DNA from: a virus
Taxonomy: Duplodnaviria; Caudoviricetes
Virus record (IMG/VR): IMGVR_UViG_2907202186_000003
Span: 32,001 to 96,000 of that record
Length of the DNA: 64,000 bases
Reading direction: 5' to 3' (one strand)
Shown here: positions 1 through 64,000 of the stretch, in pieces
Position numbering within the stretch: the stretch's first letter is position 1
How the letters are laid out: every line of letters starts with the position of its first letter
Notes under the pieces: model-generated
The model's database searches: none
What the model saw: the letters and a program-made list of their open reading frames with translations, nothing else
Told to the model about the DNA's origin: nothing
Translations under genes and position numbers: made by a program

Positions 1-506
1 ATGCCTTCGTTGTGCCATTCAAGCCAACCATAAGGCACAAATTCATTTAGTATCTCCTGTGACAAAACAGGATTTTCTGTAATTTCATATTCCCTAGGTC
101 GCTGTTTTTGTATGTCTCTTAGCCACCAGTTCCAATCGGTTTTAGGCTTATCGTCAGCAAGATTTCCAACATTTTCATACCCCAAAGCATTACAAATAAA
201 TGTTTTTAGTTGATACAGCTTCGTTTTCACATCATCAAAATTCCTGCAGTCGTAAATAATGAACCCAACTAGACTGTAAATATCTCCACTTATTCCCTCT
301 CCGACAAGTTCAGTATGAAGAGACGGGTTTAAGTAAATTTGTGCTCCTCTTGAATTGCTCGATCCTGGAAGTCTTGCTGTAACCAAATCATCAGTACTAC
401 GACCAGACTTTATCTTAATATCTGTGCAGCCTAATTCTTCAAGTAATAATCCAATTGTTCCTTCATTATAAATGCGTTCTTTAAGTTGCTTTAGTGAGTC
501 GGACAA
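1..506 (-). CDS. DNA primase, N-terminal part (SPbeta YorJ-like), runs off the window
   Basis: RBS GGAGGAGG then TTG at 506; open frame LSDSLKQLKERIYNEG...WLEWHNEG continues to the window edge; directly downstream of the helicase. Confidence 0.7.
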   Translation of the reverse strand, partial: MSDSLKQLKERIYNEGTIGLLLEELGCTDIKIKSGRSTDDLVTARLPGSSNSRGAQIYLNPSLHTELVGEGISGDIYSLVGFIIYDCRNFDDVKTKLYQLKTFICNALGYENVGNLADDKPKTDWNWWLRDIQKQRPREYEITENPVLSQEILNEFVPYGWLEWHNEG

Positions 507-521
507 ATGACCTCCTCCATT

Positions 522-2021
522 TTAGTAATTATGATCATCGTAGACGGTAGTGAACCCGACTTCATACCAAGTGTTGATCCCAAAGTAAGGCTTTAATACA
601 AGTACTTTTTGTCCCGTTTTATTGTCAGCTCCTCTCCTGTTCTTACTGTAAAATAGCAAATAGTACTGATGCCCTTTCTCTCGTTTCATTGGTTTGTCAA
701 TGTAATCACCAGTAAAGTCATCCCACTGGTTAACAAGTAATTCGTGCTTCCCGCCTTCATACTCATCATCCCACATAAATCTACCCAAGATTAATACTGA
801 TGCCTCATTCTTAATCTTTTTACCATCGCCTAGCGCATACTCATTCAGAAACCTCATTTTTAGAGCCGTATCGGCAAGCTGAACGTTTACCCATACAGCT
901 AGGTTGAGACCGCCTCCATTGGGACGTGCAAGCTTGTAGACTTCTTTCATGTCTTCAACAAATCGTTCCCATCTTGCCATGCTGGCATCACCTTCAGACG
1001 GTTTTCCTGTATCAATAATCATTCTTTTGATTCCACGAGCAGCGTAGTGTTTTACTAGCTTTTTAACGTCTTCCATAATGTAGTTTTCCATAAATACAAA
1101 AGTAATTAGTTTCTCATTACCTTCGCATAGATCATATATCCATTGTTTTGCTTTATGTAGTTTAGCTTTATCTTGATCGGAGAAGCCACCCTCATTTAAC
1201 TTCTGTCTATCCACATATTCTTTTGTTCCCACACCCATTGCAGTAATCATTAACATCTTTTTGAACTCACCGATTGATTGTTCATTTGCAATAACCAGCA
1301 ATTTTTCTTTGTTTGCAATACAAGACATTATTACCTTATTAACAGTAAAGCTTGTTTTACCTGATCCACCGAATCCTCCATACATATAAACGTGACCATA
1401 ATCCCAACCAGTTGTTATCTTGGTCATTCGCTTGCTTTCATAAAATGGCAAACCTACTGTTGGATTCTCATCCCAATCGTTTATCTCGTCATCTAAGCCT
1501 TCTAAGAGATAATGCTCATCATATTTGTTATCACCATCAATCCCCAATTGAAGTATTTTATCATTCCAATATGTATGTAACTGTTCTTTAGACATCTTCT
1601 TGTAGTTGTACTTACCTTCATTAGTTATGACTCGCTCTCCTAGGTATCCAATAAGTCCAACTATAAGATTGTACTTTTTAATTTCGCTATAATAAGCATC
1701 CAGATTTTCGTCTTTATCCTTGACCTCAGACGACAATTCATTCATTGTTTGATATCCGCCATATTTGCCATATGCGTTCCCTGTATTAGTTTCATTGACT
1801 ACCTGGGATACGGAAATATCATCAAAAACCTTGATGCCTTTTTCGCTCAATTTTCTTCCCAGCGAGAAATAAAAACCATAAACAGGATTCAAAAAAGATT
1901 TATAGTTGATCTTTTCTTCAGGATAAAAGTTATAGTTATCTGGATTTCTCCAAAACAATCCTGTCAGATAACCCTCTGCCGCAACAACTTCTCTGCTTAA
2001 TTTTTCTTTCCACTCAGTCAT
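522..2021 (-). CDS. Replicative DnaB-like helicase (YorI-like)
   Basis: Walker A GGFGGSGKT, ANEQ motif, Walker B IIDT, VQL, KNRRG arginine finger. Confidence 0.9.
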   Translation of the reverse strand: MTEWKEKLSREVVAAEGYLTGLFWRNPDNYNFYPEEKINYKSFLNPVYGFYFSLGRKLSEKGIKVFDDISVSQVVNETNTGNAYGKYGGYQTMNELSSEVKDKDENLDAYYSEIKKYNLIVGLIGYLGERVITNEGKYNYKKMSKEQLHTYWNDKILQLGIDGDNKYDEHYLLEGLDDEINDWDENPTVGLPFYESKRMTKITTGWDYGHVYMYGGFGGSGKTSFTVNKVIMSCIANKEKLLVIANEQSIGEFKKMLMITAMGVGTKEYVDRQKLNEGGFSDQDKAKLHKAKQWIYDLCEGNEKLITFVFMENYIMEDVKKLVKHYAARGIKRMIIDTGKPSEGDASMARWERFVEDMKEVYKLARPNGGGLNLAVWVNVQLADTALKMRFLNEYALGDGKKIKNEASVLILGRFMWDDEYEGGKHELLVNQWDDFTGDYIDKPMKREKGHQYYLLFYSKNRRGADNKTGQKVLVLKPYFGINTWYEVGFTTVYDDHNY

Positions 2022-2031
2022 TTAATTCCCC

Positions 2032-2604
2032 CTAAAGAAACTCGGAAATATCATTATCATTTTCAGATTTAGGCTTATAAATCACTTCATAATTTGTAAT
2101 CCCTTTAGTATTTTTACTTTCTAATTGTATCTGTTCCAACTGTCTTTGTCTGTTCTTTTTTCTTTCATTTGCTTCATTAAGTTTGTCGATCATAATACTG
2201 ATCCCGTAGTTAACTGCTTTAACATCATTGCTACCATCAAGTTTATTCTTAATACACCATCTGATACTGTCTTCGGACAATTTATAGGCATCAAGCATCA
2301 AATTGAAATCTGGGCCAGTTCGCCATTGTTTAACCTTCTTACCATTCTTCATGACAAACCCAGATCTAAGATCTTTTAATCGAGTTATGTTCCCCTTTGG
2401 TAATACGACTAAATCATGCAGTTTAATAATGTACTGATATAGGTCGTCCCACTCTTCATTCTCTTTTTGAGTTGCAGCTTTTGCTTTTAGATGCTCCAAG
2501 TGACATGTTTCTTTGTGATAAAACCTCTTGTCTTCATAAACCATAATTTCTTTGTCGCCGTATTGCTCACATACTGGACATTTTACTGGTCTTGGTCTTG
2601 TCAG
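2032..2604 (-). CDS. YorH-like protein with N-terminal Zn-finger, possible helicase loader; probable CTG start
   Basis: ORF extends 20 codons upstream of the tracked ATG (TRPRPVKCPVCEQYGDKE) to a CTG preceded by AGGAGGTG; lies upstream of the helicase. Confidence 0.65.
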   Translation of the reverse strand: MTRPRPVKCPVCEQYGDKEIMVYEDKRFYHKETCHLEHLKAKAATQKENEEWDDLYQYIIKLHDLVVLPKGNITRLKDLRSGFVMKNGKKVKQWRTGPDFNLMLDAYKLSEDSIRWCIKNKLDGSNDVKAVNYGISIMIDKLNEANERKKNRQRQLEQIQLESKNTKGITNYEVIYKPKSENDNDISEFL

Positions 2605-2617
2605 CTAAATCACCTCC

Positions 2618-3454
2618 TTAAACAACGAATTTATCAAATACGGGCAATCTCAAGAGATTGTTCTTTGTGTATCCTCTATGTTTAACAACACACTTAATAA
2701 GTGGTTGGAGATATACAGTATCCTTCGTCTCACCTGCTTTTAGTTGTTGAAATATCTTGTATCCTGCTTTGCGTTCGGTTGGCCCAACTCCCAATTCCAT
2801 TACGCCTACAATTCGTTCTCCATTTGAAAGCAACCAGCCAAACTCATCCTTTCTGTATCCTGCTATATAAAGCTCGTCCATTTCATACGCTACAACCTTT
2901 TGCCACACAGAAGATCTCTTGCCGATTTCATACTTTGAACTTGCTTGTTTTAGGACTACTCCTTCTAACTTCTGCTCCTTAACTAAGTCAAAGTAGTTGA
3001 TTCCATTGCCATAAATGTATTTAGTCTTTGTATAAAACTGATTATCTGAAAAGGAGGATTCCAAGGCTTCCTTACGCTCAATCAATGGTAATATATTCAT
3101 ATCTTTATGTTCATATTTTATGATGTCGAATGCACAGAATGTAACTTTATGCTTGCTCTTTTTTGACTTGAATCGTTCCATCATCGCCTGAAAGTCAGGC
3201 TTACCATCATCCCCAGTAACAATCAATTCTCCATCAAGTATAGTTCCTTTTGGAGTATCTATATTATCGACCAGCTCAGGAAAGTTGGCCGTTATCTCGT
3301 TATTATGACGTGTATACAATCTAACCCTATCCATATTGCTAACGATCAACCTAATGCCATCCAATTTCAATTCGGTTATGTAGCTGTCATTATCAAATGG
3401 CTTGTTATCTGCAGCGTGTTCCAGCAACATTGGGGATATAAACATCTTCTTCAC
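2618..3454 (-). CDS. ATP-dependent DNA ligase
   Basis: KLDG adenylation motif, LDGE, FDI, EGVVLK, WQKV and a C-terminal OB fold ending in LRLPVF. Confidence 0.92.
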   Translation of the reverse strand: MKKMFISPMLLEHAADNKPFDNDSYITELKLDGIRLIVSNMDRVRLYTRHNNEITANFPELVDNIDTPKGTILDGELIVTGDDGKPDFQAMMERFKSKKSKHKVTFCAFDIIKYEHKDMNILPLIERKEALESSFSDNQFYTKTKYIYGNGINYFDLVKEQKLEGVVLKQASSKYEIGKRSSVWQKVVAYEMDELYIAGYRKDEFGWLLSNGERIVGVMELGVGPTERKAGYKIFQQLKAGETKDTVYLQPLIKCVVKHRGYTKNNLLRLPVFDKFVV

Positions 3455-3539
3455 CTACCTTAAGACAAGTTTATCAAAGGTAGGTACTGCTGTTTAGAGG
3501 TAAGTTATGTATGCTTTCTTGATGAAACTGAACTTTCAT

Positions 3540-3917
3540 CTGATTTACGTCCACTTTATGTATTCATCTCTTGGCACTTCGCGTAGCACTACGCATTTTT
3601 TTGCAAGTACTTTTTCCTTTTCTTTGATACAAAAATCATCAAATGAAATCTTAACTTCTAACAGAGAACCATTTTTCCAGTAATCCGATCTATCAATTTC
3701 TTCTTTTTGATTGAAATATAAATATTCATTTCTTGGTACGGCTTCGCACTATGAGTTTTGAGAGATTTATTTCAACCTCATCGACTAGGTCATGGTTTTC
3801 TATGTATTCAGTTAAGTTATCACTGTAGGCTTTTTTAACAACATCGTCTCCAAATAGCTTTTTAACGCACTGATCAATCATATCGTTATTCAACTCCACA
3901 ACCCCTTTCTTGATCAA
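3540..3917 (-). pseudogene. Possibly frameshifted hypothetical gene
   Basis: 63-aa ORF stops at 3726 while a protein-like frame (NEYLYFNQKEEIDRSDYWKNG...) continues toward the next junction repeat. Confidence 0.3.
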
Positions 3918-4613
3918 AGTAAACTTTTATTTAGTTTATTTTGACGCTTTTAATCCATCGTGGATCTCACGAAGCTCTTTGATGGCAGATTTAATCTTTC
4001 GTTTATCTACATCTTCATGATAGTATTTTATGTCACCTAGAAGATGTTCCTTGAGTTGTTCGTCTGTCATTTCAAAAAGCTCTAATCCACTCCATTCATC
4101 AGACCAGATTGAGCCAATACATTGACGGTCTTCAGGAGTTGGATATGTAATGTCGCTCATTTCTTCGTCATAATAAAATTCCCAATACTTGTACTTTTTA
4201 TTGATTTTCATCGTATACCTCCAATTCTTCATAAAAGAAAGATTTCATTAAGTCTTAACTGTGTTAACATTATCTGAACCATTTAAATGCCCGATGATTT
4301 CGCCAACAAGCACGATCCTGCCTTGATTATCATAATCAAATTCATATCGAGTTGTGCAATCTGGACATCTTAGATACTCTTCGAGAATGTATTTATCCTC
4401 GACAGTTTTTCTAAGTCTCTTTTCAACCCTGTGTCCTTCGTTGCTGATTTTAAATTGTTCACGATAAAAATATTCCTGGGTAAAAACTAGGTCAGAACCA
4501 CATTCACAATTTGGCTTTTGATACACCTCTACTGCCTCCATATCTTATAAAAAAATTTCGTTTAGTTCTCTCGATATTATTTAAGATTTCTTTGGAGCCG
4601 TCAGTTCTCCATG

Positions 4614-5393
4614 TTACCTCTTAAATAACCGTTTGACTGTTTTTTCTAAATAATAGAAACCGATTATTCCCAAAATCAATAGAGATGCTAATCTCCAAAT
4701 AAGTATTAAATTCATATTATACAAACTCAAAGAAGTGCTTACATCGAACATAATATGTGTTATGATAACTGTCCATATATTTTTTGTAATAATGAATAAC
4801 AATCCAAAACATAGTCCTAATATCATTAAAGTTATAGTGATATTATAATCAAACCAGCCCACAGTATAGTTAAAAGTATGTAGCCATCCAAACAAGAACG
4901 AGCTTAGAATAACTGCTATAGTCAAGATAACATTTCTCTTTAAGGCTAGACTTGAAAGCATTAGACAAATAACATTAATTGCAGCAAACCTCCAGATCTC
5001 TTCACTTCCGGCTAAAAAATCAGAAATTAAATCCAAAAACAACTCATTAGAATTTATTGCTGATGGCAGTTCTTGAGGGTTCTGATCTTTTATAATGTAA
5101 CTGGTAACGAAGTTAACAATTACATTAAATAGCACAGGAACAGAAAAAGGAATGATTACATAGTTAAATAACTTTTGTTTTGCTGTTGTCTTTCCAATAT
5201 AAATATGAGCCTTCTGGAATAATACAGAGAAATAAAGACATGTAAAAAAGATACAATAATACACGTTTGAGAAATCTATAAACCGTTCTCTAATGATTAT
5301 ATATATGGGTAGTGACAAAAATATTAGAAGATTGACTATTAAATTCTTGCGGTTCAAGAAAATATCGGTAATAAGATTCATTTTTTTCTCCAA
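4614..5393 (-). CDS. CPBP (CAAX protease/Abi) family intramembrane metalloprotease
   Basis: Multi-TM protein with EEIWR, FGWLH and HIMFD motifs. Confidence 0.85.
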   Translation of the reverse strand: MEKKMNLITDIFLNRKNLIVNLLIFLSLPIYIIIRERFIDFSNVYYCIFFTCLYFSVLFQKAHIYIGKTTAKQKLFNYVIIPFSVPVLFNVIVNFVTSYIIKDQNPQELPSAINSNELFLDLISDFLAGSEEIWRFAAINVICLMLSSLALKRNVILTIAVILSSFLFGWLHTFNYTVGWFDYNITITLMILGLCFGLLFIITKNIWTVIITHIMFDVSTSLSLYNMNLILIWRLASLLILGIIGFYYLEKTVKRLFKR

Positions 5394-5424
5394 TCAGTAA
5401 AGATAAGATGAACGTTTCATGTAA

Positions 5425-5979
5425 TCACAGATATTCAATCCTAAGCAGGATTTCTTCTCTACTTAGTTTTAAATGATTAAGAAGTTTCTCGCCATCTTTA
5501 TTTAACCATCCCTGTTGCCTTGCATCTTCTCTAAGTATTATCTCTTTCGTTAATCTGGACTCTAATGAATTAAGCCAGCACTCTGTGTTTTTGCGTCCCA
5601 TATTTCCAAGAACATTTTTATCCGCTTCCATCTCATAAGGACTCACTAGGCCTATCTTAACTCTATCTAATCGTCCCTCAGAGGTAAATGGGTGATTATT
5701 AATAACATGACCAAGTTCATGATAAAGCGAACACCAGTCCAAAACCAAATTGTTTGAAGTACATAAGAATACTAATCCTTTAGTAGCAAAATCCGGTCTA
5801 TCCTTTGATGTATAACCCTGATTTTCAAAATTCGTACAGAATGAGTGTCCTCGCTTACTATAATTAATTACTGGAGTTTCTTTGAATAAAAAATAGTCAA
5901 ATTTAATTTCATTCCCCTCTTCATTAACTATAGAGAATTGCTGATTAAACACCATTTCTTGCACCATTAGACACCTCAT
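5425..5979 (-). CDS. ImmA/IrrE-like Zn metallopeptidase
   Basis: HELGH followed by EMEAD. Confidence 0.65.
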   Translation of the reverse strand: MRCLMVQEMVFNQQFSIVNEEGNEIKFDYFLFKETPVINYSKRGHSFCTNFENQGYTSKDRPDFATKGLVFLCTSNNLVLDWCSLYHELGHVINNHPFTSEGRLDRVKIGLVSPYEMEADKNVLGNMGRKNTECWLNSLESRLTKEIILREDARQQGWLNKDGEKLLNHLKLSREEILLRIEYL

Positions 5980-6018
5980 AGCTTATAAAATATTTGTTTC
6001 ATCATGTATCAATTATAT

Positions 6019-6972
6019 CTAGATATTAGACCATGTTTCCCTCCTACAAATTTTAACTATGTTATCAGATGATACCTGATATTTACCTGCTAGAAACTCT
6101 ATTGCTCCCTTACTTTTGTTATCCTTATAGTATCCTCTAATTTCTCGTACTTCCTTAGGGGAGAGTTTCCTTGTGTGTGCCCTCATTGATGAGAGGTTAT
6201 TAAGTTCCTCAAATTTCTCATCATAAACAAATTCTAGTAAAGAGGCGCAGTCCCGATTAAACTTCTTTTTAAAAATGTAAGCAAAGCCCGAGTTATCAAA
6301 CACATCTCTATTGATTTTATTTATTATTTCACTTTTCTTCCATTTGAGGACAGTTTCGAAAAACCAAATTACTCCATCACGTATATCTTGATCAGTCCAA
6401 TTGTCTATAGTGACCCTTTTGAATTCCCATATTCTAAAATTGTATTCTGGATATATTGTTCTTAAAAAATCATAATAATAATCTGTTTGGTTTTTATCTT
6501 TATTCAGTCTTCTGTAAGCAAGTGTAAACCTTTCTAACCCTATTTCCTTTGCTCCTTTTAACAAGTCAGTTCTAGTTATTTTATTGATAGTACAATATGT
6601 TCTGGCCCCATCTACGATATTGCCGATACTTTCCCAATAACCGGATGGAACAACCTTCAACTCCCACGGATATACATTCCACTCCGGAAATGTTATAGAA
6701 ACTGCATAATAAGCATTGGAGGATAAATATCTTTCTAAGGGAGTTGTTAATTTGTATTTGCAGATAAAACTAGTCGTAAGTATATTTAGAAGACTTTCTC
6801 TACTCAGTTCTAGATGCTCAACGATTAGATAGCGAAAGCATTTTTTGAAATTATCAATTGCTTCTTTCTCTAAATCCCATGTATAAGGAGGGAACCTCTT
6901 CAATTCCCCCAGCAATAATTGTTTGTAGACATCAACTATAGAAAACATATGAAGTATCTCCTTATATCTCAC
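6019..6972 (-). CDS. DUF4046-like protein with C-terminal HTH
   Basis: YKQLLLGELKRFPPYTW N-terminus, repeated P-W-E-L/F-K-x-V...W units, C-terminal KLSPKEVREIR...LAGKYQVS...W HTH. Confidence 0.6.
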   Translation of the reverse strand: MRYKEILHMFSIVDVYKQLLLGELKRFPPYTWDLEKEAIDNFKKCFRYLIVEHLELSRESLLNILTTSFICKYKLTTPLERYLSSNAYYAVSITFPEWNVYPWELKVVPSGYWESIGNIVDGARTYCTINKITRTDLLKGAKEIGLERFTLAYRRLNKDKNQTDYYYDFLRTIYPEYNFRIWEFKRVTIDNWTDQDIRDGVIWFFETVLKWKKSEIINKINRDVFDNSGFAYIFKKKFNRDCASLLEFVYDEKFEELNNLSSMRAHTRKLSPKEVREIRGYYKDNKSKGAIEFLAGKYQVSSDNIVKICRRETWSNI

Positions 6973-9798
6973 TATTTACTCTGTATCATAACTTATTAAG
7001 TCGTTGGGAACCAGTTTAAGAAAACCAGCCGTAGTTTCACACAACGATAATCCATTATCGTATTCATATATCACATGAACTCTGGTGTATCGTTCAAGTT
7101 CCTCTATTTTATTATTTAAAAATCCATCCTTATTTAGATTCTTATTTTCATCTAAGTATTTTCCGATTTTTAATTGTTGCTCTCTATAATCAACAAATTT
7201 ACCTAGCAATTCATCGGCCTTGTTAACACCTAATTCTTTTTCAAGTTTAAAATATAGTTCGTTTTCAATTTCATGATATTTCTTTATGATATTAAAAATA
7301 ATTTTATCCATATGTATCCCTCTCCTAACATAATAATGAAAGTCATATTTTATAGGGTTATGCTGTTTTTTAATTGCAAAAAACATTCATCGCAAAAGTT
7401 AACTTTAGCCTGTGTTCCAACTAAGACTATTACCTCGTCATAGGGAAACTGAAGTCTTTTTTGATCCTCAGTTAACTTCCCCCTTTTGTAAAAATTACAA
7501 CTTCCCTCTTCTTTTACCGATGATCTGAATAAATCCATATTGCACTCCTTTCTAAATCAAACTCACATTTCATTCTGTATCATATATCCGGTTTATATGA
7601 TGACACTCTGCACATTCATAATCATTAAACTCGCCTTTCTCATCTTCCCCACTACCAACAATATCAACATACTCATTATCAAAACACTCTTCACATTGAA
7701 ATCTCATTTCTTTCGCCACCTTGTTTCTTTATAAAAGATTCGTTTTATTTCCACACTTTTTCTCTTATGTTCTCAGCAATTTGATATAGCTCTTCTTCTT
7801 CATCTTTATCGTCTCTTTCGAAGTTAATATTGCCGTAATCAAAGTGGATTCTAAGCATCTCTAACTCTTTTTCTGTGAAGTAAATTGTTTTACCTGCCAT
7901 TATTATTGCCAACCTTCCAGATGTTTTAACATACTGTAATTCGCTCTGCAAAATAAATTCCTATTTGCCCGTCTTCAAACTCTAGAGTAACATTGCCTAC
8001 ATTCTCGTCTAATTCAGTAACTAATCCTTCTTTATGTGCCCAGGTTCCCATTATCGGCCTTGCAGTAACCCCTAGTCCAATTACTCTCCCATTGCAATCC
8101 CGCAACTTCAATATTTATCCCCCCATCATCAGCTCAGATTATAATATTCTCGATCAACTCGACATTCGTTATCACAAATTGTCCAGCTTTCTCCAGGCTT
8201 AAGCGTTCAATATCACCCTCGTGTATCGTACCAATAAAATCCTCTAGCTGTCGTGATCCTTTCATTCTTTTTAGATCTGTTTGTGCTAATTGTCTAACCA
8301 ATTCAATATTATTGTAACGATCCTCCTTTGCATCTTTTAGAATTATATCCTTATGACTCATAACCTTATTAATCCTAATTGTTTCAGTCGTACTGTAGTT
8401 CTCGTTATTGCTTAATTTGTAATCAATTCTATATACCTGGTTGATTAAAATATCTACTCTATCTTTCATTCTTCTAGTTCTAAAAAAATCGTCATTGGCG
8501 TTTACTCTTACAATTTTAAGGTTTTCTGATCTTTTATCCCAGCTAATCCATCCATATCTTTCACTCGTGTCAAAATAACAACTCAGCGCTTCATCAATTG
8601 AATCAAATAATATAGCTTCGCTTAGGGCACATTTTATGACAGTGCCTCCGATTGAGCCTCTTTTTATGTATTTTCCATCGAGCACTCTCACTGCATATTT
8701 TACTATTATAATCACCTCGCTCTGCATAAAAGGCTAATTTTATGTACCACTACTATTTAAAGAAAATTACTTTTGTGCATCTTACTTGATATCCCTTTTG
8801 AGTAAATCAAACTTTCAAAAATCTTAATTGCGATTTCCGGTTCATATGGAGGCTGCTGAACATTGTCAACATAAGTATCACGAAAATCATCATCTTCAAC
8901 AACACCTAACTCATTGAACCAGTTTTCAATAATATCTTCATGTTTTGATGCCATCTTTCTATACTTGGCTGCTTTTCTTAGTGCATCCCTAATTTCTATT
9001 GGAACTTTTGTTTTCATGTATCTTCCCCGCTTTCATCTAAATACTCCTCACAATACATCTGCAATTCAGTTAGCCTCTTATATCGTTTCCATCTTCATCA
9101 ACTTGTTTGCTGCCTCCTCCAAACTCCCATCCATTAGCCTCTACAAATTCAATAAACTTATCGAGAAACTCGTCATGATTAACGTCTCCCTCAGTAGCAA
9201 AAATTGCTCCACTAATCTCAATGCCTTTTTTCATTATGTTCTCTCCCCTCAGAATAAAAGACTCATTTCATGTAACTTTGTTTAAAATTCCATGGGGAAT
9301 TTTGTAAACAAAAAATGAACTCCCCATAGAATTGTTCCTTCTATTACTCTTCACCTTTGTTGCGTAATATATAGCTACCTTGTTCCAATTTCAAACTTTC
9401 AATGGAACCATAGGGTGAAAAGTATGATTCTACGGTCGTTCCATCTTCAAAGTCAATCTCCCCTTGCCAAGTTCCATACAACGAAGCTACTCTGTTTAAA
9501 TTAATTATAGCTTCAATCCCCTTGTCCTTAGTATCCACTCCAGGTACACTTATTGAGGTACCATTTAATTCAGTTTTATTGAATTGAAAAGGAATCAATA
9601 GTTTACATACATCTTTATAACTGTTCGTAATTACTGTGAATTTTTTAGATGTATTAACTACTCCCTTACCCTCAAAATTGAATACATAGTTAATTGTTCC
9701 AACACCAATTAAACTTTTAACCTTAGTTTCCCCAATTAGTTCTTCAATCTCCAAAAATTTAGCCATCTACGATCTCTCCTCATAAAAGAATTGTTTGA

Positions 9799-10365
9799 TT
9801 AAGAAATAAATACTTTCGAGAAAATTACATTGTTTACTGTATCATCCATAGTAGCAACATGCTCAATAGTATTCTTTTGCGCTTCAATAACTTTGTCCAA
9901 GTTGGGAATATACATATCAGATAACTCTGATTCGATGTATTTAAAAGCGTAAGGTTTATTTGATCCTATTGCAGAGATACAATCGTTACTGATTAGTTCG
10001 AGAGATTCAAGTTGCTTTTTGGGTGTTCTTAGCTGACAAATCTTAAGAATCCCTTTGCTTCTACCTCCCCATAGCAATATAAATGGATGGTTTTGATATA
10101 TAATCTTATTGGCTGTTCTCAGAATTATTTTACTTGCTTCATCCACATAATCTGATTTATTGAGTGTTTTATATTTTTGATCCAAGGTCATGGCAACATC
10201 ATCGAATATCGCTTTGCTTCCCCATGCAGAAAAGAATAAATTGTCCTCATAGGATTTTATTTTATTGAAATTTTCATCTTCAATATTATTAAACCGGTCT
10301 ACAATTCTTCCGTCAGACATTACAGAAATAAATTGGTTGCAAGCAACTACGGTTATTAGGCTCAT
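9799..10365 (-). CDS. Hypothetical protein, possible Ntn-hydrolase (proteasome-beta-like) fold
   Basis: N-terminus M-S-L-I-T-V-V...SDGR resembles the T/S-first beta strand and ADxR motif; SAIGS near the C-terminus. Confidence 0.35.
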   Translation of the reverse strand: MSLITVVACNQFISVMSDGRIVDRFNNIEDENFNKIKSYEDNLFFSAWGSKAIFDDVAMTLDQKYKTLNKSDYVDEASKIILRTANKIIYQNHPFILLWGGRSKGILKICQLRTPKKQLESLELISNDCISAIGSNKPYAFKYIESELSDMYIPNLDKVIEAQKNTIEHVATMDDTVNNVIFSKVFIS

Positions 10366-10738
10366 TATTTATCCCTTTCTTATAAAAGTATTATTTCATC
10401 AGATTTACTTATCCTCTAAATGGTTTCCTTAGTGTATTTCTGTTCAAAAAATCAATCACTTCTCTTTTCTTCATGATAAAAACCTTATTATAATTTACTA
10501 AGCAACTTGAACAATAGGGCTGATTATTTGAATTGAAGAGAGGTTTTGCATTTTGATTTGAACAGTTAGGACATTCATAAATAACCCCTAAAACTGTACG
10601 CTTATTCTTATCCCAGTCTTTTGGAGTGCGATATTTTGTCATCTCTTCCCCACCTCATATGATTTCATTTAACAGCGACTCATCTGTTATTATTCGACAT
10701 TAATTATGTATTCACCTTCCGGATAATCCCTTGAATCA

Positions 10739-10767
10739 ATATTATTATATTTACTTTATTATGTCAA
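10739..10767 (-). promoter_or_regulatory. SigA-type promoter containing the ATAAAGTAAATATA motif
   Basis: TTGACA-17-TAATAT on the minus strand at the head of the 3.5-10.6 kb gene array. Confidence 0.7.
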
Positions 10768-10788
10768 GGGCTTTCTGCCAATTATACG

Positions 10789-10828
10789 AAATTGACTGAC
10801 TTCCTGTATATGGAGGTCAGTCAATTTG
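10789..10828. terminator. Intrinsic terminator hairpin
   Basis: AAATTGACTGAC...GTCAGTCAATTT inverted repeat after the HTH gene. Confidence 0.7.
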
Positions 10829-10830
10829 TG

Positions 10831-11052
10831 TTACCAAAAATCACTCAACGATACGTCATAACCTTCTCTTCTCAATTTACTTATGATCTTAAGCTGTGTA
10901 TTGTCCTGGGGATTATGTTCAGTGTCATTACATAGAGAGTATACCGTCTTTCGATTCAATCCTATATTCTTAATCAGCCATTCCTGGCTAATACGATTAC
11001 GATCTATCCATTTGCCAAACCTAGTTCTTCTCTTAAATTCAAATACTCCCAT
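10831..11052 (-). CDS. XRE/Cro-type HTH regulator, divergent from the tubulin operon
   Basis: FGKWIDRNRISQEWL...GLNRKTVYSLCN HTH; probable start at MGVFEF after GGGTGG. Confidence 0.75.
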   Translation of the reverse strand: MGVFEFKRRTRFGKWIDRNRISQEWLIKNIGLNRKTVYSLCNDTEHNPQDNTQLKIISKLRREGYDVSLSDFW

Positions 11053-11239
11053 TCCATCCACCCCTTTACTGACTAGGATGGACAAATCTTCGAAAATTAA
11101 TACATGGATTTTCAATTTTATGGGTTATATTGGGCAAGCGTGTCGCAATATGCTATATCATCAACCATCAAACAACGTCTTTCAAAATCATCCCAGACAG
11201 TGCAAGATGCTTGAATATTGATGAGGAGGTGTAATCATC

Positions 11240-11524
11240 TTGGAGAATTACTTCGAATATGTTCTAAGCAGCCTAACCATTGATGACGTATTTATTTTAG
11301 GAGCTTTACAAGAAGCAGAAGCGACAGCTGGATTTAAAGCTGTAAGCAACGCAGATTTGCAGAAAACAGTCGCCTTTACCGAAGCTACTTATCGAAGAAC
11401 AATCAATCGTCTATGTGCTAATAAATTCGTTGAAACAATTAATGTAAAAAAACAGAACTTACTGTATCTTACCGAATATGGTATTGCTGCTGTAACTAAA
11501 TCACTTGAAAGGGTTGGTGCCTAG
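11240..11524 (+). CDS. Winged-HTH DNA-binding protein (TubR-like by position)
   Basis: TYRRTINRL...YLTEYG wHTH signature; overlaps the start of the tubulin gene. Confidence 0.65.
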   Translation: MENYFEYVLSSLTIDDVFILGALQEAEATAGFKAVSNADLQKTVAFTEATYRRTINRLCANKFVETINVKKQNLLYLTEYGIAAVTKSLERVGA

Positions 11525-12606
11525 TGTTTGCGGTAATTGGGCTAGGTCAGGCAGGATCTAATATTGCTGAGGAAGCTCAGAAGCAAGGATATCTATCTGG
11601 AGCAATTAATTACTCTCAGAAGGATTTGGATTCAGTAAATGTTAGTCACAAACTACGTTTACTTGGCTCAGAAGGAGTTGGTAAAAAGAGAGATGAAGCA
11701 ATACAACTATTTCAAGCACAATGGGAAGACGCATTAAGCTTCATTAAAGATAATTTTGCTAACGCGCAAGTCATTGCATTTACCTTCTCGCTATCCGGTG
11801 GTTCAGGAAGTGGTATAAGCCCCATTCTGTTAGAAGTTGCCCTCAACACTATGCCAGACTCCACATTCATAGCATTACCTATAATCCCCGAAGTTGCAGA
11901 ATCTGTTTCAGCTCAAATCAATACACTAAAGGCATTTGAAGAGTTATCACAGTTAAGCATAGCCACATTCCCTATTGATAATCAGCAAACCAGAAACGTC
12001 CATCCATCAATTGGTAAGAATATGCTTCTCGAAATCACCAATAAATCAGCAATCTCTCTCTTAGATACAATTTCTTCTTATACTGATAAGCATTCAAAAA
12101 ATGGAAACTTTGATAAAGAGGATCTGCTTACCATACTTAATAATCCTGGTATTGGGCTAATTAGTGAAGTCTGCATCGCTGCCCTAAATCAAAGTCTCAC
12201 ACTCACTCCTGAAAGTGTTGCCGAGAAGGTACGTCACTCATGGTCAAACTCAGTGTTCACTCCTATTGAATCAAATCACATTTCTAAAGCTGCAATTATA
12301 TTTGACGGCCAAGAATCTCTGATGGAATATATACGACATGATTTAATATTCACTCCGATGCCACTGGAATTGTTTGATGGAAATTACCATGAGCATACCG
12401 GGAAAATTGTCTCTATCATCACTGGTCTTCCATGGTCTTTAAAGCGTTTGTATGATATTGAAAAATCAATAAATACAAGACAAGAACAATTGGTAACATC
12501 AGGCCTAGATTCAAGCTTTCAATCAAAAGTTTCTTCGCTCAATCAACAACAAAAAAACACAGATAGGAAGTCTGTGTTGGATATTTTAAGCAAATACAAA
12601 CACTAA
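11524..12606 (+). CDS. Tubulin/FtsZ-family GTPase (TubZ-like)
   Basis: IGLGQAGSNI, GVGK, SGGSGSG tubulin signature, IDN, NFDKEDL T7 loop. Confidence 0.88.
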   Translation: MFAVIGLGQAGSNIAEEAQKQGYLSGAINYSQKDLDSVNVSHKLRLLGSEGVGKKRDEAIQLFQAQWEDALSFIKDNFANAQVIAFTFSLSGGSGSGISPILLEVALNTMPDSTFIALPIIPEVAESVSAQINTLKAFEELSQLSIATFPIDNQQTRNVHPSIGKNMLLEITNKSAISLLDTISSYTDKHSKNGNFDKEDLLTILNNPGIGLISEVCIAALNQSLTLTPESVAEKVRHSWSNSVFTPIESNHISKAAIIFDGQESLMEYIRHDLIFTPMPLELFDGNYHEHTGKIVSIITGLPWSLKRLYDIEKSINTRQEQLVTSGLDSSFQSKVSSLNQQQKNTDRKSVLDILSKYKH

Positions 12607-12621
12607 GAGGAGATGAATGGA

Positions 12622-12789
12622 ATGTTTAAAAATGAAATGCTGAATACTTTGGTTGGTGTCCAAAAAGAAGGGGTTCATATCTTCTTAACTGAGGAAGGAT
12701 GGAATGTATTTGTGGCTCTCATGAGCAACGAGGAAACGTTCTATCGGGAGATCAAGGAGATTACAACTACCAATGAGTTGGCTGTGTAA
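12622..12789 (+). CDS. Small hypothetical protein (55 aa) after the tubulin gene
   Basis: RBS GAGGAG, MFKNEMLNTLVGV...ELAV*; followed by a terminator hairpin at about 12798-12832. Confidence 0.5.
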   Translation: MFKNEMLNTLVGVQKEGVHIFLTEEGWNVFVALMSNEETFYREIKEITTTNELAV

Positions 12790-12945
12790 AGATAGTCCAG
12801 GGAGGGTTGTCATTAGATGTCCCTTCCCTTTTCTCCTTATGGGTAGACTATGGCTATGTAAATTAGGAACGCTTTGCTCCTAATTTTATGTGGCGCATTC
12901 AAAATTTATGCCTGTTCATGCTTGTTCTAATAAAATTCTTGGGAG

Positions 12946-13356
12946 TTGGTTACGTTGGCTAGAATTGAATCTATGTCATTTAGCCAGTTTTTAAACTACA
13001 GCTGTGAAGCTTCAAAGTTAAAAGACGTCCTAATATCACATCTCAAACGTCACAAGGTTGTGTATAGAGTTGTTGGAGTAACAATCATCATCTTTGCATC
13101 AGGTATAATTGATCCCACTCTCTACGCTTCAGGAACAGGAATCGATGCTGGAGGTCTAAAGATATATCACAAACTCGTTAACCTGGGTAAATGGGTGATC
13201 GTGATCAAGGGAGGATGGGATACAATTCAGAACACCATAAAGGGAGACTTTGACCATGCCAAAAAATCCTTCTTACAATACCTCATTATATACATCATCC
13301 TTCTTGCTCTCCCGTGGAGCCTTGATCAAATTGATTCTGTGTTTAAAAGCATCTAA
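12946..13356 (+). CDS. Membrane protein, TrbC/VirB2 pilin-like
   Basis: Leader ending LYAS, two hydrophobic helices separated by GDFDHAKK, ends LLALPW. Confidence 0.5.
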   Translation: MVTLARIESMSFSQFLNYSCEASKLKDVLISHLKRHKVVYRVVGVTIIIFASGIIDPTLYASGTGIDAGGLKIYHKLVNLGKWVIVIKGGWDTIQNTIKGDFDHAKKSFLQYLIIYIILLALPWSLDQIDSVFKSI

Positions 13357-13374
13357 TTATAAAGGGATGATAAC

Positions 13375-13677
13375 ATGATAATCAGAATTAACAGCATTCC
13401 CTTCCCCAATATACCCCCATCAAATGGAAACCCAATAACGAATGGAATTAGAAGTTGGGCAGAAGAAAAAACCACAGATATATTACTTGGAGTCTTAGAT
13501 TCTATTAGAAATGTATTTATAGATTTCAGTTATTCAGTAGCTTTAGTAGGCTGCGGACTATGTATTCTCTTCTGGGTTGTTGGATGGGATAAAGGCAAGA
13601 AATGGGCGGGAATATTATATCTAGCCAATGTACTGATTAAGTTCCTTCTAATGGGAGGAATGGCTTATGGCTCTTAA
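13375..13677 (+). CDS. Small two-TM membrane protein
   Basis: Two hydrophobic segments flanking GWDKGKKW. Confidence 0.6.
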   Translation: MIIRINSIPFPNIPPSNGNPITNGIRSWAEEKTTDILLGVLDSIRNVFIDFSYSVALVGCGLCILFWVVGWDKGKKWAGILYLANVLIKFLLMGGMAYGS

Positions 13678-16051
13678 ATTAAGCGAATATATTGAGATCA
13701 CAAAACCAGAATACGTCTTTTTAAAATTAAAGCCAAACAATTCTATCCGTAACAACTCAACTCACAAACTTGCTCGTGCCATATCTGGCCTATATAAAAA
13801 CGTCATTGAGAACATCGACAAAAAAGAAGAGATGATGATCAAGTTTTTAGGTAAAGATTTCATCATACCAACTAAAATTACAATCCATACGAATTCAAAA
13901 GTAAGTTACTTCATCTATATGGAACAGAAGAAAATTGAGTTTTACTTCATTGTTCCAAGCCATCAAATCATGTACATCAAGGAGAAAATAAATGATGTAT
14001 GGACTCAGCTGACGGTTGAAGAAGTAACAGAACTCCCTTCCTTCAATGAGGAATCAACCAAGTTCCAGATCCTCTATAAAAACGAAGATGGAATGAGTCT
14101 TGCCACCGATAGACGCAATAACGACCTCCTTCACTCCAATCTAAACGCTATCGAAATGCTTAAGGAAGGCGATAAACTTGGTGTATTCTATAATTTCATT
14201 CCTTCTTCTCAACATGGTTGGAGATATAAACATAAGTCCACAATTGAAAAATTAAAATCTGGTAAACCTGTTGATCGTGATAAGACTGGATGGAGATACA
14301 TGTTTAAATGGGGTATCTCGATCATTGATTCATTAATAAATACCTTATCTGATGCCATATCTGCAGCTGGCACAGCAAACAAAAAATCTGATGAAAGTGG
14401 GTTTTTATCAAGTCTTATTAATTCACTTTCAGGCACAGATAAAGCGAAAGTTAGTGACAGTACACTCAGGAAAGGAACTGCTTCCATCTTATCCACACAG
14501 ATTGTGGTTATGGGAAGCAGTTCAGATCCGCTTAGACAGCGAAATACAGTCAAAAGCTTAGCGCAGAGTTTTGATACGATTAGCGAAGATAATGAACTTA
14601 TTTACAAGCCATACCGGAAAAAATTTAAATTCACTGATTATAATATCAAAGCCGAGAAAATAATGGTTGGCGATGGCGAAGCTCAGAACTTTCTTTCCCT
14701 TGCTGGGAGAGATATTTTAGAGCAATATAATTTTATTGAGAAAGTGGAGACGTTTGAAACTGAAGTACCAGAGGATCTTCGCACCGGAACAATGTGCATA
14801 GGAGAAAATGTTTACAAAGGATCAAAGCAAAAAGCTTTTTTAAGTAATGACACCGAATTTAGAAATTTACTTCTCCTACTTATTGGCCCCACAAGAGCAG
14901 GTAAATCTAATCTAATTGCTAATTTATCAATAGATGCAATAGAGGCAGATGAATGTGTCATTATCTTTGACTTCATTGAAAACTGTGAGCTGAGCGATAG
15001 CGTTTCAAAGTTATTCCCAAAAGAAAAGGTTCTTGAAATACGTTGCGATGACTTTGAAACAATGCAAGGGTTAGGATTTAATGAAGTCGGTCAAAGTAAT
15101 GATGTATTCAAACAGTATGAGAATGCCAAACGTCAAACTGCTAATACGCTTACCCTCATCAATTCCATTAATGCAAGCGATAGTCAGTTAAGTCCCAAAA
15201 TGGAAAGATATTTAGAAAGCGCTAGCCTCATCGTTTTTATTAGTACGGGTAGTATTAAAGATGTGTTTGCTGTTCTGCAGAATCATAATGCGAGAATGAA
15301 ATTCTTGAATAAAGTGCCCAGAAATCAGATAAACAATCTTGAAGAATATATTGATAGCTTACATGAACTAGATGAAACAGATAAAGAAGCTTTGATTGTT
15401 GGTACAAAAACTCACTTGATCACAGGAATCATTGACCGTTTAAACATCTTAAAAAGGAACACCTACATGGAGTTAATGCTTAAAAAAGACACAAAGGATA
15501 ATATTGATTTAAGTTTAGAGATGCAGAAAAACCAATTGATTGTTATTAAGATGCCACAGTCCATGTTTACGACTGACAGTGAAAAAGATATTTGCACTAC
15601 GTACTGGATTACGAAAATCTGGCTTTCGCTTCAGGTTCGCGCTGACCGTATTCGAGATAAGAGTAAACGTACAAAAGTTAACCTCATCATTGATGAACTG
15701 TACCAGGTCGAGAACACTGAACGCTTCGTAACGTCAAAGCTATCTCAAATAGCAAAGTTCATCATGAAACCAATTATTAGTTGTCATTACATAAACCAAT
15801 TGAAGCACATGAGAGATGAACTTCGCAGCGCAAACACATCATACATGTTATTGGCTGGTTGTGATAAAAAGAATTTTGATGAGTTGAGAAGCGAACTCTA
15901 CCCTTTTACAGATGAGGATCTGAAGAATCTGAAAAGGTATCATTCCATAAACTACGTTAAATGTGACCGAGGATATTCAAGATTTATTACTAAGCTTCCT
16001 GGAAAAGTCGAATCAAGAATAAGAAACAAAAATAAACCGTCTTGTGAGTAG
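13667..16051 (+). CDS. FtsK/HerA-superfamily P-loop ATPase (VirB4/VirD4-like)
   Basis: Walker A GPTRAGKS, IIFDF, Walker B LIIDE, and HYINQL in place of the usual Q-x-x-x-Q-L motif. Confidence 0.78.
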   Translation: MALKLSEYIEITKPEYVFLKLKPNNSIRNNSTHKLARAISGLYKNVIENIDKKEEMMIKFLGKDFIIPTKITIHTNSKVSYFIYMEQKKIEFYFIVPSHQIMYIKEKINDVWTQLTVEEVTELPSFNEESTKFQILYKNEDGMSLATDRRNNDLLHSNLNAIEMLKEGDKLGVFYNFIPSSQHGWRYKHKSTIEKLKSGKPVDRDKTGWRYMFKWGISIIDSLINTLSDAISAAGTANKKSDESGFLSSLINSLSGTDKAKVSDSTLRKGTASILSTQIVVMGSSSDPLRQRNTVKSLAQSFDTISEDNELIYKPYRKKFKFTDYNIKAEKIMVGDGEAQNFLSLAGRDILEQYNFIEKVETFETEVPEDLRTGTMCIGENVYKGSKQKAFLSNDTEFRNLLLLLIGPTRAGKSNLIANLSIDAIEADECVIIFDFIENCELSDSVSKLFPKEKVLEIRCDDFETMQGLGFNEVGQSNDVFKQYENAKRQTANTLTLINSINASDSQLSPKMERYLESASLIVFISTGSIKDVFAVLQNHNARMKFLNKVPRNQINNLEEYIDSLHELDETDKEALIVGTKTHLITGIIDRLNILKRNTYMELMLKKDTKDNIDLSLEMQKNQLIVIKMPQSMFTTDSEKDICTTYWITKIWLSLQVRADRIRDKSKRTKVNLIIDELYQVENTERFVTSKLSQIAKFIMKPIISCHYINQLKHMRDELRSANTSYMLLAGCDKKNFDELRSELYPFTDEDLKNLKRYHSINYVKCDRGYSRFITKLPGKVESRIRNKNKPSCE

Positions 16052-16056
16052 GCGGT

Positions 16057-16428
16057 TTATTTATCAAAAAGTTTATCAATTACAATCCCTAAATAATTTG
16101 CTAATGATACCTCAGTGTCAAATTTCACTTTGCTCCATAATAATGTGATTTGGTGCTTATAATTCCTACACGAATAATCTGCAATTAATCGATCATCATG
16201 TTTTGTTTGTTCTATAATTTTAATACCTTTGATTCGCATTTCGTTTTTTACCTCATAAATATCTTTCGTTACTAGATCCTGAATTTCTTCTAATTTAATA
16301 CTATAAACACGAGACATTTTCAAACTGCTTTCCTTCATCTTTTTCTTGTCTAATTCCAATACGTCAAGAAGATAGGGCAATTCTAAATACCTCTTTACGA
16401 TTTTCAAGTCTTCCTCAGTTTGTCTCAT
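16057..16428 (-). CDS. Conserved Bacillales hypothetical protein
   Basis: Last gene of the SOS operon; RYLELPYLLDVLELD. Confidence 0.6.
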   Translation of the reverse strand: MRQTEEDLKIVKRYLELPYLLDVLELDKKKMKESSLKMSRVYSIKLEEIQDLVTKDIYEVKNEMRIKGIKIIEQTKHDDRLIADYSCRNYKHQITLLWSKVKFDTEVSLANYLGIVIDKLFDK

Positions 16429-16441
16429 CCTTTAACCTCGT

Positions 16442-16777
16442 TCATTGAACTTTCACTGAAATAATCTCGTTGAAATCCACCCATTCAAACCCACAATCAC
16501 TCTCAACCTTAAACTTCCTCTGGATTTGACTTACACTTGTTACAACTCCATTCACTTCGGAATACTCGTACTCTCCAAAAATAATCACCGATATACTTTC
16601 ATGTTCGCTCAAAGAAAGGTTTATGTTTTGAAAAATTAGTTCCCACTCATCTTCATGAATTATCGGTTTAGTTTTCTTTTTGTGAAGCTTTTGATTCTCA
16701 ATGATCCGCTCCCTATGTTGAGGTAACATCATACGACTCGACTCCCATATGCCGTTCCCCTGCAGCTTTTTACTCAT
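16442..16777 (-). CDS. yolD: YolD-like protein
   Basis: MSKKLQGNGIWESSRMMLPQH signature; ATGA overlap with the polymerase gene. Confidence 0.85.
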   Translation of the reverse strand: MSKKLQGNGIWESSRMMLPQHRERIIENQKLHKKKTKPIIHEDEWELIFQNINLSLSEHESISVIIFGEYEYSEVNGVVTSVSQIQRKFKVESDCGFEWVDFNEIISVKVQ

Positions 16778-18030
16778 CTGTAATGACCTCCTATTTTAGC
16801 TGCTCTATCCATCGCCTGCCCCGCACTCGTTAGTGAACTAGCTCTTAAAATGGATATTTCTCCGAAACGATCTTTTATCTCGTCCATAACCCTGTCGACT
16901 GCCCGTAAGTGCTCCTTACTGTTCTCGAAAATAGATATCTGATAAGTGTTTGAATCACTTAAATCAGATAGTGATACACCTACTCGCCTTACAGGTAGTC
17001 CGTTCCAATTCTGATAAAAGAGCCGCTTAGCTATCGCAAATACTTCTTGTGTAATATTTGTTGGATCTGGCAATTTCATTTGACGGTGAAACCCTGTTCT
17101 TATGTCAAAGTCAGCTCCCGATATACCAACAGATACAACAGAACCGTGATACCCCTTTTGCCTAGCTCTACGACAAACCTCCGTACTAATGTCTAATAAT
17201 ACAACTTCTATATCCCTAGCTTCTGAATAGTCACGAGGAAGCGTCATACCGTTTCCTATTTCACGTTGTTGATTGTGTGTAGTTAATGTTACTGGAGAGT
17301 CATCAAGGCCATTCGCAACCCGCCATATAACTTCACCATTTACTCCCCATTTCTTTCTTAGTTTGGATAATGGAGTATTTGCTAAGTCACCTATTGTTAT
17401 AATCCCCATTTTATAAAGATGCTTCTCCATCCTGGAGCCAATGCCCCACATCTTACGGATTGGCTGTTTCCATATGAAATTACTTAATTCATCTTTTCGG
17501 AGGTAATAAACTCCACCATCAATTTTTTTCGCAATCATGTCGCAGCAGAGCTTACTCAATATCTTGTTTTCTCCAATACCTGCTCTCGCATAAATGCCTG
17601 TTTCATTATAAATCTTCTGTTGAATTTGTTTAGCCATATCAACCGCATTATCGGCAAACAAATGCATTGAATTGGTCAAGTCTGCAAACATTTCGTCAAT
17701 GCTGTAGCACTCTACAAGGTCTGTAAATGACTCAACAATCTGTGTTATATGGGAAGATACCTCAATGTATTCTTGCATGTGTGGCTGGACTACAACTGCT
17801 TCTGGACACTTCTGAAGAGCTTGCCATAATACTTCTCCCGTTTCCACACCGAACGATTTTGCAATAGGACAAGCAGCTAAAATAATACCCGATCTTCTCG
17901 ATGGATCTCCAGCAACAACCAGAGGTTCATTTTTATATTTTGGCACTTTTGCCTTTTCAACACTGGCATAGAAACTTTGCATGTCAATTAACATAACAGT
18001 TCTTGGTTTCTTCAACATGCCATCATTCAT
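16774..18030 (-). CDS. uvrX: Y-family translesion DNA polymerase (UvrX/PolY2-like)
   Basis: DMQSFYASVE, YSIDE, GIGENKILSK, WGIG motifs. Confidence 0.93.
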   Translation of the reverse strand: MNDGMLKKPRTVMLIDMQSFYASVEKAKVPKYKNEPLVVAGDPSRRSGIILAACPIAKSFGVETGEVLWQALQKCPEAVVVQPHMQEYIEVSSHITQIVESFTDLVECYSIDEMFADLTNSMHLFADNAVDMAKQIQQKIYNETGIYARAGIGENKILSKLCCDMIAKKIDGGVYYLRKDELSNFIWKQPIRKMWGIGSRMEKHLYKMGIITIGDLANTPLSKLRKKWGVNGEVIWRVANGLDDSPVTLTTHNQQREIGNGMTLPRDYSEARDIEVVLLDISTEVCRRARQKGYHGSVVSVGISGADFDIRTGFHRQMKLPDPTNITQEVFAIAKRLFYQNWNGLPVRRVGVSLSDLSDSNTYQISIFENSKEHLRAVDRVMDEIKDRFGEISILRASSLTSAGQAMDRAAKIGGHYR

Positions 18031-18046
18031 CCCCTCAACAAAAATA

Positions 18047-18088
18047 AGAACATCCGTTTGTATATATTATATACCGAACAGACGTTCT
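18047..18088. promoter_or_regulatory. Two LexA (Cheo) boxes upstream of the polymerase operon
   Basis: AGAACATCCGTTTG (18047-18060) and CGAACAGACGTTCT (18075-18088) match CGAAC-N4-GTTCG. Confidence 0.85.
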
Positions 18089-18176
18089 TTATGCAAGAGG
18101 TATTTTATTACTTCACAGGAGGGTATATGTATAAGCTTGTCGAATTGATCCGTATTACATAAAAAGGAGTTTAGAA

Positions 18177-18665
18177 ATGAAGGACAAATTAAAGGGATTA
18201 GTGCTTGGTTTGGCAATTGGGACAATGTTAACAGGAGCAACAGCATTTGCAGCAAATGGAACCACAAATATTAAAGTTGCCATTCAGAAATTAGGTATTT
18301 ATGTTGATGGAACAAAAAAGACTTCAGCTGACGCAATAATTTATAATGGAACGACTTATGTACCAGCACGATCAGTTAGCAATGCAATAGGCAAAGAAAT
18401 TGGGTTGGTTAACGGTGACCTATATATTGGAAAGCAACCCAAAATGACAATAACCGAATCTCAAGCAATTAGTTTGGTTAAGAAAAAATATGGAGTTAGT
18501 TCACCTAAGCTTCATGTTGAAGTCGATCATCTTGAAGGCAACTCTTATGTAGTCCATGTTTATGAAGTAGTTATTGATGATGTTAAGTCTGGCGAAGGTC
18601 ACACTGCAACTTATGGATGGTATTACGTAGATAAATCATCTGGTGCAATAACATCGATGTTTTAA
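18177..18665 (+). CDS. Secreted protein with copper-amine-oxidase-like N-terminal (stalk) domain
   Basis: Signal peptide ending TAFA; YNGTTYVPARSVSNAIG motif typical of Paenibacillus surface proteins. Confidence 0.75.
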   Translation: MKDKLKGLVLGLAIGTMLTGATAFAANGTTNIKVAIQKLGIYVDGTKKTSADAIIYNGTTYVPARSVSNAIGKEIGLVNGDLYIGKQPKMTITESQAISLVKKKYGVSSPKLHVEVDHLEGNSYVVHVYEVVIDDVKSGEGHTATYGWYYVDKSSGAITSMF

Positions 18666-18772
18666 CGAATTAATAAGAGACCTCATAAATATGTGGTCTC
18701 TTATTTGGTTTCTTATGAAAGATTCCTTTTATCTATTCTCACATATCATTTTTTTAAGGAGTTAATTAGTCA

Positions 18773-19456
18773 ATGTTAATGATACGAATAATCCATTCTA
18801 ATTCTGTTGTTCAGTTCGAAATGTTAAACGATTATGCAGAGGAAATGGAAGAATTAATCAAGTCCAAATCCACGAAATATCTGGAACGTTTAAAAGAACT
18901 ATCTAATAAATACAGTGAAGATGAACAAGATGATTTCTGGTATTATAACAGAGAACGCCTAACTCAATTTCACGTTGATTATCCTAACTTACTACGTTCT
19001 TCTATATTAATATCTGCAATTTCTGAATTAGAAAACGTACTTAAAAAAATCAAACAAGAACTAATAAATTATTCGATCTTAGATCCTGAAGACTTTACCA
19101 AAAAGAACAAGGAAGAAAAGGGAAGTTCTATCGAAAAAACACTAAAAATATTCTGCGATAAACTTTCTATTGGGCTAATTTCTGAATTAGATTCATGGAA
19201 CGAAGTAAGATTTTTAATTGATATCAGAAATAGAGTGACACATAGTGTCGGGCAAGTTCATCCTATTGAACAAGAGAGACTTTATAATCTTCTGAGTTTA
19301 ATGGAGGAGTCTGATGATAGAACGATAAGACTCAGTCCCTATCATGAATTAATATTTTTAGAAAATTCATCAACCTTTATTATCAATTCTTGTTTGAAAC
19401 TTTTAAAGAGTATTACAGAGAGCGTATTAACAACCGTTGCTGTATCTAAAAATTAA
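18773..19456 (+). CDS. HEPN-domain protein (putative RNase/Abi effector)
   Basis: Helical protein with SELE and the R-x4-H motif IRNRVTH; own terminator at about 19461-19489. Confidence 0.65.
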   Translation: MLMIRIIHSNSVVQFEMLNDYAEEMEELIKSKSTKYLERLKELSNKYSEDEQDDFWYYNRERLTQFHVDYPNLLRSSILISAISELENVLKKIKQELINYSILDPEDFTKKNKEEKGSSIEKTLKIFCDKLSIGLISELDSWNEVRFLIDIRNRVTHSVGQVHPIEQERLYNLLSLMEESDDRTIRLSPYHELIFLENSSTFIINSCLKLLKSITESVLTTVAVSKN

Positions 19457-19764
19457 CTACAAGGCTACAGTAATTGTAGCCTTTTTTTTATTCAGAAAAT
19501 CAAATATGTATTTCATACTAATTCAGTACCATAGTAAACGTATGTATTGTCATCATTTTTCTTAAATTTAGTAATTGCAGAATAATCAGAATATCCTCTC
19601 TTAGCCAAATCGATACCAACATGATAAAAATAATCTTCATCATCAATCTGGAGCAGAATTTTCTGTAATGAATCATTTTCATTAATATCTTTTGTATCTC
19701 CATCGTAAACTAATTTCTCGATCACGGTTAAACACTCTCCCTTTTTCATCAAACACGCATTTCA

Positions 19765-20253
19765 TCACAATTTATAAAGTGTTACCCTATAATCACAGAA
19801 AGTCTCTTCTATGATCCCTTTCACTACATCCCAATCCCCATTTGCTAAACCGCAGCCGATATTAAATGGTAATGCAACACTCAGACCACGCTTTTGAGCT
19901 TCATTTTTCAGTGTAGTTAGAGATTCCTTAAGTGCCTCATAATCTGTATATCTAAGCTTCCGTCTCCCATAGTTCAACTGACCAAATAAGTTGGAAATAT
20001 ATTTATCTCCAGTTTTAACAATGTGACACTTACCTAATAAATCGTGTGGATCGTAGTTATTGCAAAACTGCTTATAGGATGGATATAGATTTGAATATTT
20101 GTCTCTTAGTAATTTGGCTACACCAGATCCCATAACACCTTGGCAATTTACTTGATGTCCTATGATATCTTCAGATGCATCAAGTAAATTACCTTTAATT
20201 ATCTTAATCATTTTTTCATCTCCTCTATAGTAATCTCGACCAATAAACAGCAT
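19765..20253 (-). CDS. Macro domain (Poa1p-like) ADP-ribose processing protein
   Basis: GNLLD, HQVNCQGVMGSGVA, IGCGLANGDW. Confidence 0.88.
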   Translation of the reverse strand: MLFIGRDYYRGDEKMIKIIKGNLLDASEDIIGHQVNCQGVMGSGVAKLLRDKYSNLYPSYKQFCNNYDPHDLLGKCHIVKTGDKYISNLFGQLNYGRRKLRYTDYEALKESLTTLKNEAQKRGLSVALPFNIGCGLANGDWDVVKGIIEETFCDYRVTLYKL

Positions 20254-20929
20254 CCATATGAAGGGAATCTATCGTGGGTGTCTCTGCGTATGTATCATTT
20301 TCATCACCAAGTTGATGTTCAGCATTATCGAAACGGTAAAATTCCATTTGATCAAGAGTTGAATTACTCAGCAAAATTGGAGACGAAGCATTTCTACATA
20401 GATCATAGTCACTACGCTCTTCATTGATTATTCTATTCACTTCTTTTTGAGCGTCCTCGATGTGATCTCGAAGAAATAGAAACGCTCCTTGAGCAGTCGG
20501 CTCTCCACTATACTTAATGCCTAGCGCCACTTCGACACCTTCAATTGCCTTTCTTTGCTTTTCTGACATTGGTTTTATCATAATCCACCCTTTCTATTTC
20601 TTTATGAAACGTGCCTTTTACTGAATCAAGATTTTTAATTTTTCAAGATGTTTATTATACTCTTCTTGTCTATCCTCTGATATATATACAACATCCTCCG
20701 ACCATTCTTTTAGTAAATCTGGGAGTTTTGCAGTATAAAGTGAATTACAATAGATATGCTCACCTTTTATAACGTAAGTAGTTTGTTTATTTCCCCCATA
20801 AAAATAATTCAAGGTGTCCTTTAGCTCTTCAGTATAAAAATTCGATTCAATTACATCAAAAGAGTCTAATTCCCGTATTACAATATAGAACATCATCGTC
20901 ACCTCTCTAGTTTCAATAAAATAGACCTT

Positions 20930-21607
20930 TCATCCCAACACTCCAAACAATACATCTAATTCATAATCGTACTGTGGTTTCAACGTATACAGTCTCTTAC
21001 CTGACTGTCTTGCATAACGAACACAATTACCCGTGCCACCCTTCGTTCCATCCCACGCAGCAACAATTGTCAGACTTTGATCGACCATATATTCATTGCG
21101 CTTCTGCATCTTAGCTACATGGTATTCACCTACAATAACACCATCCACTTTATAATCTGCTAACTCGTCCACATATACAACTTCATCAGCCATATCGAGC
21201 ATCTTCTTGTACCATATCTGAGTTTCACGATCATTCCATTTAGAAGCCTGATTCTTGAACGGTACGGCAACGATATTTTTAATGTTTGGGTAATATGTCT
21301 TTTTAAGTCTTCGCACAGTCCAGAATGCTATTTGATCAAAACCAATAGCGCCACCTGAAATGAATCGCTCAATTCCTTCATCTTCAATCAAGTCAATCAA
21401 TACAGGCTCAAGTTTGCTATGTATGTATTTAGACTGAACATCTGATAGACTGTAGCAATTGCCGAGTTTATTGGGTCGATGACCCGTGAAGCAAACCGTC
21501 TTACGTTCAAGCTTTTCTTTTAGTTGTTCTTGTTTGTGCCGTTCTTCTATTCTTCGCTTTAAATCTTCTCTTCCTTCTGGCGTATTGAGTTTGGCGAAGT
21601 CCACCAT
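20930..21607 (-). CDS. YspA/DUF1273 SLOG-family protein
   Basis: FTGHRP, SGGAIGFDQ, RNEYMVD, WDGTKGGT. Confidence 0.88.
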   Translation of the reverse strand: MVDFAKLNTPEGREDLKRRIEERHKQEQLKEKLERKTVCFTGHRPNKLGNCYSLSDVQSKYIHSKLEPVLIDLIEDEGIERFISGGAIGFDQIAFWTVRRLKKTYYPNIKNIVAVPFKNQASKWNDRETQIWYKKMLDMADEVVYVDELADYKVDGVIVGEYHVAKMQKRNEYMVDQSLTIVAAWDGTKGGTGNCVRYARQSGKRLYTLKPQYDYELDVLFGVLG

Positions 21608-22147
21608 TAATCTTCAATTCCCCCTTCTAAATGAAACAACCCTTTTATCCTTACTTTTGTCCATTTAGTAATTGTGCGACTTTATCTGCGCATTCTTTAT
21701 CATAGAACGATGCGACTAACAAATCTTGATTATCATGATCGTAGAAATCTCCGTCTTTCTCATAAAGCTCAATTATTCCATTTCGATCATCCAATTGCTT
21801 TAACTCCTTTCTTAATCAAAAAACTCTTTTAAAGGAACTCTTCCTTAAACTTAAAATTAATTCAATATGTATATTCTCCTGTTTCTTTTTGAGTAAGCAA
21901 CTCTCCGTTAAGTCTTTTGAATTTTTTATCTTTCCGTTCTTTATTGATGCTTATGTTGCTAATATCGCATTTCATTAGGTTGTTCTTAATCAACGTCAGC
22001 ATTGCATCAATCAGTGCTTCTTTTTCTGCTTTGGTGTAATCAAGTTTCTCCAGTATTCAACCCTCCTTATTAATAATGGTGGTAAATAACTCCATTGAAG
22101 TCATTATACCACCAACATATTTATATGTATATATTTATTTTATAAAA

Positions 22148-22816
22148 CTACTCATTTAGTTTCCAATCGTATTTTTCACCACGCTCTGTTAATTGAATGA
22201 ATTCGATTGGTGCACCAGCGTCATCTACATAAATAAGCTTACCATTGGCTTCTGTCGTTCTAAGTAAATCTTTATACTCAGACCACTTAACTTCCTCTGT
22301 CGTTTTAATACAATCTGGATTGTTTTCTTTAACATATTGGACAAATAATTCATCGTCTTTGGCCTTTGCCGGTTCTTTGCCATTGATCAAAATTACTGGG
22401 GATTGCACTTTACTGGTCAAGTTTCTATACGGTAATTTAATTGTCTTGCTTAATTTCTTTTCTTTCTTATTTTTTGCCTTCAGCTCTTCGTTCTCTGACT
22501 TCTCTTGTTCAAGTGTTTTCTTGTGCCATAAGTGCAAATGTTCTTTGAAGAATGTAATATCATCTTTATCTTTTTTAGTTGCTTCCTGCTTCCATTGTTC
22601 CAACTTCTCAATCTTAGCCTTTAATACCTCAATGTTACTATTCGCTACTTTCTCAACCTCTGCAGCTTTAACTTCTTTTTCGTGGATCTTCTCATCTGCC
22701 CAGACAGCCAACTCAAGAGTGGTAATTTTCCAGGTTGGATCTTGATGTAACTGATATGTATCGTCTTGCTCATCAATAATGTTCTCAATTTCATTTTGAA
22801 AATTATAAGCGTTCAT
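22148..22816 (-). CDS. Mu Gam-like host-nuclease inhibitor
   Basis: WKITTLELAVWADEK, coiled coil, KTIKLPY, EEVKWSEYK. Confidence 0.7.
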   Translation of the reverse strand: MNAYNFQNEIENIIDEQDDTYQLHQDPTWKITTLELAVWADEKIHEKEVKAAEVEKVANSNIEVLKAKIEKLEQWKQEATKKDKDDITFFKEHLHLWHKKTLEQEKSENEELKAKNKKEKKLSKTIKLPYRNLTSKVQSPVILINGKEPAKAKDDELFVQYVKENNPDCIKTTEEVKWSEYKDLLRTTEANGKLIYVDDAGAPIEFIQLTERGEKYDWKLNE

Positions 22817-22852
22817 TTATTCAATCTCCTCTAATATGTATTTGGATAAAAG

Positions 22853-23470
22853 TTATGTTTCACTAAGATTACTTTGGAACCCACTTTTCAGTACGACTTC
22901 ATCAAAATTATTAATGATTTGATAGCGAGATACTTGGAACCTTTCTGCCCACTGTTGTATTGTTTGTGTTTTATCGTTAAGTGTGATATATGTACATGTA
23001 GTTCTGTTGTTGCCTTGTGTTTTCATATCGACCCATCTGCAATTGCTAGGCTTATAGTCACCATTAACATCAATTCTATCAATAGTGAGACCATCACTAT
23101 AGCCATTTTCAGTTGCCCAATTATAAAAAATCATAAAATCCTCAAGCCAGGTTGAGCATATCTTAACTCCTTTCCCGCCGTAATATTTATAATTTTTATT
23201 TTTACTATTAAGACACTTTGACTTTATATCACACCATACGCTATAAAGCTTATTATCAGATAATCCATGTGTAATATTCACAATTTTTTTATAGCATCCA
23301 CACGATACGGTGTTCTCTTTTAACAATGCATTCGATGAGACAAGTTTTTCGTTCCCGCAATCACATTTACATAACCACATTATATTTCTGGAACTATCTC
23401 TTTCTTCAGTTGGTCGAATTGCAACCAACTTATAGAATCTTATATTTGCTAAATCTTTTTTGGAACCCAT
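22853..23470 (-). CDS. HNH-type homing endonuclease-like protein
   Basis: WLCKCDCG, SCGC, YYGGKGVKIC, LTIDRIDVNGDYKPSNCRW. Confidence 0.8.
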   Translation of the reverse strand: MGSKKDLANIRFYKLVAIRPTEERDSSRNIMWLCKCDCGNEKLVSSNALLKENTVSCGCYKKIVNITHGLSDNKLYSVWCDIKSKCLNSKNKNYKYYGGKGVKICSTWLEDFMIFYNWATENGYSDGLTIDRIDVNGDYKPSNCRWVDMKTQGNNRTTCTYITLNDKTQTIQQWAERFQVSRYQIINNFDEVVLKSGFQSNLSET

Positions 23471-23712
23471 TTTTTCACCACTACATCCTTTAACTCAACC
23501 TCTACACAGTCAACTTCGGTTTGCCCATCCCATGGTGATTCATCTTGCATTTCAGTAGCTCCTTCAGAATAATGTGTTTGATAGAATTTACCTTCATGCT
23601 CAAATACAATCTTATGATGAATGCTCCATCTTGAAGTATCTGTAATTTCATCGACCATAGCACTGTACGGCAAATCCAATTCATTTTTCAAATAACTCTT
23701 TTTAAACTTCAT
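23449..23712 (-). CDS. Small conserved phage protein
   Basis: SRWS...GKFY...GATEMQDESPW motif-like sequence. Confidence 0.55.
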   Translation of the reverse strand: MKFKKSYLKNELDLPYSAMVDEITDTSRWSIHHKIVFEHEGKFYQTHYSEGATEMQDESPWDGQTEVDCVEVELKDVVVKKWVPKKI

Positions 23713-24604
23713 CTAAAATCACTCCATATCCTTTACAGTGTTCGCATTCAACTAATGGTTTATTGATTACAATCATTAATTCATCCAAGAATTTTTGGAT
23801 AATATCTTTTAAATCATCTTCATTCTTTCCTTCAAATGGCTCAATTACCGGATATGTCTGGTATGATTTGGGGGCAGTTTCATAAACCTTAACAGTTCGA
23901 GAACGGCTATATCTTGTTTCGTATTTCGGTTTTCGCTTTCCAACGTCTACTCGATATGATTCTGGAGCATGTTCAATCTTCTTAGAAACAGAAAGACAAA
24001 AATCATAATCACTTGTAACAGATGCATACTTACTATCTATATTAGCTTTTATATATTTTCTTACGATATTAAAGCTCTCTTGTCGGGATAATTTGCAAGG
24101 TTTTGTTGAGAGAAGAATAGGATGAGTTGTAATATGATCTAGGATTGAGTGCTGCAACTGAAAGTCGCTTCTTACGATTTCAAAATCTTCTAACTCAGCA
24201 ATTACATTTAGTTCAAATTCAACATTTTCCAATCCTGGTTCAGTCAAATCGAATTTCCGTTCATATAACCCATATACAGACTCATATTGACCAGTATCCT
24301 CATCAAAATCAGAATACTGTAGTACCTTTGGCAAACCCGTATTGTAGTGTACTTCCTTAAGTTCGTACCGTACATTGATTTGTTCTGCTGGAAGACTTCT
24401 TTGAATCGTTGTTGGCACACAAGGAACCTCAAACCAGTCACTCTTATATGTATTTTCAGGTTTTGATCCATCAAAAATTAGATCTTTAATTCTAGAATAA
24501 AAATATGAATCATTATTGATATTATCAGAAACATAGACTTTAGATTTAGTTTTTATGGCAATCAATTTTAGACTTTCGCTTGCCGGTGCTTTTCCTCTAT
24601 TCAA
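23702..24604 (-). CDS. Conserved phage hypothetical protein with C-terminal CxxCxGxG
   Basis: 300-aa ORF; TSDYDFC; CEHCKGYG. Confidence 0.6.
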   Translation of the reverse strand: MNRGKAPASESLKLIAIKTKSKVYVSDNINNDSYFYSRIKDLIFDGSKPENTYKSDWFEVPCVPTTIQRSLPAEQINVRYELKEVHYNTGLPKVLQYSDFDEDTGQYESVYGLYERKFDLTEPGLENVEFELNVIAELEDFEIVRSDFQLQHSILDHITTHPILLSTKPCKLSRQESFNIVRKYIKANIDSKYASVTSDYDFCLSVSKKIEHAPESYRVDVGKRKPKYETRYSRSRTVKVYETAPKSYQTYPVIEPFEGKNEDDLKDIIQKFLDELMIVINKPLVECEHCKGYGVILDEV

Positions 24605-25926
24605 ATTAACATCTCTCTTTCTTAATAAAATTTACATCTCATGCAGATTTAGACCCACTCGACTTTACGTTCAATTCTAGTTTTCTTAACTATTTGCTTT
24701 TGGTGCCATTGTCCACACCAATTACATTTTCTTGTGTTATTCACGTATGTATATCTACTGTCTGTCCCTAGCATCCAACCATTATGTTCGGGGTCGAAAA
24801 TGCAACGACCAATCTTCTCATATGTATCAAAAAACCAATCTGTAACGTCTAGTAAGTCTTCTTCTTTCCAAGGACATAAAGAGATAAATTCACAATTTCC
24901 TTTTTGAAGAACAGTATTCATAAAGTATCCCGTGAATTTATCTCCGTAAGGGCTGATGATTAATTGCATAAGGTTTGAAACATCTTTGGTAAAAGGAAGG
25001 TGTTCTCCGTCCCATCTGCTATGATGATTCCAATATATTCTCAATTGGTTATTAATATATTTATCCTTAGCAATTTTGTTTAAAAACCTATAAAGGTTCC
25101 AACTATATTTATCAGATTCGCCTTTGAGCTTAGGTTTAATTTTACTTAGATTCACTCTTCTCCTCCTCATTTCTTAATGAAAGTCCTCTTTCATCACCAT
25201 ATCCTTTGGCTTGCCTCATCAAGTAAGTGTTTAATCTCTTCAAGAGTGTTGTCGGCATTCGACTCCCACTCAGCAACTTCTTCTGCTGTTGCTTGTACTC
25301 CTAGATTTTGAAATAATCCACCTAGAAGTCGGATCTGATTAGATGCTTCAGCAAACCTTTCGAGGAATTCCTTGTCTGTATTAATGTTATATTTAATCAT
25401 TTCCAACACTCCCCTTTCTAATTAAAATTTCTATTTCATTCGCTCTTGATAAACTCTTGTAAAGCTTCAACTATCTTTCTTGCTTCTTCTTTATTTACAT
25501 GTAACGCCTCTCGTCTAATAGGTTCATTGGCATGCTCATCAAATTGAATCCACACGCAATGCTCTGTAGCAAAACTACTTTCCACTATACAAACATCACC
25601 ATTATATTTACTATGAAATTCCGTGAAAACTGGAAAGCCTCTGCTTGTGTATCTAATTGGCAAATTACTCACTCCCTATGAAATTACAATTTCATCTTCT
25701 CTTCGTCATGCTTCTTCTCTCTGTAAAAATCGGCCACAAATTCCAATTCACCATTACTCTCGTTGAACGTTGGTCTTAGTTTCCGATGCACACCATATCC
25801 ATTCTCTTCACAAATCTTCTTCTGAACGATTTCACCAATTTCCTTAAGCGTAAATTTGATTACAATATTTTCGTACAATCTATAACCACCTCACTTTCGA
25901 ATAAAATCACGAATTTATCAAAAATC

Positions 25927-26484
25927 TTATTCCTCTTCCTCATACCACCTTCTGCCGTATTTGGCATAATCGATGCTCATTAGTTTCGTGTGTTCTCTAT
26001 GCCACCTATCCCTTTCTTCCTCAGTCTTCTTCAGTCTTCTTTTAATTCCATTTAGATATTCAGGATCTGCGCTTTTATAAAGTTTGTCTGCTTCTCTAGA
26101 TAATGACCGAATAAGAGAATCTTTAAGTGTTTTCTCTTCAACACCTAACCCTTGTCTCTTTGCCTTCTTTGCTGAATAATTGCCATCCAGAATAACTCCG
26201 ATGTGAGAGGGGATATCATCTTTTACTTGTTCGTATAACTCCTTTGGCATCACAAAGTAATTAAAATGTCCTACAAAAGTCTTTTTAGCCGAGCTGTAGA
26301 AATCCGATTTGGACACTTTAATTTCGTAGCAGCGCCAAGTCCCTTTTGTGTCATAAGTAATATAGTCAACTCTTTCTGCTCCAAACCAGCCTATTGTTAC
26401 TTCAAAACAACCAAATGTTCCCTGCTTATTAGTGTATTCATATAAAGCCTTCTCAATCTTTTGAGTTAACTCAGTCTTTGCTAT
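25927..26484 (-). CDS. PD-(D/E)xK nuclease (MmcB-like); probable ATA start
   Basis: Frame extends upstream through CFEVTIG...RVDYI...YEIKVSKSDF to an ATA after GGAGGG. Confidence 0.7.
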   Translation of the reverse strand: MAKTELTQKIEKALYEYTNKQGTFGCFEVTIGWFGAERVDYITYDTKGTWRCYEIKVSKSDFYSSAKKTFVGHFNYFVMPKELYEQVKDDIPSHIGVILDGNYSAKKAKRQGLGVEEKTLKDSLIRSLSREADKLYKSADPEYLNGIKRRLKKTEEERDRWHREHTKLMSIDYAKYGRRWYEEEE

Positions 26485-28167
26485 TCCGCTCCCTCCTTTC
26501 TCTAAGAAATTCTCATTTTATTGATACATATGTATTTTTATTTTCTATGTAGGTTTTTCTTAGCTCGTTCGCTTGCTGCTTGACGTTGCTCTTCAGTCAT
26601 CTCGCGTTCCTTACCAGAGCGGAAAGACACCTGGTTAAACTTTAGGTCTTTATAATAATGACCTCCCTCAGCTCCCACTTTGTATGGCTCTGCTCCTACT
26701 TTGCGCAATTTTGTAATGATTGTAGGCTGCATTGTGTACACTGTCCAAGTCTTACAATCGTCATCTGATCTAATAAGTGTTTCTCTTTCCTCAGCTAATG
26801 CCATACAAATCCTCCCTAAATCTTAATTTCATCACCTAATTGGTATCTAAGTCAATTCGCAATCGATTATTTACGTGACCACAAATTTTACAAACCTTTT
26901 CATGAGTAAACCAGTCAACTTGTTTGACTTCCACTAGTTCATACTCATGCTTTTCTTAGTCATAAACTACCTTCACACCTCTTTTAACAGAGACAATATT
27001 ACCTTAAGGTCATTTACCTTTTCTTTATAAATGTCAATGCGATTTTGGATTAACGACAGCTTATATTCCAAACTATCTCGCTCATTCACTAATTGTGGTA
27101 GGAAATTGTCATAATGTTCTAGTTGTTGTTGAATATAACTTTTTGCTGCATCAATGCTCATCTTCTTCTCCTTTAAGATGAAAGTTTCATTTTACTTAAA
27201 TTCATTCTGGATTGCTTTAAAGAATTCTTCACTAATTTCAATACGGCTGGCCACATTCCAATCATCAAGTTGCATGTAATACTTCCCTTCAGATTCTAAA
27301 GCAATTACTTCGCCATAATAATTAGATAGTCCAAGCAAAATAGGAGATGTTTCCATTTTAATCATCCTCATTTCTTGATACTGGATTTTAATTTAAATAA
27401 TTGGTGACCTCGAACACACATCTTCCCATTCGCTTTTGCATTCCTCGTCGCTTAACAGGAGCAACTCTTGGTGATTGTAACCTATGAGGAGCAACAACTC
27501 TCTATAAATATCCAAGATAATCAACCCTCCTCAAACAAACACCATTCCAACTTTATTCAACCTTACATACTTGCCCTTTTTAATGATTGTCTCGTTTGTA
27601 TCTATGGGAAATACTTGATTAACGAAATATGTATCAGAAGAAAACAAATCATCTGTGGAATTTAAATATCTAACTCCTTCGCCATCCTTGATAACTATTG
27701 AGAATTGCTGTAAATCTTCTAATGCTATTAAATCGCCTCTTTGCGGATAGGGTGATAGTATCTGCATTTATTTACCTCCTCTAACCTTCTCTAGAGCAAC
27801 TACAACTACTCATTTGCCCATCATCAAGTTCCGCTGCATTAACAAACGCTAAAACCGATTTTGCTAACTGCTCTGCATCATTCCTTGTAAAATGTTCTCT
27901 AATAAAAATCTCCACTATTTCTTCGTAATCATTAGATTTCATAAACCACCTCTTCAAACGAAATGCTGATTTAGTTAAAAGTTAAACTTAATATTCATCT
28001 CTGTCTGTTCTTTCTAAAAGATACGCCTTTAATTCTTCTAGTGAAATTTTCCTAGAATGATCTCTTGAATACCATTCCCCATTATCATAGAAAACTACTT
28101 CTTTGCCGTAATCCCTATCCAACACTTCCTTGATCATGCGGACATATGCCATCAACTCGTTCAAACA

Positions 28168-28701
28168 TCATTCTCCTTTCATCAAGTCAAAATCAAACTG
28201 ACTCAATATATTTAACAATCGTTCAACTTTTGGTGCTCTCCAGGCCGTCATTGCATATGTATGTGCCTTACTTGTATAGTGATAGTGATTAAATCTTAAG
28301 TGTGTTTTTGCTTCTTCTTTTGTTAGAAACATAGTGTTAGGGACAATAAATTCTTCTTCTTTAACAAAGACTGAACCAAAGTATCCATTATCGTTCATGT
28401 TGTCTATGATGTATTGCCAAAGGAAATCAAAGTCGTCTTCACTCAAATACCATCTTACTTCATCATCAATTTCTTCTTCGTAATATTCTTCAATAAACTC
28501 TTTCAGATCATTAAAACTCTTAAATACCACATGATCTCCATCGTTATGGAAATATTCATACTCTCCACAATCGTAATCTTCGTGTCCAGGGATTTTTCTA
28601 TAATCCATAATCACCCAGAAGCGCGGTGCAGCCTGAAAATCATGTTCTTGGGTGTTTAGTTCCTGCTGCAGTTCCTTCAAAAATTGAATATCTTCGTTCA
28701 T
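28168..28701 (-). CDS. Conserved acidic phage protein
   Basis: QAAPRFWVI...MFLTKEEAK...HTYAMTAWRAP. Confidence 0.6.
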   Translation of the reverse strand: MNEDIQFLKELQQELNTQEHDFQAAPRFWVIMDYRKIPGHEDYDCGEYEYFHNDGDHVVFKSFNDLKEFIEEYYEEEIDDEVRWYLSEDDFDFLWQYIIDNMNDNGYFGSVFVKEEEFIVPNTMFLTKEEAKTHLRFNHYHYTSKAHTYAMTAWRAPKVERLLNILSQFDFDLMKGE

Positions 28702-30105
28702 TTACACGCTCCTTTTCTTAATGAAGTATCAATTTTAATCACTATTTCAGTCAAAAGTTTCGATTACGGATTCTTCTAACTTTATTTCTCTTATGAATTT
28801 CAATAATTCTTCCTTTTTCATCTGGGAGCATACGAGCTTCGACCTTCATAATATAATCAGTTGTGATTGATCTTGGAATGTGATGGTTGCGATAAGAGCA
28901 ATCTGATTTTTTATCTATCTCTATCGGAAAATCTTTTAACCTCTTGATTCTTATATCAAAAGTGCCCTCTGTATTTGTATCTTTATAGCCTCTCATTATT
29001 AAAGCGTATGTATCATCTTTATTTTTCTTAATTGTTATTTCATCGAACAAAACTTTTATCCTCCCACGGAGCAAAGTTGTCCTCTGATGTATCTTCTTTT
29101 ACATAGCCGCCCAATTCTTTATATCTCTTTTCCAATTTATTCATTAGCTCTGATTCTTCATCAGATAGTCCAAATGATACCTGTTCTCTATCCAGTAAAA
29201 GAAGAATAAGCTTCAACTCATTTACATCTAAATCCAAAATAACATCTCCTCTTAAAATCCTAGTTTCATCAAAACTTAACCTGTAGCCTATCCTGAACAG
29301 ACAAGTCTAAATATTCATATTTCAACATCTTTCTTCCGATTAATTCAAACACCATAGCTTTATATGTAGGAGCATTGTTCAAAAAATTTTCTCCCTTGTG
29401 CCCCTCTCTTCTTTCACACAAGTGAATACAGTTTAAAAGATGCAAATCACGCATATCGGAAATGACAAGCCTTTTCCCTTCAGCAGTTACCCATACCAAT
29501 TCATTGACCTTGGACTTGTTATAGCGAAAATCCATTCGTTCTAATTCTTTATTTAAATAATACTCAGCCATTTCAGCCAAAACTTATCTATAACTCCTTT
29601 CTCGATGAAATACAGGTTTTACTTAGTTTTTATTTTACTCTGATATAGTTCCACAAGTTCTACATCACTTAGCAACCTCAAATCGTTCAAGCGAAGTTTG
29701 TGATTAATTACTAGTTTGCTTATTATCAAGTGCCTATCTGTGTTATTAAGAAATAACAATTCTGGAAACATAAATATCAACTTCCCGCTAATTTGTCTAT
29801 AAACTCCTGAACCTTTAAACCAAATTCCTTCCTTGCCTCTAGTGCTGCCTGTATCACATGGTTCACGTCTCGATTATTCTCCAATACATCACTAACTAAG
29901 TCTTCAATGGATGTCTCGGATATGTATTTGATGGTTTTCAAACGCTTCATTAAAATTTCTCCATCTCATTTTCAACGACTTCTTTGATATCCTCTAACTT
30001 ATCCCTCAGTTCCTGCAACTCACTATAGCTGCAGTCTCCATCTTCAAGGTATCTGAACAACTCAGCGAACCGCTCAAAGTTTACTGACATCAATTTACTC
30101 ACTCC

Positions 30106-30630
30106 TTAATTGGAATTTTCAACTTTCATAATGTACTCGATAATGTTTACTGCTTTATCGAACTCATAGTTAATGACTTGGTAATCAAATCTCTTCTTCC
30201 GGAATTTAAGGCCATCTCCATTAATCCGCGAAAGCATCTGATCGACATCATCTCCACGTACGAACATTCTCTTCATTCGGGCTTTCTTATCTACCTTGAG
30301 ATAAATAGTTACGAACTCAATATCTTTAACATTTTCCTTGAGATATGTAATTCCGTCAGGATCAATTACATATATATCTGTCTCATTTAACTGCTTCTTC
30401 GTACTAAAATAATGATTTCCATCAAAATATGTATAAGCTGCTATATCATCATTCTCTTTAAATTTCTCGTACTCTTCATAACTGCAAAAAGTGTGACCCC
30501 ATTCATTTTCACTTCGAGGACTTCTTGTTGTATAGGATTGCAGCACATTGTATCCTTTTTGCTCAAGTGCTTTGGCTACCTCTGTCTTACCGGCTCCAGA
30601 GTAAGCCATTAAACAATAGACTTTCTTCAT
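30106..30630 (-). CDS. Guanylate-kinase-like nucleoside monophosphate kinase
   Basis: SGAGKT P-loop, SYTTRSPR, IDPDG. Confidence 0.85.
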   Translation of the reverse strand: MKKVYCLMAYSGAGKTEVAKALEQKGYNVLQSYTTRSPRSENEWGHTFCSYEEYEKFKENDDIAAYTYFDGNHYFSTKKQLNETDIYVIDPDGITYLKENVKDIEFVTIYLKVDKKARMKRMFVRGDDVDQMLSRINGDGLKFRKKRFDYQVINYEFDKAVNIIEYIMKVENSN

Positions 30631-31160
30631 TTCTTCACACCCATTTTAATTATTTTAACTTTCAATTTTTGTTTTCCAAATTGAATTGCCCTTTTATGAC
30701 TATCGAAATACAAATCAAGCCGCGCGCCCTTAATTGCTCCCCCAGTATCAGTAACTACACGCTCTCCAACATTCTCTATGTAAATAACCGTTCCCAACGG
30801 TAAAACTCTCGGATCGGCGCTTACTGTGCGTCCTTCAATGGTCTTTTCTCCGCTTTTGGTAATGCCGTAATCCTTATCACCTGGACGTTTTTGCGTGGAC
30901 TTGTATCCGTTATCATAAGCGGTAACAATGTAAGTTTTCCATTCCGTTTCAGATTTGCTGGAATTATTTACGTTCTTCTGTACCTCTTCTTCCTTCTGTT
31001 CTTGCTTAACCACTATTTCTGACTTCTCCAACGTCTCAACTTGAACACTTTGCTTATGTATAGTGTTTGCTGCCTCCTGTGCCTTCATAACACTCTCTAA
31101 TTCAGTCTTATTTGCTGATAGTGTTAGTAGCAAGAAGAGAATAAAACTTCCCATAATCAC
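30627..31160 (-). CDS. 3D-domain lytic transglycosylase-like protein
   Basis: N-terminal hydrophobic segment; VTAY, ADPRVLPLGT, DTGGAIKG, LDLY. Confidence 0.88.
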   Translation of the reverse strand: MIMGSFILFLLLTLSANKTELESVMKAQEAANTIHKQSVQVETLEKSEIVVKQEQKEEEVQKNVNNSSKSETEWKTYIVTAYDNGYKSTQKRPGDKDYGITKSGEKTIEGRTVSADPRVLPLGTVIYIENVGERVVTDTGGAIKGARLDLYFDSHKRAIQFGKQKLKVKIIKMGVKK

Positions 31161-31260
31161 GCTCCTGGTTGATTAGATAATTAAATTTAAGCCCCACTCT
31201 TACAAGTGAGGCTATTTACTATACTTCTTGATAAACTCTGTCTTTCATTAAAACTATGTA

Positions 31261-32259
31261 TTATGCTTCGGTTTTCTCTACTGCTTTGAGGATATCATTC
31301 AATTCGCCCAACACTACTGACATAATCTGAACGTGCGATTTAGCAAAATCAGTAACCTTCTTGCCTTTTCCAAGATTTTTCTCAATAATTTCATTAACTT
31401 CTTCTGATTTATTAAGACCATACAAAGTTTGCCCAGCTTTAAGAATACCTTTTTTCAATTCATCGAAATCCAAACTTTCAGATTCAAGTGTCTCTTTTTG
31501 CTCTTCATAAGATACTGCCTTAATCCCCTCTGCTTCCTCTTGCTTTTTAATGGCTTCAATAACAGCATTCTCAAGGTTTTCAGCAGTGAACTCCTGAAGA
31601 TATGGATTAATATAATCAAGCTTGCTACGAGCGAAGAAGTCTTTTGTTTCAGCCATATATCCACTCGACTTAATTACATTGCCTTTTTCATCAATGCCAT
31701 TGGAGCGAAGATATACAACGATCTCACTATTGTCAATAACAGGTGCAATGGCACGTTTATCCCCTTTAGGAACAATCTTTCCACGCTTTTCATCAAATGT
31801 TTCATGGGCAATAAATACGACAGTATATCCCGCATTGAGCAGTTTATCGATTTCTTCCCAGTATTCCATCTCATACTCTTTCCAAAGACCATATCCACCG
31901 CGACCTTCAGCAATAGTTTCAACTTCGAATTTATCACACACATATCTAGAACAATAACGAGCAGATGCTTCAACCTCATCGAAGATGATTGTTTGATACA
32001 TCTCTTTTGCTCTTTCTAAATTTGCTTTACTTGTGAGCTGCTTATTGATTTTTTTGAAATCTGCCCAGTTATTAACTGGCAAGAAATTAACTCCAGCGAT
32101 TGCTTTGATACCTTTTTCAAAACCTAAGTAGAATGGTTTTTTCATCCGTGTTGCTTGTTTTGTTTTTCCTAAGTTATTACTTCCGTAAATAGTAATTGTC
32201 TTTCCTTCAAGTCCATAAGAAACAACCGAAACCTGCGGATTAAAAATGTCAAATATCAT
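31261..32259 (-). CDS. AAA_24/Sak4-like NTP-binding protein (YorG-like)
   Basis: YGSNNLGKT, FEKG, IIFDE, FIAH. Confidence 0.82.
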   Translation of the reverse strand: MIFDIFNPQVSVVSYGLEGKTITIYGSNNLGKTKQATRMKKPFYLGFEKGIKAIAGVNFLPVNNWADFKKINKQLTSKANLERAKEMYQTIIFDEVEASARYCSRYVCDKFEVETIAEGRGGYGLWKEYEMEYWEEIDKLLNAGYTVVFIAHETFDEKRGKIVPKGDKRAIAPVIDNSEIVVYLRSNGIDEKGNVIKSSGYMAETKDFFARSKLDYINPYLQEFTAENLENAVIEAIKKQEEAEGIKAVSYEEQKETLESESLDFDELKKGILKAGQTLYGLNKSEEVNEIIEKNLGKGKKVTDFAKSHVQIMSVVLGELNDILKAVEKTEA

Positions 32260-32341
32260 ATGTAAATATATCTCTCCCTATAATTGTTTTAGTTATGGTG
32301 GCAGATATCATCTACCACCCTTTTTCACTTTAATTTTCTAA

Positions 32342-33283
32342 TTAATTTGCAAATGGGTCGAACGGGTCACCGCTATCTGTAAACGGATCTCCTCCACCGA
32401 AACCGCCATTGCTAGATTGTTGTTGATTTTCTTTGGATTTCTTTTCCGCTTTTTTCTTCTCAATGGCCTCTTCACGCTTCTTAAGAGCCTGTTTAATTAG
32501 AGTCGTATCGAAAGCATTTTTATCATCTTCATCCATTGGTGGAGTGCCACCTGTTACAATATATTCGCGTACAGATTTTCGATCAATTTGCTCCTGTGGT
32601 TCACCGAATCCAACTTCAATTGTTTTTTTAGAAATAATGGTTTGATTGACAATGTCACCAAAGACCTTTACTGTTTGGCCTTTTTCGTATGTATTTTCAA
32701 CATATTGAATGGAGTGTGGTTCTGCTACAATTACCTCAAATGGGAATATCTTCTTAGTGTCATCTTTTCCTTCTTGATAACCTGGAACATATCCTCTTAG
32801 AATCAACCTTCCGGTTTCTTCTCCTCCGCGCTTTTCTTCGGATGTACCAGCAACAACCATTTCAAGAGTGAATTTAGCTTTAGGTTCAAATACATCATTT
32901 TCTTTTACTCGGTTAATAAATGTTGTTGATAGCTGAGGGTACGACTTAAATTCTCCGTCTTGTCCAACATATTCGTTTTTGCCATTCTTACCATGATCAA
33001 TACGAACCTTATCGGCAGCTTCAATGCCGTCTCTGTCAATTGTTTTATATTCATCCCGAACGGTGCAGTAGCTTTTATAAAGTCCACTAATTTCACCCTT
33101 TTGGTTCATCTTATATGAAAACACATTTACCGTATAAACAAACTCTGGAGCTACTTGGATGTCGATTTCTCCACTGATTGCATCTTTTCCATTGATTTCT
33201 TTCTCTTCAATTCGAACATCTTTAACAGTTCCTTCAATAAATGCAACATTGATACCTTCACGAAGTGTTTTTTCAATAGTCAT
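32342..33283 (-). CDS. YorF-like ssDNA-binding protein
   Basis: Two OB-like halves and acidic tail GGDPFTDSGDPFDPF. Confidence 0.7.
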   Translation of the reverse strand: MTIEKTLREGINVAFIEGTVKDVRIEEKEINGKDAISGEIDIQVAPEFVYTVNVFSYKMNQKGEISGLYKSYCTVRDEYKTIDRDGIEAADKVRIDHGKNGKNEYVGQDGEFKSYPQLSTTFINRVKENDVFEPKAKFTLEMVVAGTSEEKRGGEETGRLILRGYVPGYQEGKDDTKKIFPFEVIVAEPHSIQYVENTYEKGQTVKVFGDIVNQTIISKKTIEVGFGEPQEQIDRKSVREYIVTGGTPPMDEDDKNAFDTTLIKQALKKREEAIEKKKAEKKSKENQQQSSNGGFGGGDPFTDSGDPFDPFAN

Positions 33284-33398
33284 TAAATTTATTATCTCCC
33301 TTATTATATGTATTTTTTGTTTTAAACTAGACTTTAATTTAATTATAGTTTACAAGGTGGACTTCGCATTAAATAAGTACCTATGCTCTCACATCCTT

Positions 33399-34301
33399 TC
33401 AAAATCCATAATCTGTTACGGCCTGTACGTCATCCTCAAATGGTGAGCCATTGACAATTTGAGAAACCAAATCTTCTGGTTTGTATCTACCATTTTTAAT
33501 AGTTTTGTTTATGCCACCTGTTACCTCTAGTTCCTTAATCGCTGAACTAGTAACAACCTTTAATCCATTGACTATTGTTATTGGCACATAATTTCTAATG
33601 TTCCCATAAAGCCTAATAGTAGATCCTTTTTTCAGTTTCCTTAAATTTGATATCACATCTATATTATTAGTTCTGAAACTATAATCAATAATTTCTGGCC
33701 CATTATTGCTTCCCACTATAATTTTAGTGTTTATTATTGAATCCTCGACTCCAATGAATACAACTTCCTGATTGAAAAAGGCTTGAGGATCATTAATTTC
33801 GAACAGCTTGTCAGCTACCGAATAAATCTCTTTGATTATAAATCTCTCTTGAACGACTTGATTGTAATAGTTAAACTGCAGCAACCCTTTAATCAGAACT
33901 GTTTCTCCATCTGTTAGATGCTCTTTAAAATTATATATTGCGTCATACGATGTTAGTCTAACATCTTCTTCTCCGTCATCTTTTTTAACATTTGTTTTAA
34001 CACAATTTGGAAGTCTCAAACTACTATATTTTTGCTTATATATGTCATCCCATTTTACTAGTTCATATCTATCTATATCTTCTAGCCCATCAAATGAGTT
34101 ATTTTTGTACATCTTAATTGTGCCTGCCTTATTGCCCATTAACTCCACATAGACAAATGAATTCTCACTGGTCTTTACACCAAATTGCATTCGATTCCAC
34201 TCAAAATCATTCTTATTGCCTTCATCGAATGCCTTACTGTTTGTTAGCCCAGTAACCTTACCAATCAATTCAAAATATCCGTATGTAGGCTGCAAATTCA
34301 T
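33399..34301 (-). CDS. YorE-like OB-fold protein
   Basis: FELIGKVTG, KELEVTGG, acidic tail; synteny with yorF/yorG. Confidence 0.55.
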   Translation of the reverse strand: MNLQPTYGYFELIGKVTGLTNSKAFDEGNKNDFEWNRMQFGVKTSENSFVYVELMGNKAGTIKMYKNNSFDGLEDIDRYELVKWDDIYKQKYSSLRLPNCVKTNVKKDDGEEDVRLTSYDAIYNFKEHLTDGETVLIKGLLQFNYYNQVVQERFIIKEIYSVADKLFEINDPQAFFNQEVVFIGVEDSIINTKIIVGSNNGPEIIDYSFRTNNIDVISNLRKLKKGSTIRLYGNIRNYVPITIVNGLKVVTSSAIKELEVTGGINKTIKNGRYKPEDLVSQIVNGSPFEDDVQAVTDYGF

Positions 34302-34520
34302 TTAGTATTCCTGCCTCTATGTATTATTCCTGCTTCATACATATCATTTGGTGAAGCTCTAACCATTATTCAATCTCCCTCTTTCTTGATGAAATTATTA
34401 TTTTAAAGTGTCTACTAGGTGTCTGAAATCAATATAATCCCAATCATTTATTATGTCAATGATATTTTTATTTTTATTTTATTATTAATATAGGAGCCGA
34501 ACTCTCGCCCGGCATATGAT

Positions 34521-34946
34521 TTATGCGTACAAAGCTAATTCATTAAATCTAATAAATTGCCCCCGCTTCTTATGTATATTATAAATGTGCTGCGGATCTT
34601 CGCATCTTAGGTTTTTCAGATTAAAATCGCTTATAGGCTCTTGCAGAAGCCTTTCCAGGGCTACCATTTTGTTTAAATGAAACGCTGTCTCAAATTCCCT
34701 TGCTGATTGATATCCTTCTTCTAAAATCTTTTTCTTTCTAAGTTTAATTAAGTACCGATTTATATATTGAACATCCCTTTCTCTGCAATCATTTATAAAC
34801 TCATCTTGCTCTTGGAGTGTTACGCACAGAAAAGATATAGTTTTCAACAGATTAATTGCCTCGCCGCCGATACCTAAAGTTATCATGATTTCTTCTAGCA
34901 TAGAGCATTCTCCTTTTGAAGTTATGTTTCTGGTGATAGACCTCAC
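34521..34946 (-). CDS. Hypothetical protein, probably SOS-inducible
   Basis: LexA box at 35101-35114 just downstream of a -10 TATAAT (35121-35126, minus strand). Confidence 0.55.
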   Translation of the reverse strand: MRSITRNITSKGECSMLEEIMITLGIGGEAINLLKTISFLCVTLQEQDEFINDCRERDVQYINRYLIKLRKKKILEEGYQSAREFETAFHLNKMVALERLLQEPISDFNLKNLRCEDPQHIYNIHKKRGQFIRFNELALYA

Positions 34947-35100
34947 CTTCTTGTTTGAGATAATAAATCTTAATATAATTATAAATCACAGCTAGAATTA
35001 GGCAATCAAATTACATAACTGATGAATAATTGTTGACATCATAGGTAAGCTGGTAATCTCAGTCATTTTTTGTCGCCAAATGTCGAATCACAACTTATTA

Positions 35101-35114
35101 GGAACATTTGTTCT
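35101..35114. promoter_or_regulatory. LexA box
   Basis: GGAACATTTGTTCT. Confidence 0.75.
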
Positions 35115-35204
35115 GTTATGATTATACTATTGCCAAAAGGTATAATCAATTACTTTTATTTATTATTTATATCTCTATATTTATTTTAATTGGGTGAAGT
35201 GATA

Positions 35205-35576
35205 CTACTTTTGTCGTAACAAAAGAATACACTTCTTCACTTGCTCCAGTCTTGATGCAGCTATTGTAATAAAACGGCTTTTCATCTCATCTATATAGAG
35301 ATACATATTTTTCTCATCTATAGCTTTAACCTTATTCAAATTCGCCATTGCACCTCTATCGGTTCTAACAAACCCGTCTATCTTTTCAAACAGTTTAAGA
35401 GTATGTTCGACTCCATTTGCATCTATGTATTCACCATCTAAGGTCTGAAAAACAAAAATAGATTTTCCTGGTTTACCTTCAGAGTAACCTCCAACAATAT
35501 CGTTGACACTGAGCCAAATTGCTTCTTCTGAAACCTTTTTTCCTTCTCTTTTCACTACTCTGATTTCCTTGCTCAC
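35205..35576 (-). CDS. Stand-alone LytTR DNA-binding protein
   Basis: GFVRTDRGAMANLNKV LytTR motif, no receiver domain; GTG start after GGGGG. Confidence 0.82.
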   Translation of the reverse strand: MSKEIRVVKREGKKVSEEAIWLSVNDIVGGYSEGKPGKSIFVFQTLDGEYIDANGVEHTLKLFEKIDGFVRTDRGAMANLNKVKAIDEKNMYLYIDEMKSRFITIAASRLEQVKKCILLLRQK

Positions 35577-35600
35577 TTTTGTTGCCCCCAATTTAACATT

Positions 35601-35639
35601 TACTTGCGTCTATTTTCTTTTGGTTAAAAGACGCAAGTA
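35601..35639. terminator. Hairpin between agrD and the LytTR gene
   Basis: TACTTGCGTC...GACGCAAGTA. Confidence 0.55.
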
Positions 35640-35653
35640 CATATTATTTTGTT

Positions 35654-35779
35654 TTATTTAAGTTCTTCTGGCACTTCTTCGGTGCCCAGAATTGTCCAAC
35701 TTGCGGTACTTGTAACAGTTACCGCAATAGCGGAAAGAATTGTTCCAAACATCAGTGCCAGTTTATTCATCTTTTGCAT
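35654..35779 (-). CDS. agrD: AgrD-type cyclic lactone autoinducer propeptide (41 aa, not in the ORF track)
   Basis: RBS AAGGAGGTG; MQKMNKLALMFGTILSAIAVTVTSTASWTILGTEEVPEELK; SWTIL-GTEEVPEEL aligns with staphylococcal CDFIM-DEVEVPKEL. Confidence 0.88.
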   Translation of the reverse strand: MQKMNKLALMFGTILSAIAVTVTSTASWTILGTEEVPEELK

Positions 35780-36317
35780 TTCTCATCACCTCCTTTTCAG
35801 AATATACAATTCTAATTAGGGAAAGCGACTGAAGAAAAAAGGCCAGTGTTAAGATGTTGCTGTGTACAATGAAATTTCCTGCAATAATCATTAATGAAAC
35901 TATCTTTAGATATATAAAATTCTCTTCTTTTATTCTAGTTTGCTTCTTAATATTTGAAGGAGCAAATATCACTACAAGAACAAGACTTGCAATATCTATA
36001 ATTGTTTTGATGTTTTGTATTAACGGGCTCACCATTACGATTGTATACACTAGAACAACTGAAACAACTATGCAGACTTCAGCTGATTTAATATGATATC
36101 CGCCAGAAAACATTCTAAGTATGCTAAACCCTAATAATGCAATCATTACTTCTGGAAATATTCGCAATAACATTGAACTAACAATTAAAACTAATATCGG
36201 TGTAATATTAGATATTAGAAACTTAATTGAATATCTAACTATAGACACTGATGGCAATTCATTTGGATATCTCTTTTTTAGATAAACACTCAGTTTGTCG
36301 CTTATATCATTAATCAA
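35763..36317 (-). CDS. agrB: AgrB peptide-processing membrane protease
   Basis: LRMFSGGYH...C catalytic motif, FAP, multi-TM. Confidence 0.92.
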   Translation of the reverse strand: MINDISDKLSVYLKKRYPNELPSVSIVRYSIKFLISNITPILVLIVSSMLLRIFPEVMIALLGFSILRMFSGGYHIKSAEVCIVVSVVLVYTIVMVSPLIQNIKTIIDIASLVLVVIFAPSNIKKQTRIKEENFIYLKIVSLMIIAGNFIVHSNILTLAFFLQSLSLIRIVYSEKEVMRNAKDE

Positions 36318-36960
36318 TTTCGCCCCTCATTTCTTTTTTGACTTCCATAAACAATAGATTAATTAAACAAATTAACCAAAACAACAATCCAGTGTAAATG
36401 TTATCTATCGATGAAGCTTTACTAATTACGAAAATTCCCAGTATCGTTGCAATAAATATCAGCATATTGGGTCGACTTGGCTTAAATTTAAATGAATAGG
36501 AATAGGGTAGATTAGTCATCCAGATTCTTTTCTTTCTCAGAAATAAACTTAATGCAATCGTCCCAATATCACCAATCACTTGTACAGGATATTTTATGTA
36601 ATCATTACTTTTGAGTTCATTAAGATTAATATTTAACGCTAGACATGAAACTGAAATAACTAAACCCAATATTAATGTTTGTGCTAAAAATCCTAATCCA
36701 GCAATTCTAAAGGAAGAAAACAGCGAAATCCTAAAAAAGAACAGTAAGGCCGCCATAAATATTATTAGGTTTAATAGAGGTGAGAGATTGGATAATATAA
36801 TGTTTTCTGAATAAAAGTATGTTCCAATTGATATTACTATATTCGTTATTATAATTTCTTTCCAATAATCAACTATCTTTATTCTAAAGAAGCCAAAAGC
36901 AAAGAAGAAAATTGCCATTCCATCGATCATCGAAAAGAGTATGTATACTAGCGCATTCAT
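36310..36960 (-). CDS. Polytopic membrane protein, AgrC-sensor-like but lacking a kinase domain
   Basis: About 7 TM helices, first gene of the agr operon, no H-box or HATPase domain. Confidence 0.65.
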   Translation of the reverse strand: MNALVYILFSMIDGMAIFFFAFGFFRIKIVDYWKEIIITNIVISIGTYFYSENIILSNLSPLLNLIIFMAALLFFFRISLFSSFRIAGLGFLAQTLILGLVISVSCLALNINLNELKSNDYIKYPVQVIGDIGTIALSLFLRKKRIWMTNLPYSYSFKFKPSRPNMLIFIATILGIFVISKASSIDNIYTGLLFWLICLINLLFMEVKKEMRGEID

Positions 36961-36974
36961 TGTTTACCCACCTT

Positions 36975-37032
36975 TAAAGTAAATATATTAATAACTTGTT
37001 TATAATATATCATGGGCTATTTTTACTGTCAA
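36975..37032 (-). promoter_or_regulatory. agr operon promoter with downstream phage operator-like motif
   Basis: TTGACA(37032-37027)-17-TATATT; TAAAGTAAATATA at 36975-36987. Confidence 0.6.
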
Positions 37033-37068
37033 TATATAAAACAAAAAAAGATAGAATAAGTTATGCAC

Positions 37069-38076
37069 TTATTCTATCTCGTAAACTTTTTTTATTGTTT
37101 CTTCATTGAGAAAATCCTTCGTGTACCTACTATATGCATAAAACTCATCCGCATGTGTTTGTTTTCCAATATTATAGTACTCACAAATGGTTATTATCTC
37201 ATCTCTTCCGAGTGAGCCTTTGGATTCATATAATTCTTTTGCCATATATAACATTCCAGAATTTCTAATATTGATTGCGCTGAGATGTTTTAGCCCTTTC
37301 CATACACCAATATTCTTTAATCTTCTCAATACCAGATGCTTATCTGCTTTCTCGTTTGCTGTAGCCCTACGCTTAACGGATCTAATAATATATGGGCTAT
37401 CAGCTAACTCCACTACAGGACTTTTAGCGGTACTATGTCCATTGTCTTGACTATAGTCTTTTTGCTCTGCAGCTCTTATTAATAATGCCATCAGATGTTC
37501 AGATATTTTAATAGTTCTTTTCTCTATTTCACCATTTTTCAATTCATTCTTAAGCGTAGCTGTACTCTCGTCAATATTCAAATCATTAATTGTTAAGTTT
37601 AATAATTCGCTATACTCTCTTCCGAATATTCCCTCAAATAAAGCTAAAGGGATAACTGAATCTTGCCAATTCTCTAAATCACCAATTATATCTTTTAGTT
37701 CTTCATTAGTAATCAATAATTTATTAGTCTTATCTACAAATTTCAAATAAAAACCCGAACTTCCCATGATATCTAGAGGATTTAAATTATCATCTCTGAG
37801 ATCCTGGCTTATAGCCCATCTAATGTAGTTTTGAATAATTGATCCACTGCCATTGGCAGATTGCAATGTTTTAGGAGCAAGATAACTCAATAGATCTTCT
37901 ATTTCAAACAAACTAAAGTTATACAAATCCTTACCTAGTCTTTCTTCAAGCTTGCTGGCTCTTTTGAGTACACGTAGGTATGTTGTATACGTGTTTTCAT
38001 TAAGTCCTTTTAAGAACCTTGTTTTTTGTTCTTCGTTATAGAGATAATCATTGTAAACTACATTAGACAAATCCAC
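37069..38076 (-). CDS. mrpR: Integrase-fold master repressor (SPbeta YopR/MrpR-like)
   Basis: LYNEEQKTRFL N-terminus, SAM-like domain, degenerate catalytic motifs (EGIFGREYSEL, NIRNSG); follows the yopQ-like gene. Confidence 0.78.
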   Translation of the reverse strand: MDLSNVVYNDYLYNEEQKTRFLKGLNENTYTTYLRVLKRASKLEERLGKDLYNFSLFEIEDLLSYLAPKTLQSANGSGSIIQNYIRWAISQDLRDDNLNPLDIMGSSGFYLKFVDKTNKLLITNEELKDIIGDLENWQDSVIPLALFEGIFGREYSELLNLTINDLNIDESTATLKNELKNGEIEKRTIKISEHLMALLIRAAEQKDYSQDNGHSTAKSPVVELADSPYIIRSVKRRATANEKADKHLVLRRLKNIGVWKGLKHLSAINIRNSGMLYMAKELYESKGSLGRDEIITICEYYNIGKQTHADEFYAYSRYTKDFLNEETIKKVYEIE

Positions 38077-38105
38077 TCACCCCATCTAGTTAAATCTAAT
38101 AAAAA

Positions 38106-39422
38106 CTAATTTCTAAAGTAATTAATTACTTGATTTCTAACTCGATTTGAATTAATTCCACTTTTGTTATTTAAAAGCTCAATCAATTTGCTATCGTTAA
38201 AATCAACTAGCTTCTTTAGATTTTTTATCTCTGACGTATCTGTGCTAGTGTCTTTAAAGTTCTTCGCTATTTGAATATAACCTAAAAACATTAAAGGATG
38301 GTTAATATAAGATTTTCGATGCGGTTTTGGATTATTAATAAACTCATCATTGAAGTTACCAGTTAAATAATTAAAGAATTCAGTTAAATAATTAGCTACT
38401 TCTTTATATTCTAAAAAATTATTTGGTGAGAAAACTTTTTCAATTCCATACGCCATTATATCAAAAGTAGTCAATTGTCCAGCAATTTCACTAATATTAG
38501 CAGCTGAAGCAATTTTGTTACCTTTCAATTCTGATTTTTGTTGTAAATCTCTTACTACAGCATCTGACCAATTTTCTGATTTAAGTTCACGCAATCTCTG
38601 CTTTTTAACAACATTAATTGTATTTATCTGTCCAAAGTACTTCTTTGCGATATCAGTATCATATGACCTTATAGATAGAAGCAGTTCAAGATCTAAGTCA
38701 GGGTTAATTGCAAGTGCTTTTACAGCGCCCTGGAGACGATGAAATCCATCAAGAATAGAAACTGTTGCTCCATCATTTATCGTTAGCAATTTATTCTTTT
38801 CGTCATAGCTGAGCGGTTCAACTTCATTAGAGTAGACATTTATTGTAATCATATCAGGTAAATAAGATTGTTCTAGCATGTTCTTTGCTATATCATCAAC
38901 GCTTTTCTTGTTTACGTCAGGAACTGGTACAACGCCATTCTTCCCCATCTTATATTTAGCACTACGTTGAGTTTCATAATCATATACGATAAGCTTAGCA
39001 TGAAACATCTCTACAAGTAATTTTATACTTACTTTAGTTAAAAATGTTTGATGATCTATACTCACTACTTCCTCTAAATCTAGTGGTAAATTAAGTGACT
39101 TTCGCACAGAATTATCTCTTACTTTTTCTTTAGATTTTTCTAGTTCCGTTTCAGAAACATATTCTTGTGTAATTATTCTTTTGTCCTCAGTTACTTTATA
39201 GACTGCATCAGAAAGCACGATAAGTAAGTTTAAATCAATGTCAGATAATGAATTATTTCCTCTCGCAACATCATTAAAAAAACCAAGATTAATTCCTTGC
39301 TGATCGAGAGAATTATTTATCTTCGCGGCGAATTTCGTACTATGTTTATTCTCATCAATAACATCTCTGAGTTGAGCTTCAAGTTCCTCTCTGTCTCGTT
39401 TCAAATGCTCACACCTCTCCAC
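38106..39422 (-). CDS. DndB/DGQHR (ParB-like) protein, SPbeta YopQ-like
   Basis: YETQR, ILDGFHRL, FGQIN. Confidence 0.78.
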   Translation of the reverse strand: MERCEHLKRDREELEAQLRDVIDENKHSTKFAAKINNSLDQQGINLGFFNDVARGNNSLSDIDLNLLIVLSDAVYKVTEDKRIITQEYVSETELEKSKEKVRDNSVRKSLNLPLDLEEVVSIDHQTFLTKVSIKLLVEMFHAKLIVYDYETQRSAKYKMGKNGVVPVPDVNKKSVDDIAKNMLEQSYLPDMITINVYSNEVEPLSYDEKNKLLTINDGATVSILDGFHRLQGAVKALAINPDLDLELLLSIRSYDTDIAKKYFGQINTINVVKKQRLRELKSENWSDAVVRDLQQKSELKGNKIASAANISEIAGQLTTFDIMAYGIEKVFSPNNFLEYKEVANYLTEFFNYLTGNFNDEFINNPKPHRKSYINHPLMFLGYIQIAKNFKDTSTDTSEIKNLKKLVDFNDSKLIELLNNKSGINSNRVRNQVINYFRN

Positions 39423-39504
39423 TATGTACTACTAATAAGTATAACATATTTATAATTCTTAATACACATAGGACCAAAAAAATCCAGCTTGAAGTGTGTT
39501 GATC

Positions 39505-40011
39505 TTATTTTAAGTTATTATTATTCAATATTTTACGATCAATAAAATACTTATTAGTTAAATAAAGCGCCTCTCCTTTGTCTGTAGGCACCTTTCCTTT
39601 ATTTTTATCTAAAAATACTATTTCATTACATTTAGAACAGTACCATTTTGTCACATAGTGTTGAGAGGTAGTTGTGTATGTAGTTCCACATTTACAATCT
39701 ACTTTTATTGCGATTTCGTTCGATTTATATGCTTCGGACAATGTCTCAAGGTGCTCCAACTTCTTGCTCGTCTCTTTTTGATTTTGCTGCCCACTTTTTT
39801 CGTTATGTACTTTAAAATCTGCAACTAAACTTGGATTCAATCCAAAAAATTCATTTCCAATCGAAGTGACAAACCTTATGTTAATTTTAAAACATTCTAT
39901 CCAGCGAGATATTTGATTATTAGACAGAGGAACTGTTCCTTTGATTCCGCTATTTAATGTATAAGTCATAATAAATAATTTATCATCCTCGATGCGATTA
40001 GTAGTCTCCAC
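39505..40011 (-). CDS. Hypothetical Zn-ribbon protein
   Basis: CKCG...CSKC. Confidence 0.5.
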   Translation of the reverse strand: METTNRIEDDKLFIMTYTLNSGIKGTVPLSNNQISRWIECFKINIRFVTSIGNEFFGLNPSLVADFKVHNEKSGQQNQKETSKKLEHLETLSEAYKSNEIAIKVDCKCGTTYTTTSQHYVTKWYCSKCNEIVFLDKNKGKVPTDKGEALYLTNKYFIDRKILNNNNLK

Positions 40012-40511
40012 ATTTCATCTCCTTTAAATAAATTTACAATAAAAAATAGACCTTTGTATATCCTACAAAGATCATACCTCATGTTTCGTATTTAAACAGG
40101 ATCAACTTTGATGAAATGCCAATTTCAACTAATCAAACTTCTCTGCGTTTAATCTCTCGATTTGTGACAGTATCAAATATTCGATGACCAATTGATAAAA
40201 AATTCATCAATGGACCTAATTGGTTACTTGATACAGAGGTGTTTATCCATACTTCGAGTTTAGTTTTCTCGTCTTTTTCAATTAATTTTTGCAATAAGTA
40301 TCTTTTATTATTCATTGTGACTTTACCTCGCTGTATAAATATTTCAATTTATAATATTATCTGTTAGAATAAACTGGAATAAGCTCCCGCCTTTAATTTA
40401 GGGGAGCTATTTTGTCATGTTTACTTTTTGTTACGTTTTTCGTAACAAATTCAATATAAACTTATTTATTTACATTGTCAACCGTTTTTAGTATTCATAT
40501 GGGGGAAATAC

Positions 40512-40718
40512 ATGTCATACTTATTTATCAATCTTCAATACATATTAGATAAGAAGAATATTAGTGCCAGAGAGCTGGCTAAAAGAACTGGTATTCGTCA
40601 TCCTACAATTTCTGAAATGTGCAACAATAGTTCAAAGCATCTGCCACTAAAAAATATAGCGTTAATTTGTGATGAGTTAGAAATCGATGTCTCCGACTTA
40701 CTCATTCTAAAGAAGTAA
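40512..40718 (+). CDS. XRE HTH (YozG/YopS-like) regulator
   Basis: ISARELAKRTGIRHPTISEMCNN. Confidence 0.85.
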   Translation: MSYLFINLQYILDKKNISARELAKRTGIRHPTISEMCNNSSKHLPLKNIALICDELEIDVSDLLILKK

Positions 40719-40815
40719 ATAATAAAAGCTCCAGATCTAATTAGACTGGAGCTTACAATAAATAAATCTTCATAAACATACCTCCGATTTATTTATATTC
40801 ACCTCTACTTGTCGT

Positions 40816-41232
40816 CTATCTACTAAACATCCGAGTTGTACTAATTTCCAAAGCTCTCAACAATTGATTTTCGTACTTATGTGGCATTTCAAATAGTTTA
40901 TACATCAATTTGCTTTTTTTATCGATCGTAAAGTGCTGTTCAAACAAAATAACGCTGTCCTTCTTAAATCCTGCATCTGAGGCATTAACGGTAACATGAG
41001 TAGGTATCCTTGCTTTTGTGGAACTGCTTGTTATAGGAGAAACCATTACCAATGGAGAATATCTATTGTTTTTATCATTTGAAATAATAAGTACTGGCCG
41101 CACACCTCCTTGTACAGATGATTTCTCAGGAATCTCTCCCAAATCAGCCAACCAGATTTCAAATTGCTTTACTTCTTCATTATGTACTGTGTTATTCATT
41201 GCTACTGCCATTTTATTAACACTCCTATTCAA
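40816..41232 (-). CDS. mazF: PemK/MazF-family endoribonuclease
   Basis: EIWLADL...SVQGGVRPVLIISND..N..SP..MVSPITS...DSVILFEQ. Confidence 0.9.
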   Translation of the reverse strand: MNRSVNKMAVAMNNTVHNEEVKQFEIWLADLGEIPEKSSVQGGVRPVLIISNDKNNRYSPLVMVSPITSSSTKARIPTHVTVNASDAGFKKDSVILFEQHFTIDKKSKLMYKLFEMPHKYENQLLRALEISTTRMFSR

Positions 41233-41347
41233 TTTTATGTGACACTAAGTAATTGATTCTCCATCTAATATCATTCTATGTTCATTTCTTTATTATTATT
41301 ATCTTTATGTTTATAATTATACCTAAAAAGCCCTCGCCTTACAATAA

Positions 41348-41361
41348 GGAACATTTGTTCT
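41348..41361. promoter_or_regulatory. LexA box between mazF and rsfA
   Basis: GGAACATTTGTTCT, identical to the box at 35101. Confidence 0.72.
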
Positions 41362-41443
41362 TGTCAAGCACTTTTCACAAGCTACGAATATTTAATGCAT
41401 AAGGTATTGACAATTTGGATAAACATGTTAATAGCACAATTTA

Positions 41444-41965
41444 TTGGAGGTTATTAATATGACAAGACAAGACGGATGGACAATAGAGGACGATATCTGT
41501 CTAACTACTACGGTATTAAACTGTATTTCAAATGGTAATACGCAACTACAAGCCTTTGAGATGGTTGCGGAGAAAACTAATAGAACTGCAGCTGCTTGTG
41601 GGTTTAGGTGGAATTCTAACTTGAGAAATCAGTTTGAAAATGAAATTAAAGAAGCCAAATTGAAAAAGAGATCTCATACCCAAAAGCCTTCACATATGCA
41701 CGGCAAGGTGTCTGGAACGCTTTCTACATATGACCAGCCTGATACTCCTTTTGACAACATAATTAGGTCTCTACAGGCATTTAAAGAGCAGTTTGATGAG
41801 ATGCGAATGACAATATTGAATTTACAAAATCGCAATAGTGAACTTGAACAACAGCTAGCATCTAAACCTTCAGTTGAAGTTAATGAAGATATGAAAAATC
41901 TTCTAGAGATAATTAAACGAGCAGAAAAACTTGGTCTCACAAACAAAGAAAAACCTGCCATTTAG
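41444..41965 (+). CDS. rsfA: RsfA-family prespore transcriptional regulator
   Basis: RQDGWT..DD...TQLQAFE...RTAAACGFRWNS; upstream GCATA-15-GGATAAACAT resembles a sigF/sigG promoter (41397-41426). Confidence 0.85.
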   Translation: MEVINMTRQDGWTIEDDICLTTTVLNCISNGNTQLQAFEMVAEKTNRTAAACGFRWNSNLRNQFENEIKEAKLKKRSHTQKPSHMHGKVSGTLSTYDQPDTPFDNIIRSLQAFKEQFDEMRMTILNLQNRNSELEQQLASKPSVEVNEDMKNLLEIIKRAEKLGLTNKEKPAI

Positions 41966-42340
41966 GCAGGTTCTTTTAATTTTATATTAGATATGGGTCT
42001 ACACTCATATAAGATATGATTAACTTGTTCCAATACATCTTCCAGGTGCTTTCCGCACTTTTTACAATTCAAATAAACATTTCTCCTTTGTTTAAGTAAA
42101 ATCTACATTTTATTCAGTCTTCGTCAGTTTCTTCAAATAATACTTTATACCCCTGCTCTGCGAACAAAGATAAAAGTTCTAAAGCCTTATTCTTGTCATC
42201 TATACTCAATTTTACATTAAGAACTTCGAGTTGTGGATCGTCAGTAACTACAATTGTAAGTTTATAGAACATGGGAATGCCCCTTCCATTTCATAGTAGT
42301 AATTATATAATAACACCAATCTTCTCAAAAGTAAGTCATT

Positions 42341-42718
42341 CTAACCTGAATACTTATTCGCAGTAATTGGGTAATAAAATATTTCTATTTCCTCACTAAT
42401 AAACCCTCTGCGTTGTGCAGCTAAAAGCGTTTCATACATGTTCTTACGTCCAACTGGATTATCTGTATGCAAATATATCTTATCGACTTGTAATCCGTAT
42501 TCGCAAAAATATTTAACTAAATCATATCCATTTTGAAGCTCATGTCCGTTCTCATCCTCACCCAAGTCATGATCTAAGGTCAGTATATGTACCCTTTGTG
42601 ACTCAAGGATACTTATTGCCTCATGATAGGTTCGCGCTACTACAAAACCCTCTGGGCAATCACGTAGATCGTCTACATATAGGTTTATTTTCTGATCCAT
42701 TTGTTCTTCCTTTCCCAT
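42341..42718 (-). CDS. Cyclic-phosphate-processing receiver-like domain protein
   Basis: LYVDDLR, LDHDLG, GYD, HTDNPVGR. Confidence 0.75.
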   Translation of the reverse strand: MGKEEQMDQKINLYVDDLRDCPEGFVVARTYHEAISILESQRVHILTLDHDLGEDENGHELQNGYDLVKYFCEYGLQVDKIYLHTDNPVGRKNMYETLLAAQRRGFISEEIEIFYYPITANKYSG

Positions 42719-43526
42719 AAAACTTGCATTTCATCTTAAATGTCATTGATGGCCTGTTTTAAAAATGCAATCTTCAATATGCCTTTTTCCAAAGATGCAG
42801 CATAGTATCCTTTATTTTCGCTGGAGTACTGATAATGGATAATTTCGTCTGCCATCTCCTCGGTCATTTCACCTCTATAATATGGGATATCAACTAGCGA
42901 ACCAATTGGAATATCGGAGCTTTTTTTGTTAATGTCAACTCGCTCCAAAATTGTTTTAACCGAGTCATCTAATTTAGACCAGTCAGTGTCTACAATTCTC
43001 ATTTCTAACCCCCTCTCTAATGATGAAACATGCCTTTTATGTCTTTTACTGCTCATTGAAATACCACATTACATCAGATTGCTCTAATACTTGATACAAT
43101 GCATTTAAATTAGACGACGTTTCTCTAACGTAAATCTCCAATCTGCTGATTTCGTCTCCTGTATATTTTATGATCCGTTTCACTTTCTCATCAATTTCAT
43201 TCCCTAGAAAAGTGTATACATCTAACACATTATCAATGGAGTAAATTAATACCGTATATTGAACATCATTTAAAGGACGAAATGTAAACAAATTATCAGT
43301 AGGTTGTATTCTTTTGCAGTATTCACATACAACTTTATGCTTTTCGCCTTTGTCGTCAATAATTATTCCACCATTTTTGTCTGAGGTAGATAGCTCAACG
43401 ATTGTTCCTTCTATTTGTTGTCCAACATAATCATATTTCACTCTATCACCAAGATATAACCCATACCAACCTCTAGTCACTCTATACCACTCCTTATTTT
43501 AGGATTCAAGTGAAATAGCCATTTGA

Positions 43527-44045
43527 TTAAGACTCCGCAGCAAGCAATCCAGCAACACGAGCCAGTTCCTCTTGACTGTGAACAGTGCCACCACTATTCA
43601 TCTGTAAGTACCATTCAAGTACCTCTTTACGAGTCTGAAGGTTGTTAACATGAAAACTCAAACGAATCATCATTGGGATCTTGTCTTGAAATTCATTGTA
43701 GAAATGTCCAAATGCTTTAATTTGGTTTCTAATGAATTTCAAGCATGCTGTAAGGCGTTGCAGTCCATCGACACACACGAACCACCCATCACCATTTCCC
43801 ACAGTGTTCTGCCATTTAGTGTGATTGAAGTATATATCTAATCCTGAGACACCTTCACGCAACAAATGCTCGATATAAAGCTCTTGTTGTTGCTCAGTCC
43901 AGACCTGCCCTCTCTGAAAATCCGGTTCTAACTCTAATCCCATCTCTTCAATATAATCACCTATAGTGCTTTCAAGATACCTTAGAGCTACATCAACAGA
44001 ATAGTTATTGCACTGTATGTATGGTTTAATGCCCTGGAACTTCAT
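43527..44045 (-). CDS. Stand-alone DUF262 (GmrS/ParB-like) protein
   Basis: PDFQRGQVWT and VDGLQRLT. Confidence 0.8.
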   Translation of the reverse strand: MKFQGIKPYIQCNNYSVDVALRYLESTIGDYIEEMGLELEPDFQRGQVWTEQQQELYIEHLLREGVSGLDIYFNHTKWQNTVGNGDGWFVCVDGLQRLTACLKFIRNQIKAFGHFYNEFQDKIPMMIRLSFHVNNLQTRKEVLEWYLQMNSGGTVHSQEELARVAGLLAAES

Positions 44046-45271
44046 GTTTTAACCCCCTAAAACGACTATCCATCTTGTTTATCGATGATAAAGTAATCTA
44101 AATCCTCAAGAAACTCTTTAATTAAACGGATCTCAGCTTCTAAAATCAACATCGTAATGCTTTCATTAACTGATAAATCTTCTGTTCCCTTCTTTTTATT
44201 GTGGTAGGGTTTCAAAAGATTTTCTTTTCGTTCAAGTGATCTTTTATACTGTTCAATTAACTCCATATAATAATAGCCTCCTTAAATATAGGTAAAACAG
44301 TCATTTGATCAAGAATCGATCCTATGTTTCTTGAAGTATCCATGAATCACTTCTTCGCTTGGATTATCAATACGTTCATCAGTACTCCATCTAGACCAAC
44401 CATCAGCGCAATAATATGCGATATCTAAAAGGCTTTCAGGTTCTTTACCATAGTGTTGTTTGAAATCCTCTTTCAGTTCACTCATTCCTTCTTCTGGATC
44501 TGAGCCAAAATATTCAGTAAAGCGAATAACTTTTCTTGATAGCAGCTTTTCTCCTTCTTTGAAGGTGTCTAAGAGTATTACTTCAGCGTTCTCCTGATAT
44601 TTTGAGTAATCCTCATTTATCATTTTTACATATCCTACTGTCTCTCGATCCCTATACTCTTTCCACATGATTTCATCTCCTATTTACTCATAATTCTTCT
44701 AGTACAACTTTATATTTTTTCCCAGTAACATTGTTTGTGAAATGTGACAGTTCACTATAAATAAAGTTATTTCTTATATAGTCCTTATCTTTCTCTACTT
44801 CGGTTGCAAGAACCTGCATTAACTCATCTGTATTTTCAACAACATAAATACCCCAAACGTCGATGTGTTTTTCATGATAAGCATAAAATAATTTCATATT
44901 TAGTATGCTCTCCTTCACATAAAATAGTTATTTGACCATGAATTATTTATTAGAAATCTTTTCCTGCTTGTTTAAAATAATTATCTAACTGCCGTTGTGC
45001 CTCTAGATGAGAAATAGGCGCCTTATTGATTCTTTCTAATTCAGTCTCAAGTTTCTTAACTTCATCGTCCGTGTTGTCTGGCTGTACTCCATTTTCACGC
45101 TGTGCTTTATTTAAAATTATCTGTTCTCTCAACCAAACCAATCTATTCAAGCAAAATCCATACCTATTTAGTTTTTCCTCAGTATCTCTTTTTTCAATCC
45201 ATTCGTTACCGTTCCACTTATAGCCCTTTACGATCTTATCTTTCTTCATGACCTTAACACCTCGTAGTTTT

Positions 45272-46264
45272 TTAAATAGCTTTTAGAACAATGTTTCCTG
45301 CATGATCAATAAATCCAGTGTCATCTTTTTTACTTGAAAATCTAACCAAGGCTAAACCTTCTTTGAATGAATCAATGTCTTCATACTGTGGCTCAACAAT
45401 CCAATTACCAGACTTGTCAAGAACACCAAACGATTCTAAATACCTCTTCTTACCGTTTTTAACTGTGGCAAGCCCTTCACTAAACCAAAAATTCTCGCTT
45501 GCAATATCTTTTACTATAGAATGCTCATACTTATCCATCAACCCAATAACTCTTCTATCTTGTGATCTCGTATTATTCAAAGGGCAATAAGAATACAAAC
45601 CTTCTCCGGCATATCCCAAACTACTATAATCCTCTTTGAAAACTCTTTCTCCATTGCTATTGATTGCATAATATTTTGATTGATCGAAATCATACACCAC
45701 TGCTATACCATTATTAAAACCACTCGACACAGGATGATACTGATTTTTAATAACAACGGAACTGTTTATATTTATGAATCCAACCTTATAGTCTTGTTCA
45801 AATCTAATCAATCCGTCTTGAGGATGGCTTAAAGAATTAAAACTCGGCAACACAACCCATTCACCTTTTTTGTTTATCATTCCATATCTATCATTTTTCT
45901 TCACAATCGAATATCCATTTCTAAAAGGACTGGCGGCTTCATATTTAGGCTCAATTATAAATTCACCACAATCATCTATAAAACCCGCTTTTCCGTCAAT
46001 AACTACATTAACTAACCCTTCGGAGAATCCCCATGAAGCATATATCCCTTTATCAAATTTGCAGTCAATAATAATATCCCCATCTACGTTAATAAACCCC
46101 CATTTTTTAGAGGTATTTTGGAATGGGGCGTATCCCTCAGAGAAGTCTTCAGCGTAAGCAAACTTTGACTCAATTGCGACTTCTCCATATTTATTAATGT
46201 ATCCGTATTTTTTTTCATCTTGAATCAATGCCAAACCATTTGAAAAACCAGATTTATACTTCAC
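45272..46264 (-). CDS. WG-repeat protein
   Basis: Repeated FSEG(L/Y)A...(K)YG(F/Y)I(N/D)..G units. Confidence 0.85.
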   Translation of the reverse strand: MKYKSGFSNGLALIQDEKKYGYINKYGEVAIESKFAYAEDFSEGYAPFQNTSKKWGFINVDGDIIIDCKFDKGIYASWGFSEGLVNVVIDGKAGFIDDCGEFIIEPKYEAASPFRNGYSIVKKNDRYGMINKKGEWVVLPSFNSLSHPQDGLIRFEQDYKVGFININSSVVIKNQYHPVSSGFNNGIAVVYDFDQSKYYAINSNGERVFKEDYSSLGYAGEGLYSYCPLNNTRSQDRRVIGLMDKYEHSIVKDIASENFWFSEGLATVKNGKKRYLESFGVLDKSGNWIVEPQYEDIDSFKEGLALVRFSSKKDDTGFIDHAGNIVLKAI

Positions 46265-46337
46265 ATTAATTCCTCCATATCAAGATTGCTATGTATTTAG
46301 ATTTCGCTAACCCCATGAAATAAACCTTTCACACACT

Positions 46338-46589
46338 CTAGTCCCTTGGATAGTTAACTTCCATTATGTCCATAAATGGCACCTTAGTGATAACACCATC
46401 TTTCTTGATATGCACCTTTCCCGTCCGAGAGTCCATTTGATCGATTTGCCCCCTAACAGACTCTTCCCAACCCCACACGGTTAATACAATTTCTGATTCC
46501 TCTTGGTAGGCTTCGGTGAGTTGATTTCCTAACTCCTCAAGTACAAACTCATCTCTTGTTGGTCTCTTTGCTACCTTAGATTTTGCCAT
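46338..46589 (-). CDS. Second YolD-like protein
   Basis: RPTRDEFVLEEL...VRGQI...VPFMDI; start after GGAGGG. Confidence 0.7.
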   Translation of the reverse strand: MAKSKVAKRPTRDEFVLEELGNQLTEAYQEESEIVLTVWGWEESVRGQIDQMDSRTGKVHIKKDGVITKVPFMDIMEVNYPRD

Positions 46590-46673
46590 CATTAATGCCC
46601 TCCTAGCTGTCGAATTCAGTACGCAAGAGTTGAAATGGCGACCTAAACGTTTCTGTTTGATCGCCAAGAAAAT

Positions 46674-47033
46674 TTAATTATTATTCAATCTTTCTGTGAT
46701 TTCTTTTATCTTTGAACGAGCAACATTGAGCTGTTCGCCATCTTTAAAAATAACCATTCCGTTAGCCTCATCAACATATTTCACTTGTTCAAGATTAATC
46801 ATAAGATCTCTATCGGCCTGTAGAAACCCTTTTTCAGCGGAATAATACTCTGCCAAATCTTGAAACGTAGCAACCTGACTATATCTGGCTCCGTTTGTGG
46901 TTGTATATACGGGTACTTTTTGACCCTTAATTATTTTTATTGAAACATGACTCACATCTTCAAGTTTGAAATCTTCAATCGATCCTGTATCATGATTATA
47001 TCCGACCAATTCATTTGTTGTCATCGATGTCAC
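46674..47033 (-). CDS. Second stand-alone LytTR protein
   Basis: GFLQADRDLMINLEQV...F.DG..LNVAR. Confidence 0.78.
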   Translation of the reverse strand: MTSMTTNELVGYNHDTGSIEDFKLEDVSHVSIKIIKGQKVPVYTTTNGARYSQVATFQDLAEYYSAEKGFLQADRDLMINLEQVKYVDEANGMVIFKDGEQLNVARSKIKEITERLNNN

Positions 47034-47952
47034 CTCAAAGGTTATTATTGTATAATTTTACAATACAAAGTTACTTCAGAACAGTACATTGTTTATCTAT
47101 CAGTTATATAAGCATTGTATCACATAAATTTATATTTGTATATTTATTTTATTAATAATTTCAATTCAATCCAGTTGTGTCCCGATGTGCGAACAAACAA
47201 TTTGCCTTTCTCAACTTTACCCCCTCTATACATATCTATATACGCTCCCAGTTCTACGGCTGTAAACCTCTACATAAGCTTTAAACTCGCTAGTGAGCTT
47301 GTACACTCTATCCATGATAATAAAGCTCATAGTCTCCTTGCAGCGTCCCAGTTGTGCAATGCTTTCTACCACTTGATTATTTACCACAATATCATATGTA
47401 TCCATTATAAATACCTCCAATTAATATTTTTATTTTATTTTATTTGAAAGACTTATTTTATGCAGATTCATGTTTCGTCATTTGGACACCATGGTAACTA
47501 ACTTCTACAATATCAATTATCTCAGTTTCTTTATCATTAAACCAGAAATCATCTATCAGTTTTTTCGCATGTATTTCGTTGTTAGCTGTAACGATATGAT
47601 ACTTGGTATCCCCTAAAGCTTTAGTTTCAGCATAATAAATTCTCATTTTTTCAACTCCTCATGAAATACTTATTGTGTTACCAGAATCTAACCTTATCAT
47701 CCTCAATCGAGTAACCTTCAAGAATGAAGTTTATTCCTTCATTGGTATATGTAGCATCTTTATTTTCATGACCATGAGAAATTAATTCTTCAAGTATCTC
47801 CTTTAACTCTATTAATTTCATTGTCTTTTCAACTCCTTATAAATTACTTCTTTCATCCTATAACCCTGCCTAAAGTCCCAATAAAATCTTCCAATATAAC
47901 CAATTATGCTATATAGTTTATTTATCAAAATTAATAAGACTGGGGTAGACAT

Positions 47953-48453
47953 TTGATGAAAGCCATATTAATTATTGTTGTATTATTCATAGTTTGTGCA
48001 CTGATACTCATTAAAATGAGGTCAAAAGGTCAAGAAAAAATCAACGATTATTCTAATAATCAATCAAAAGACCAAACCAGGAGTTTCTCCGGAGCTCTAA
48101 ATGATGTAAGAAACGGAACATCTGAATTTGCTCCAGAAGCTATTAGGGGAATTGAGAAAATTAAGACTGTGCTTATGACTGATGAAGAAATTATTCACTC
48201 AGGTTATGGAAAAGATGGCTTTAAAAACGTAGTTTATGCTGTGACAAACAAACGATTTATAGCCTGTTATGTTGGAGTTACTTCCGAACAACTCACTTCC
48301 ATTAATTATAATAAGATTACAAATGTAGATATTAAAAACAAACTTAATTTATCATATGTTGTAATTCAAACAAGCGAGAAAGCAGTAGAGATTCTTGTCC
48401 AGAACAAACCAAGATCAGTTGAGTTTTTCAATTCAATAAATAGTTATACTTAA
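47953..48453 (+). CDS. Membrane-anchored bacterial PH-domain protein
   Basis: N-terminal TM; DEEII...AVTNKRFI...INYNKITNV. Confidence 0.7.
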   Translation: MMKAILIIVVLFIVCALILIKMRSKGQEKINDYSNNQSKDQTRSFSGALNDVRNGTSEFAPEAIRGIEKIKTVLMTDEEIIHSGYGKDGFKNVVYAVTNKRFIACYVGVTSEQLTSINYNKITNVDIKNKLNLSYVVIQTSEKAVEILVQNKPRSVEFFNSINSYT

Positions 48454-49467
48454 TAATATTTTGGGTGAGGTCTTATTGATCTCACCTTTCTTTATAAAAG
48501 AATCCTTTTATACAGACTTTCTCAATTGTCTTTGGCAAAACTGCATCGCCTCGAACAATGTTTCTGTGTCTGCTGTAACATTCTGATAACCAAAGACTTT
48601 TTCATTCACATTGTTACTTGGTAAATCACTGTATACAAATAAAAAACCCCTTACAATCTTCCCCTTTCCTTCACCACAATTGTCATCAGAAACAACCATG
48701 ATATTATATTTACCAACAGGAATGATTAAACTTGCTTCAGCACCATCAGCATTACTTGCAATGATTCGGCCACCCAGTTTGATATTTTCCATTGAACTAA
48801 TCTCCTCATAAAATATTCATATTTAAACTTCAATTATCATAGCATCTTCGTTCTGCGACACTTTACTATTTAAGCGAACATCTCTTATGCTCCATGCTAT
48901 AAATAACAATTTGATCGCCTGTCATTGACCTTGATCTATATCGAATGCCTAAACATTTAACTTTTCTTCCATCCTGAGTTTGACTCAATTTGTTGTTTTG
49001 ATACTCTTGTTTTGTAAGGTTTTCATTGCATTTAGGGCAAAGCAATTCAAACGCTTCTTCAACATGCTCTGCCATGTAGTCATCTTCTAATTGTTCCTCA
49101 TGGGTTCTTAGACTAAATTCTGTAAAGTTTGCTTTCGCATACAGAATGTCATTCAAAATCACCACCTCCTGTTTTGCGGTATTTTGTCTACTGTACTTAA
49201 TAAATCCTCATAAAATAATCTTTTTATTCAAACTTACTATCTCTAATTAAGACATAAATAAAATCCCTTACTTCTGTATCATCCCATCCCCACTCATCTG
49301 CCAGATCTTTTATCCTATCTGGAATCAAGTTAATAATGGCAGTTATTTGTGCTTCATCGGGAGCAATATTGTTAATATCAATATAGCTGCTTCGAATTTG
49401 ATCTTTTAATTCCCAAGTTCCATCCATATTATTCAATCCTCATTTCTACGTAAAATATTCATTTTAA

Positions 49468-49542
49468 TGCCAACTACAGGAATTGAACCTGTCATCGCAC
49501 CAATTTATGCTTTTGTAGTCATCACCAAAGACTCTAGCTGGC
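49468..49542 (-). ncRNA. tRNA-like element / pseudo-tRNA with degenerate anticodon arm
   Basis: GCCAGCT/AGTTGGC-A acceptor stem, AGTC-TTTGGTGAT-GACT D arm, ACAGG-TTCAATT-CCTGT T arm, 75 nt. Confidence 0.65.
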
Positions 49543-51401
49543 TATCTAATTATTACTTTAATTAGTTCTTACTCTGTTCACGGAAGAATAATTGCTCATA
49601 TGCATCCGTTACTGCATCAACTGGATTATCGTATTGTTTTGATATCGCGCGTTCACGACTCTCAATCTGTTCCAGCATACACTTATACAAACCAACAGTA
49701 TGCAAATAGAGAATGTAATCATCTCCCTGAATATTTACAATGGAGACTTGAACCTTATTGTTGTTGATTTCACTCATCGATAGCATATCCTCACCTCCTC
49801 TCAGTGGTTATGGATGAAAGGATTATTTAATTACAAATTCTATTTCCTTATATTCAAACTTATCACCATGTCTTGAATCATAGAACTTTTCCCAAGCTAG
49901 CAGATCCTCTTCTTTTTCTGTTTCACTAAATACCATTGATTCAATTAAGTTGTCAGTATATTCACCGACTTTTCCAATCCATACATTTCCTTCTACACTC
50001 TGGATGCTGCACCACTTAATAAATTTATCTCCAACTTTGATTACATATCTGCTCACTATGTATCACTCCCCATGAAAGGATCATTTCATCAATACTTCAA
50101 TGCTTTTCCCTTGCCTATGGTCAATTTCCATGCAAGTAAACATCCTTCTTCAAGTTCTTGTTTGTCAGTAAAACACATATCACACTGCCCGTTTCTAAAA
50201 ATCTCGCACTGTCTCTCAACAATGTTATGAAGAGTTTTTCTTTTGATAATTCTAGCAGCAGTTCCCTTAATATATCGTTCCTCGGTGTAAACTGTTATGT
50301 ATTCTGGATCATTTTGCAGCTCTAAAGTACTTCTTTGTGGTTTAACTGTTTTTTCAAACCGTGCGGCGAACATGTAAACACGATTATTAAAGTCATCATT
50401 TACGTACACAGCCCTCATTGGAGCAGTTACATTTGTATCTTCCTCAATCTGATACACTTTATTAAGTGTCAGATTGTCTGTGGCTGCTGTGCATTTTCCC
50501 CACCATTTATCTCCTTTTAATTGTTCTCTCTCCCATCTTTGTCAATTTTCGCTCCAGCTCTAATATAAACTTCCAAGTTTCTCGGAATCTTAAACTGATT
50601 ACGATCAAATATTGGCATTTGTTCTTCCGGAATAGAGCCACCAGACACATGAAATACTTCTCCATTCCATTGTCTAACGAAACCCCAGAATCCATAATAA
50701 GGTGATTCTTTATCAATAATTTCAATCAGTTTACCTATTGAATTTTCAGGCTTCATTTAAAAACAACTCCTCATGAAAAGATCCTATGATTTAGTCTTGA
50801 TCCAGCGGATCAATACGGTTTTCATAGCAGTAAGATTCTCAATTCCTTAGTAAAAGATCATTTTAAAGGAAACTTTGTGTATAGTTCCTCTCTAAACTCG
50901 TCATTTTCGATTAGGTAAAATTCGTCAATGATACTTCCTTGATCGTCCCAGATTTTCATTTTCCAATCGTGCAGTATTTCAACAGAAGTTCCATAGTATT
51001 TAGTCAACGAATCAAATTTAAACTTTACTTCATTATATTGTGTACTTTCTTCGGTAACATCAATCCAATCAGACTCTAAAACATGAATACCGAACAATAT
51101 CATAAAAAATCACTCCTCATTAAAATATAGTTTCATCAACTTAAATTGCTACAAGTTGGATGTTGGCTTTTTCTCCAGGAATAATAACCAAATCACCGTC
51201 TTCCTCACACATCTGTTTAAACAATATCATTTGTTCGTATTTCGGAAAAGTATATGTATTCATTACTAGTTTACCTAGTACCTTTTCAACAACAGCGATT
51301 TTATACATTTCAATATCACCTCTTTGTTTTGTTAGTTAAATTATACCATATGATTTTATATTATGTCTATATTTATTTTGTTAAATATAAAGGAATAAAC
51401 A

Positions 51402-52037
51402 TCATCCTTTATATTCTGTATCGCTATTCAAAATAGGATCGAAATATTTTTCCTCGGCTCGTTTACGAGCTTTTATAGCATCTTCCTTTTCGGAAAAATA
51501 CCCTAGAGATATTTGTTTCCCCTTAAATCCAATGTGTGCCGTCCATTTTTGACGGGATTCATTCCATCGTACACCCTTGTGTCCACTTTTATTGCCTTTA
51601 TGGAGCTTTGCCTTCAAAGCGGTTTTCCTCGTCCCATCCACACGGTCAGTTTTTTCATGCTCTCTTGCACCTATATCACGTTTTTCCTCTCTATTACACC
51701 CACAACTCTTATAATACCCAGCCCGCAGGCTGGCCCCGAGAACATATATAACTTCCCCACACTTGCAACGACATTCCCAAAGCCTTGTTCCGTTTGCCCC
51801 TCTTTTGTCGCTTAGTCGGATAACCTTCAAATCACCAAAATCCATGTCAGACAAGTCTTTCATTCTTGATGTGGTCCTATGGCTGCCATATTCCAATTCA
51901 GCGTCTTTTCGCGCTTGTACGGCGTCCTCGACATCAGTGAAATAGCCTAAATATTTTCGTTTTTTATTTACAAATATATAAGCACGATACTTGCCTTTGC
52001 GGCTGTCATAACTAACGTCTTTGTGATCATCTATCAT
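51402..52037 (-). CDS. AP2-domain DNA-binding protein
   Basis: Two AP2 repeats (KYRAYI...LGYF...AVQARK and KWTAHI...LGYF...AIKARK) flanking CRCKCG/SCGC. Confidence 0.8.
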   Translation of the reverse strand: MIDDHKDVSYDSRKGKYRAYIFVNKKRKYLGYFTDVEDAVQARKDAELEYGSHRTTSRMKDLSDMDFGDLKVIRLSDKRGANGTRLWECRCKCGEVIYVLGASLRAGYYKSCGCNREEKRDIGAREHEKTDRVDGTRKTALKAKLHKGNKSGHKGVRWNESRQKWTAHIGFKGKQISLGYFSEKEDAIKARKRAEEKYFDPILNSDTEYKG

Positions 52038-52246
52038 TTTCCTACCTCAAATCGGCTTGCGAACCAAAGCGGAGTTAAATTACCTGTCCGCCCCTTGATT
52101 ACAGCATCTGGCCGTGAAAACCGCTTTTCCTTACCGCGGTAAGATGGATTCAACATCGCCTTAGCTGTCTTACTTACATTTTGCTGAGTGGTACCGATAT
52201 GTTCAGCAACCCACTCAGCTCCAACGTATTCAAGGGGCGGTGTTAC
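52034..52246 (-). CDS. Small HTH protein (Aca-like), not in the ORF track; GTA at the presumed start
   Basis: Frame VTPPLEYVGAEWVAEHIGTTQQNVSK...PDAVI...PLWF; overlaps the upstream stop and the downstream ATG. Confidence 0.55.
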   Translation of the reverse strand, partial: VTPPLEYVGAEWVAEHIGTTQQNVSKTAKAMLNPSYRGKEKRFSRPDAVIKGRTGNLTPLWFASRFEVGK

Positions 52247-52497
52247 TTTACCAGTGTCACGCCTATTGGATTATACCAGTCACACATTTCTGACTCATCA
52301 GTGATTTCTTCGTACTCATCATAAACATCCCACACCAGAATATATTCGTTATTTTCTGCATCAACAGCGGTTGCTTTGTAGTGGGGGCGTTCGCCGGAAA
52401 CTCCATCAATATATGGGTCCTGTGTGGTCTTCAAGGTTTTCCCTTCAAAATCAATCACCGTCGAGTTAAACTCGTTCAGATCGCTAAAAGTTTTCAC
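52243..52497 (-). CDS. Small acidic protein, candidate anti-CRISPR
   Basis: GTG start after AGGAGG; D/E-rich (DEYEEITDESEMCDW); next to an HTH gene and the CRISPR repeat. Confidence 0.45.
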   Translation of the reverse strand: MKTFSDLNEFNSTVIDFEGKTLKTTQDPYIDGVSGERPHYKATAVDAENNEYILVWDVYDEYEEITDESEMCDWYNPIGVTLVK

Positions 52498-52552
52498 TAA
52501 ATTTTTCCTCCTTGACATCATATTTAATATGATTTAATTTAAAAATGTAAGT

Positions 52553-52584
52553 GTCGCACCCCGTGCGAGTGCGTGGATTGAAAT
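52553..52584 (+). CRISPR. Solitary type I-C CRISPR repeat (SRU/Racr-like), not an array
   Basis: GTCGCACCCCGTGCGAGTGCGTGGATTGAAAT, 32 bp; TTGACA-17-TAATTT upstream (52512-52540); terminator at 52607-52627. Confidence 0.88.
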
Positions 52585-52657
52585 ATTCTTATAGTATTTC
52601 AGCAGGAGGCCCTTTACGGGGCCTTTTGTGTTACCATCCCGATGATGCCCTCTTAAT

Positions 52658-53059
52658 TTAAAATAGTTGCGCAATCACGAGAGCGTCCTTTATTACAATC
52701 TCTCCGTGATCAGGATCGTCATGGCGTCCCAGGCGCTTACTGGCGATTATGTAACAATGATCGGTACCAAAAATTTGGTCGCGCGCCTTTTCAGCTGCGA
52801 AGGAAGAATATTCGTAAGTCTGGCTGATTGACATGTCCCAGGCGGATGTACCGTTAAGAAGTTCCATCTCCTCGTATTCCTCTGTCCCGTATTTAGGGAA
52901 CTCCCTTTCATCTTCGCGATCAGCGTTATGGCGGCTGTATTCGCATTCCTCACCGATCGCGCGTTCCTTGTTTTCAAAACGAAGTCCGATAAAATAGAAT
53001 TCATTCTCATTGGCGACGTAGATTTCTTTAGCCTCCGCGTACATTTCTGCGACTGTCAT
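52658..53059 (-). CDS. Acidic protein, candidate anti-CRISPR
   Basis: Start MTVAEM after GGAGG; E/D-rich; first gene after a palindrome-containing promoter. Confidence 0.45.
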   Translation of the reverse strand: MTVAEMYAEAKEIYVANENEFYFIGLRFENKERAIGEECEYSRHNADREDEREFPKYGTEEYEEMELLNGTSAWDMSISQTYEYSSFAAEKARDQIFGTDHCYIIASKRLGRHDDPDHGEIVIKDALVIAQLF

Positions 53060-53108
53060 CTTAATTCCTCCTTCATATATTTTTCCGTGATTCCTTGTTG
53101 TTGGTTTT

Positions 53109-53141
53109 ATTATATCACACAAGGTTGTGCTACACAACCTT
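53109..53141 (-). promoter_or_regulatory. Promoter with a perfect inverted-repeat operator
   Basis: TTGTGT-17-TATAAT with extended -10 TG; AAGGTTGTG-CTA-CACAACCTT overlaps the -35. Confidence 0.75.
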
Positions 53142-53558
53142 TTCTTGAAAATATTATAATTTCCATACACAAATAACTCCAAGCAACAAAACTAACTCGC
53201 TTGGAGTTTGATAAAATTAATCTTTCATTAAGAAAGACAACCCCGAAAATAAGATTGTCTTTGCAATATAAATTATTCAGTTTCAGTCCAGTACATGATT
53301 TTCACATGATTTGGAGTGGTTTTTTCTAACCTCACAATCTGTTCTTTTACATAATCATGTACTTCTCTCTCTTCTCCATTTGGAACATCGTAAATGCTTG
53401 CTCTTTTGTTGTGCTGTACTCTGTCAACAAATAGAATGTAATCAACTTCGAGTGTCATGATTGCCAGCCCCTCTATATGTAATTATTTTCCTGTTATATC
53501 TTTACGCTTGTCGGAGTCAAAGTTTACTAGCCGAGAGATTGTTATCAAAAAAATAAAG

Positions 53559-54053
53559 TTAGGAGTTACTTTTTAGTTTTACCTTATATTTTTCAGCTAG
53601 TTCTTTTACTTTATCCTGATATTCTCGCATCATCTTCCTTGCCTCTGAAAGCTTCTCATTCGCTTCAGTAATAGTCTTTATATCCTGTTCTTCTAGAGCA
53701 TAAGCGATTGTTGTTAAAGCTGAATTCTGACGATTTAATCCGTCTATATAAATATTATGTACTTCTCGTAACTCTTTTGATTCAATTTTAACACTTTCAA
53801 CTTTTCCAGTGAACTCGTTATAACCAGGTATTACTTTGTCCACCAAAACGTTGTAGGTTGTTTCGTCATCCGTAAAATTTGCTCCTGTTACACTTTCATA
53901 GGTATTAACTAACTCCTGTTCTTCAGTAAACAGAGGAACCATTTGTTCGTTAATATAAGACAGTAATTCTTCTGTTACCGGGTCAGTTTTGCTACACCCC
54001 ATTAGAACATTAAAGAGCAACATAGTGCTGATAAGAATTATTAACTTTTTCAA
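53559..54053 (-). CDS. Lipoprotein
   Basis: Lipobox LMG-C; helical body. Confidence 0.75.
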   Translation of the reverse strand: MKKLIILISTMLLFNVLMGCSKTDPVTEELLSYINEQMVPLFTEEQELVNTYESVTGANFTDDETTYNVLVDKVIPGYNEFTGKVESVKIESKELREVHNIYIDGLNRQNSALTTIAYALEEQDIKTITEANEKLSEARKMMREYQDKVKELAEKYKVKLKSNS

Positions 54054-57000
54054 AAGAAAACCTCCTAGTCTTAAATACCTTTTATCTTGTAGATTATAAT
54101 GGAAAATAGTTCAAAAGCAATAGGGTATTTGGAACTAATTACATCTAATTCATTTCACAACTCTTCTTATTTTTCATGAAATAACTGTTTTATCCAACTT
54201 TATCTTCTATTACCTGACAGACTGTGTGTGTAAGTACTAAAAATGTTAATGTAAATAATAAAAACGGAAAACTATTGTGCCATCCTTCTTGAAATACACA
54301 CTGTGTATCTAATACTCCAAAAACAAAACAAGCGATACCAAATAATACAAGTCTACATTTAGATAATTTCTCCATTGTCCATATCTCCTTTTTGTAAAAT
54401 TCTGCTTTTAACAGCTTCCTAATTAATAACTCCAACTAATTTTGATCAAAAATCATGCAGTACTCACAATCATCAAAAATGGCCTTTTCAATTTCTTTAT
54501 TGGTTGCATCCTCCCAAACAGTTACCTTCCCGTTATATGTACCAATTGGCCTGACACTAATTGTATATTCGACTTCCTTGATTTTTCTTTGTTCGCTGTA
54601 CGCTTTCTCTGCTGCTATAAGATTCTCAATAGCTTCATCAAACTCAGCTCTAGTTCGATTATTGTTTGTTGTTCCTGCAATACATGCCTTTTGATTAACA
54701 ATGGATTGCAATTTCTCAATATCTTTTCTTGTGATCATTTCTCTTTCTCACCTCTTATAAAATACTGTTTTTATTGGAAGTACATTTCCTCGATTTTACG
54801 TTTAAATCGCGCTAAATTATTTTTTGCTTGTTGGTATGATCCATTCAAACCCTTCAACTCCAACGAATCAATTTGAGCACCAAATTGATTAAACACCGTT
54901 ACCGATAAATCAAAATCTCCAAAAAACTTATGATTTTCATTAAATATATTTTCTTTCCCTACTATTTCTGCCTGAGCTTTATAGTTGTTATTGCTTAAAT
55001 ACTCCAGCGAACAATTTTTTATATCAAGTTTCTCAGTTGCCCATTCCATCTTTACCACTCCTTATAAAATCGTTGTTTCACTTAGATTCCTTAAATACCT
55101 GGTCATAATTTCCTTCAACATCTACTAAATGCAAATATGAATAAATCTGTGCAACAATATCTTTAATCTCTTTTCTTTGTCGTAGAACAAAGTTACGGTA
55201 CAATTCATCTTTTAATAGTTCTTCTCCCACCAGACCGGAGAGCATCTCAATTTTACTTGTGATATCTGCAATCTCATTTCCCATTGCCTTCACTTTATTT
55301 CTTGCATATCCTGTAAAGTGGATCTCTTTTTCAATGCTTTCCAATTGATCTCGATTCATTTAGTTAACTCCTTATATTATGTATTTTTATTAAATAACCG
55401 TTTTAATAATGATAAGCCCCCATAAACCGATGCACAGTGAATACAAGATTGCATTTTCAAACGTTAGATGCTTCATAATTCTCATGTGATTTCCTCCACC
55501 TAATCTATAAAGCGTTGCTGTTCTTTATCATGTGAAAGTAACCTTTCATACAGAGAATTCATATCGTTCACATATAAATCGAGTAAAAAATTTAAATAGA
55601 TAAACTCCTCAATGGATGCAATTTGCTGGTCTATTGCATCCATGATCTCATCAGGTAAAAGCGCAGGAAGCAATATACTGGAGGTTTCCTGCGCTTACCT
55701 GATAATTAACGTATGTACATTTTATATCGCTCTCTCTATGCATTGTTGTGGTCTCATAAACTCTACCAAAAACATGATCCAGTATTATTATATGTTACCT
55801 GATGAATTCCTTTTGTTTTAAGGAAAGCCTCCAATTTACTATAAAATTCATTTGAGGGATTAAGAACGAAACTGCTAACAAACGCATTATCAGTTATGCC
55901 TATATCAACTTTAAATCCGTTTCGTCTTAGCTTAATTATTGATCCCATGTTTTTAAGCGTTTGATTAAATTCATTTATATATTCTTCAGTAATTTCACTC
56001 ATCAAACTTCCACTCCTTTTTAATATGAATCGATTTTCAGGATACCATCTCTTAAAGTTGTAGTAAAGACGAATAGGAGAATTATATCCCCTATTCTAAT
56101 CCGCACTTATCACAAAATTCATCCCATGCCTTATCATATTTCTTACTTCCCGATCTACCTCCAAACTCTTTAGACCACATGTCTGCTACAATTTGAAATT
56201 GTCTATCAGTTAGGTCTTCGATTTCTTTCATGAATAACTCTTGTGCTATGCTGTAGCAAAATCCCTTTTCCTGTATTCTTATTTCGATACCACTTGGTGG
56301 ATAATATCGCTTATTGTCTTTATCCATCAGATAATCGATAAGCCATCCGTTTTTCTCATAATAGTACTCGCGCGTTTTCTGTTCTTCTGTTTCTCTTGCC
56401 TCAATTTGTGCGTGTCTGTCTGCCTTAAACTTTATGTATTCGTCAACATTTCTTTTGTTTCCCATTTCCCAAACTTTGATGCCTGACACAATCTGCACAC
56501 ATTCGCTACCATATGGCTTACCTTGATACTCGAAAATGTTCTTGATACCTTGACCACATCTCGTACAATTAGAAATGATTCCTGTTTCCATTTTTGACCG
56601 CCTCCGTGTTTTAACTTATAACTAATTATAACACGGGTTATGCATTTACACAATAATATGTTTATATTTATTTTATTGTTTTTACTTAAAATAAGCATTT
56701 CATCGTGTTTTATAAACCTTATGTATCACTGTTGGAATTCTCTATTAGAATTTCACAAGCACTATCAAATACAATTTCTTTCGACAACTGATATCGCTCT
56801 TTATTCTTCTCATAATGCACTACAAACATAGGATAAAGTTGCAATTCACTACAACCTTCTTTCATGAGTCTCATCTTTAATACTTTTAGATGAGTTCTTA
56901 AATGCTCAACAGTTTTTATCTCCAAGTTAACCACACCTTATTACATTTATTTTATTTACTGCTATAACCAGAAGAACGAATTATGCTTTCAATCGAATTT

Positions 57001-58760
57001 ATATTGTTTCTCTCTAAAATAATGTTTCTTACCCAATTCGGCCTATTTAATTTATTTTTATAAAAGGCTTTTTGGAATACCTTTATGTTTCCTTCGCCCG
57101 TAAATATGGCAATTTTACAAGGTGTATTTTGCATTGCTTTTATTGTTCCTTCATAAATCTTAAATAATTTCATTTTTATTTCTCCTATAATTAATAACTA
57201 CCATTCTCTACCGTTTCTGACCGCTTCTAAATTTTCTTTTGCGTGGTTAATGTATTCTTCTTTTCGAGAATCATTTCCATAAGCACTAACTACCTTTTCC
57301 AATTGTTTTTCATAATACTTAATTAGCTCTTCTCTTGTTTTCATTTTTTCATTCCCCCTCTAATTTGTTGGTGAAACAAGCGTTACTTAGATACTTTTTA
57401 CTCTAGATCCCTTCAACCTCAATTACTCTATCAATCATTTCTTCCAGGTCCAAGACAGACTTTTCATTAACTTTAATTTGATTTTTATATACTTCAATTG
57501 TGCATTTTTCTGTAAGTATTGTTGCTGTAGGTGCAATTACAAATGTTGTACTGTCTCCTGCTACTTCGTGACCATAACCATATGTATTCAATTTCTCGCT
57601 GATTGAGTTGACCAGTTTTTCAATGCTCTTCATCGGTATCACTTCCTTATAATTTGTATAATTACTTTATTAAATGTTATATCTAAGTGGATAGATTTTT
57701 TCCTTCCTGTGGCAATATACATAAATAGTATTATTGTGAAATCCTATTGTTTCCATTTTTGTCCCAGCGATATGAAAAATGAAACCTTTCTCCGTTATGT
57801 TTTTCATCTTTTGTCCCCTCCAGTTTAGTTGAAACAAGAATTTTATCAATTGTCGATCATTTGCAGATTATTTCTTGTAATAAAAGCTTTAACTTCTGAA
57901 ACACCCCAAGCTTCTTTTCCCCAATCTTTTATATTTTCACTTTCAAAATTCTCTACTCTATTAAATTCAACCGAAACTCCTTCTTCAATGAGTTTATCAA
58001 GGCACGAAGAATGTCTGTATGTCTCCATTTGATAAAATTCTTTATGCTCATCTTCGATAAGTAGACCTTTTTTTTCTATAAAGCAGAGTTTGATTTTTTT
58101 CTGCTCTAATTCTGATAATACATCTTTAAAATCCACAATAATCTTTTTATTTTTCATTTCTTATTCCTCCGTGTTCTATGAAATCACTCTTTCACTTACT
58201 GTTTTAGAAGGACACATACTATTTTATATGTGTCCACAACTTACCCGAGTTCTTACTTTGACATTTCTTGCAAACATGTGCACCATCAGGTGGTAAATCT
58301 AATGGATCACCTTGAAGCAAATTAGGTCTATCAAGATTGTAACTTTGACAAGATGGATATCTATTATTCTCGATTTCAAATCCAATTTTATGCCACGTTC
58401 CTGTTTTTGATTGCATCCACTTTTTAAGTCCAGCAGATTCCTCAATTGCTTTACTTGTATTTTTATTTTCTTTTTTTGCTTCTATATTTTGACGTTTGAG
58501 TAAATCTTGTTTCGCTCTGTTCAGATCACGCTGCAGTATGCCAATTTCAACTGCTGCTTTTCTTTCTTCAGAACCTGCAGGAAATGTTGCCCAGCACTCT
58601 AAAGGGTCAGCTCCTAAATTTTTTAGAGTTTCAACTTGTACTAAGATTTTCGATTCATATCTTTCAACCTTTTTAACGGCTGCCTCAAGTTTGTTCACTT
58701 TGTCAACCCTCCATAATCGGATAAAATGAGTATTTCTTTTAACGATTTAGTTATATTATT

Positions 58761-58789
58761 ATTATATTTACTTTATAATAAAATGTCAA
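58761..58789 (-). promoter_or_regulatory. Consensus SigA early promoter with ATAAAGTAAATATA motif
   Basis: TTGACA-17-TATAAT. Confidence 0.8.
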
Positions 58790-58818
58790 GCCTTTGTTTT
58801 CTTTTTTTAAAGCGAAAT

Positions 58819-59286
58819 TCAAGTAAAATATTGATAATCAAATTCAATATTTAGCTCAATTTGCTCTATTGTCGGCTCCCAATATATTAAATTACCTTGA
58901 TCTTTATAATAAGCTACGTTGTTTTTTATAAAGAATGTCTTATTCGAATAAAATCCACAATTTCTCATATCCTCCAATAAATATTTTAAATCGTTACAGT
59001 CATCATTGAACAATAAACCATTTATATAGTTATAGTATTTAGCAAGATTATAAATTAATATCTCGTCTAAGCAGAATTCTAGATTTGGATGAAGTAAAAC
59101 CTTATTCAAATTTATAAAAATTGTATCCTCTTCAAAAATCACATAACTATATCTATATTTCATTTTATTAGGAATGAATATTTTTCCTTTATATTCAAGA
59201 CTACATATCTTCTTTGCGAGAAATTTAGTCTTTCTTTCTAACATTGGAATGGAATTATCATCTTTCGAGAGTAATGTTTGAATCAA
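58819..59286 (-). CDS. SprT-like protein with degenerate metal site
   Basis: IFINL...LDEILIYNLAKYY in place of ILxHELxHY. Confidence 0.4.
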   Translation of the reverse strand: MIQTLLSKDDNSIPMLERKTKFLAKKICSLEYKGKIFIPNKMKYRYSYVIFEEDTIFINLNKVLLHPNLEFCLDEILIYNLAKYYNYINGLLFNDDCNDLKYLLEDMRNCGFYSNKTFFIKNNVAYYKDQGNLIYWEPTIEQIELNIEFDYQYFT

Positions 59287-59367
59287 AATATTCTCTCCTT
59301 TTATTAAAGATTTTACTTAGTGTTCAAATATACAATGTTACTAATTGTACCATTGTATATTTGTCTT

Positions 59368-59449
59368 GCCACCTAACCGCTCAATGTCAGCGGTTAACGC
59401 TCTAGGCTTAAGGCTCAATCCCGATATGTCGGGAACCGCCTAGACGGTT
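59368..59449 (-). ncRNA. Pistol self-cleaving ribozyme
   Basis: P1 AACCG/CGGUU with loop UCUAGG; P2 GCC/GGC; UUAAG-CCUAGA-GCG pseudoknot strand; P3 UUAACCGCU/AGCGGUUAG; G-U cleavage site. Confidence 0.88.
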
Positions 59450-60138
59450 TATTATACATTCTGTTTTAGTAACAGATAGTTATAACTTGCTAATTCATTA
59501 AGGTCAATTCCCTTTGATTCAATTAAATTTTTGATCTGTTCTTTAAAGGTATTCAGTCCAGTGATTCGGTCTTCTTTATTTGCAATTTCTTCGGTGTTTT
59601 GGATTTCTTGTATCGCAAAGCTAATATCGATCATAAATCTATATAATTCTACTGGAGTACCTTTTAATTTAACCTCTAATTCAATATTAGTTTCAAAATC
59701 ATTTTTCATTGTAATTACCTCCATTTTTTAGTCATATCATACCACTAATATGCAACATCAGTAATAATGAAATGAGGATTTCAATCTGATTTAATTCAAG
59801 TATTAAACCTTAGCTGCTAACGTTAACATTTCATTAAACACTATTAGATTGCTATATGCCTCAATTGGATCGATGTCTCTCCATTGTGATATTCCTTTTG
59901 TCATCTCTTTAATAAGTTCCAAGCCTCTATTATTTACGTTTATGTAATTTCCTTCAGGATAGCGTTTAGAAATTAGCTTTCGGACTTCTTCCTCTCTTTC
60001 CTGATTGAATAACTTCTGTACTTCGTTATCCTTTAAAACTGCCTTTTGTGTTTTACTTCTTCATTGTAAGATTTTAAAGCCTTCCTTTTTCCCGTTCTAT
60101 TCATACAATCGCCTCCTATGTATTGACTTTATATTTTT

Positions 60139-60167
60139 ATTATATTTATTTTATTGTTTAAAGTCAA
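60139..60167 (-). promoter_or_regulatory. SigA early promoter with ATAAAATAAATATA motif
   Basis: TTGACT-17-TATAAT. Confidence 0.75.
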
Positions 60168-61031
60168 GCGTTTGTTTTACTTTTATTTTAACCCGCTTTG
60201 ATTTGTTTCATTGGTTTCACCTCCATTAGTTTAATTTAAATCTTTTCCATCCACCAGACTGAGTCAGTGAAATCAAGCAGCCCGCCTTCGGTCAGGATCG
60301 ATTGTAAAGCCTTTTTGCCTCCTGCTGGTGTATAAGGTTTACCATCCCCTTTGAAGCCAAAGTAACCGAATGTAGGGTGATACAGTGTATAACCTTTTGG
60401 AATGATATAGCCACCTGGAACTATAAATTTTTGATTGGACAATTTCACAATTTTCAATGCTGCATTTATAGCTTTCGTTTCGTCTGTGCGTTCGTGATTA
60501 GTGTCATTGAGCGCTACGTACTCAAGAAGGAATGAAGTCATTGGAGATGCAGTAAACTCATTCTCGACTGCTTGAATAAGAAAGTCTGTTACTTGGATGT
60601 TTTCATCTTTCAGTGATTCATGAAAGCCCTGTTTAACTGTCAGTTGCTGACCAGGTAATAATTCGTTGTATGGGTGAGTACCAAAGTTAAAGATTTCGTT
60701 GGCCAGAAGATCGGAAAGATAATCCAGTTGTTCCATTTGGGAAAGTTGATTGAAGTTCATTATAATACATCTCCTTATAGTACAATTTATATAGTTATAT
60801 TTATTTTATTAGCGAAGGATTAAGGACCCATATACAGTTTGACCTTTTAATGCTTGCTTACGTTGCCACTGACTTTTTAAAACTGCTAATTTAGATTGAC
60901 TCACTTGATAACAACTCCTCTTTAAATGATTAACCTTATATTTATAATTATAATGATTTTATTAATAAAGTCAAGTCATTTCTTTACTTTTCGAATTGAA
61001 TGTCAAAAATAAAACCGCTACATATGAGCGG

Positions 61032-61463
61032 TTAGACTATATAGTATTTGCTTTCCTTCTCTGTGATACGTCTAAACTTAAATAACACCTCTACAGGTTC
61101 ATTCACAACATTTGAAACCCTAATCATTGTTTGAGCATCCAAATTGCCATCAGAAAGAATCTGATTAGCTCTTTGCTTAGTAACTCCTAAAGCTGCTCCT
61201 AACTCTTCCTGAGTAATTCCCTTGCTTTTAACTACTTCCTTCGCTGCATTCTCGAAACCTTCGTTTCTAAATATGGCTAGTTGCTTATCAATGTATTTAC
61301 TTGCTTTTGGACTGAGGTAAATTTCTTTGCATTGATTACACTGGATAGCTGGAATATGTTCGATAACAAACGTCTTACCATATTCCTGGTGTTCCATTGT
61401 ATGAAGAATATCAGTTAAATCTTTTGAGCCACACTCTACACATTTTGACATTAAAGTACCCAT
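61032..61463 (-). CDS. MqsA/YgiT-type Zn-finger plus HTH antitoxin
   Basis: CVECG...HIPAIQCNQCKE; ITQEELGAALGVTKQ. Confidence 0.8.
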   Translation of the reverse strand: MGTLMSKCVECGSKDLTDILHTMEHQEYGKTFVIEHIPAIQCNQCKEIYLSPKASKYIDKQLAIFRNEGFENAAKEVVKSKGITQEELGAALGVTKQRANQILSDGNLDAQTMIRVSNVVNEPVEVLFKFRRITEKESKYYIV

Positions 61464-61500
61464 GTAACATTCTCCTTTTAGATGGACTTGCGGTGATTTC

Positions 61501-61782
61501 TCACCGCTTATCCATTACCGTTATGATTATGATTGCATTTTCTTCATCAAACTTGATTGCCAGTCTATGGCTATGTATTCCACCCTCAACCTTGTATGAT
61601 GTGATGCCGTCAGGATTGTCTGTGTCTACTCTTAGGATGCGGTTGACATTGATTAGTATGTCCTCGATGTCAGCAGTCGTAATATTGCGGTCTGTCATTC
61701 GTTGCCTTGCATGAAGTCTGAGGAAGTACTTACCTTGTTTAGCTAGTGACTTGATTAGAGATATGATTTCTTGGTCACTCAT
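61501..61782 (-). CDS. DUF4258 (RelE/BrnT-like) toxin
   Basis: HARQRMTDRNIT..DI...IIITV; directly upstream of the antitoxin. Confidence 0.78.
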   Translation of the reverse strand: MSDQEIISLIKSLAKQGKYFLRLHARQRMTDRNITTADIEDILINVNRILRVDTDNPDGITSYKVEGGIHSHRLAIKFDEENAIIIITVMDKR

Positions 61783-62138
61783 TATGATATCACCTCACTT
61801 ATCTATAAGTCAATTATACGCTTAACTTTGAGATTAGTCAATATATTTATACTGTATTTGTATGTTTATTTTGTTATAAATACAAATAAACCGCCAATTA
61901 TTTTTGACGGTTAAAGGTGATCTGATATCGACAGCCGTAAGGCTGTACGGAGCAAAACAGACGCTTCAGCGGATTTTTGTGACGTGCCTTTAATGTGCGA
62001 AGCACTAAGATTAATACTCAATCGATAATTAAGAAAAAATCCTTGTGAATACTTATATTTTCAATAAAAAGTTGGACAAAACAACCTTATTAATATACTT
62101 ATATAATAAGCCTGTTATAGCCAACTTTTTAATCATGT

Positions 62139-63260
62139 TTAAGTATTTTCTCCTTTATTTAAATGGATTTTTTCAATATCAGACCTTATGTTTGTGGCAT
62201 TTTGATCAATTAATGTGTTAACTAACTTCTTATTGTTTTTTATGTATGTGAGCACAGATCTATAATAATTCTCTTTGCTTTTTATAGCTCTATTGTGCCT
62301 TGTTTTCCCATTTTCCAGCAGCTTTGATTTAATATTATTGTTTACATTTAAAAATCTGCTCATTTTCTCTTCGTCAGTAAGTGTGAAATTATCAATGTCC
62401 TGAATGTCTTGTAATGCGTTTAAAGCATGTTCTTCATTAAAAATAATCTTATAAGAATTATAGTAAAAATAAATATTGTGATTGTCAAAAGTAATAGCTT
62501 GTACTCTACTTTTAAATGTGTCCCACAATCCCTTTTTTACAACCTCTTGTTTATCATGACATTCTAATTCGTCCATTACATCGCGTTCAGCTGCTAGTAT
62601 TATTTGAACCTCATTCTTAGTTGCTTCCCTATGGGTCATTCTCACACTAGAACTTATTCCAAAGCTATATACCCTATTACCATACTTATCTTTCTTATAT
62701 GAATCTTTAACTGCCTTGATCTTTCCTGAATCATTTATAGCAACATTAGCATCAATTATACACACAGTCATAGCATAAGACCACATTACTAAAGACTTCT
62801 CTTTAAGCCTGTTTAGTGCATTCTCTAAGCTCCTGGTTAATGAATCCCTAGATAGATCATAGAACTCATATATTTCTTTCTCGCTTATGTCGGTGAACAA
62901 GCTTAACTTTGGAACATGTTTACGTCCAAAATTATAATTATCATGAACCATATTTAATAATAAAAATAATGAACTCTTAGGAAGAAAGGCTTGCCCATTC
63001 CTTTCCTGTATAATTAGATCAAGCAATAACTCCTCTATGTCACTTATGTATCCATATCTACTAAGTTTGTGTCTTGGTTTCTTATAAACCTTTTCAATAT
63101 TATATTTATTGCCAAGCCTAGTATATTCAAAATACATTGTCCAGTCTTCGAGCTGCTTCCTTTTTGATGTTCCATTCTTAATGGGTTCATTCAAGAATAA
63201 GCATAACTCCTTGTAGTTCTTAAATAGTCGACCTTTTTTTAATTTAGATGTATCGATAAT
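62139..63260 (-). CDS. Conserved phage protein, possible DNA-binding/initiator; probable ATT start
   Basis: Frame extends to IIDTSKLKKGRLFKNYKELCLFL after GGGGG; helix LENALNRLKEKSLV. Confidence 0.55.
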   Translation of the reverse strand: MIDTSKLKKGRLFKNYKELCLFLNEPIKNGTSKRKQLEDWTMYFEYTRLGNKYNIEKVYKKPRHKLSRYGYISDIEELLLDLIIQERNGQAFLPKSSLFLLLNMVHDNYNFGRKHVPKLSLFTDISEKEIYEFYDLSRDSLTRSLENALNRLKEKSLVMWSYAMTVCIIDANVAINDSGKIKAVKDSYKKDKYGNRVYSFGISSSVRMTHREATKNEVQIILAAERDVMDELECHDKQEVVKKGLWDTFKSRVQAITFDNHNIYFYYNSYKIIFNEEHALNALQDIQDIDNFTLTDEEKMSRFLNVNNNIKSKLLENGKTRHNRAIKSKENYYRSVLTYIKNNKKLVNTLIDQNATNIRSDIEKIHLNKGENT

Positions 63261-64000
63261 TCATTCCCCCCCAAAATGATGAATGTTATTGGTGTATGAG
63301 AACCGTTAAATAGGACACATAAGAGATGATCGTGTAAAGAATGATAGATATAACAAGATAGAGTGTACTAGTTAGATAGTACACTCATAGATAAGACAAA
63401 ATTTGCCCATTTTATGTTAAGGCTCGATAAAACTGCACCCCCAGGCATGAGGCTTCTAATTTAAAATTGAGTTTGGCCACATTTTTCGAAAATTTTCATC
63501 TCATTTTCAAATCACCTCATGCAATGATTGTCCTATCTCTAGATGGTACACAATATATCTTATATACCATCTAGGAAGGGTATGGGGGGATAGTTAAAAG
63601 CCCAAAAACTGGCAGATATGCAAAAAAATTCGGCAGCACATCCATTTCCACACCCATTCATAATTTTCCCTTCTCACTGTTTTACGTCATTTTCATCAAA
63701 TTTGACATCGTATTCGTAATCGTATTACCCCCATTTTCCCCTTTGTTTATATACACTTTTTCACCTTACTTTTTTACGTCTTATCCTCTCTTTGCCCATT
63801 TTAAACATCAAAATCACCATTTCCCCCTTATTCTATATAGGGTTTTACGATGTCGAGTTAACGATATAGCCCTTTTCGACCTGTTCTTCATCTTATTCCC
63901 TTATAAAATCTACACTTTTCTCTCCTCACGATAAAATGGTCAATCGTCACATTTTCAATTTGCGATAACATTTCGGGTAATTGTTAGAGTAGGGATACTT

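Follow-up and report, generated by a model that had tools for sequence, protein, structure and literature searches.

Comparison with Known Systems

Heterospecific lox and FRT sites, used in cassette exchange by Cre and FLP, have inverted arms around an asymmetric overlap of 6–8 bp. Only identical overlaps recombine, and a molecule whose sites all differ in overlap is spared deletion and can be exchanged slot by slot. The 18-bp junction sites described here resemble them in their inverted arms around an asymmetric 6-bp overlap-like centre, in the matching of centres between exchanging genomes, and in centres that are unique and asymmetric. However, lox/FRT exchange is an engineered design with arms of 13 bp (about 6 bp here), and the recombinase of the junction sites is represented by candidate genes only. 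We know of no natural genome with about 90 ordered heterospecific sites.

Xer/dif sites and the pdif modules of Acinetobacter plasmids likewise have a 6-bp central region between A-rich and T-rich inner arms (in dif, ...ATAA-N6-TTAT...), and pdif sites flank small mobile gene modules. Xer sites differ in their arms of 11 bp, which XerC and XerD recognise specifically, while nothing past about 6 bp was conserved in the junction sites; to our knowledge, pdif centres neither encode position nor are collinear between replicons. Cluster A mycobacteriophages also have dozens of short sites, the stoperators, in the short intergenic gaps of one phage. These stoperators are asymmetric 13-mers that share a single consensus, follow the direction of transcription and are bound by the immunity repressor; unlike the junction sites, they lack a centre that varies between copies yet is conserved by position. 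Integron attC sites resemble the junction sites in their place at the 3' ends of the ORFs in an array, in being recombined by a tyrosine recombinase (probable for the junction sites), and in the array structure that emerges. They differ in travelling with their cassette, in acting as long folded single strands (57–141 bp, against 18 bp here), and in needing IntI and attI, whereas here the sites were fixed and the genes moved.

Arbiol et al. (2010, PMC2839356) describe the promoter-early stem-loops (PeSLs) of T4-type phages as short repeats that separate the small accessory genes of hyperplastic regions and to which the insertions, deletions and replacements that distinguish related phages map. 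PeSLs contain a sigma-70 promoter and a terminator and recombine by homology, while the junction site is a dyad of 18 bp whose centre is specific to its position. SPBRE, which serves the SPbeta master repressor MrpR as operator (Kohm et al., 2023, PMC10516654), is similar in being a dispersed intergenic repeat of SPbeta-like phages bound by a protein of the tyrosine-recombinase fold. Identity of the junction motif with SPBRE was rejected: re-derivation from the ten promoters with ChAP-seq peaks gave SPBRE as approximately ACAAATACAAAAAATATGTATAT, a promoter-embedded sequence that differs from the junction motif in both sequence and place. No published description of the junction motif was found in the literature.

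Occurrence and Anatomy of the 18-bp Motif

In the window (the whole 64,000-nt stretch analysed), 22 exact matches to ATRAAA-N6-TTTYAT were found against 0.28 expected from shuffles (largest shuffle count 2), and 55 matches with at most one mismatch against 6.28 expected (largest shuffle count 14). Scanning with a symmetric position weight matrix (PWM) gave 53 sites of at least 12 bits (2.05 expected) and 41 of at least 14 bits (0.15 expected); the palindrome reported in the first-pass annotation is therefore real beyond the AT-rich background. All 47 copies reported there were recovered by the pattern and PWM scans. The copy at 51119–51136 (minus strand, ATTAAA...TTTCAT, below 11 bits) was recovered solely as a one-mismatch match.

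Across the 6.6-Mb genome, 79 matches reached at least 14 bits; 66 of them were on contig C11, all within 160–300 kb, an interval that is a 140-kb SPbeta-like Paenibacillus prophage with 34% G+C in a host with about 47–53% G+C by contig. The array was thus confirmed as real and phage-specific, with 92 sites in the whole prophage. The intervals 10.4–18.7 kb and 31.3–42 kb of the window held few sites, roughly as annotated before. A match at 14391–14408 (13.3 bits, strand unassigned), inside a plus-strand ORF of 794 aa and with no ORF end nearby, is probably due to chance and outside the array.

Each site was composed of two generic inverted arms, with an invariant inner part AAA...TTT and outer bases that also supply the upstream gene's stop codon, and a 6-bp asymmetric centre between them. 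Positions 7 and 12 mirrored each other (T27/G15/C10/A3 vs A26/C19/G8/T2), and the dyad symmetry of the arms, including these two positions, was kept across phages of Bacillus, Geobacillus, Paenibacillus and Staphylococcus; SPbeta itself has the motif in the form ATAAAA-N6-TTTTAW. Watson–Crick pairing at the variable arm positions was at or below chance, for example 16 pairs at positions 3 and 16 against 21.7 expected. The dyad is symmetric, yet its arms do not covary as paired bases would, indicating double-stranded DNA recognised by a symmetric protein and not an RNA hairpin.

Placement of the Sites Relative to Genes

The order on the coding strand was stop codon, site, extended Shine-Dalgarno sequence (AGAAAGGAGG type) and start codon. 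At 47 sites an upstream ORF ended within -12 to +60 nt; the stop codon occupied motif positions 2–4 (TRA) in 15/47 and ended on position 1 in 9/47, and the upstream ORF was in that reading frame in 31/47. The next start codon was 14–31 nt past the site in 34 of 44 cases. The sites had been described as abutting or overlapping the upstream stop and preceding the ribosome-binding site, and the placement proved more regular than that. Neither promoters (81 vs 79) nor terminators (7 vs 6.5) were enriched at sites.

The fixed distance to the Shine-Dalgarno sequence and start would suit an RNA-level element: a stem of six A/U pairs closed by a 6-nt loop, which would serve in processing, couple translation or present the loop to a partner RNA; base pairing could in principle read conserved loops. 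Such an element is very improbable, as no variable arm position showed covariation and A.C mismatches on the coding strand were frequent (at positions 3/16 in 11 of 52 sites). Moreover, the stem would be very weak, positions 7 and 12 show reverse-complement symmetry without pairing, several sites have no gene after them, and no Rfam family matched the sites.

Six-Base Centres

The centres had been described as variable between copies, which held within this genome; however, they were not free, being conserved by position from one genome to another. This prophage had 37 and 38 exact centres in common with two further Paenibacillus prophages (null 4.5, maxima 12 and 13), and 32 and 34 sites formed collinear chains with almost perfect collinearity. 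In four Paenibacillus loci, exact centre matches were found at 6/11, 11/17, 8/12 and 3/4 sites (null means 0.07–0.28). The 40-nt flanks of matched sites were mostly near chance identity, and the outer arm positions 1, 3, 16 and 18 had an identity of about 0.5–0.6; the centre was better conserved between genomes. The same behaviour was seen in an independent lineage, where Tsamsa and Kirov had eight collinear common centres (null 0.6).

The junction sites of the window, all on the minus strand except one, are given below with the coding-strand centre and the score in bits; G062 and G063 are Paenibacillus prophages compared with this one, and L018, L025, L026 and L027 are loci of relatives. Centres found also in both G062 and G063 were at 7556–7573 (TGTGAG, 16.0), 19748–19765 (TGCGTG, 17.3), 20604–20621 (GGCACG, 17.5), 20916–20933 (GGTCTA, 18.4), 25422–25439 (TAGAAA, 13.7), 31231–31248 (GACAGA, 12.9), 42717–42734 (TGCAAG, 18.0), 43023–43040 (GGCATG, 19.1), 57829–57846 (TTCTTG, 14.7), and the weak site 26504–26521 (TGAGAA), which had this match despite its 11.3 bits. 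GGCACG and GGTCTA were in swapped order relative to both prophages. Common to G062, G063 and L018 were the centres at 27178–27195 (TGAAAC, 16.6), 48494–48511 (GGATTC, 19.9), 49210–49227 (AGATTA, 17.1) and 50072–50089 (TGATCC, 21.7). Also in G062 and G063 were 44292–44309 (TGACTG, 13.0), present too in the relic on contig C1; 44919–44936 (TAACTA, 12.8), shared with L027 as well; and 47444–47461 (TAAGTC, 16.1), which was 18/18 identical at L026:428 and likewise present in the C1 relic.

Centres also in G062 were at 5985–6002 (CAAATA, 18.1), 7336–7353 (TATGAC, 18.2), 24625–24642 (TGTAAA, 12.6), 25177–25194 (GAGGAC, 19.6), 42096–42113 (TGTAGA, 13.9), 47839–47856 (GAAGTA, 13.6), 49450–49467 (TGAATA, 13.4; L018 too), 54757–54774 (ACAGTA, 15.8), 55064–55081 (CAACGA, 14.7) and the weak site 58721–58738 (TACTCA, 11.9). 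Those also in G063 were at 3913–3930 (GTTTAC, 15.0), 4231–4248 (TCTTTC, 17.9), 7731–7748 (CGAATC, 18.5), 43510–43527 (TGGCTA, 13.5), 46315–46332 (GGTTTA, 18.5), 54176–54193 (CAGTTA, 17.8), 58178–58195 (GAGTGA, 16.7), 53211–53228 (GATTAA, 18.2; followed by a terminator-like hairpin and no gene start) and 10382–10399 (TAATAC, 18.9; outside the collinear chain). The centre at 29252–29269 (CTAGGA, 13.7) was also in L018, with an identity of 37/40 in the right flank and 12/40, near chance level, in the left. Syntenic one-off variants of CCTGTA (29605–29622, 15.0) were GCTGTA in L025 and CATGTA in L018, and the syntenic place of TAATAA (34389–34406, 15.0) had TAATAG or GAATAA in relatives.

The other sites were at 3522–3539 (GTTCAG, 17.6), 5403–5420 (CGTTCA, 14.1), 8726–8743 (TTAGCC, 19.0), 9254–9271 (TGAGTC, 20.0), 9782–9799 (CAATTC, 16.1), 19499–19516 (TACATA, 16.5), 21631–21648 (GGGTTG, 18.8), 22846–22863 (CATAAC, 15.3), 25678–25695 (TTGTAA, 18.0), 25901–25918 (TCGTGA, 12.5; weak), 40111–40128 (TTGGCA, 15.7), 54394–54411 (GCAGAA, 12.1), 55532–55549 (GGTTAC, 18.4), 56686–56703 (TGCTTA, 16.1) and 59767–59784 (TCCTCA, 16.3). 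The site at 18715–18732 (GGAATC, 19.9) was not assigned to a strand; a plus-strand gene (18773–19456) lies 40 nt downstream. The centre at 49814–49831 (TAATCC, 16.0) was absent from relatives and one base from its neighbour TGATCC (50072); the pair may have arisen by duplication of a site around an ORF of 77 aa.

Centres of one genome were over-dispersed. Duplicate centres numbered 0/0/0 in the three prophages (3.6/2.6/2.6 expected), reverse-complement duplicates 1/0/0 (2.9/2.2/2.2 expected) and palindromic centres 0/0/1 (2.5/2.1/2.0 expected), all three being avoided, and one-mismatch pairs 28/19/21 (49/36/36 expected). Adjacent centres were more similar than chance (mean Hamming distance 3.59 vs 4.18 ± 0.12).

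These properties bear on a stoperator-like operator array, an alternative already raised in the first-pass annotation, in which a dimeric phage or host protein on the arms would silence or time early transcription and the breakpoints described below would be a by-product of conserved boundary sequence. The arms are compatible with it: a 6-N6-6 dyad is the classic geometry of a dimeric helix-turn-helix operator, and the sites crowded the early arrays of small genes while the late region had few (7 of the 81 sites of at least 12 bits were beyond C11:265 kb), a spread similar to that of cluster A stoperators. We consider this array improbable, since it does not account for a centre, the part such a protein would contact least, that is better conserved than arm positions 1, 3, 16 and 18, for centre collinearity across phages with different genes, or for mutually distinct, non-palindromic centres. 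In addition, the ten MrpR ChAP-seq peaks obtained in SPbeta all fell on SPBRE, with none reported at the junction motif (PMC10516654).

Gene Exchange at the Sites

In the SPbeta family, 46 of 185 homology breakpoints were at most 12 nt from a site centre, compared with 1.4% for random positions. Breakpoints occurred at 10/10 junctions with a site and at 10/31 without one (7/17 for site-less junctions at least 39 nt long). The proposal that the sites delimit exchangeable accessory genes was thus supported, and the breakpoints between SPbeta relatives did not refute it. Alignments from the left extended to the right edge of the site and those from the right began at its left edge. The centre AGACTG had three different left flanks and four different right flanks, and arm variants segregated with the adjacent flank; the flanks on the two sides were swapped independently of each other, at a point within the AAA-N6-TTT core (12–15 bp).

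Comparison with the two Paenibacillus prophages showed that 20/31 and 23/33 intervals between common centres were without protein homology. Homologous intervals averaged 37–76% amino-acid identity, and long core-gene blocks 40–59%. Nucleotide-level breakpoints in the window's own lineage were only 2–5 times enriched at sites, because divergence blurs breakpoints. The identity-jump test for sites with homology on both sides gave p = 0.23 in an underpowered sample (n = 16). Some ORFs occupied different slots in different phages, with homology spanning just ATG to stop, and matched-site exchange therefore cannot be the sole process.

The earlier analogy with integrons, in which an attC-like site would move with its gene and be captured by an integron-type integrase, was not borne out. 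Site, ribosome-binding site and ORF do follow one another as in a cassette array, and attC can likewise contain stop codons. However, the sites stayed fixed in order while genes changed, and the same ORF was found between different addresses; since sites stay and genes move, the array is not integron-like. Neither an IntI-type integrase nor attI or Pc was recognised; the YopP-like protein matched IntI4 weakly (E 7.5e-4) and behind XerD, and we find this reading barely credible.

The exchange point was resolved to the 12–15-bp core alone, which is compatible also with short-homology recombination without a dedicated recombinase, in the mode proposed for T4 PeSLs. Crossover would then be made by phage annealing machinery (a Sak4-like protein and RecJ-/SbcD-like nucleases) at 12–18 identical bases, the only sequence common to otherwise unrelated cassettes, and the arms would be kept for another role as a multi-frame translational stop, an insulator or a protein-binding site. 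A Sak4-like gene lies within the window, identity-dependent exchange likewise predicts avoidance of duplicates and palindromes, and upstream ORFs use the TRA stops of the arms (24/47 stops in or ending on the left arm). We nevertheless regard this as unlikely. The unbroken identity of distant partners is just 12–14 bp, very short for annealing-based exchange; a stop-codon role needs no inverted right arm; and homology would not require the strict arm dyad kept across phages of four host genera, which suggests binding by a dimer.

Candidate Proteins

Two candidate recombinases are encoded on contig C11 outside the window. The YopP-like protein (C11:264435–265505) had the full R-K-H-R-H-Y set in alignment to XerD, and the YomM-like protein (C11:284059–285108) had R-K-H-K-H-Y and shared 61% identity with YomM of SPbeta. 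Homologs of both (30–33% identity) occur in Lactococcus phage P1048, yet no palindrome array was found in it, so the YopP- and YomM-like proteins are either not sufficient or not the agents. Within the window, an MrpR-like protein of the tyrosine-recombinase-fold repressor family is encoded at 37069–38076 on the minus strand (Pfam MrpR_N_CB 1.6e-28, MrpR_C_cat 8.9e-17); the homologous SPbeta repressor recognises SPBRE and not the junction motif. The Sak4-like single-strand annealing protein, annotated as such in relatives, is encoded at 31261–32259 on the minus strand (Pfam AAA_24 3.2e-35) and is a candidate agent for recombination by microhomology.

Proposed Position-Addressed Exchange of Genes

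On balance, we lean towards reading the 18-mers as position-addressed crossover joints of an SPbeta-like prophage, used for swapping genes between phages. They are probably the core sites of a phage tyrosine recombinase, for which the above enzymes are candidates; the geometry noted earlier, inverted arms and a 6-bp asymmetric centre, fits. Counted against crossover joints are the arms of about 6 bp, compared with the 11–13-bp arms of Xer, Cre and FLP sites, and the fact that conservation of centres through gene-pool compatibility would be second-order selection, which may be weak. In the proposed mechanism, a dimeric phage protein would bind the arms, and strand exchange would take place across the 6-bp centre as the overlap region of the core site. 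Two sites would recombine solely when their centres match, and the DNA between the sites of one genome would be neither deleted nor inverted by them. New slots would probably arise through local site duplication followed by centre divergence. With matching centres required, exchange between co-resident or co-infecting relatives would be confined to equivalent positions, and gene order and genome length would thereby be kept.

Junction motif and its place in the prophage

The 18-mer ATRAAA-N6-TTTYAT (the junction site; its N6 is the centre, or address) had 22 exact occurrences in the window, where dinucleotide-preserving shuffles predicted 0.28, and 55 with at most one mismatch (6.3 expected from shuffles). 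A symmetric weight matrix derived from the junction sites themselves gave 53 matches of at least 12 bits and 41 of at least 14 bits, against 2.05 and 0.15; such a scan had been suggested in the first-pass annotation, whose 47 motif coordinates were all recovered, 51119 solely as a one-mismatch match. The window corresponds to 196723-260722 of contig C11 of the host genome (G000). Among 79 matches of at least 14 bits in this 6.6-Mb genome, 66 were on C11, all within 160-300 kb. This region, about 140 kb long and about 34% G+C, was a prophage; host contigs had 47-53% G+C and the prophage flanks about 50%. The host genus, Paenibacillus, was assigned through loci fetched with the MrpR homolog.

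Minus-strand genes made up nearly all of those around the junction sites. Read along the coding strand, an upstream ORF ended, and then came the 18-mer, 2-3 bases, an extended Shine-Dalgarno sequence (AGAAAGGAGG type) and the start codon, and the gap from site to start was 14-31 nt in 34 of 44 cases. The upstream stop codon coincided with motif positions 2-4 (TRA) in 15 of 47 cases and ended on position 1 in 9 of 47, and 31 of the 47 upstream ORFs shared the reading frame of the left-arm stop; R is found at motif position 3 because the left arm doubles as stop codon. The early description of a site that overlaps or abuts the upstream stop and precedes the ribosome-binding site was thus borne out, with the stop in or ending on the left arm in 24 of 47 cases and a regular gap. 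Some sites (e.g. 53211, 31231, and 40111) followed a stop and had no gene after them. The reverse-complement symmetry of the arms reached positions 7 and 12 (T27/G15/C10/A3 vs A26/C19/G8/T2), and outside the 18-mer nothing was conserved except the Shine-Dalgarno sequence.

RNA, operator and promoter elements

The reading of the sites as an RNA element at the junctions found no support. Watson-Crick pairs numbered 16 at positions (3,16) against 21.7 expected and 17 at positions (7,12) against 19.4; with pairing at the variable arm positions at or below chance and compensatory changes absent, a structured RNA hairpin was rejected. No Rfam family was found at the junction sites. Symmetry without covariation is what a double-stranded DNA site for a symmetric protein shows, in contrast to an RNA hairpin.

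Second in weight among the rival explanations is an operator array of the stoperator type, in which an immunity repressor would block transcription. In SPbeta, the master repressor MrpR, which has a tyrosine-recombinase fold but does not act as a recombinase, binds the dispersed repeat SPBRE (Kohm et al. 2023, PMC10516654). SPBRE was re-derived by seeking a shared motif upstream of ten SPbeta genes under ChAP-seq peaks, which gave AAAAATATGTATAT with ACAAATACA on its left (overall approximately ACAAATACAAAAAATATGTATAT), embedded in promoters and present in 10 of 10 upstream regions. It had no similarity to ATRAAA-N6-TTTYAT, and the junction motif was rejected as the MrpR operator. The window contained one SPBRE match with 1 mismatch and three with 2 mismatches, none at a junction site. 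Against an operator array stand the SPbeta MrpR ChAP-seq peaks, reported at SPBRE only (PMC10516654), and the behaviour of the centres, which it leaves unexplained.

The nearest published idea is the promoter-early stem-loop (PeSL) of T4-type phages (PMC2839356); gain, loss, and replacement of genes between relatives map to that element, as they do to the junction sites. A PeSL requires a sigma-70-type early promoter and a terminator stem-loop, whereas at 42-60 kb of the window neither was enriched (promoter-like sites 81 vs 79 expected; terminator-like 7 vs 6.5). None of the known boxes of the host factors CodY, ComK, and Xer/dif appears to fit the junction motif.

Homology breakpoints in the SPbeta family

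Sites of this kind were present in the B. subtilis phages SPbeta, phi3T, Goe, and SPbetaL. In SPbeta the form was ATAAAA-N6-TTTTAW, and at many junctions among the yop, yoq, yor, yos, and yot genes it came after the stop codon and ahead of the ribosome-binding site. The window matrix gave 16 SPbeta matches of at least 14 bits (1.4 expected), and de novo counting found TAAAA-N6-TTTTA 34 times, where shuffles gave at most 8.

The comparison covered about 20 kb of SPbeta (record 81-102 kb) and the syntenic stretches in Goe13, phi3T, SPbetaL4, and SPR. Of the 185 pairwise homology breakpoints, 46 were within 12 nt of a site centre, compared with 1.4% of random positions. All 10 SPbeta junctions with a site had a breakpoint, against 10 of 31 without a site (7 of 17 for site-less junctions of at least 39 nt). 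Alignments on the left side mostly continued to the right edge of the site and those on the right side mostly started at its left edge; since alignments from both sides span the site, the 18-mer itself is common to the partners. The order of centres was identical along five SPbeta-family genomes, while the neighbours were mixed: centre AGACTG had 3 left and 4 right flanks, all different, and mixed neighbours were likewise found for GATGCA, GTAAAA, TGTAAG, TATTTA, GATAGT, ACGATA, and TGATAA. Where homology existed on both sides of a site, the identity jump was 0.051 on average compared with 0.033, in an underpowered comparison (n = 16, p = 0.23).

The arm variants tracked the adjacent flank (TTTCAT with flank R1, TTTTAT with R11/R17, and TTAAAA with L27, L25 or L29), which places the exchange point in the core, from about position 2 to position 15. 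The refuting condition set at first pass, indel breakpoints between relatives unrelated to the sites, did not hold; the exchange point was mapped to the core, which is wider than the 6-bp centre. The main rival, short-homology annealing, would place exchange at these same joints; a Sak4-like annealing protein is encoded in the window. The anti-defence genes gad1 and gad2 occupy one locus in different SPbeta-family phages (bioRxiv 10.1101/2023.05.01.538930), and in SPbetaL4 a site was found just upstream of gad1 (locus position 14380; gad1 from 14432).

Centres kept and genes replaced in Paenibacillus

Searches with the window DNA found no close relative in the phage collection (best match 77% identity over 180 bp) and no long DNA match in sixty related genomes, and a 330-aa cassette protein had no match among viral contigs. 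Relatives were therefore represented by ten Paenibacillus loci, reached with the MrpR homolog. Exact window centres recurred at 6 of 11 sites in locus L018, 11 of 17 in L025, 8 of 12 in L026, and 3 of 4 in L027, with null means of 0.07-0.28. The recurring centres were collinear, and their 40-nt flanks were mostly at chance identity. At the matched sites, outer arm positions 1, 3, 16, and 18 were just 50-61% identical, so conservation was higher in the centre than in part of the arms.

Two related whole prophages, in genomes G062 and G063, shared centres with 37 and 38 of the 92 sites of this prophage (null 4.5, maxima 12 and 13), in collinear chains of 32 and 34 sites. Nucleotide breakpoints at sites were weakly enriched in the Paenibacillus lineage (3-7% vs 1.3-1.8%); divergence was too high for them, so intervals were tested at the protein level. 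Between consecutive common centres, 20 of 31 and 23 of 33 intervals had no protein homology (cut-off E <1e-5). In homologous intervals the mean amino-acid identity was 37-76%, and in long core-gene blocks it was 40-59%. Altogether, 37 of 60 window sites had their centre in at least one relative. As judged by comparison between genomes, the sites are points where related phages exchanged neighbouring DNA, and the position-specific centre outlasts the surrounding genes.

Exchange at matched sites does not account for everything. A 172-aa ORF (43527-44045, -) was 89.5% identical to L018:2886-3404, where it occupied another slot (interval between two addresses): its neighbours were TGACTG/TGGCTA in the window and TGAATA/AGATTA in L018, and homology ran from the ATG into the left arm of the downstream site and no further. 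Two addresses were also permuted at window 19748-20933 (C11:216470-217655) relative to both whole prophages, the plus-strand order being CACGCA, CGTGCC, TAGACC here and CACGCA, TAGACC, CGTGCC in G062 and G063.

In the MrpR region, L018, from Paenibacillus sp. XY044 (G061), was nearer than any other relative (79% identity). A YomM homolog was not found in that genome (best E 4.8e-4), and the L018 prophage may be a remnant. Outside the window, the host chromosome carried a relic of 1.6 kb with low G+C (G000, contig C1:1466200-1467800). Its two sites had plus-strand centres CAGTCA and GACTTA, the addresses of window 44292 and 47444; the DNA between them was 86% identical to window 46330-47049 and was followed by 104 bp 89% identical to the integrase-side prophage end. 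The relic appears to be what is left of a second related prophage.

Composition of the centres

Centre statistics for the three Paenibacillus prophages were compared with a null of position-specific composition; the three are not independent because about 40% of their centres are in common. Exact duplicates numbered 0/0/0 (3.6/2.6/2.6 expected), pairs one mismatch apart 28/19/21 (49/36/36), reverse-complement duplicates 1/0/0 (2.9/2.2/2.2), and palindromic centres 0/0/1 (2.5/2.1/2.0; 1 vs 6.6 over the three prophages). The first-pass observation that the spacer differs between copies was thus correct within each prophage, but the spacer is not free, being kept by position between genomes. Unique and asymmetric centres are expected if identical centres recombine: identical centres as direct repeats would delete the intervening DNA, and inverted repeats or palindromic centres would invert DNA or join genomes head to head. 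A search for sequencing runs suited to revealing circles or deletions between sites yielded none.

Neighbouring centres were closer than chance (mean Hamming distance 3.59 vs 4.18 +/- 0.12), and 20 adjacent pairs differed at no more than 2 positions, with 6.1 expected. An example is TGATCC (50072) and TAATCC (49814), which flank a 77-aa ORF absent from relatives. This suggests that new slots arose when a site was duplicated locally and the centres then diverged.

Distribution among other phages

Matches to WTRAAA-N6-TTTYAW were tallied in five further phages, with the reversed pattern as the control in each. Geobacillus virus E3 had 36 matches (control 2), Mammaliicoccus phage phi127 36 (control 5), Bacillus phage Tsamsa 26 (control 1), Staphylococcus phage SPbeta-like 17 (control 4), and Lactococcus phage P1048 3 (control 0); in P1048 no 5-N(4-8)-5 palindrome stood out de novo. 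Tsamsa (29 sites) and Kirov (28 sites), which belong to different virus subfamilies, had 8 collinear common centres (null 0.6, maximum 4). Centres common to SPbeta and the prophage studied here were not beyond chance (2 vs 1.3); addresses are therefore lineage-specific, and the arms are a feature of the clade as a whole.

Candidate recombinases

Besides the MrpR-like protein, the prophage encoded three tyrosine recombinases. The arm-binding integrase (C11:301699-302835) was located at the prophage end. The YopP homolog (C11:264435-265505) was 28% identical to SPbeta YopP (E 2e-33), had the complete R-K-H-R-H-Y set when aligned to XerD, and matched IntI4 weakly, in third rank. The YomM homolog (C11:284059-285108; positions 6059-7108 of stretch L032 of the host genome) was 61% identical to SPbeta YomM, had R-K-H-K-H-Y with Lys replacing the second catalytic Arg, and was bracketed by sites at 284055 and 285114. 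The gene immediately downstream of it encoded the tape measure in Staphylococcus phage SPbeta-like, Mammaliicoccus phi127, and Kirov, whereas in Tsamsa and Lactococcus P1048 that position was taken by a very large ORF of 9.4-9.8 kb with no name. The exception among the phages checked was Geobacillus virus E3, with a small ORF after the YomM homolog.

The YopP-like and YomM-like proteins are candidate recombinases for binding the arms and cleaving the edges of the overlap. The recombinase that the first-pass annotation had expected elsewhere in the genome thus has two candidates, but both homologs were present in array-less P1048 as well as in every array-bearing phage tested. Proteins that accompanied the arrays and were missing from P1048, the single negative control, included phrog_3314 and phrog_4051 (both of unknown function), proteins with a Macro domain and with a 3D domain, an exonuclease of the SbcD/Mre11 type, and the MrpR-like protein.

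An 863-aa protein (+; L031:7930-10521, in a second stretch of the host genome; G000:C11:265930-268521) is encoded divergently from the YopP-like and RecD2-like genes. It had a weak RdRP-family match (E 3.9e-6) and is probably the counterpart of the SPbeta YonO RNA polymerase.

Other features of the window

A lysogeny-type module was located at 34521-41232 (-). It comprised a PemK/MazF-like toxin (40816-41232, -), a DndB-like YopQ homolog (38106-39422, -), the MrpR homolog (37069-38076, -; Pfam MrpR_N_CB and MrpR_C_cat), a 216-aa protein (-) without Pfam match, AgrB (35763-36317, -), a 41-aa ORF (-) kept in relatives, and a LytTR-domain protein (35205-35591, -). The ORFs scanned included no AimR-like gene. 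A Pistol ribozyme at 59367-59434 (-; Rfam 38.8 bits vs gathering 34.5, full model covered) was situated in an early transcript, just after ORF 59452-59724. A single CRISPR-repeat-like stretch was present at about 52545-52600; DNA searches with window 42000-60000 hit long tandem arrays in five related genomes (G033, G040, G014, G030, and G059), the matches extending over about 32-37 bases with 90-97% identity, in agreement with the solitary CRISPR-like repeat noted at first pass.

Comparison with known systems and significance

The integron-like reading first proposed for these sites fails, since it is the genes that move and the sites that remain in place. In an integron the site moves with its cassette ORF, whereas here the centres stayed collinear and ORFs were replaced, and the 172-aa ORF stood between other addresses in L018. 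An IntI-type integrase with adjacent attI and Pc was not found in the prophage. Xer/dif and pdif sites have 11-bp XerC and XerD arms around a 6-bp centre; the junction sites have the 6-bp centre but not such arms. The tyrosine-recombinase core site has inverted arms and a 6-8-bp asymmetric overlap, as found here in the weight matrix, the symmetry, and the few palindromic centres; its partners have identical overlaps and exchange occurs between the arms, which agrees with the genome comparison.

From these comparisons we infer that a dimeric phage protein binds the arms and that exchange requires matching centres, the principle by which tyrosine-recombinase core sites with heterospecific overlaps work. 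Tentatively, and at a little under an even chance, SPbeta-like and related large Bacillales siphoviruses may carry heterospecific sites for site-specific recombination throughout their genomes, as a cassette exchange that occurs in nature. One phage recombinase would recognise the generic arms, and up to about 90 different 6-bp overlaps would serve as addresses; with addressed overlaps, any two related genomes could therefore swap genes slot by slot with gene order kept, and anti-defence and other accessory genes would circulate through fixed slots. Full-text searches, the SPbeta review (PMC8270828), and the MrpR paper (PMC10516654) gave no description of the motif; the searches covered only part of the older literature, the 1999 SPbeta genome paper not included.

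Why the boundaries of phage mosaics coincide with gene borders is a long-standing question. There are two views, random illegitimate recombination followed by selection, and dedicated linker sequences. The junction sites are a concrete, testable case for dedicated joints, in which the centres act as conserved positional addresses across phages with diverged or replaced genes. Because the B. subtilis phages are genetically tractable, the idea can be tested directly. If a recombinase reads the sites, they would be a ready-made set of dozens of orthogonal recombination sites.

Follow-up and report, generated by a model that had tools for sequence, protein, structure and literature searches.

The genome of a Paenibacillus-family bacterium contains a large SPbeta-like prophage with a four-gene Agr operon that lacks a kinase; the operon was analysed within a window of 64,000 nucleotides (C11:196723-260722). 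The operon is a single transcription unit (37032..35205, minus strand) with the order promoter, membrane protein, AgrB, AgrD, RNA hairpin and LytTR, and it begins directly 3' of an MrpR-type repressor gene and its terminator (Table 1). All four genes have the same orientation and are preceded by one strong sigma-A promoter, and the first three overlap: the start of the AgrB gene overlaps the stop of the membrane-protein gene, and the agrD start overlaps the agrB end. Since all family matches in the operon score above the respective curated cut-offs and at least 10 independent loci, with protein identities of 37-78%, share the gene order, the cassette represents more than a chance arrangement. 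The mrpR-like gene is present in a single copy in the genome and is preceded by a gene for a YopQ-like DndB protein, as in SPbeta-like lysogeny modules; in relatives, this module also shows synteny with a PemK and an HTH gene. The cassette is thus located between the master repressor and an early region that carries an SOS box.

Table 1. Features of the operon and of the adjoining lysogeny region (positions in the window).
Feature	Position	Strand	Evidence or remark
LexA-type box	35101-35114	-	ahead of 141-aa gene 34946..34521; conserved in all related loci
Promoter	35149..35121	-	ahead of 141-aa gene 34946..34521
Second motif copy	35176-35188	-	immediately 3' of the agr operon
Stand-alone LytTR DNA-binding protein	35205..35591	-	PF04397, 25.2 bits (cut-off 22.6)
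RNA hairpin, agrD-LytTR gap	35594..35651	-	-21.5 kcal/mol, z -5.3; no good T-run
AgrD precursor, 41 aa	35654..35779	-	TIGR04223, 22.9 bits (cut-off 19)
AgrB peptidase/cyclase	35763..36317	-	PF04647, 77.3 bits (cut-off 23)
Membrane protein, 216 aa	36310..36960	-	7 long helices; predicted AgrC-sensor-like fold without kinase domain
5' leader, candidate operator	36961..37003	-	conserved A/T-rich element
Exact TAAAGTAAATATA	36975-36987	+	within the leader
Operon promoter	37004..37032	-	TTGACA, 17-nt spacer, TG-n-TATATT (extended -10); near-consensus
Intrinsic terminator of mrpR-like gene	37048..37080	-	14-bp stem, then T-run; boundary between mrpR and the agr operon
MrpR-type master repressor (inactive tyrosine-recombinase fold)	37069..38076	-	PF22822 99.6 bits, PF22823 61.9 bits
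YopQ-like DndB-domain protein	38106..39422	-	PF14072; upstream of mrpR, synteny in relatives

The operon promoter has 11 of 12 consensus matches with the TG present, TTGAC and TG.TA are invariant across 7 aligned loci, and judged from its sequence it looks constitutive. Equivalents of the hairpin and T-run that terminate the mrpR-like gene are seen in all related loci, and the leader element is kept even between loci with proteins that are only ~40% identical. The hairpin between agrD and the LytTR gene has analogous stems of differing sequence in 7 other loci, and is likely a leaky terminator or attenuator that keeps the LytTR level low. The earlier note had described the operon promoter as carrying the same motif as the early promoters of the phage. 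An exact copy is indeed present, but it is placed downstream of the -10 box and ahead of the ribosome-binding site, i.e., in the 5' leader and outside the promoter core, and its orientation is opposite to that of all other copies with 0 or 1 mismatches. Given its inverted position in the leader, the motif is better read as an operator than as an early-promoter signature. As the distance of the repeated motif (TAAARTAAATATA sites) to the -10 boxes varies, and a search near the operon for LytTR target sites (9-bp repeats, spacing 21 bp) found none, it is taken as a putative repressor operator and not as a LytTR activator site.

Protein families and predicted structures

The AgrB catalytic motif R..GG.H..C is invariant in 11 homologues (R68, G72, G73, H75 and C82 in the phage protein), which provides the catalytic His and Cys expected of an Agr system. 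The predicted AgrD ring consists of Ser27-Trp-Thr-Ile-Leu31, six residues ahead of the conserved Pro37, and is followed by the tail GTEEVPEELK; the precursor therefore has both the five-residue Cys/Ser ring and the acidic, Pro-containing tail of this peptide class. The A-S-W sequence is invariant among 11 related AgrDs and, together with the TIGR04223 match, bears out the Ser-ring AgrD that had been proposed before. No kinase or receiver domain was found in the operon with Pfam and NCBIfam profiles, and no cassette protein matched the PADLOC defence models. These profiles confirmed the gene identities and the missing kinase and receiver as described in the earlier note, and the phage context of the operon was likewise borne out.

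The LytTR protein probably starts at GTG 35576, giving 123 aa, since a GGGGG ribosome-binding site lies 8 nt upstream and the alignment of homologues agrees with this start. At a length of 123-128 aa it consists of the LytTR domain only, lacking the receiver domain of an AgrA. Its AF2 model (pLDDT 87) had the LytTR domain of AgrA as best Foldseek match (3bs1/4g4k; E 4e-5, prob 1.0), followed by ComE and 3d6w, and the model suggests a fold similar to that of the DNA-binding domain of AgrA. The phage encodes a second stand-alone LytTR protein without a membrane partner, so such proteins may also act without sequestration.

The 216-aa membrane protein did not match any Pfam or NCBIfam family, displayed no sequence similarity to the host AgrC, and lacks the DHp and HATPase_c_5 domains of an AgrC kinase. 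Searches of the PDB by sequence or with Foldseek yielded nothing usable, a wide VIA-align search gave a best Z of 7.2 for Pex3, which is helical-bundle noise, and an Atlas shape search using a self-built model gave TM-scores of at most 0.41. The AF2 model (pLDDT 78) contains 7 long helices. When the Atlas model of the protein was aligned with the membrane domains at the N-terminus of PF14501/GHKL kinases, TM-scores of 0.60-0.71 were obtained over 171-204 residues, within residues 1-213, as compared to 0.32-0.38 for unrelated rows; the predicted fold matches the sensor part of AgrC-type (GHKL) kinases. The genome contains 16 PF14501 matches, none of them in the window, and the nearest on C11 is at ~659 kb. 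Homologues of the membrane protein, among the matches listed, measure 73-247 aa, none being of kinase length, and fused forms of more than 404 aa were not found in a search that constitutes weak evidence. A weak small-database BLAST match to AgrB was compositional (hhalign probability 0.3%), and the membrane protein was rejected as an AgrB paralogue.

Within the membrane-protein family (156 members), the predicted outer loops are least conserved (~1.0 bit) and the inner loops reach 1.6-1.9 bits. Phage pairs with the same AgrD ring share 50% outer-loop identity and those with different rings 20-30% (~65% overall identity), at an inner-loop identity of 75-80%, a pattern that derives from only ~10 related sequences. 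The membrane protein is proposed to be the peptide receptor and the controller of LytTR.

Distribution among phages and Paenibacillaceae

Related prophages or viral contigs of Paenibacillus, at least 10 in number, have the cassette 3' of mrpR. AgrB adjoins the membrane-protein gene in all 21 loci inspected, and in 18 of these 21 diverse loci all four genes occur together. The cassette is present in three unrelated phage groups, always in the lysogeny region, with a distant version in the Brevibacillus phages Abouo and Davies and the P. larvae phages Harrison and Paisley. When compared to 50,697 phage records, neither the DNA of the region nor the membrane protein (tblastn) found a match. Beyond phages, the membrane-protein family was detected in 103 of 301 sampled Paenibacillaceae genomes, and one chromosomal cassette locus lies beside cellulase genes.

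The host has a canonical agrBD locus with a kinase and regulator of its own (C11:~999-1003 kb), whose AgrD ring, CWWIA, likewise carries Trp and Ile as its second and fourth residues. Similarity of the host AgrC, AgrA and AgrB to the phage proteins is absent or marginal (~22% identity for AgrB), and a recent copy of the host locus was therefore rejected as the source of the cassette. The operon is thus the phage version of an Agr variant that is widespread, uncharacterised and free of a phosphorelay. The novelty claimed for it earlier was overstated in two respects, as the cassette is not phage-specific, and Hargreaves et al. had already pointed out in 2014, without noting the LytTR, that phages Abouo, Davies and Emery carry agr cassettes devoid of a kinase (PMC3901668). 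New here are the AgrC-sensor-like fold, the AgrA-like LytTR, the recurrence after mrpR, the distant phage versions, and the occurrence across the sampled genomes of the family.

The earlier note had also reported that AimR-like genes are missing from the window, and had suggested that the operon replaces arbitrium. The first statement holds for the whole 99.99%-complete genome, in which the AimR model (NF038310) had no match and a B. subtilis control was positive. The second was not supported in the form given. Across the 301 Paenibacillaceae genomes the model matched HTH N-termini only, none above the cut-off, and because the model found no true AimR in any of them, its absence here is uninformative. 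Moreover, the cassette is present at just 4 of 30 sampled MrpR loci, and in one relative mrpR is directly followed by the next gene, the cassette missing at the same junction. Twelve cassette-free MrpR loci are flanked by, for example, a transposase, SLT lysozyme, GmrSD, YonO-like polymerase, MCP or NO synthase, and no alternative peptide-receptor module was recognised beside MrpR in them. Another lineage has a rearranged Agr cassette at the equivalent position after mrpR.

Proposed signalling mechanism and its competitors

We give roughly even chances to the operon being a complete phage-borne Agr-type signalling unit minus the phosphorelay, in which a membrane sensor gates LytTR. AgrB would cut AgrD after Leu31 and close the five-residue lactone at Ser27, and a second cut after the invariant Ala26 would give the tail-less cyclo(SWTIL) (calculated monoisotopic mass, 600.33 Da). 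The 7-helix membrane protein, an AgrC sensor fold without DHp or ATPase, would take the peptide on its variable outer loops and would hold or free the receiver-less LytTR by means of its conserved cytoplasmic loops, and LytTR, once released, may alter transcription at phage, and possibly host, promoters. Signalling independent of phosphorylation through membrane control of LytTR is plausible, as it fits the AgrC-sensor-like fold, the inner and outer loop pattern, and the precedent of the LytTR Regulatory Systems with their membrane inhibitors HdrM and BrsM (PMC6193735), and we infer it to be the likeliest mechanism. The invariant catalytic His and Cys of AgrB, the AgrA/ComE fold predicted for LytTR, and the conservation of promoter, leader and hairpin are in favour of this reading, and a tail-less Ser-lactone AgrD peptide has a precedent in C. 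thermocellum (PMC5322536). Against it stand an AgrC-like fold that derives from predicted models only, a gene order unlike that of the described LytTR Regulatory Systems, and an upstream region of the -35 box (36950-37120 examined) in which no direct repeats typical of LytTR auto-activation were found.

More speculatively, such a unit would most likely serve to tune the lysis-lysogeny or induction choice in a density-dependent manner, given the location of the cassette, with the repressor on one side and the SOS-boxed early region on the other, and the operator-like motif in its leader. An accessory role as a moron fits as well, since related SPbeta-like prophages live without the cassette. 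In its full form, which we consider somewhat unlikely, this alternative holds that the cassette is lysogenic-conversion cargo from a Paenibacillaceae chromosome that is expressed from the prophage, providing the lysogen with an extra private quorum-sensing channel or interfering with the host AgrC/AgrA, and has no role in phage decisions. Its mostly chromosomal occurrence, including one locus beside cellulase genes, its low frequency at MrpR loci, and its bracketing by a terminator and by a strong promoter of its own, as is usual for morons, are all consistent with cargo, and the Trp and Ile that the host ring shares with the phage ring make cross-talk conceivable. However, three unrelated phage groups have the cassette in their lysogeny-control region, a rearranged form occupies the post-mrpR position in a separate lineage, the leader contains a conserved phage-specific operator-like element, and the low identity to the host AgrB argues against recent capture.

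A bolder version of the signalling reading, in which the phosphorelay-free Agr unit is the arbitrium equivalent of the Paenibacillus SPbeta-like phage lineage, is tentative and in our view unlikely. The 7-helix AgrC-sensor-only receptor would gate the receiver-less LytTR directly, infected or induced cells would secrete a lactone of the cyclo(SWTIL) type, MrpR would keep the operon off in stable lysogens, and the peptide level would set the lysis-lysogeny or induction choice, with the ring variants SWTIL, SWTLI, SWTVI, SWALF and others acting as private phage dialects.

Quite unlikely, finally, is that the membrane protein acts as a helper in peptide maturation or export, or confers immunity to a cyclic peptide that inhibits growth, with LytTR as an ordinary free factor. 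Maturation of the AIP in S. aureus requires a second membrane protease, which would be a model for a helper. In addition, translation of the membrane-protein gene is coupled to that of agrB and agrD, whereas a hairpin separates LytTR from them, the other phage LytTR has no membrane partner, and the AgrD lactone of C. thermocellum inhibits growth (PMC5322536). The family has, however, no protease-like motifs or Pfam match, its predicted fold resembles the sensor domains of AgrC-type kinases, the variability of its outer loops and the conservation of its inner ones are in keeping with a receptor that has a cytoplasmic partner, and signal peptidase can cut an Ala-Ser junction unaided (precedent in PMC5322536). 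A decayed agrBDCA remnant that has lost the kinase and receiver parts together with its signalling is hardly credible: both two-component proteins are indeed cut down to their input and output domains, but all open reading frames are intact, the architecture is kept at 37-78% identity in many phages and one third of the family genomes, and catalytic residues, promoter and hairpin are conserved.

If the mechanism holds, the operon represents a third wiring of Agr-type peptide sensing, in which a membrane sensor acts straight on a LytTR domain, and this wiring without kinase or phosphotransfer, so far unstudied, would occur in several phage groups and in about one third of the Paenibacillaceae genomes sampled. 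It would also represent a second class of peptide communication encoded by phages, unrelated to arbitrium and placed at the lysis-lysogeny switch, with a cyclic, membrane-sensed signal. The system is compact, with a 1.8-kb operon, one predicted 600-Da peptide, and natural ring variants.

Comparison with known systems

The agr3 locus of the Clostridioides difficile phage phiCDHM1 (agrC-agrB-agrD) likewise combines AgrB and AgrD in a temperate phage, but it has a full AgrC kinase and no LytTR, whereas the present cassette has a kinase-less sensor plus LytTR. With the arbitrium system of the SPbeta group (AimR-AimP-AimX) the operon shares the position of a peptide module beside the yopQ/mrpR lysogeny operon and, possibly, control by MrpR, which controls the aimR promoter in SPbeta (PMC10516654). 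The two are not homologous and AimR is absent here; arbitrium uses a linear hexapeptide that is imported to a cytoplasmic TPR receptor, as opposed to the predicted cyclic, membrane-sensed peptide, and its module lies upstream of the repressor operon instead of downstream.

Canonical agrBDCA systems (S. aureus and the host locus) have in common with the phage operon the His and Cys of AgrB, the five-residue AgrD ring with a conserved Pro in the tail, a membrane sensor with the AgrC-like fold predicted here, and the LytTR output domain. They differ in gene order and in having a Cys thiolactone where a Ser lactone is predicted here, and the phage operon lacks DHp/ATPase and receiver domains, so phosphotransfer is impossible. 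The LytTR Regulatory Systems (HdrRM and BrsRM of S. mutans), for which phosphorylation-independent signalling has been proposed, also consist of a receiver-less LytTR regulator that is co-transcribed with a membrane protein (PMC6193735). The regulator gene comes first in these systems and their signals are unknown; in the phage operon the order is reversed, no auto-activation repeats were found, the promoter has a consensus -35 and an extended -10 box, the membrane protein has seven predicted helices, and an AgrBD peptide pathway is built in.

Further counterparts are the cassettes of phages Abouo, Davies and Emery and of Harrison and Paisley, which have the same order of membrane protein (~220 aa), AgrB, peptide (~42 aa) and LytTR (~120 aa), lie in the lysogeny region, and lack a kinase. 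These cassettes are only 22-31% identical to the present one (24-25% for the membrane proteins and 22% for the LytTRs, full length), and are found in phages of 44-58 kb (Abouo, Davies, Harrison and Paisley 44-46 kb, Emery 58.6 kb) beside integrases instead of MrpR, and the canonical ring position of their AgrD-like peptides is occupied by neither Ser nor Cys. The LytTR genes of Abouo and Davies and of Harrison and Paisley, previously unrecognised, carry the label "peptidase", an annotation that can now be corrected.

Organization of the operon and its signalling genes

The four-gene set that the earlier note had placed after an mrpR-like gene is real, as the reading frames match and the families pass their cut-offs: AgrB scored 77.3 bits (PF04647, cut-off 23), AgrD 22.9 bits (TIGR04223, cut-off 19), and the LytTR protein 25.2 bits (PF04397, cut-off 22.6). 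The gene directly upstream encodes MrpR (PF22822, 99.6 bits; PF22823, 61.9 bits), and is itself preceded by a YopQ-like gene with a DndB domain, as identified by family search. The surrounding signals fit a single transcription unit for all four genes, of which the promoter looks constitutive by its sequence; LytTR-type repeats were looked for near this promoter, and none were found. The probable start codon of the LytTR gene is GTG 35576, yielding a protein of 123 aa: a GGGGG ribosome-binding site lies 8 nt before it and the N-termini of relatives agree.

Features of the phage operon, the host agr locus and the longer repeat
Feature	Position	Strand	Description
Membrane protein, 216 aa	36960..36310	-	ORF reading
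AgrB	36317..35763	-	ORF; start overlaps membrane-protein stop codon; PF04647
AgrD, 41 aa	35779..35654	-	ORF; overlaps agrB end; TIGR04223
LytTR protein, 128 aa as ORF	35591..35205	-	62-nt gap after agrD; PF04397
mrpR terminator	37080..37048	-	14-bp stem; sequence reading
Operon promoter	37032..37004	-	TTGACA, 17 nt, TG-n-TATATT; near-consensus; directly after mrpR terminator
Host agr locus	L003:6353-9303 (G000:C11:~999.3-1002.3 kb)		AgrB and 49-aa AgrD, ring CWWIA
TAAARTAAATATA-N3-ATATAAA, examples	10746, 22130, 35176, 47139, 51368, 56663, 58763, 60141, 60796	-	

The catalytic motif R..GG.H..C of AgrB is invariant among 11 aligned homologues. AgrD reads as T-S-T-A, S-W-T-I-L, and G-T-E-E-V-P-E-E-L-K, with canonical ring-to-Pro spacing. 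Among 11 related phage AgrDs, A-S-W and the tail E-x-V-P-x-E are constant, while ring positions 3-5 vary (SWTIL, SWTIV, SWTLI, SWTLV, SWTVI, and SWALF). A tail-less Ser-lactone AgrD pentapeptide, released by an Ala-Ser cut, has been demonstrated by LC-MS in C. thermocellum (PMC5322536). The only other AgrB of the host, approximately 22% identical to the phage protein, belongs to a canonical agrBD and kinase/regulator locus, in which the genes for a 249-aa LytTR response regulator and a 420-aa kinase are divergently transcribed. This locus is found near a contig end, with tRNA genes alongside.

Occurrence in prophages, other phages and chromosomes

The order PemK, HTH gene, YopQ, MrpR, membrane protein, AgrB, AgrD, LytTR recurs widely, followed by a 126-aa SOS-boxed gene and replication genes wherever the downstream flank was retrieved; phage replication genes are also present in the window. 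The MrpR-cassette context was encountered in Paenibacillus sp. XY044, P. illinoisensis, P. barcinonensis, and other genomes, as well as in three viral contigs (128-153 kb) from IMG/VR, with membrane-protein identities of 37-78% across MrpR-linked loci. The region downstream of the LytTR gene (34947..35204) is conserved in all related prophages (L007-L018). Before a gene of 126-141 aa, it carries a promoter and a LexA-type box (GAAC-N4-GTTC), together with a TTCGACA-N5-CGACA repeat and inverted TGTCAA elements.

A distant cassette with the same gene order adjoins integrase or repressor genes in the Brevibacillus phages Abouo and Davies and the P. larvae phages Harrison and Paisley. The LytTR of this distant cassette bears the annotation "peptidase"; the genes so named by RefSeq in Abouo (L004:4151-4519) and Harrison (L005:4148-4504) encode LytTR domains (PF04397, 29 bits). 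Hargreaves et al. recorded phage cassettes that have no kinase but missed the LytTR (PMC3901668). Abouo gp46 (L004:4019-4147) and Harrison gp40 (L005:4013-4141) are AgrD-like peptides with a GS..P.ELK tail and no Cys or Ser five residues ahead of the predicted cleavage site; the mature peptides could be linear or cyclised in another way.

The family of the membrane protein extends beyond phages. A profile search returned 290 cluster representatives, and of the 301 Paenibacillaceae genomes sampled, 103 have members, often in two to three copies. AgrB was adjacent at all 21 inspected family loci, and LytTR was detectable downstream at 18 of these. Cellulase genes stand beside one cassette locus in a MAG. 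In the same 301-genome sample, 4 of 30 MrpR loci carry the cassette directly downstream, and in one relative the SOS-boxed gene directly follows mrpR with no cassette between. A different MrpR from another lineage is directly followed by a rearranged kinase-less set (L048:3847-5823, G051:C1), made up of AgrB, a membrane protein of 222 aa (hhalign 59% against the family), a peptide of 37 aa that contains Cys, and a protein of 180 aa. MrpR homologues at L053 (G034:C11) and L054 (G249:C1) adjoin chemotaxis-receptor, NO-synthase, and dehydrogenase genes, and appear to be copies of the repressor fold that belong to the chromosome rather than to a phage.

Motifs and the prediction of MrpR control

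Allowing at most two mismatches, TAAAGTAAATATA occurs 25 times against 9.4 expected, and among copies with 0-1 mismatch, only that at the agr operon is not on the minus strand. The motif claimed to be shared with the early promoters is present at this operon, but in inverted orientation and downstream of the -10 box, ahead of the ribosome-binding site. Two exact copies overlap a -10 box and others lie 20-45 nt upstream of an extended -10 box, a variable placement that suits a repressor operator. A longer repeat, TAAARTAAATATA-N3-ATATAAA, accompanies many promoters of the minus strand, its distance from the -10 box varying, and is a candidate analogue of the repeated 15-bp element that MrpR binds in SPbeta at about 10 promoters, including that of aimR (PMC10516654). 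The agr leader element is retained between loci whose proteins share only ~40% identity. Given this conservation, the variable motif placement, and the SPbeta element, repression of the agr operon by MrpR in lysogens is a reasonable prediction.

Proposed signalling mechanism and relation to known systems

The membrane protein had no match in Pfam, NCBIfam, or PDB; in its model (pLDDT 78), the chain forms seven long helices, with a basic loop at 143-165. The ESM Atlas model resembles the membrane portion at the N-terminus of AgrC-type (GHKL/HATPase_c_5) kinases, with TM-scores of 0.71, 0.65, and 0.60 versus 0.32-0.38 for unrelated rows, over alignments of 171-204 residues within residues 1-213. 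Its identity as an AgrB paralogue was rejected. The homologues listed are all 73-247 aa and none is kinase-length, and a search for a fused form of the family found none. With topology assigned by the positive-inside rule, the three predicted outer loops are least conserved among 156 family members (1.0-1.1 bits, versus 1.6-1.9 bits for inner loops). In phage cassettes, outer-loop identity tracks the AgrD ring: at ~65-67% overall identity, it is 50% in a same-ring pair and 20-30% in different-ring pairs, with inner loops at 75-80% throughout, in a comparison of few sequences that are all related. A receptor that is specific for its ligand and has an unvarying partner in the cytoplasm would be expected to show this pattern.

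The agr-linked LytTR protein (model pLDDT 87) best matched the AgrA LytTR domain, ComE, and 3d6w in Foldseek (E 4e-5 to 4e-4, probability 1.0), and has no receiver domain. Since the membrane protein is sensor-like without a kinase, the pair appears to be a two-component system reduced to its input and output domains. At 8 of 8 loci, a G+C-rich hairpin (-15 to -25 kcal/mol) separates agrD from the LytTR gene, with a stem sequence unlike in each locus and poor T-runs; this points to reduced read-through, so that LytTR would be made at a lower level than the membrane protein, as one would expect if LytTR is sequestered. The phage encodes a second stand-alone LytTR without a membrane partner (46674..47033, minus strand, 119 aa, PF04397 38 bits), a distant paralogue of the agr-linked LytTR (hhalign 93%) with its own motif-bearing promoter at ~47139 and followed by a YolD-like 109-aa ORF (46338..46667, minus strand). 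A third, chromosomal one lies at C11:691690.

A profile model detected no AimR in the 99.99%-complete genome, which bears out the reported absence of AimR. The further claim that the cassette replaces arbitrium is not borne out: among 301 family genomes the model matched HTH N-termini only and no true AimR, and replacement therefore cannot be inferred. It is possible, with a low probability, that the cassette serves the phage itself for communication in the lysis-lysogeny decision. Among mechanisms, direct signalling from the sensor to LytTR has the best support, and we give it an even chance. No published functional study of this phosphorelay-free Agr architecture was found in the literature. 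The LytTR Regulatory System class offers a precedent for control from the membrane of LytTR regulators that lack a receiver, although its gene order is opposite to that of the phage cassette and it has no known signal (PMC6193735). The operon represents, in a phage, an Agr architecture that lacks a phosphorelay and is both widespread and uncharacterised; its occurrence in phages was partly noted already in 2014.

Follow-up and report, generated by a model that had tools for sequence, protein, structure and literature searches.

The stretch of DNA considered here (the window) comprises 64,000 nucleotides of the IMG/VR virus record IMGVR_UViG_2907202186_000003 (positions 32,001 to 96,000), and the whole of it has a GC content of 34% as against 48% for the genome in which it resides. 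The low-GC island to which it belongs extends over about 138 kb (from roughly 165 to 303 kb on C11) and contains genes of phage replication and recombination; it encodes a DnaB-like helicase, a DNA polymerase and Sak4-like, integrase-like and tubulin-like proteins, and is a very large prophage. Within the window lies a minus-strand operon whose elements occur, in the direction of transcription, in the order palindrome, promoter, ORF1, ORF2, HTH-like frame and AP2/HNH gene. The 160-nt gap between ORF1 and ORF2 is occupied by an intergenic unit, antisense to both genes, that is built around a single CRISPR repeat (Table 1).

Table 1. Features of the solitary-repeat unit and of the surrounding operon, with positions in the window
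Feature	Position	Strand	Basis or remark
-35-like hexamer TTGACA	52512-52517	+	sequence reading; matches -35 perfectly
-10-like hexamer TAATTT	52535-52540	+	candidate from sequence reading; 3/6 matches
Type I-C CRISPR repeat, 32 nt	52553-52584	+	identity to Paenibacillus array repeats
Canonical repeat stem	52555-52573	+	C.A mismatch from A16
Predicted 11-nt crRNA 5' handle TGGATTGAAAT	52574-52584	+	cleavage position from type I-C literature
22-nt pseudo-spacer (tail) ATTCTTATAGTATTTCAGCAGG	52585-52606	+	sequence reading
Middle hairpin, tail AGTATTTCA with 3' half of handle TGAAATATT	52578-52602	+	predicted fold
Terminator-like stem AGGCCC/GGGCCT, six pairs, 6-nt loop TTTACG	52607-52624	+	reading and fold
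Terminator-like hairpin including T-tract TTTTGTGTT	52607-52632	+	T-tract on plus strand only
Operon palindrome, perfect, AAGGTTGTGTAGCACAACCTT	53121-53141	-	directly upstream of operon promoter
Operon promoter TGTGATATAAT	53109-53119	-	sequence reading
ORF1, 133 aa, pI 4.5	52658-53059	-	uncharacterised Bacillales (pro)phage protein family
ORF2, 84 aa, pI 4.05, GTG start	52243-52497	-	conserved end CTGGTAAAGTAA at 52243-52254
HTH-like conserved frame, no start codon of its own	52037-52258	-	overlaps ORF2 end in -1 frame
AP2-domain / HNH-type homing-endonuclease-like gene, operon end	51402-52037	-	domain matches

The putative promoter hexamers of the unit are 17 nt apart, a further 12 nt separate TAATTT from the repeat, and the -35-like hexamer abuts the sequence AGGAGG (52507-52512), which on the other strand is the ORF2 ribosome-binding site. 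A preliminary description of this DNA had listed the two hexamers, a 32-bp repeat, 22 nt and a GC hairpin with a T-tract, all antisense to the flanking genes, and each of these was found in its place, ORF1 and ORF2 both being on the minus strand. The description had also given the unit a promoter of its own; the perfect -35 hexamer and the 17-nt spacing agree with this, but the -10 hexamer is weaker than had been implied, and neither promoter nor terminator was among the calls of a consensus scanner. Our guess is that the scanner missed the terminator since its stem can be extended into the T-tract. Both elements are thus put forward as readings, on the strength of inspection, the predicted fold and conservation in a second element described below. 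The RNA from 52546 to 52632 is predicted to fold into three hairpins (-32.9 kcal/mol, z = -3.6), and a search of Rfam with the region from 50 to 55 kb in the window yielded no matches even at E = 1.

ORF1 belongs to a family of about 90 clusters, 120-147 aa in length, from Bacillales (pro)phages. Its AlphaFold2 model is of high confidence (pLDDT 93); Foldseek gave no row at E <= 0.001 against the PDB and a protein-atlas search returned nothing, and a wide search with VIA-align gave weak rows only (Z <= 4.4), among which ADP-ribosyltransferase folds were prominent (Arr, PARPs, Rhs ART toxins and Scabin). The invariant residues of the family include R27, S42, H101, Y103 and E120, and it is possible, going by the model, that ORF1 is a small ADP-ribosyltransferase. 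ORF2 is rare, with only 8 clusters among 5.8 billion proteins, and nine homologues (L094-L099 and L136-L138), which are 55-82% identical, end in an invariant CTGGTAAAGTAR. The HTH-like frame (DxGKVxPPLEYVGAAW...), which is strongly conserved, reads on beyond ORF2 in the -1 frame and at its beginning mostly has no usable start codon among the homologues; the arrangement suggests a programmed -1 frameshift at A_AAG, beside the stop codon, by which the acidic ORF2 product would be fused to a DNA-binding domain. The HTH-like domain occurs elsewhere as a stand-alone gene with a GTG start (L225) and as the C-terminus of a different protein (L223); it has no match in Pfam or NCBIfam, and its AlphaFold2 model is poor (pLDDT 48).

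A palindrome, GTTGTGTAnCACAAC, is situated just upstream of a strong -10 hexamer in the window and, in related versions, before homologous ORF1 or ORF2-HTH operons at six other loci (L095, L134, L136, L137, L138 and L225), and the operon of a close relative (L224) carries a different one, GGTTGCATTGCGCAACC; the palindrome is probably the operator for the HTH-like protein. No protein of the operon or its neighbourhood matches a known Acr or Aca family, and the label acr-aca-like is therefore applied to the operon in respect of its architecture only. The window also holds 33 strict copies of an 18-bp palindrome, RTRAAA-N6-TTTHAY (e.g. at 50072, 53211, 54176 and 55532), of which that at 53211 is just upstream of the operon promoter and none falls within the solitary-repeat unit. 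In the close relative L224 the gap between ORF1 and ORF2 is 18 nt and contains no solitary repeat, and none is present either at six loci that have an ORF2 homologue or at five that have one of ORF1. Since relatives have the two genes 18 nt apart and without a repeat, the unit is regarded as an insertion into the operon.

The repeat occurs once in the window, where no copies would be expected by chance, and no second copy was found anywhere in the 6.63-Mb genome of the lysogen with up to 9 substitutions allowed. Nor did this genome, which is 99.99% complete, give any profile matches for Cas1, Cas5d or Csd1/Cas8c, and the earlier statement that there is neither a second repeat nor any cas gene is thereby extended from the locus to the genome. 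The affinities of the repeat were established by a survey of 116 species genomes of the lysogen's genus (one representative per species, that of the lysogen included), which phage matches and named records indicate to be Paenibacillus. At up to 3 mismatches it was present in 31 of the 115 congeneric species, mostly in arrays of 19-95 copies, and Cas8c, and with it type I-C, is present in 43 of the 115. The closest relatives are the array repeats of the species G022 (94 copies) and G106 (86 copies), to which the window repeat is identical at 31 of 32 positions. With its internal GC-rich hairpin and a 3' end of the form ...GGATTGAAAT/C, giving an 11-nt handle that is identical to the genus consensus, the repeat has the type I-C format. 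In the species G018 (locus L067) an array starts about 180 nt after cas2 of a cas3-cas5d-cas8c-cas7-cas4-cas1-cas2 operon in which 7 of 7 Pfam families scored above the cut-off. By its sequence, then, the window repeat is of type I-C, a type linked in Paenibacillus to complete cas operons, as had been proposed, and it is solitary and borne by a mobile element, the prophage, in a layout that reads as a plus-strand transcription unit of its own.

In the comparison with array repeats that had been suggested, the only difference from the G022 and G106 arrays is a substitution in the stem, G16A. It leaves C.A as the sixth of the seven stem pairs, which weakens the canonical stem, and an alternative 6-bp hairpin (-7.4 kcal/mol) becomes the minimum free energy fold. 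Three further congeneric genomes that appeared to have solitary repeats (G003, G016 and G052) turned out to contain degenerate or small arrays. In the type I-C locus of G022 itself there is a solitary full-length repeat inside the cas locus (L059:12595, plus strand), identical to the repeats of the 94-copy array and opposite to it in orientation, which may be a host crRNA-like regulator with an undegenerated repeat.

A search for relatives of the unit, using the leader-plus-repeat pattern against viral, genome and metagenome collections, recovered one further member, in a prophage of Paenibacillus azoreducens KCTC 3829 (G007; L096 and L134). It is located upstream of the ORF2 homologue, is antisense to the operon and consists of TAGACA-17-TAATAT, a 12-nt leader, a repeat, a 20-nt tail and a terminator. 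Its repeat is a different I-C variant, GTCACTCCCCATGCGGGAGTGTGGATTGAAAG, whose 7-bp stem is intact. The two units can be aligned over their promoter hexamers, spacing and leader, both leaders ending in TGTAART, and the sequences of stem, tail and terminator differ. The P. azoreducens host has a type I-C system, and its array repeats end in ...GGATTGAAAG, with the same G-ending handle as the phage unit. Neither a search for handle-N9-17-TTTCAG in 401 Paenibacillaceae genomes, which disclosed no unit beyond that of P. azoreducens, nor one for the window repeat in 50,697 phage records, which gave no match, enlarged the family. In IMG/VR there are 14 contigs with solitary repeats of the same I-C type. 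One of these contigs (L161) and a Turicibacter MAG (L129) have a solitary I-C repeat with promoter, 22-nt tail and terminator, and their leaders and tails show no homology to those of the window unit. A metagenomic sequence (L322:377) has a solitary I-C repeat behind TTGACA-17-TATACT that runs directly into a ribosome-binding site and an ORF, so that this repeat lies in a 5' UTR.

Both phage RNAs are predicted to fold into three hairpins, the middle one being formed by the 3' half of the handle (UGAAA...) and the tail (...UUUCA), and the last base of the repeat covaries with its partner, being U-A in the window and G-C in the P. azoreducens unit. In an energy-based test with 2000 shuffles of each tail, a handle-pairing fold as good as the natural one came up 83 times for the window and 44 times for P. 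azoreducens. A simple count of the handle bases paired to the tail was discarded as a measure, AU-rich shuffles pairing equally often, and the 33 RTRAAA-N6-TTTHAY palindromes of the window do not include this hairpin. The crRNA-like RNAs of host I-C loci mostly have no hairpin between handle and tail. With two members of the family, the shared hairpin and its covariation are suggestive and no more.

In its layout the unit matches guide RNAs of the CreR and Cracr kinds, and the preliminary description had entertained a short guide repressing cas promoters as one of its possibilities. This was examined in 40 Paenibacillus type I-C loci (L053-L092), of which at least 14 contain CreR-like elements, divergently transcribed between cas3 and cas5d and made up of a shortened repeat, an 18-23-nt tail and a terminator. 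For 12 of these 14 host RNAs the site that best matched the tail in the 15-kb locus was flanked by TTC and was 50-150 bp away (e.g. an element around 5227 on the minus strand of L067 with its target around 5391), and those 12 targets agreed with the tail at 12-15 seed positions and were mismatched at positions 6 and 12. This fits an autoregulation of the cas5d-cas8c-cas7 promoter, and the 12 cases serve as a clean positive control of the guide test as well as of TTC as the PAM.

The tail of the window unit behaved otherwise. With TTC and an 8-nt seed it gave one match in the 40 loci compared with 1.3 expected from shuffles, and that match (L058) was rejected as a target, being about 3 kb beyond the array and outside the cas operon. 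The five genomes whose repeats come closest to that of the window held no exact TTC+13 site, and in its own genome the tail had one 9-nt seed match as against 1.24 expected. None of the 14 host CreR-like tails begins with ATTCT or shares the seed of the phage tail, and the P. azoreducens phage tail has no match in the I-C locus of its own host. A protospacer for the 22-mer was sought in 50,697 phage records and none was found; nine matches to it in the 116 genomes at up to 3 mismatches had three mismatches each, no TTC PAM and a scattered context, and are attributed to chance. The proposal of a short guide acting on cas promoters is thus not borne out by a test that recovered the targets of the host RNAs, and the proposed search of cas promoters and phages for TTC-flanked 22-mers came up empty in both the 40 I-C loci and the phage records. 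A strain-specific target could nevertheless exist, as the survey took one representative genome per species.

There are two described kinds of viral RNA to which the unit may be compared. RNA anti-CRISPRs (Racrs) derive from viral solitary repeat units (SRUs), and their activity was demonstrated for nine candidates including the type I-C RacrIC1 (Camara-Wilpert et al. 2023, PMC10651486); the candidates were reported to cluster with acr genes, and about 90% of hosts with such prophages have CRISPR-Cas (PMC10651486). As in these SRUs, the window repeat matches a known repeat, is intergenic and virus-borne, has no other repeat nearby and is linked to no cas genes. Further points of likeness to the Racrs are the position behind a promoter-like site in a prophage with an anti-defence-like neighbourhood, the near-identity to repeats of the host genus and the proposed competition with crRNAs for Cas proteins. 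There are, however, differences. RacrIF1 acts through a 70-76-nt product from upstream of the cleavage site, which carries a Cas7f filament (PMC10651486), whereas the window RNA would have a leader of about 6 nt and most of its length downstream of the predicted cut, and because the leader is so short the RacrIF1 mechanism cannot be transferred to it directly. RacrIC1 is co-transcribed 11 nt downstream of acrIC5 (PMC10651486), whereas the window unit is antisense to its operon and has what appears to be its own terminator. In comparison with the published survey a lysogen without CRISPR-Cas is a minority case, and the supplementary files of that paper that were available for searching contain neither the window repeat nor the P. 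azoreducens repeat nor the word Paenibacillus.

The other kind consists of viral crRNA-like regulatory RNAs (Cracrs; Liu et al., bioRxiv 10.1101/2024.10.29.618823), which have host counterparts in the CreR/CreA RNAs (bioRxiv 10.1101/2023.03.10.532045). The window unit shares with them the single repeat, the short tail and the rho-independent type of terminator, and its 22-nt tail is within the 18-23 nt of the host CreR-like RNAs. It differs from them in that it has no PAM-flanked promoter target in the loci and genomes searched (taking at least 9-10 matching PAM-proximal nucleotides as the criterion), in that its tail is unlike that of any host CreR-like RNA and is predicted to pair with the handle, and in that its repeat is full-length and array-like, the repeat-like elements of host CreR RNAs being shortened. 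Virus-borne mini-CRISPR arrays also resemble it in being CRISPR repeats on viruses without cas genes, but these have at least two repeats around a full-length, virus-matching spacer.

In the light of these comparisons the reading that we prefer, and which we hold to be about evenly balanced between right and wrong, is that the unit is a decoy-type RNA anti-CRISPR of the Racr kind. It would encode an RNA of about 80-85 nt, a mimic of a type I-C crRNA precursor in which a short leader is followed by one full repeat, the 22-nt tail and the terminator. In a Paenibacillus cell with a type I-C system that the phage encounters, Cas5d would recognise the repeat hairpin and handle and would probably cut at the 3' base of the stem, the predicted position of the handle following from the Cas5d cleavage site given in the type I-C literature. 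Cas5d and other handle-loading factors would then be tied up on an RNA that could not nucleate a working Cascade, because the tail would be folded back on the 3' half of the handle and the terminator stem begins no more than 22 nt beyond the handle. The RNA would in this way compete with host crRNAs as a decoy rather than guide Cascade.

The unit rides in the anti-defence-like operon and would be dispensable in the present lysogen, and any target must be sought in the I-C systems of other Paenibacillus strains, because the lysogen itself is without CRISPR-Cas. The earlier idea of a crRNA mimic directed against the I-C system of the host accordingly survives in its first part, a crRNA-mimic anti-CRISPR being the best reading, but in its second part it meets a host that has no CRISPR-Cas at all. 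We infer transcription, binding and processing by Cas5d, and inhibition from the anatomy of the unit, the conservation of a single homologue and analogy. Support for a decoy comes from the 31/32 identity of the repeat, its solitary status, the prophage setting, the fold, the syntenic homologue and the lack of a detectable target. In its favour, too, are the plus-strand layout, the insertion into an operator-controlled operon of small acidic proteins and the precedent of an experimentally validated type I-C Racr. Against it are the -10 hexamer with its three matches, the silence of the scanner on both promoter and terminator, a leader too short for the RacrIF1 mechanism to be carried over directly, neighbouring proteins that match no known Acr or Aca family, a layout of repeat, short tail and terminator that is exactly that of the CreR/Cracr guide RNAs, and the G16A substitution, which through the C.A mismatch and the alternative hairpin could weaken recognition by Cas5d. 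The evidence from covariation is thin, because only two members of the unit are known.

It is a good deal more doubtful whether the two Paenibacillus elements define a distinct class of RNA anti-CRISPR, a "handle trap". Under this proposal the cleaved 5' handle would stay locked with the pseudo-spacer and be capped by the terminator stem, so that Cas5d and Cas8c would be sequestered and extension by Cas7 blocked, which differs both from the filament decoy of RacrIF1 and from the promoter silencing of the Cracrs. In a variant of the same proposal, the antisense repeat in the operon mRNA would pair with the repeats of host pre-crRNA.

The alternative with the most to recommend it, although we consider it unlikely, is a Cracr-type regulatory guide, in which the handle and 22-nt tail, once processed by Cas5d, would be assembled into a short Cascade that binds without cleavage to a partly complementary, TTC-flanked site and so silences the promoter of the cas genes, or of a CreT-like toxin, in a target strain. 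In architecture the unit is identical to CracrVA1 and the CreR RNAs of hosts, with one repeat, some 20 nt of tail and a rho-independent terminator, at least 14 of the 40 Paenibacillus I-C loci make use of such RNAs with tails of 18-23 nt, and candidate type I-C Cracrs have been reported (bioRxiv 10.1101/2024.10.29.618823). A decoy is nevertheless favoured over a guide because the phage tail has no TTC-flanked target in a test that works on the host CreR-like RNAs: 12 of 14 host controls were recovered, and the 40 loci, the five genomes and the genome of the lysogen held nothing comparable for the phage tail. The seeds of the host CreR tails are not shared with it, the P. azoreducens tail is unmatched in the I-C locus of its own host, and the predicted folds of the two elements have the seed region of the tail base-paired to the handle. 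Some weight, if rather less, must be given to the view that the unit is a non-functional relic, a repeat-spacer fragment from a host array that was acquired by illegitimate recombination or left over from a repeat-mediated integration or exchange and is now decaying between genes. The disrupted stem pair, the weak -10 hexamer, a lysogen with no CRISPR-Cas for the RNA to act upon and the existence of only two such elements across all the collections searched are all in keeping with a relic. Decay is argued against, however, by the maintenance of a repeat of 59% GC at 31/32 identity within a phage of 34% GC. The diverged second element, moreover, keeps the promoter spacing, leader, an intact stem, hairpin and terminator with a different repeat variant and tail, and the window tail is 22 nt long, where spacers are about 33-36 nt, and ends in a terminator specific to the plus strand.

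Two further explanations have less in their favour. The plus-strand RNA could act in cis as an antisense regulator, colliding or pairing with the operon mRNA, which has to pass through the unit on its way to ORF2, the HTH-like frame and the AP2 gene, and so tuning their expression, or the anti-repeat in the mRNA could pair with host pre-crRNA. The antisense placement of the unit within a single operon, flanked by ORF1 and ORF2, the -35 hexamer adjoining the ORF2 ribosome-binding site and a terminator that would be inactive on the minus strand, where it has no T-tract, can all be accommodated in this way; we find it very improbable, as it leaves unexplained both a near-perfect CRISPR repeat with the handle of the genus and the different I-C repeat variant in the second element. 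The least credible of the explanations, in our view, is a single-spacer guide in the style of a mini-array, by which the phage would turn a host's I-C system on rival phages or plasmids. There are precedents in mini-arrays carried by viruses and directed at their relatives (cited in PMC10651486), but the window unit has one repeat and a 22-nt tail, and its sequence has no protospacer in the 50,697 phage records and only scattered, PAM-less matches at up to 3 mismatches in the 116 genomes of the genus.

Phage solitary repeats are already a described class, represented by Racr and Cracr, to which the window unit adds a member, and current understanding is unchanged since both such repeats and their anti-CRISPR roles have been described. 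Should the unit prove active, a very large temperate phage would be the carrier of a type I-C RNA anti-CRISPR from the Firmicutes, and the unit would provide a compact test case for distinguishing decoy from guide among phage crRNA mimics. Paenibacillus offers matched material for the purpose in its cognate I-C systems, its native CreR-like regulators with mapped targets and two natural variants of the phage RNA. The operon, with ORF1 and with ORF2 and its HTH-like frame, is marked out as a place in which to seek new anti-defence proteins. Elsewhere in the window, on the minus strand at 59367-59434, there is a full-length match to the pistol ribozyme (Rfam RF02679), which scores 38.8 bits against a gathering score of 34.5.

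Follow-up and report, generated by a model that had tools for sequence, protein, structure and literature searches.

The window analysed here, a 64-kb stretch of phage DNA, carries on its minus strand a short segment between two small genes, which an earlier note had read as a pistol ribozyme with an extra hairpin. Is this segment a genuine member of the class, and what becomes of a pistol in which a hairpin stands where a single-stranded linker is expected? Pistol RNAs have three stems and a single pseudoknot, with ten nucleotides that are highly conserved; their activity requires P1 and the pseudoknot, and they cut at a GU junction by a Mg2+-dependent internal phosphoester transfer (PMC4604425). 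In the canonical form, P1 and P2 are joined by J1-2, a 7-nt single strand; its strongly conserved residues A19-A21 dock in the P1 minor groove as A-minor triples (PMC6101554). Both G40 and purine-32 have been assigned roles (PMC6154101, where the structures 5K7C and 5KTJ are cited).

Our answer, to which we give a probability of about 0.72 on the strength of sequence comparison, is that the minus strand from 59450 to 59367 encodes a genuine pistol-class ribozyme, predicted to be self-cleaving and belonging to a recurrent 'linker-hairpin' subtype. The RNA is 84 nt long and reads AA-ACCG-UCUAGG-CGGU-UCCCGA-CAUA-UCGGGA-UUGA-GCC-UUAAG-CCUAGA-GCG-UUAACCGC-UGACAUUGA-GCGGUUAG-GU-GGC-A. Its parts, all on the minus strand, are as follows.

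59448-59445 and 59438-59435, minus strand: P1 hairpin, ACCG/CGGU, with an optional fifth pair A59449-U59434.
59444-59439, minus strand: P1 loop UCUAGG, the 5' strand of the pseudoknot, 6/6 Watson-Crick with CCUAGA.
59434-59419, minus strand: inserted hairpin P1.1, UCCCGA-CAUA-UCGGGA, 6 bp, beginning 0 nt after P1.
59418-59415, minus strand: tail UUGA joining P1.1 to P2, which occupies the end of the canonical 7-nt AUAAAnA linker and is without AAA.
59414-59412, minus strand: P2 5' strand GCC, partner of GGC 59370-59368 in the Rfam alignment.
59411-59407, minus strand: core UUAAG, containing the counterparts of purine-32 and G33; it aligns with the conserved UUAgGCccaGAGCGU of RF02679.
59406-59401, minus strand: pseudoknot 3' strand CCUAGA, within the core strand aligned to RF02679.
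59400-59398, minus strand: GCG, the G40/C41/G42 equivalents by the RF02679 alignment (residue roles per PMC6154101).
59397-59373, minus strand: P3 hairpin UUAACCGC(U)-loop-(A)GCGGUUAG, 8-9 bp by the Rfam alignment and fold.
59372-59371, minus strand: predicted scissile G/U dinucleotide at the P3-P2 junction of the Rfam alignment, cut 3' of G59372 and 5' of U59371.
59370-59368, minus strand: P2 3' strand GGC, by the Rfam alignment.

Each of the pistol elements named in the earlier note was thus found on the minus strand where it had been placed, and the pairings that it called intact are so, including the 6-bp pseudoknot, in which UCUAGG (59444-59439) is perfectly complementary to CCUAGA (59406-59401). 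P2 comprises just 3 pairs, which counts against the copy, and the pairing of U59434 is ambiguous, since it could join either P1 or P1.1.

We searched the window with Infernal and the Rfam pistol model, as the earlier note had proposed. The match to Pistol (RF02679) scored 38.8 bits, above the gathering cut-off of 34.5, with E = 0.0014 for the 64-kb window and 4227 families, and Pistol was the sole family in the window above its gathering score. With the same model, no second pistol was found in the 6.6-Mb genome, where the E value of the window copy is 3.4e-5. In the alignment, UUAAG...GCGU and the GU fall on upper-case consensus positions with posterior '*', and the register of UUA-R-G, GAGCGU and the GU junction is correct. 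Because the core and the 2-nt GU junction are in register, we placed the predicted scissile bond at G59372|U59371, which coincides with the site given in the earlier note. The score itself is marginal and depends on a mis-assigned P1, as the hit exceeds the threshold because the inserted hairpin is aligned as P1.

This raises the question of which hairpin is P1. Infernal assigns the nearer one, UCCCGA...UCGGGA; pseudoknots are outside its scoring. Were this assignment right, CCCGA-CAUA-UCGGG would be the P1 of a degenerate, pseudoknot-less pistol and the upstream hairpin would be unrelated, for example a terminator of the upstream gene orf85. Such a reading matches the cmscan alignment through which the hit clears the cut-off, but the loop of the inner hairpin, GACAUAUC, is unable to pair with CCUAGA, whereas the upstream loop pairs with it at 6/6 positions. 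Moreover, the upstream hairpin has no U-tract, and in relatives this hairpin and the complement of its loop covary, while the inner stems are unrelated in sequence. We therefore consider it very improbable that Infernal chose the correct P1. Judged by its sequence, the true P1 is the upstream hairpin ACCG-UCUAGG-CGGU, and that hairpin (CGUCUAGGCG) fits the pistol consensus CGUCnnGGCG at 9/10 positions. The order P1, extra hairpin, P2 follows from this consensus match and from the fact that the upstream loop can, and the inner loop cannot, pair with CCUAGA. Pseudoknot complementarity, the match to CGUCnnGGCG and covariation agree with the architecture that the earlier note had put forward.

Folding of the 96-nt stretch gave z = -3.8, and 0/200 shuffles were equally stable. 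The insert P1.1 alone folded at -8.4 kcal/mol, compared with -1.5 for shuffles. A pseudoknot-blind fold pairs UCUAGG with CCUAGA as well, and the predicted minimum-energy structure is a nested alternative fold without P1 and P2.

We then looked for relatives. Neither megablast of 9 kb around the site nor blastn of the 84-nt ribozyme found anything among 50,697 phage records, and an exact 22-mer scan of viral contigs gave zero matches. Viral contigs were also scanned with a pattern for P1, the pseudoknot and the core, leaving the distance from P1 to the core free between 8 and 38 nt. From this unbiased scan, 66 matches had complementary pseudoknot strands; 63 showed canonical spacing with a linker of the AUAAAnAG type, and 3/66 (4.5%) had a long spacer folding as a hairpin. 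The long-spacer pattern yielded one further member among 185,579 species genomes, L098 (Paenibacillus medicaginis), and about 15 further members in metagenomes. A covariance model made from the window's structure (R1) found two members beyond the reach of the pattern, L020:1771-1850 and L190, the latter from another genus of the same family. Other long-gap pattern matches were set aside as chance (L033, L052, L058, L073/74, L144, L173 and 53 from metagenomes), having either a non-complementary pseudoknot or lying in GC-rich coding DNA without P3/GU. L132 and L181 are doubtful, with a plausible 5' half and unconvincing P3/P2.

In all, 16 distinct natural pistols carry a hairpin in J1-2, each of 4-6 bp and starting 0 nt after P1. 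The replacement of the A-rich P1-P2 linker by a hairpin, as claimed for the window (59434-59419 plus UUGA, no AAA), is thus real and recurs in these 16 pistols. The tail after P1.1 is 3-7 nt long and purine-rich in the 16 members (GAG, AAAG, UAAG, AAGCA, UUGA and others). The P1.1 stems are unrelated in sequence, for instance CCCGA/UCGGG, GACUG/CAGUC, GACUA/UAGUC, GCCGC/GCGGC and AACC/GGUU, and several members cap them with GNRA loops (GAAA, GAGA, GUAA, GCAA). No description of a hairpin in the pistol J1-2 was found in the literature searched, though Weinberg et al. 2015 or its supplementary alignment may mention one; the linker-hairpin form is apparently undescribed so far.

To count pairs we used a model-based alignment (A3), and left out a MAFFT alignment (A1) because it mis-registered the variable hairpin; P1.1 was assessed instead through A3 and a direct fold of each insert. 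In A3, which is fitted to the model, 98.3% of the pairs of the whole structure were formed, against 68.7% in shuffles and 37-49% with slid partners. P1 was 100% paired with 4/4 pairs covarying, P2 98.6% with 3/3 covarying, and P3 99.5% and covarying; at P1.1, changes on both sides were seen at 5/6 pairs. The pseudoknot varies to UCCCGG/CCGGGA and UCUGGG/CCCAGA in relatives. Ascertainment is biased here, as most relatives come from a pattern that fixes the letters of P1, pseudoknot and core, followed by a filter for pseudoknot complementarity, so that pseudoknot covariation is independent only for L190 and L020b. Many GC-rich members also share one sample-name series (Ga03265xx) and are non-independent. 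Among the members found independently of the pattern, L020:1771-1850 has the pseudoknot UCUUGG/CCAAGA, and L190 has a compensated pseudoknot, UCUAAG/CUUAGA, a compensated P3 and the linker hairpin GACUA-UUA-UAGUC. L190 is the cleanest independent support for the linker-hairpin form.

How does this form compare with what is known? It shares with the canonical pistol (RF02679; Harris et al. 2015, PMC4604425) the 6-bp pseudoknot from the P1 loop to the P2-P3 junction, P2, P3, the UUA-R-G...GCGU core and the 2-nt scissile GU junction, as well as the association with phages and the occurrence in Firmicutes. It differs in J1-2, which contains AAA in the canonical form and is replaced in the variant by a 4-6 bp hairpin flush with P1 and a 3-7 nt purine-rich tail, and in length, canonical copies having about 65-70 nt against 84 nt in the window. 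With linker-hairpin copies, the Rfam pistol model goes wrong in one of two ways: the hairpin is taken for P1, or the score falls short of the cut-off. The closest relatives, L042, L098, L146 and L190, reach 30-32 bits, under that cut-off, and linker-hairpin relatives overall reach 28-42 bits, compared with 56-70 for canonical copies in the same loci. Canonical pistols of a related viral contig, L039 (IMGVR_UViG_3300025534_000182, 68-70 bits), have the same core and the same P3, UAACCGC/GCGGUUA, and the phage is of a similar type, with homologues of the DUF4258, MqsA-like and orf174 proteins as neighbours. Unlike the window copy, they have a normal AUAAACAG/CUAAACAG linker and no P1.1, a condition that is probably ancestral for the window's lineage. 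The pseudoknot-containing hammerhead (PMC11300833) resembles the element in connectivity, with a stem-loop that forms a 6-bp pseudoknot through its loop, and an A-rich strand making a minor-groove triplex with that stem, but it differs in catalytic core and mechanism, and the window core fits pistol, not hammerhead.

Because the canonical AAA is absent, activity should not be assumed from the canonical structures. One may argue that the fold is real and the ribozyme catalytically dead or very slow, a relic whose stable structure would serve only to stabilise or insulate the orf85 message at its 3' end. The loss of the conserved AAA that docks on P1 would fit such a relic, and so would the low Rfam scores of the window copy and of its relatives relative to canonical copies in the same loci. 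Against this, 16 diverged copies have retained all core nucleotides, the pseudoknot and the 2-nt GU junction, with compensatory changes, and a plain hairpin cap would require none of the three. Sequence conservation is also restricted to the ribozyme. A dead relic is thus unlikely, and we regard it as plausible, from the conserved core, that the window copy is catalytically active.

It could also be that the ribozyme is conditional, with P1.1 as a platform on which a protein, a further RNA segment or a temperature-sensitive helix could dock or bind; P1.1 would thereby gate the formation of P1 and the pseudoknot, and cleavage would be regulated. The constant abutment of P1.1 on P1, the freedom of U59434 to pair in either helix, the GNRA loops in several members, which are typical of tertiary contacts, and the absence of P1 and P2 from the predicted minimum-energy nested fold are all in line with this idea. 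However, neither the loop nor the stem sequences of P1.1 are conserved, which speaks against a specific ligand or protein site, and we think a gated ribozyme quite improbable. A broader proposal would treat linker-hairpin pistols, about 1 in 20 natural pistols, as a distinct functional subclass in which a P1-stacked and often GNRA-capped helix replaces the A-minor scaffold, and in which cleavage between two genes may in some phages, the window's included, depend on a factor or on competition for the shared U59434; we find this improbable as a whole.

We favour an active pistol of the linker-hairpin type, and for this reading the proposed course of events is as follows. As the transcript folds, the P1 loop UCUAGG would pair with CCUAGA to give the 6-bp pseudoknot, with P2, P3 and the core as in canonical pistols. 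The single-stranded A-rich J1-2 is replaced by P1.1, which abuts P1 without a spacer and is followed by the 4-nt tail, and P1.1 may stack on P1 and stand in for the A-minor triplex. In pistols, the 2'-OH of the G attacks the GU phosphate, leaving a 2',3'-cyclic phosphate and a 5'-OH (PMC4604425, PMC6154101). By analogy with the class, the 2'-OH of G59372 would attack its 3' phosphate, G59400, which follows the pseudoknot, would act as general base, and a hydrated Mg2+ would participate. The upstream product would then end in a 2',3'-cyclic phosphate, and U59371, with a 5'-OH, would be the first nucleotide of the downstream product.

What such a cut would do depends on the setting. The window lies in an island of ~137 kb with 32-37% GC (about C11:163-300 kb), in a genome whose large contigs have 47-51% GC; this unusually wide gap suggests that the island was acquired recently from hosts of lower GC, or has long been associated with them. 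The host genome is probably Paenibacillus. A homologue of the MrpR-type recombinase-fold repressor, with MrpR_N and MrpR_C domains, is encoded at 37069-38076 (1.6e-28 and 8.9e-17), together with a Y-family polymerase, an ATP-dependent ligase, a DnaB-like helicase, a Sak4-like protein and a tubulin/FtsZ-like protein elsewhere in the window. Among phages, the best matches of the MrpR-type protein are only 30-34% identical and come from Perkons, Sundance, E3 and Tsamsa, temperate Bacillales phages with large genomes of 120-170 kb. The prophage is accordingly likely to be SPbeta-like, a type of large (~130 kb) temperate phage with a recombinase-fold repressor of the MrpR type and a repeated operator element.

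An 18-bp palindrome, RTRAAA-N6-TTTYAY, occurs in 31 strict copies in the window (3522-58195), where 0.7 would be expected. The 1-Mb contig has 54 copies, every one of them (54/54) inside the low-GC prophage island (C11:164839-299736), and identical or similar copies occur in L042 and L146. We considered whether it forms an RNA hairpin, but its half-sites vary independently (A/C and G/T combinations, both orientations), and a DNA site fits better. With SPBRE and MrpR of SPbeta as a precedent for a repeat and its repressor (PMC10516654), a repressor operator, which the MrpR-type protein may bind, is the likelier reading of the palindrome, ahead of an integron-like recombination site.

The features around the ribozyme are given below.

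60139-60167, minus strand: promoter-like site TTGACT-17-TATAAT, an 11/12 consensus match and the nearest strong candidate for the ribozyme unit.
59767-59784, no strand assigned: one-mismatch copy of the 18-bp palindrome (ATRAAA-N6-TTTYAT), 43 nt upstream of the 59724 ORF start.
59452-59709, minus strand: orf85, the upstream gene, 85 aa and without a family, with its ATG at 59709 behind GGAGG.
59325-59363, minus strand: perfect 13-bp inverted repeat CAAAUAUACAAUG-N13-CAUUGUAUAUUUG, 8 nt past the predicted cut and without a U-tract.
58819-59286, minus strand: orf155, the downstream gene, without a family, with a TTG start behind AAGGAGAG.

orf85, the ribozyme and orf155 are co-directional. The earlier note let the element start 2 nt past an ORF of 59452-59724; its stop, TAA at 59454-59452, holds, and the start needs correction. 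From the sequence context, ATG 59709 is most likely the start of orf85 rather than 59724, because of the GGAGG in front of it, the resulting 85 aa and the agreement with the homologue in L190. orf85 is 53% identical to the ORF that precedes the variant pistol of L190; it belongs to no family in Pfam or PHROG, searches of viral contigs gave no relative, and among 5.8 billion proteins it matched only itself. At L190:1501-1600, the P1 loop UCUAAG contains the stop of the orf85 homologue (…KQTV*), giving an 11-nt overlap between coding sequence and ribozyme. In the window, the ribozyme ends 80 nt before orf155. No terminator-like site was found between 60139 and 58819, that is from the promoter-like site to the end of orf155, and after orf155 a perfect TTGACA-17-TATAAT precedes the next gene. 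Between the promoter-like site and orf85, at 59804-60103, we noticed a 21-codon ORF behind a strong RBS, followed by ~250 nt that look like coding sequence broken by one stop; this region may be a decayed gene or several micro-ORFs.

The 13-bp inverted repeat at 59325-59363 is unique in the window and absent from relatives, and the 110-nt downstream stretch that holds it folds at -22.6 kcal/mol. It could serve as a DNA operator or, as a hairpin, protect the 5' end of the downstream message. Its loop contains a weak extended -10 (TGgTACAAT). A promoter-like GTGGCA-17-TACAAT overlapping the cleavage site (59372-59344) was discarded, since sites of this quality number 42 against 38 expected and so provide no evidence of a promoter.

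In relatives, DNA similarity to the window is limited to the ribozyme: it covers 59456-59368 in L042 and 59447-59360 in L098 (84% over 90 nt), and the alignments stop within a few nt of the ribozyme borders, beyond which the adjoining sequence is unalignable. Apart from L190, the flanking genes in relatives are unrelated. The same ribozyme between unrelated genes in different phages, with similarity ending a few nt past its borders, might indicate a DNA-level junction or recombination module between exchangeable gene cassettes, for which RNA cleavage would be incidental. However, what is conserved is RNA base pairs with compensatory changes, not DNA sequence, and no link to a recombinase was found; we rate a DNA module as highly improbable.

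At related loci, pistols start -11 to +16 nt from the upstream stop, most within 3 nt, and most end 20-40 nt ahead of the next gene start, several with a clear GGAGG-type RBS. For ribozymes that flank genes in prophages, a role in cutting long phage transcripts has been put forward, and arrays of this kind were shown to cleave in vitro (PMC3088659). This tight intercistronic packing fits the proposal that ribozymes cut prophage transcripts into gene-length mRNAs (PMC3088659). The prophage hammerhead arrays (Perreault et al. 2011, PMC3088659) likewise consist of small ribozymes between co-directional genes of varying identity and have the same proposed role, turning long phage transcripts into gene-length mRNAs. 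They differ in ribozyme class, and the window holds a single ribozyme, whereas related loci hold 2-3 pistols with twister- or hammerhead-like motifs.

In the window, the cut would, by its position, part the orf85 message from the orf155 message, so that two genes of one transcript could differ in stability or translation. The orf85 message would keep nearly the whole folded ribozyme as a 3' cap, and the orf155 message would have an 85-nt leader beginning 8 nt before the 13-bp hairpin. It is plausible that the ribozyme processes a multi-gene message, which fits both the anatomy of the locus and the published prophage precedent (PMC3088659). The near-copy of the 18-bp palindrome upstream of orf85 suggests that the unit may be an early one.

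Several further observations concern the surroundings of pistols in these phages. At 61032-61782, the window encodes a DUF4258 protein (93 aa) and then a zinc-ribbon and HTH protein resembling MqsA/YokU antitoxins; with its own promoter-like site and terminator, the pair looks like a toxin-antitoxin module, and its homologues adjoin pistols in L039 and L098. Two terminator-like hairpins resemble parts of the ribozyme: AACCG-UCAAAAAUAAUUGG-CGGUU at 61889-61912 resembles P1, including the UC...GG loop ends, and AACCGC-...-GCGGUU at 61013-61033 resembles P3. A canonical pistol of L039 occupies the position equivalent to 61889-61912, directly upstream of the DUF4258 gene homologue. The two hairpins may be a pistol relic or a coincidence. 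Dense ribozyme clusters are found on the related metagenomic phage contigs L185, L161, L040, L121 and L020. Within 2 kb, L185:2751-4461 has three pistols (1 canonical, 2 linker-hairpin) together with a hammerhead that scores below threshold; L040 and L121 each have one twister-P5 plus pistols, and L020 has two linker-hairpin pistols 1.4 kb apart.

Taken together, the element is a structural variant of a known ribozyme class in a setting that is ordinary for the class. In it, a large temperate phage again has a ribozyme tightly packed between two small genes of the same orientation, an arrangement for which the transcript-processing hypothesis is an old one. It also exposes a blind spot of the standard Rfam model, with the four closest relatives under the cut-off and the passing copies mis-aligned. 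The recurrence of the hairpin-for-linker form shows that the A-rich P1-P2 part of the pistol scaffold is replaceable, and linker-hairpin pistols offer structural biology a natural test of what the A-minor triplex contributes.
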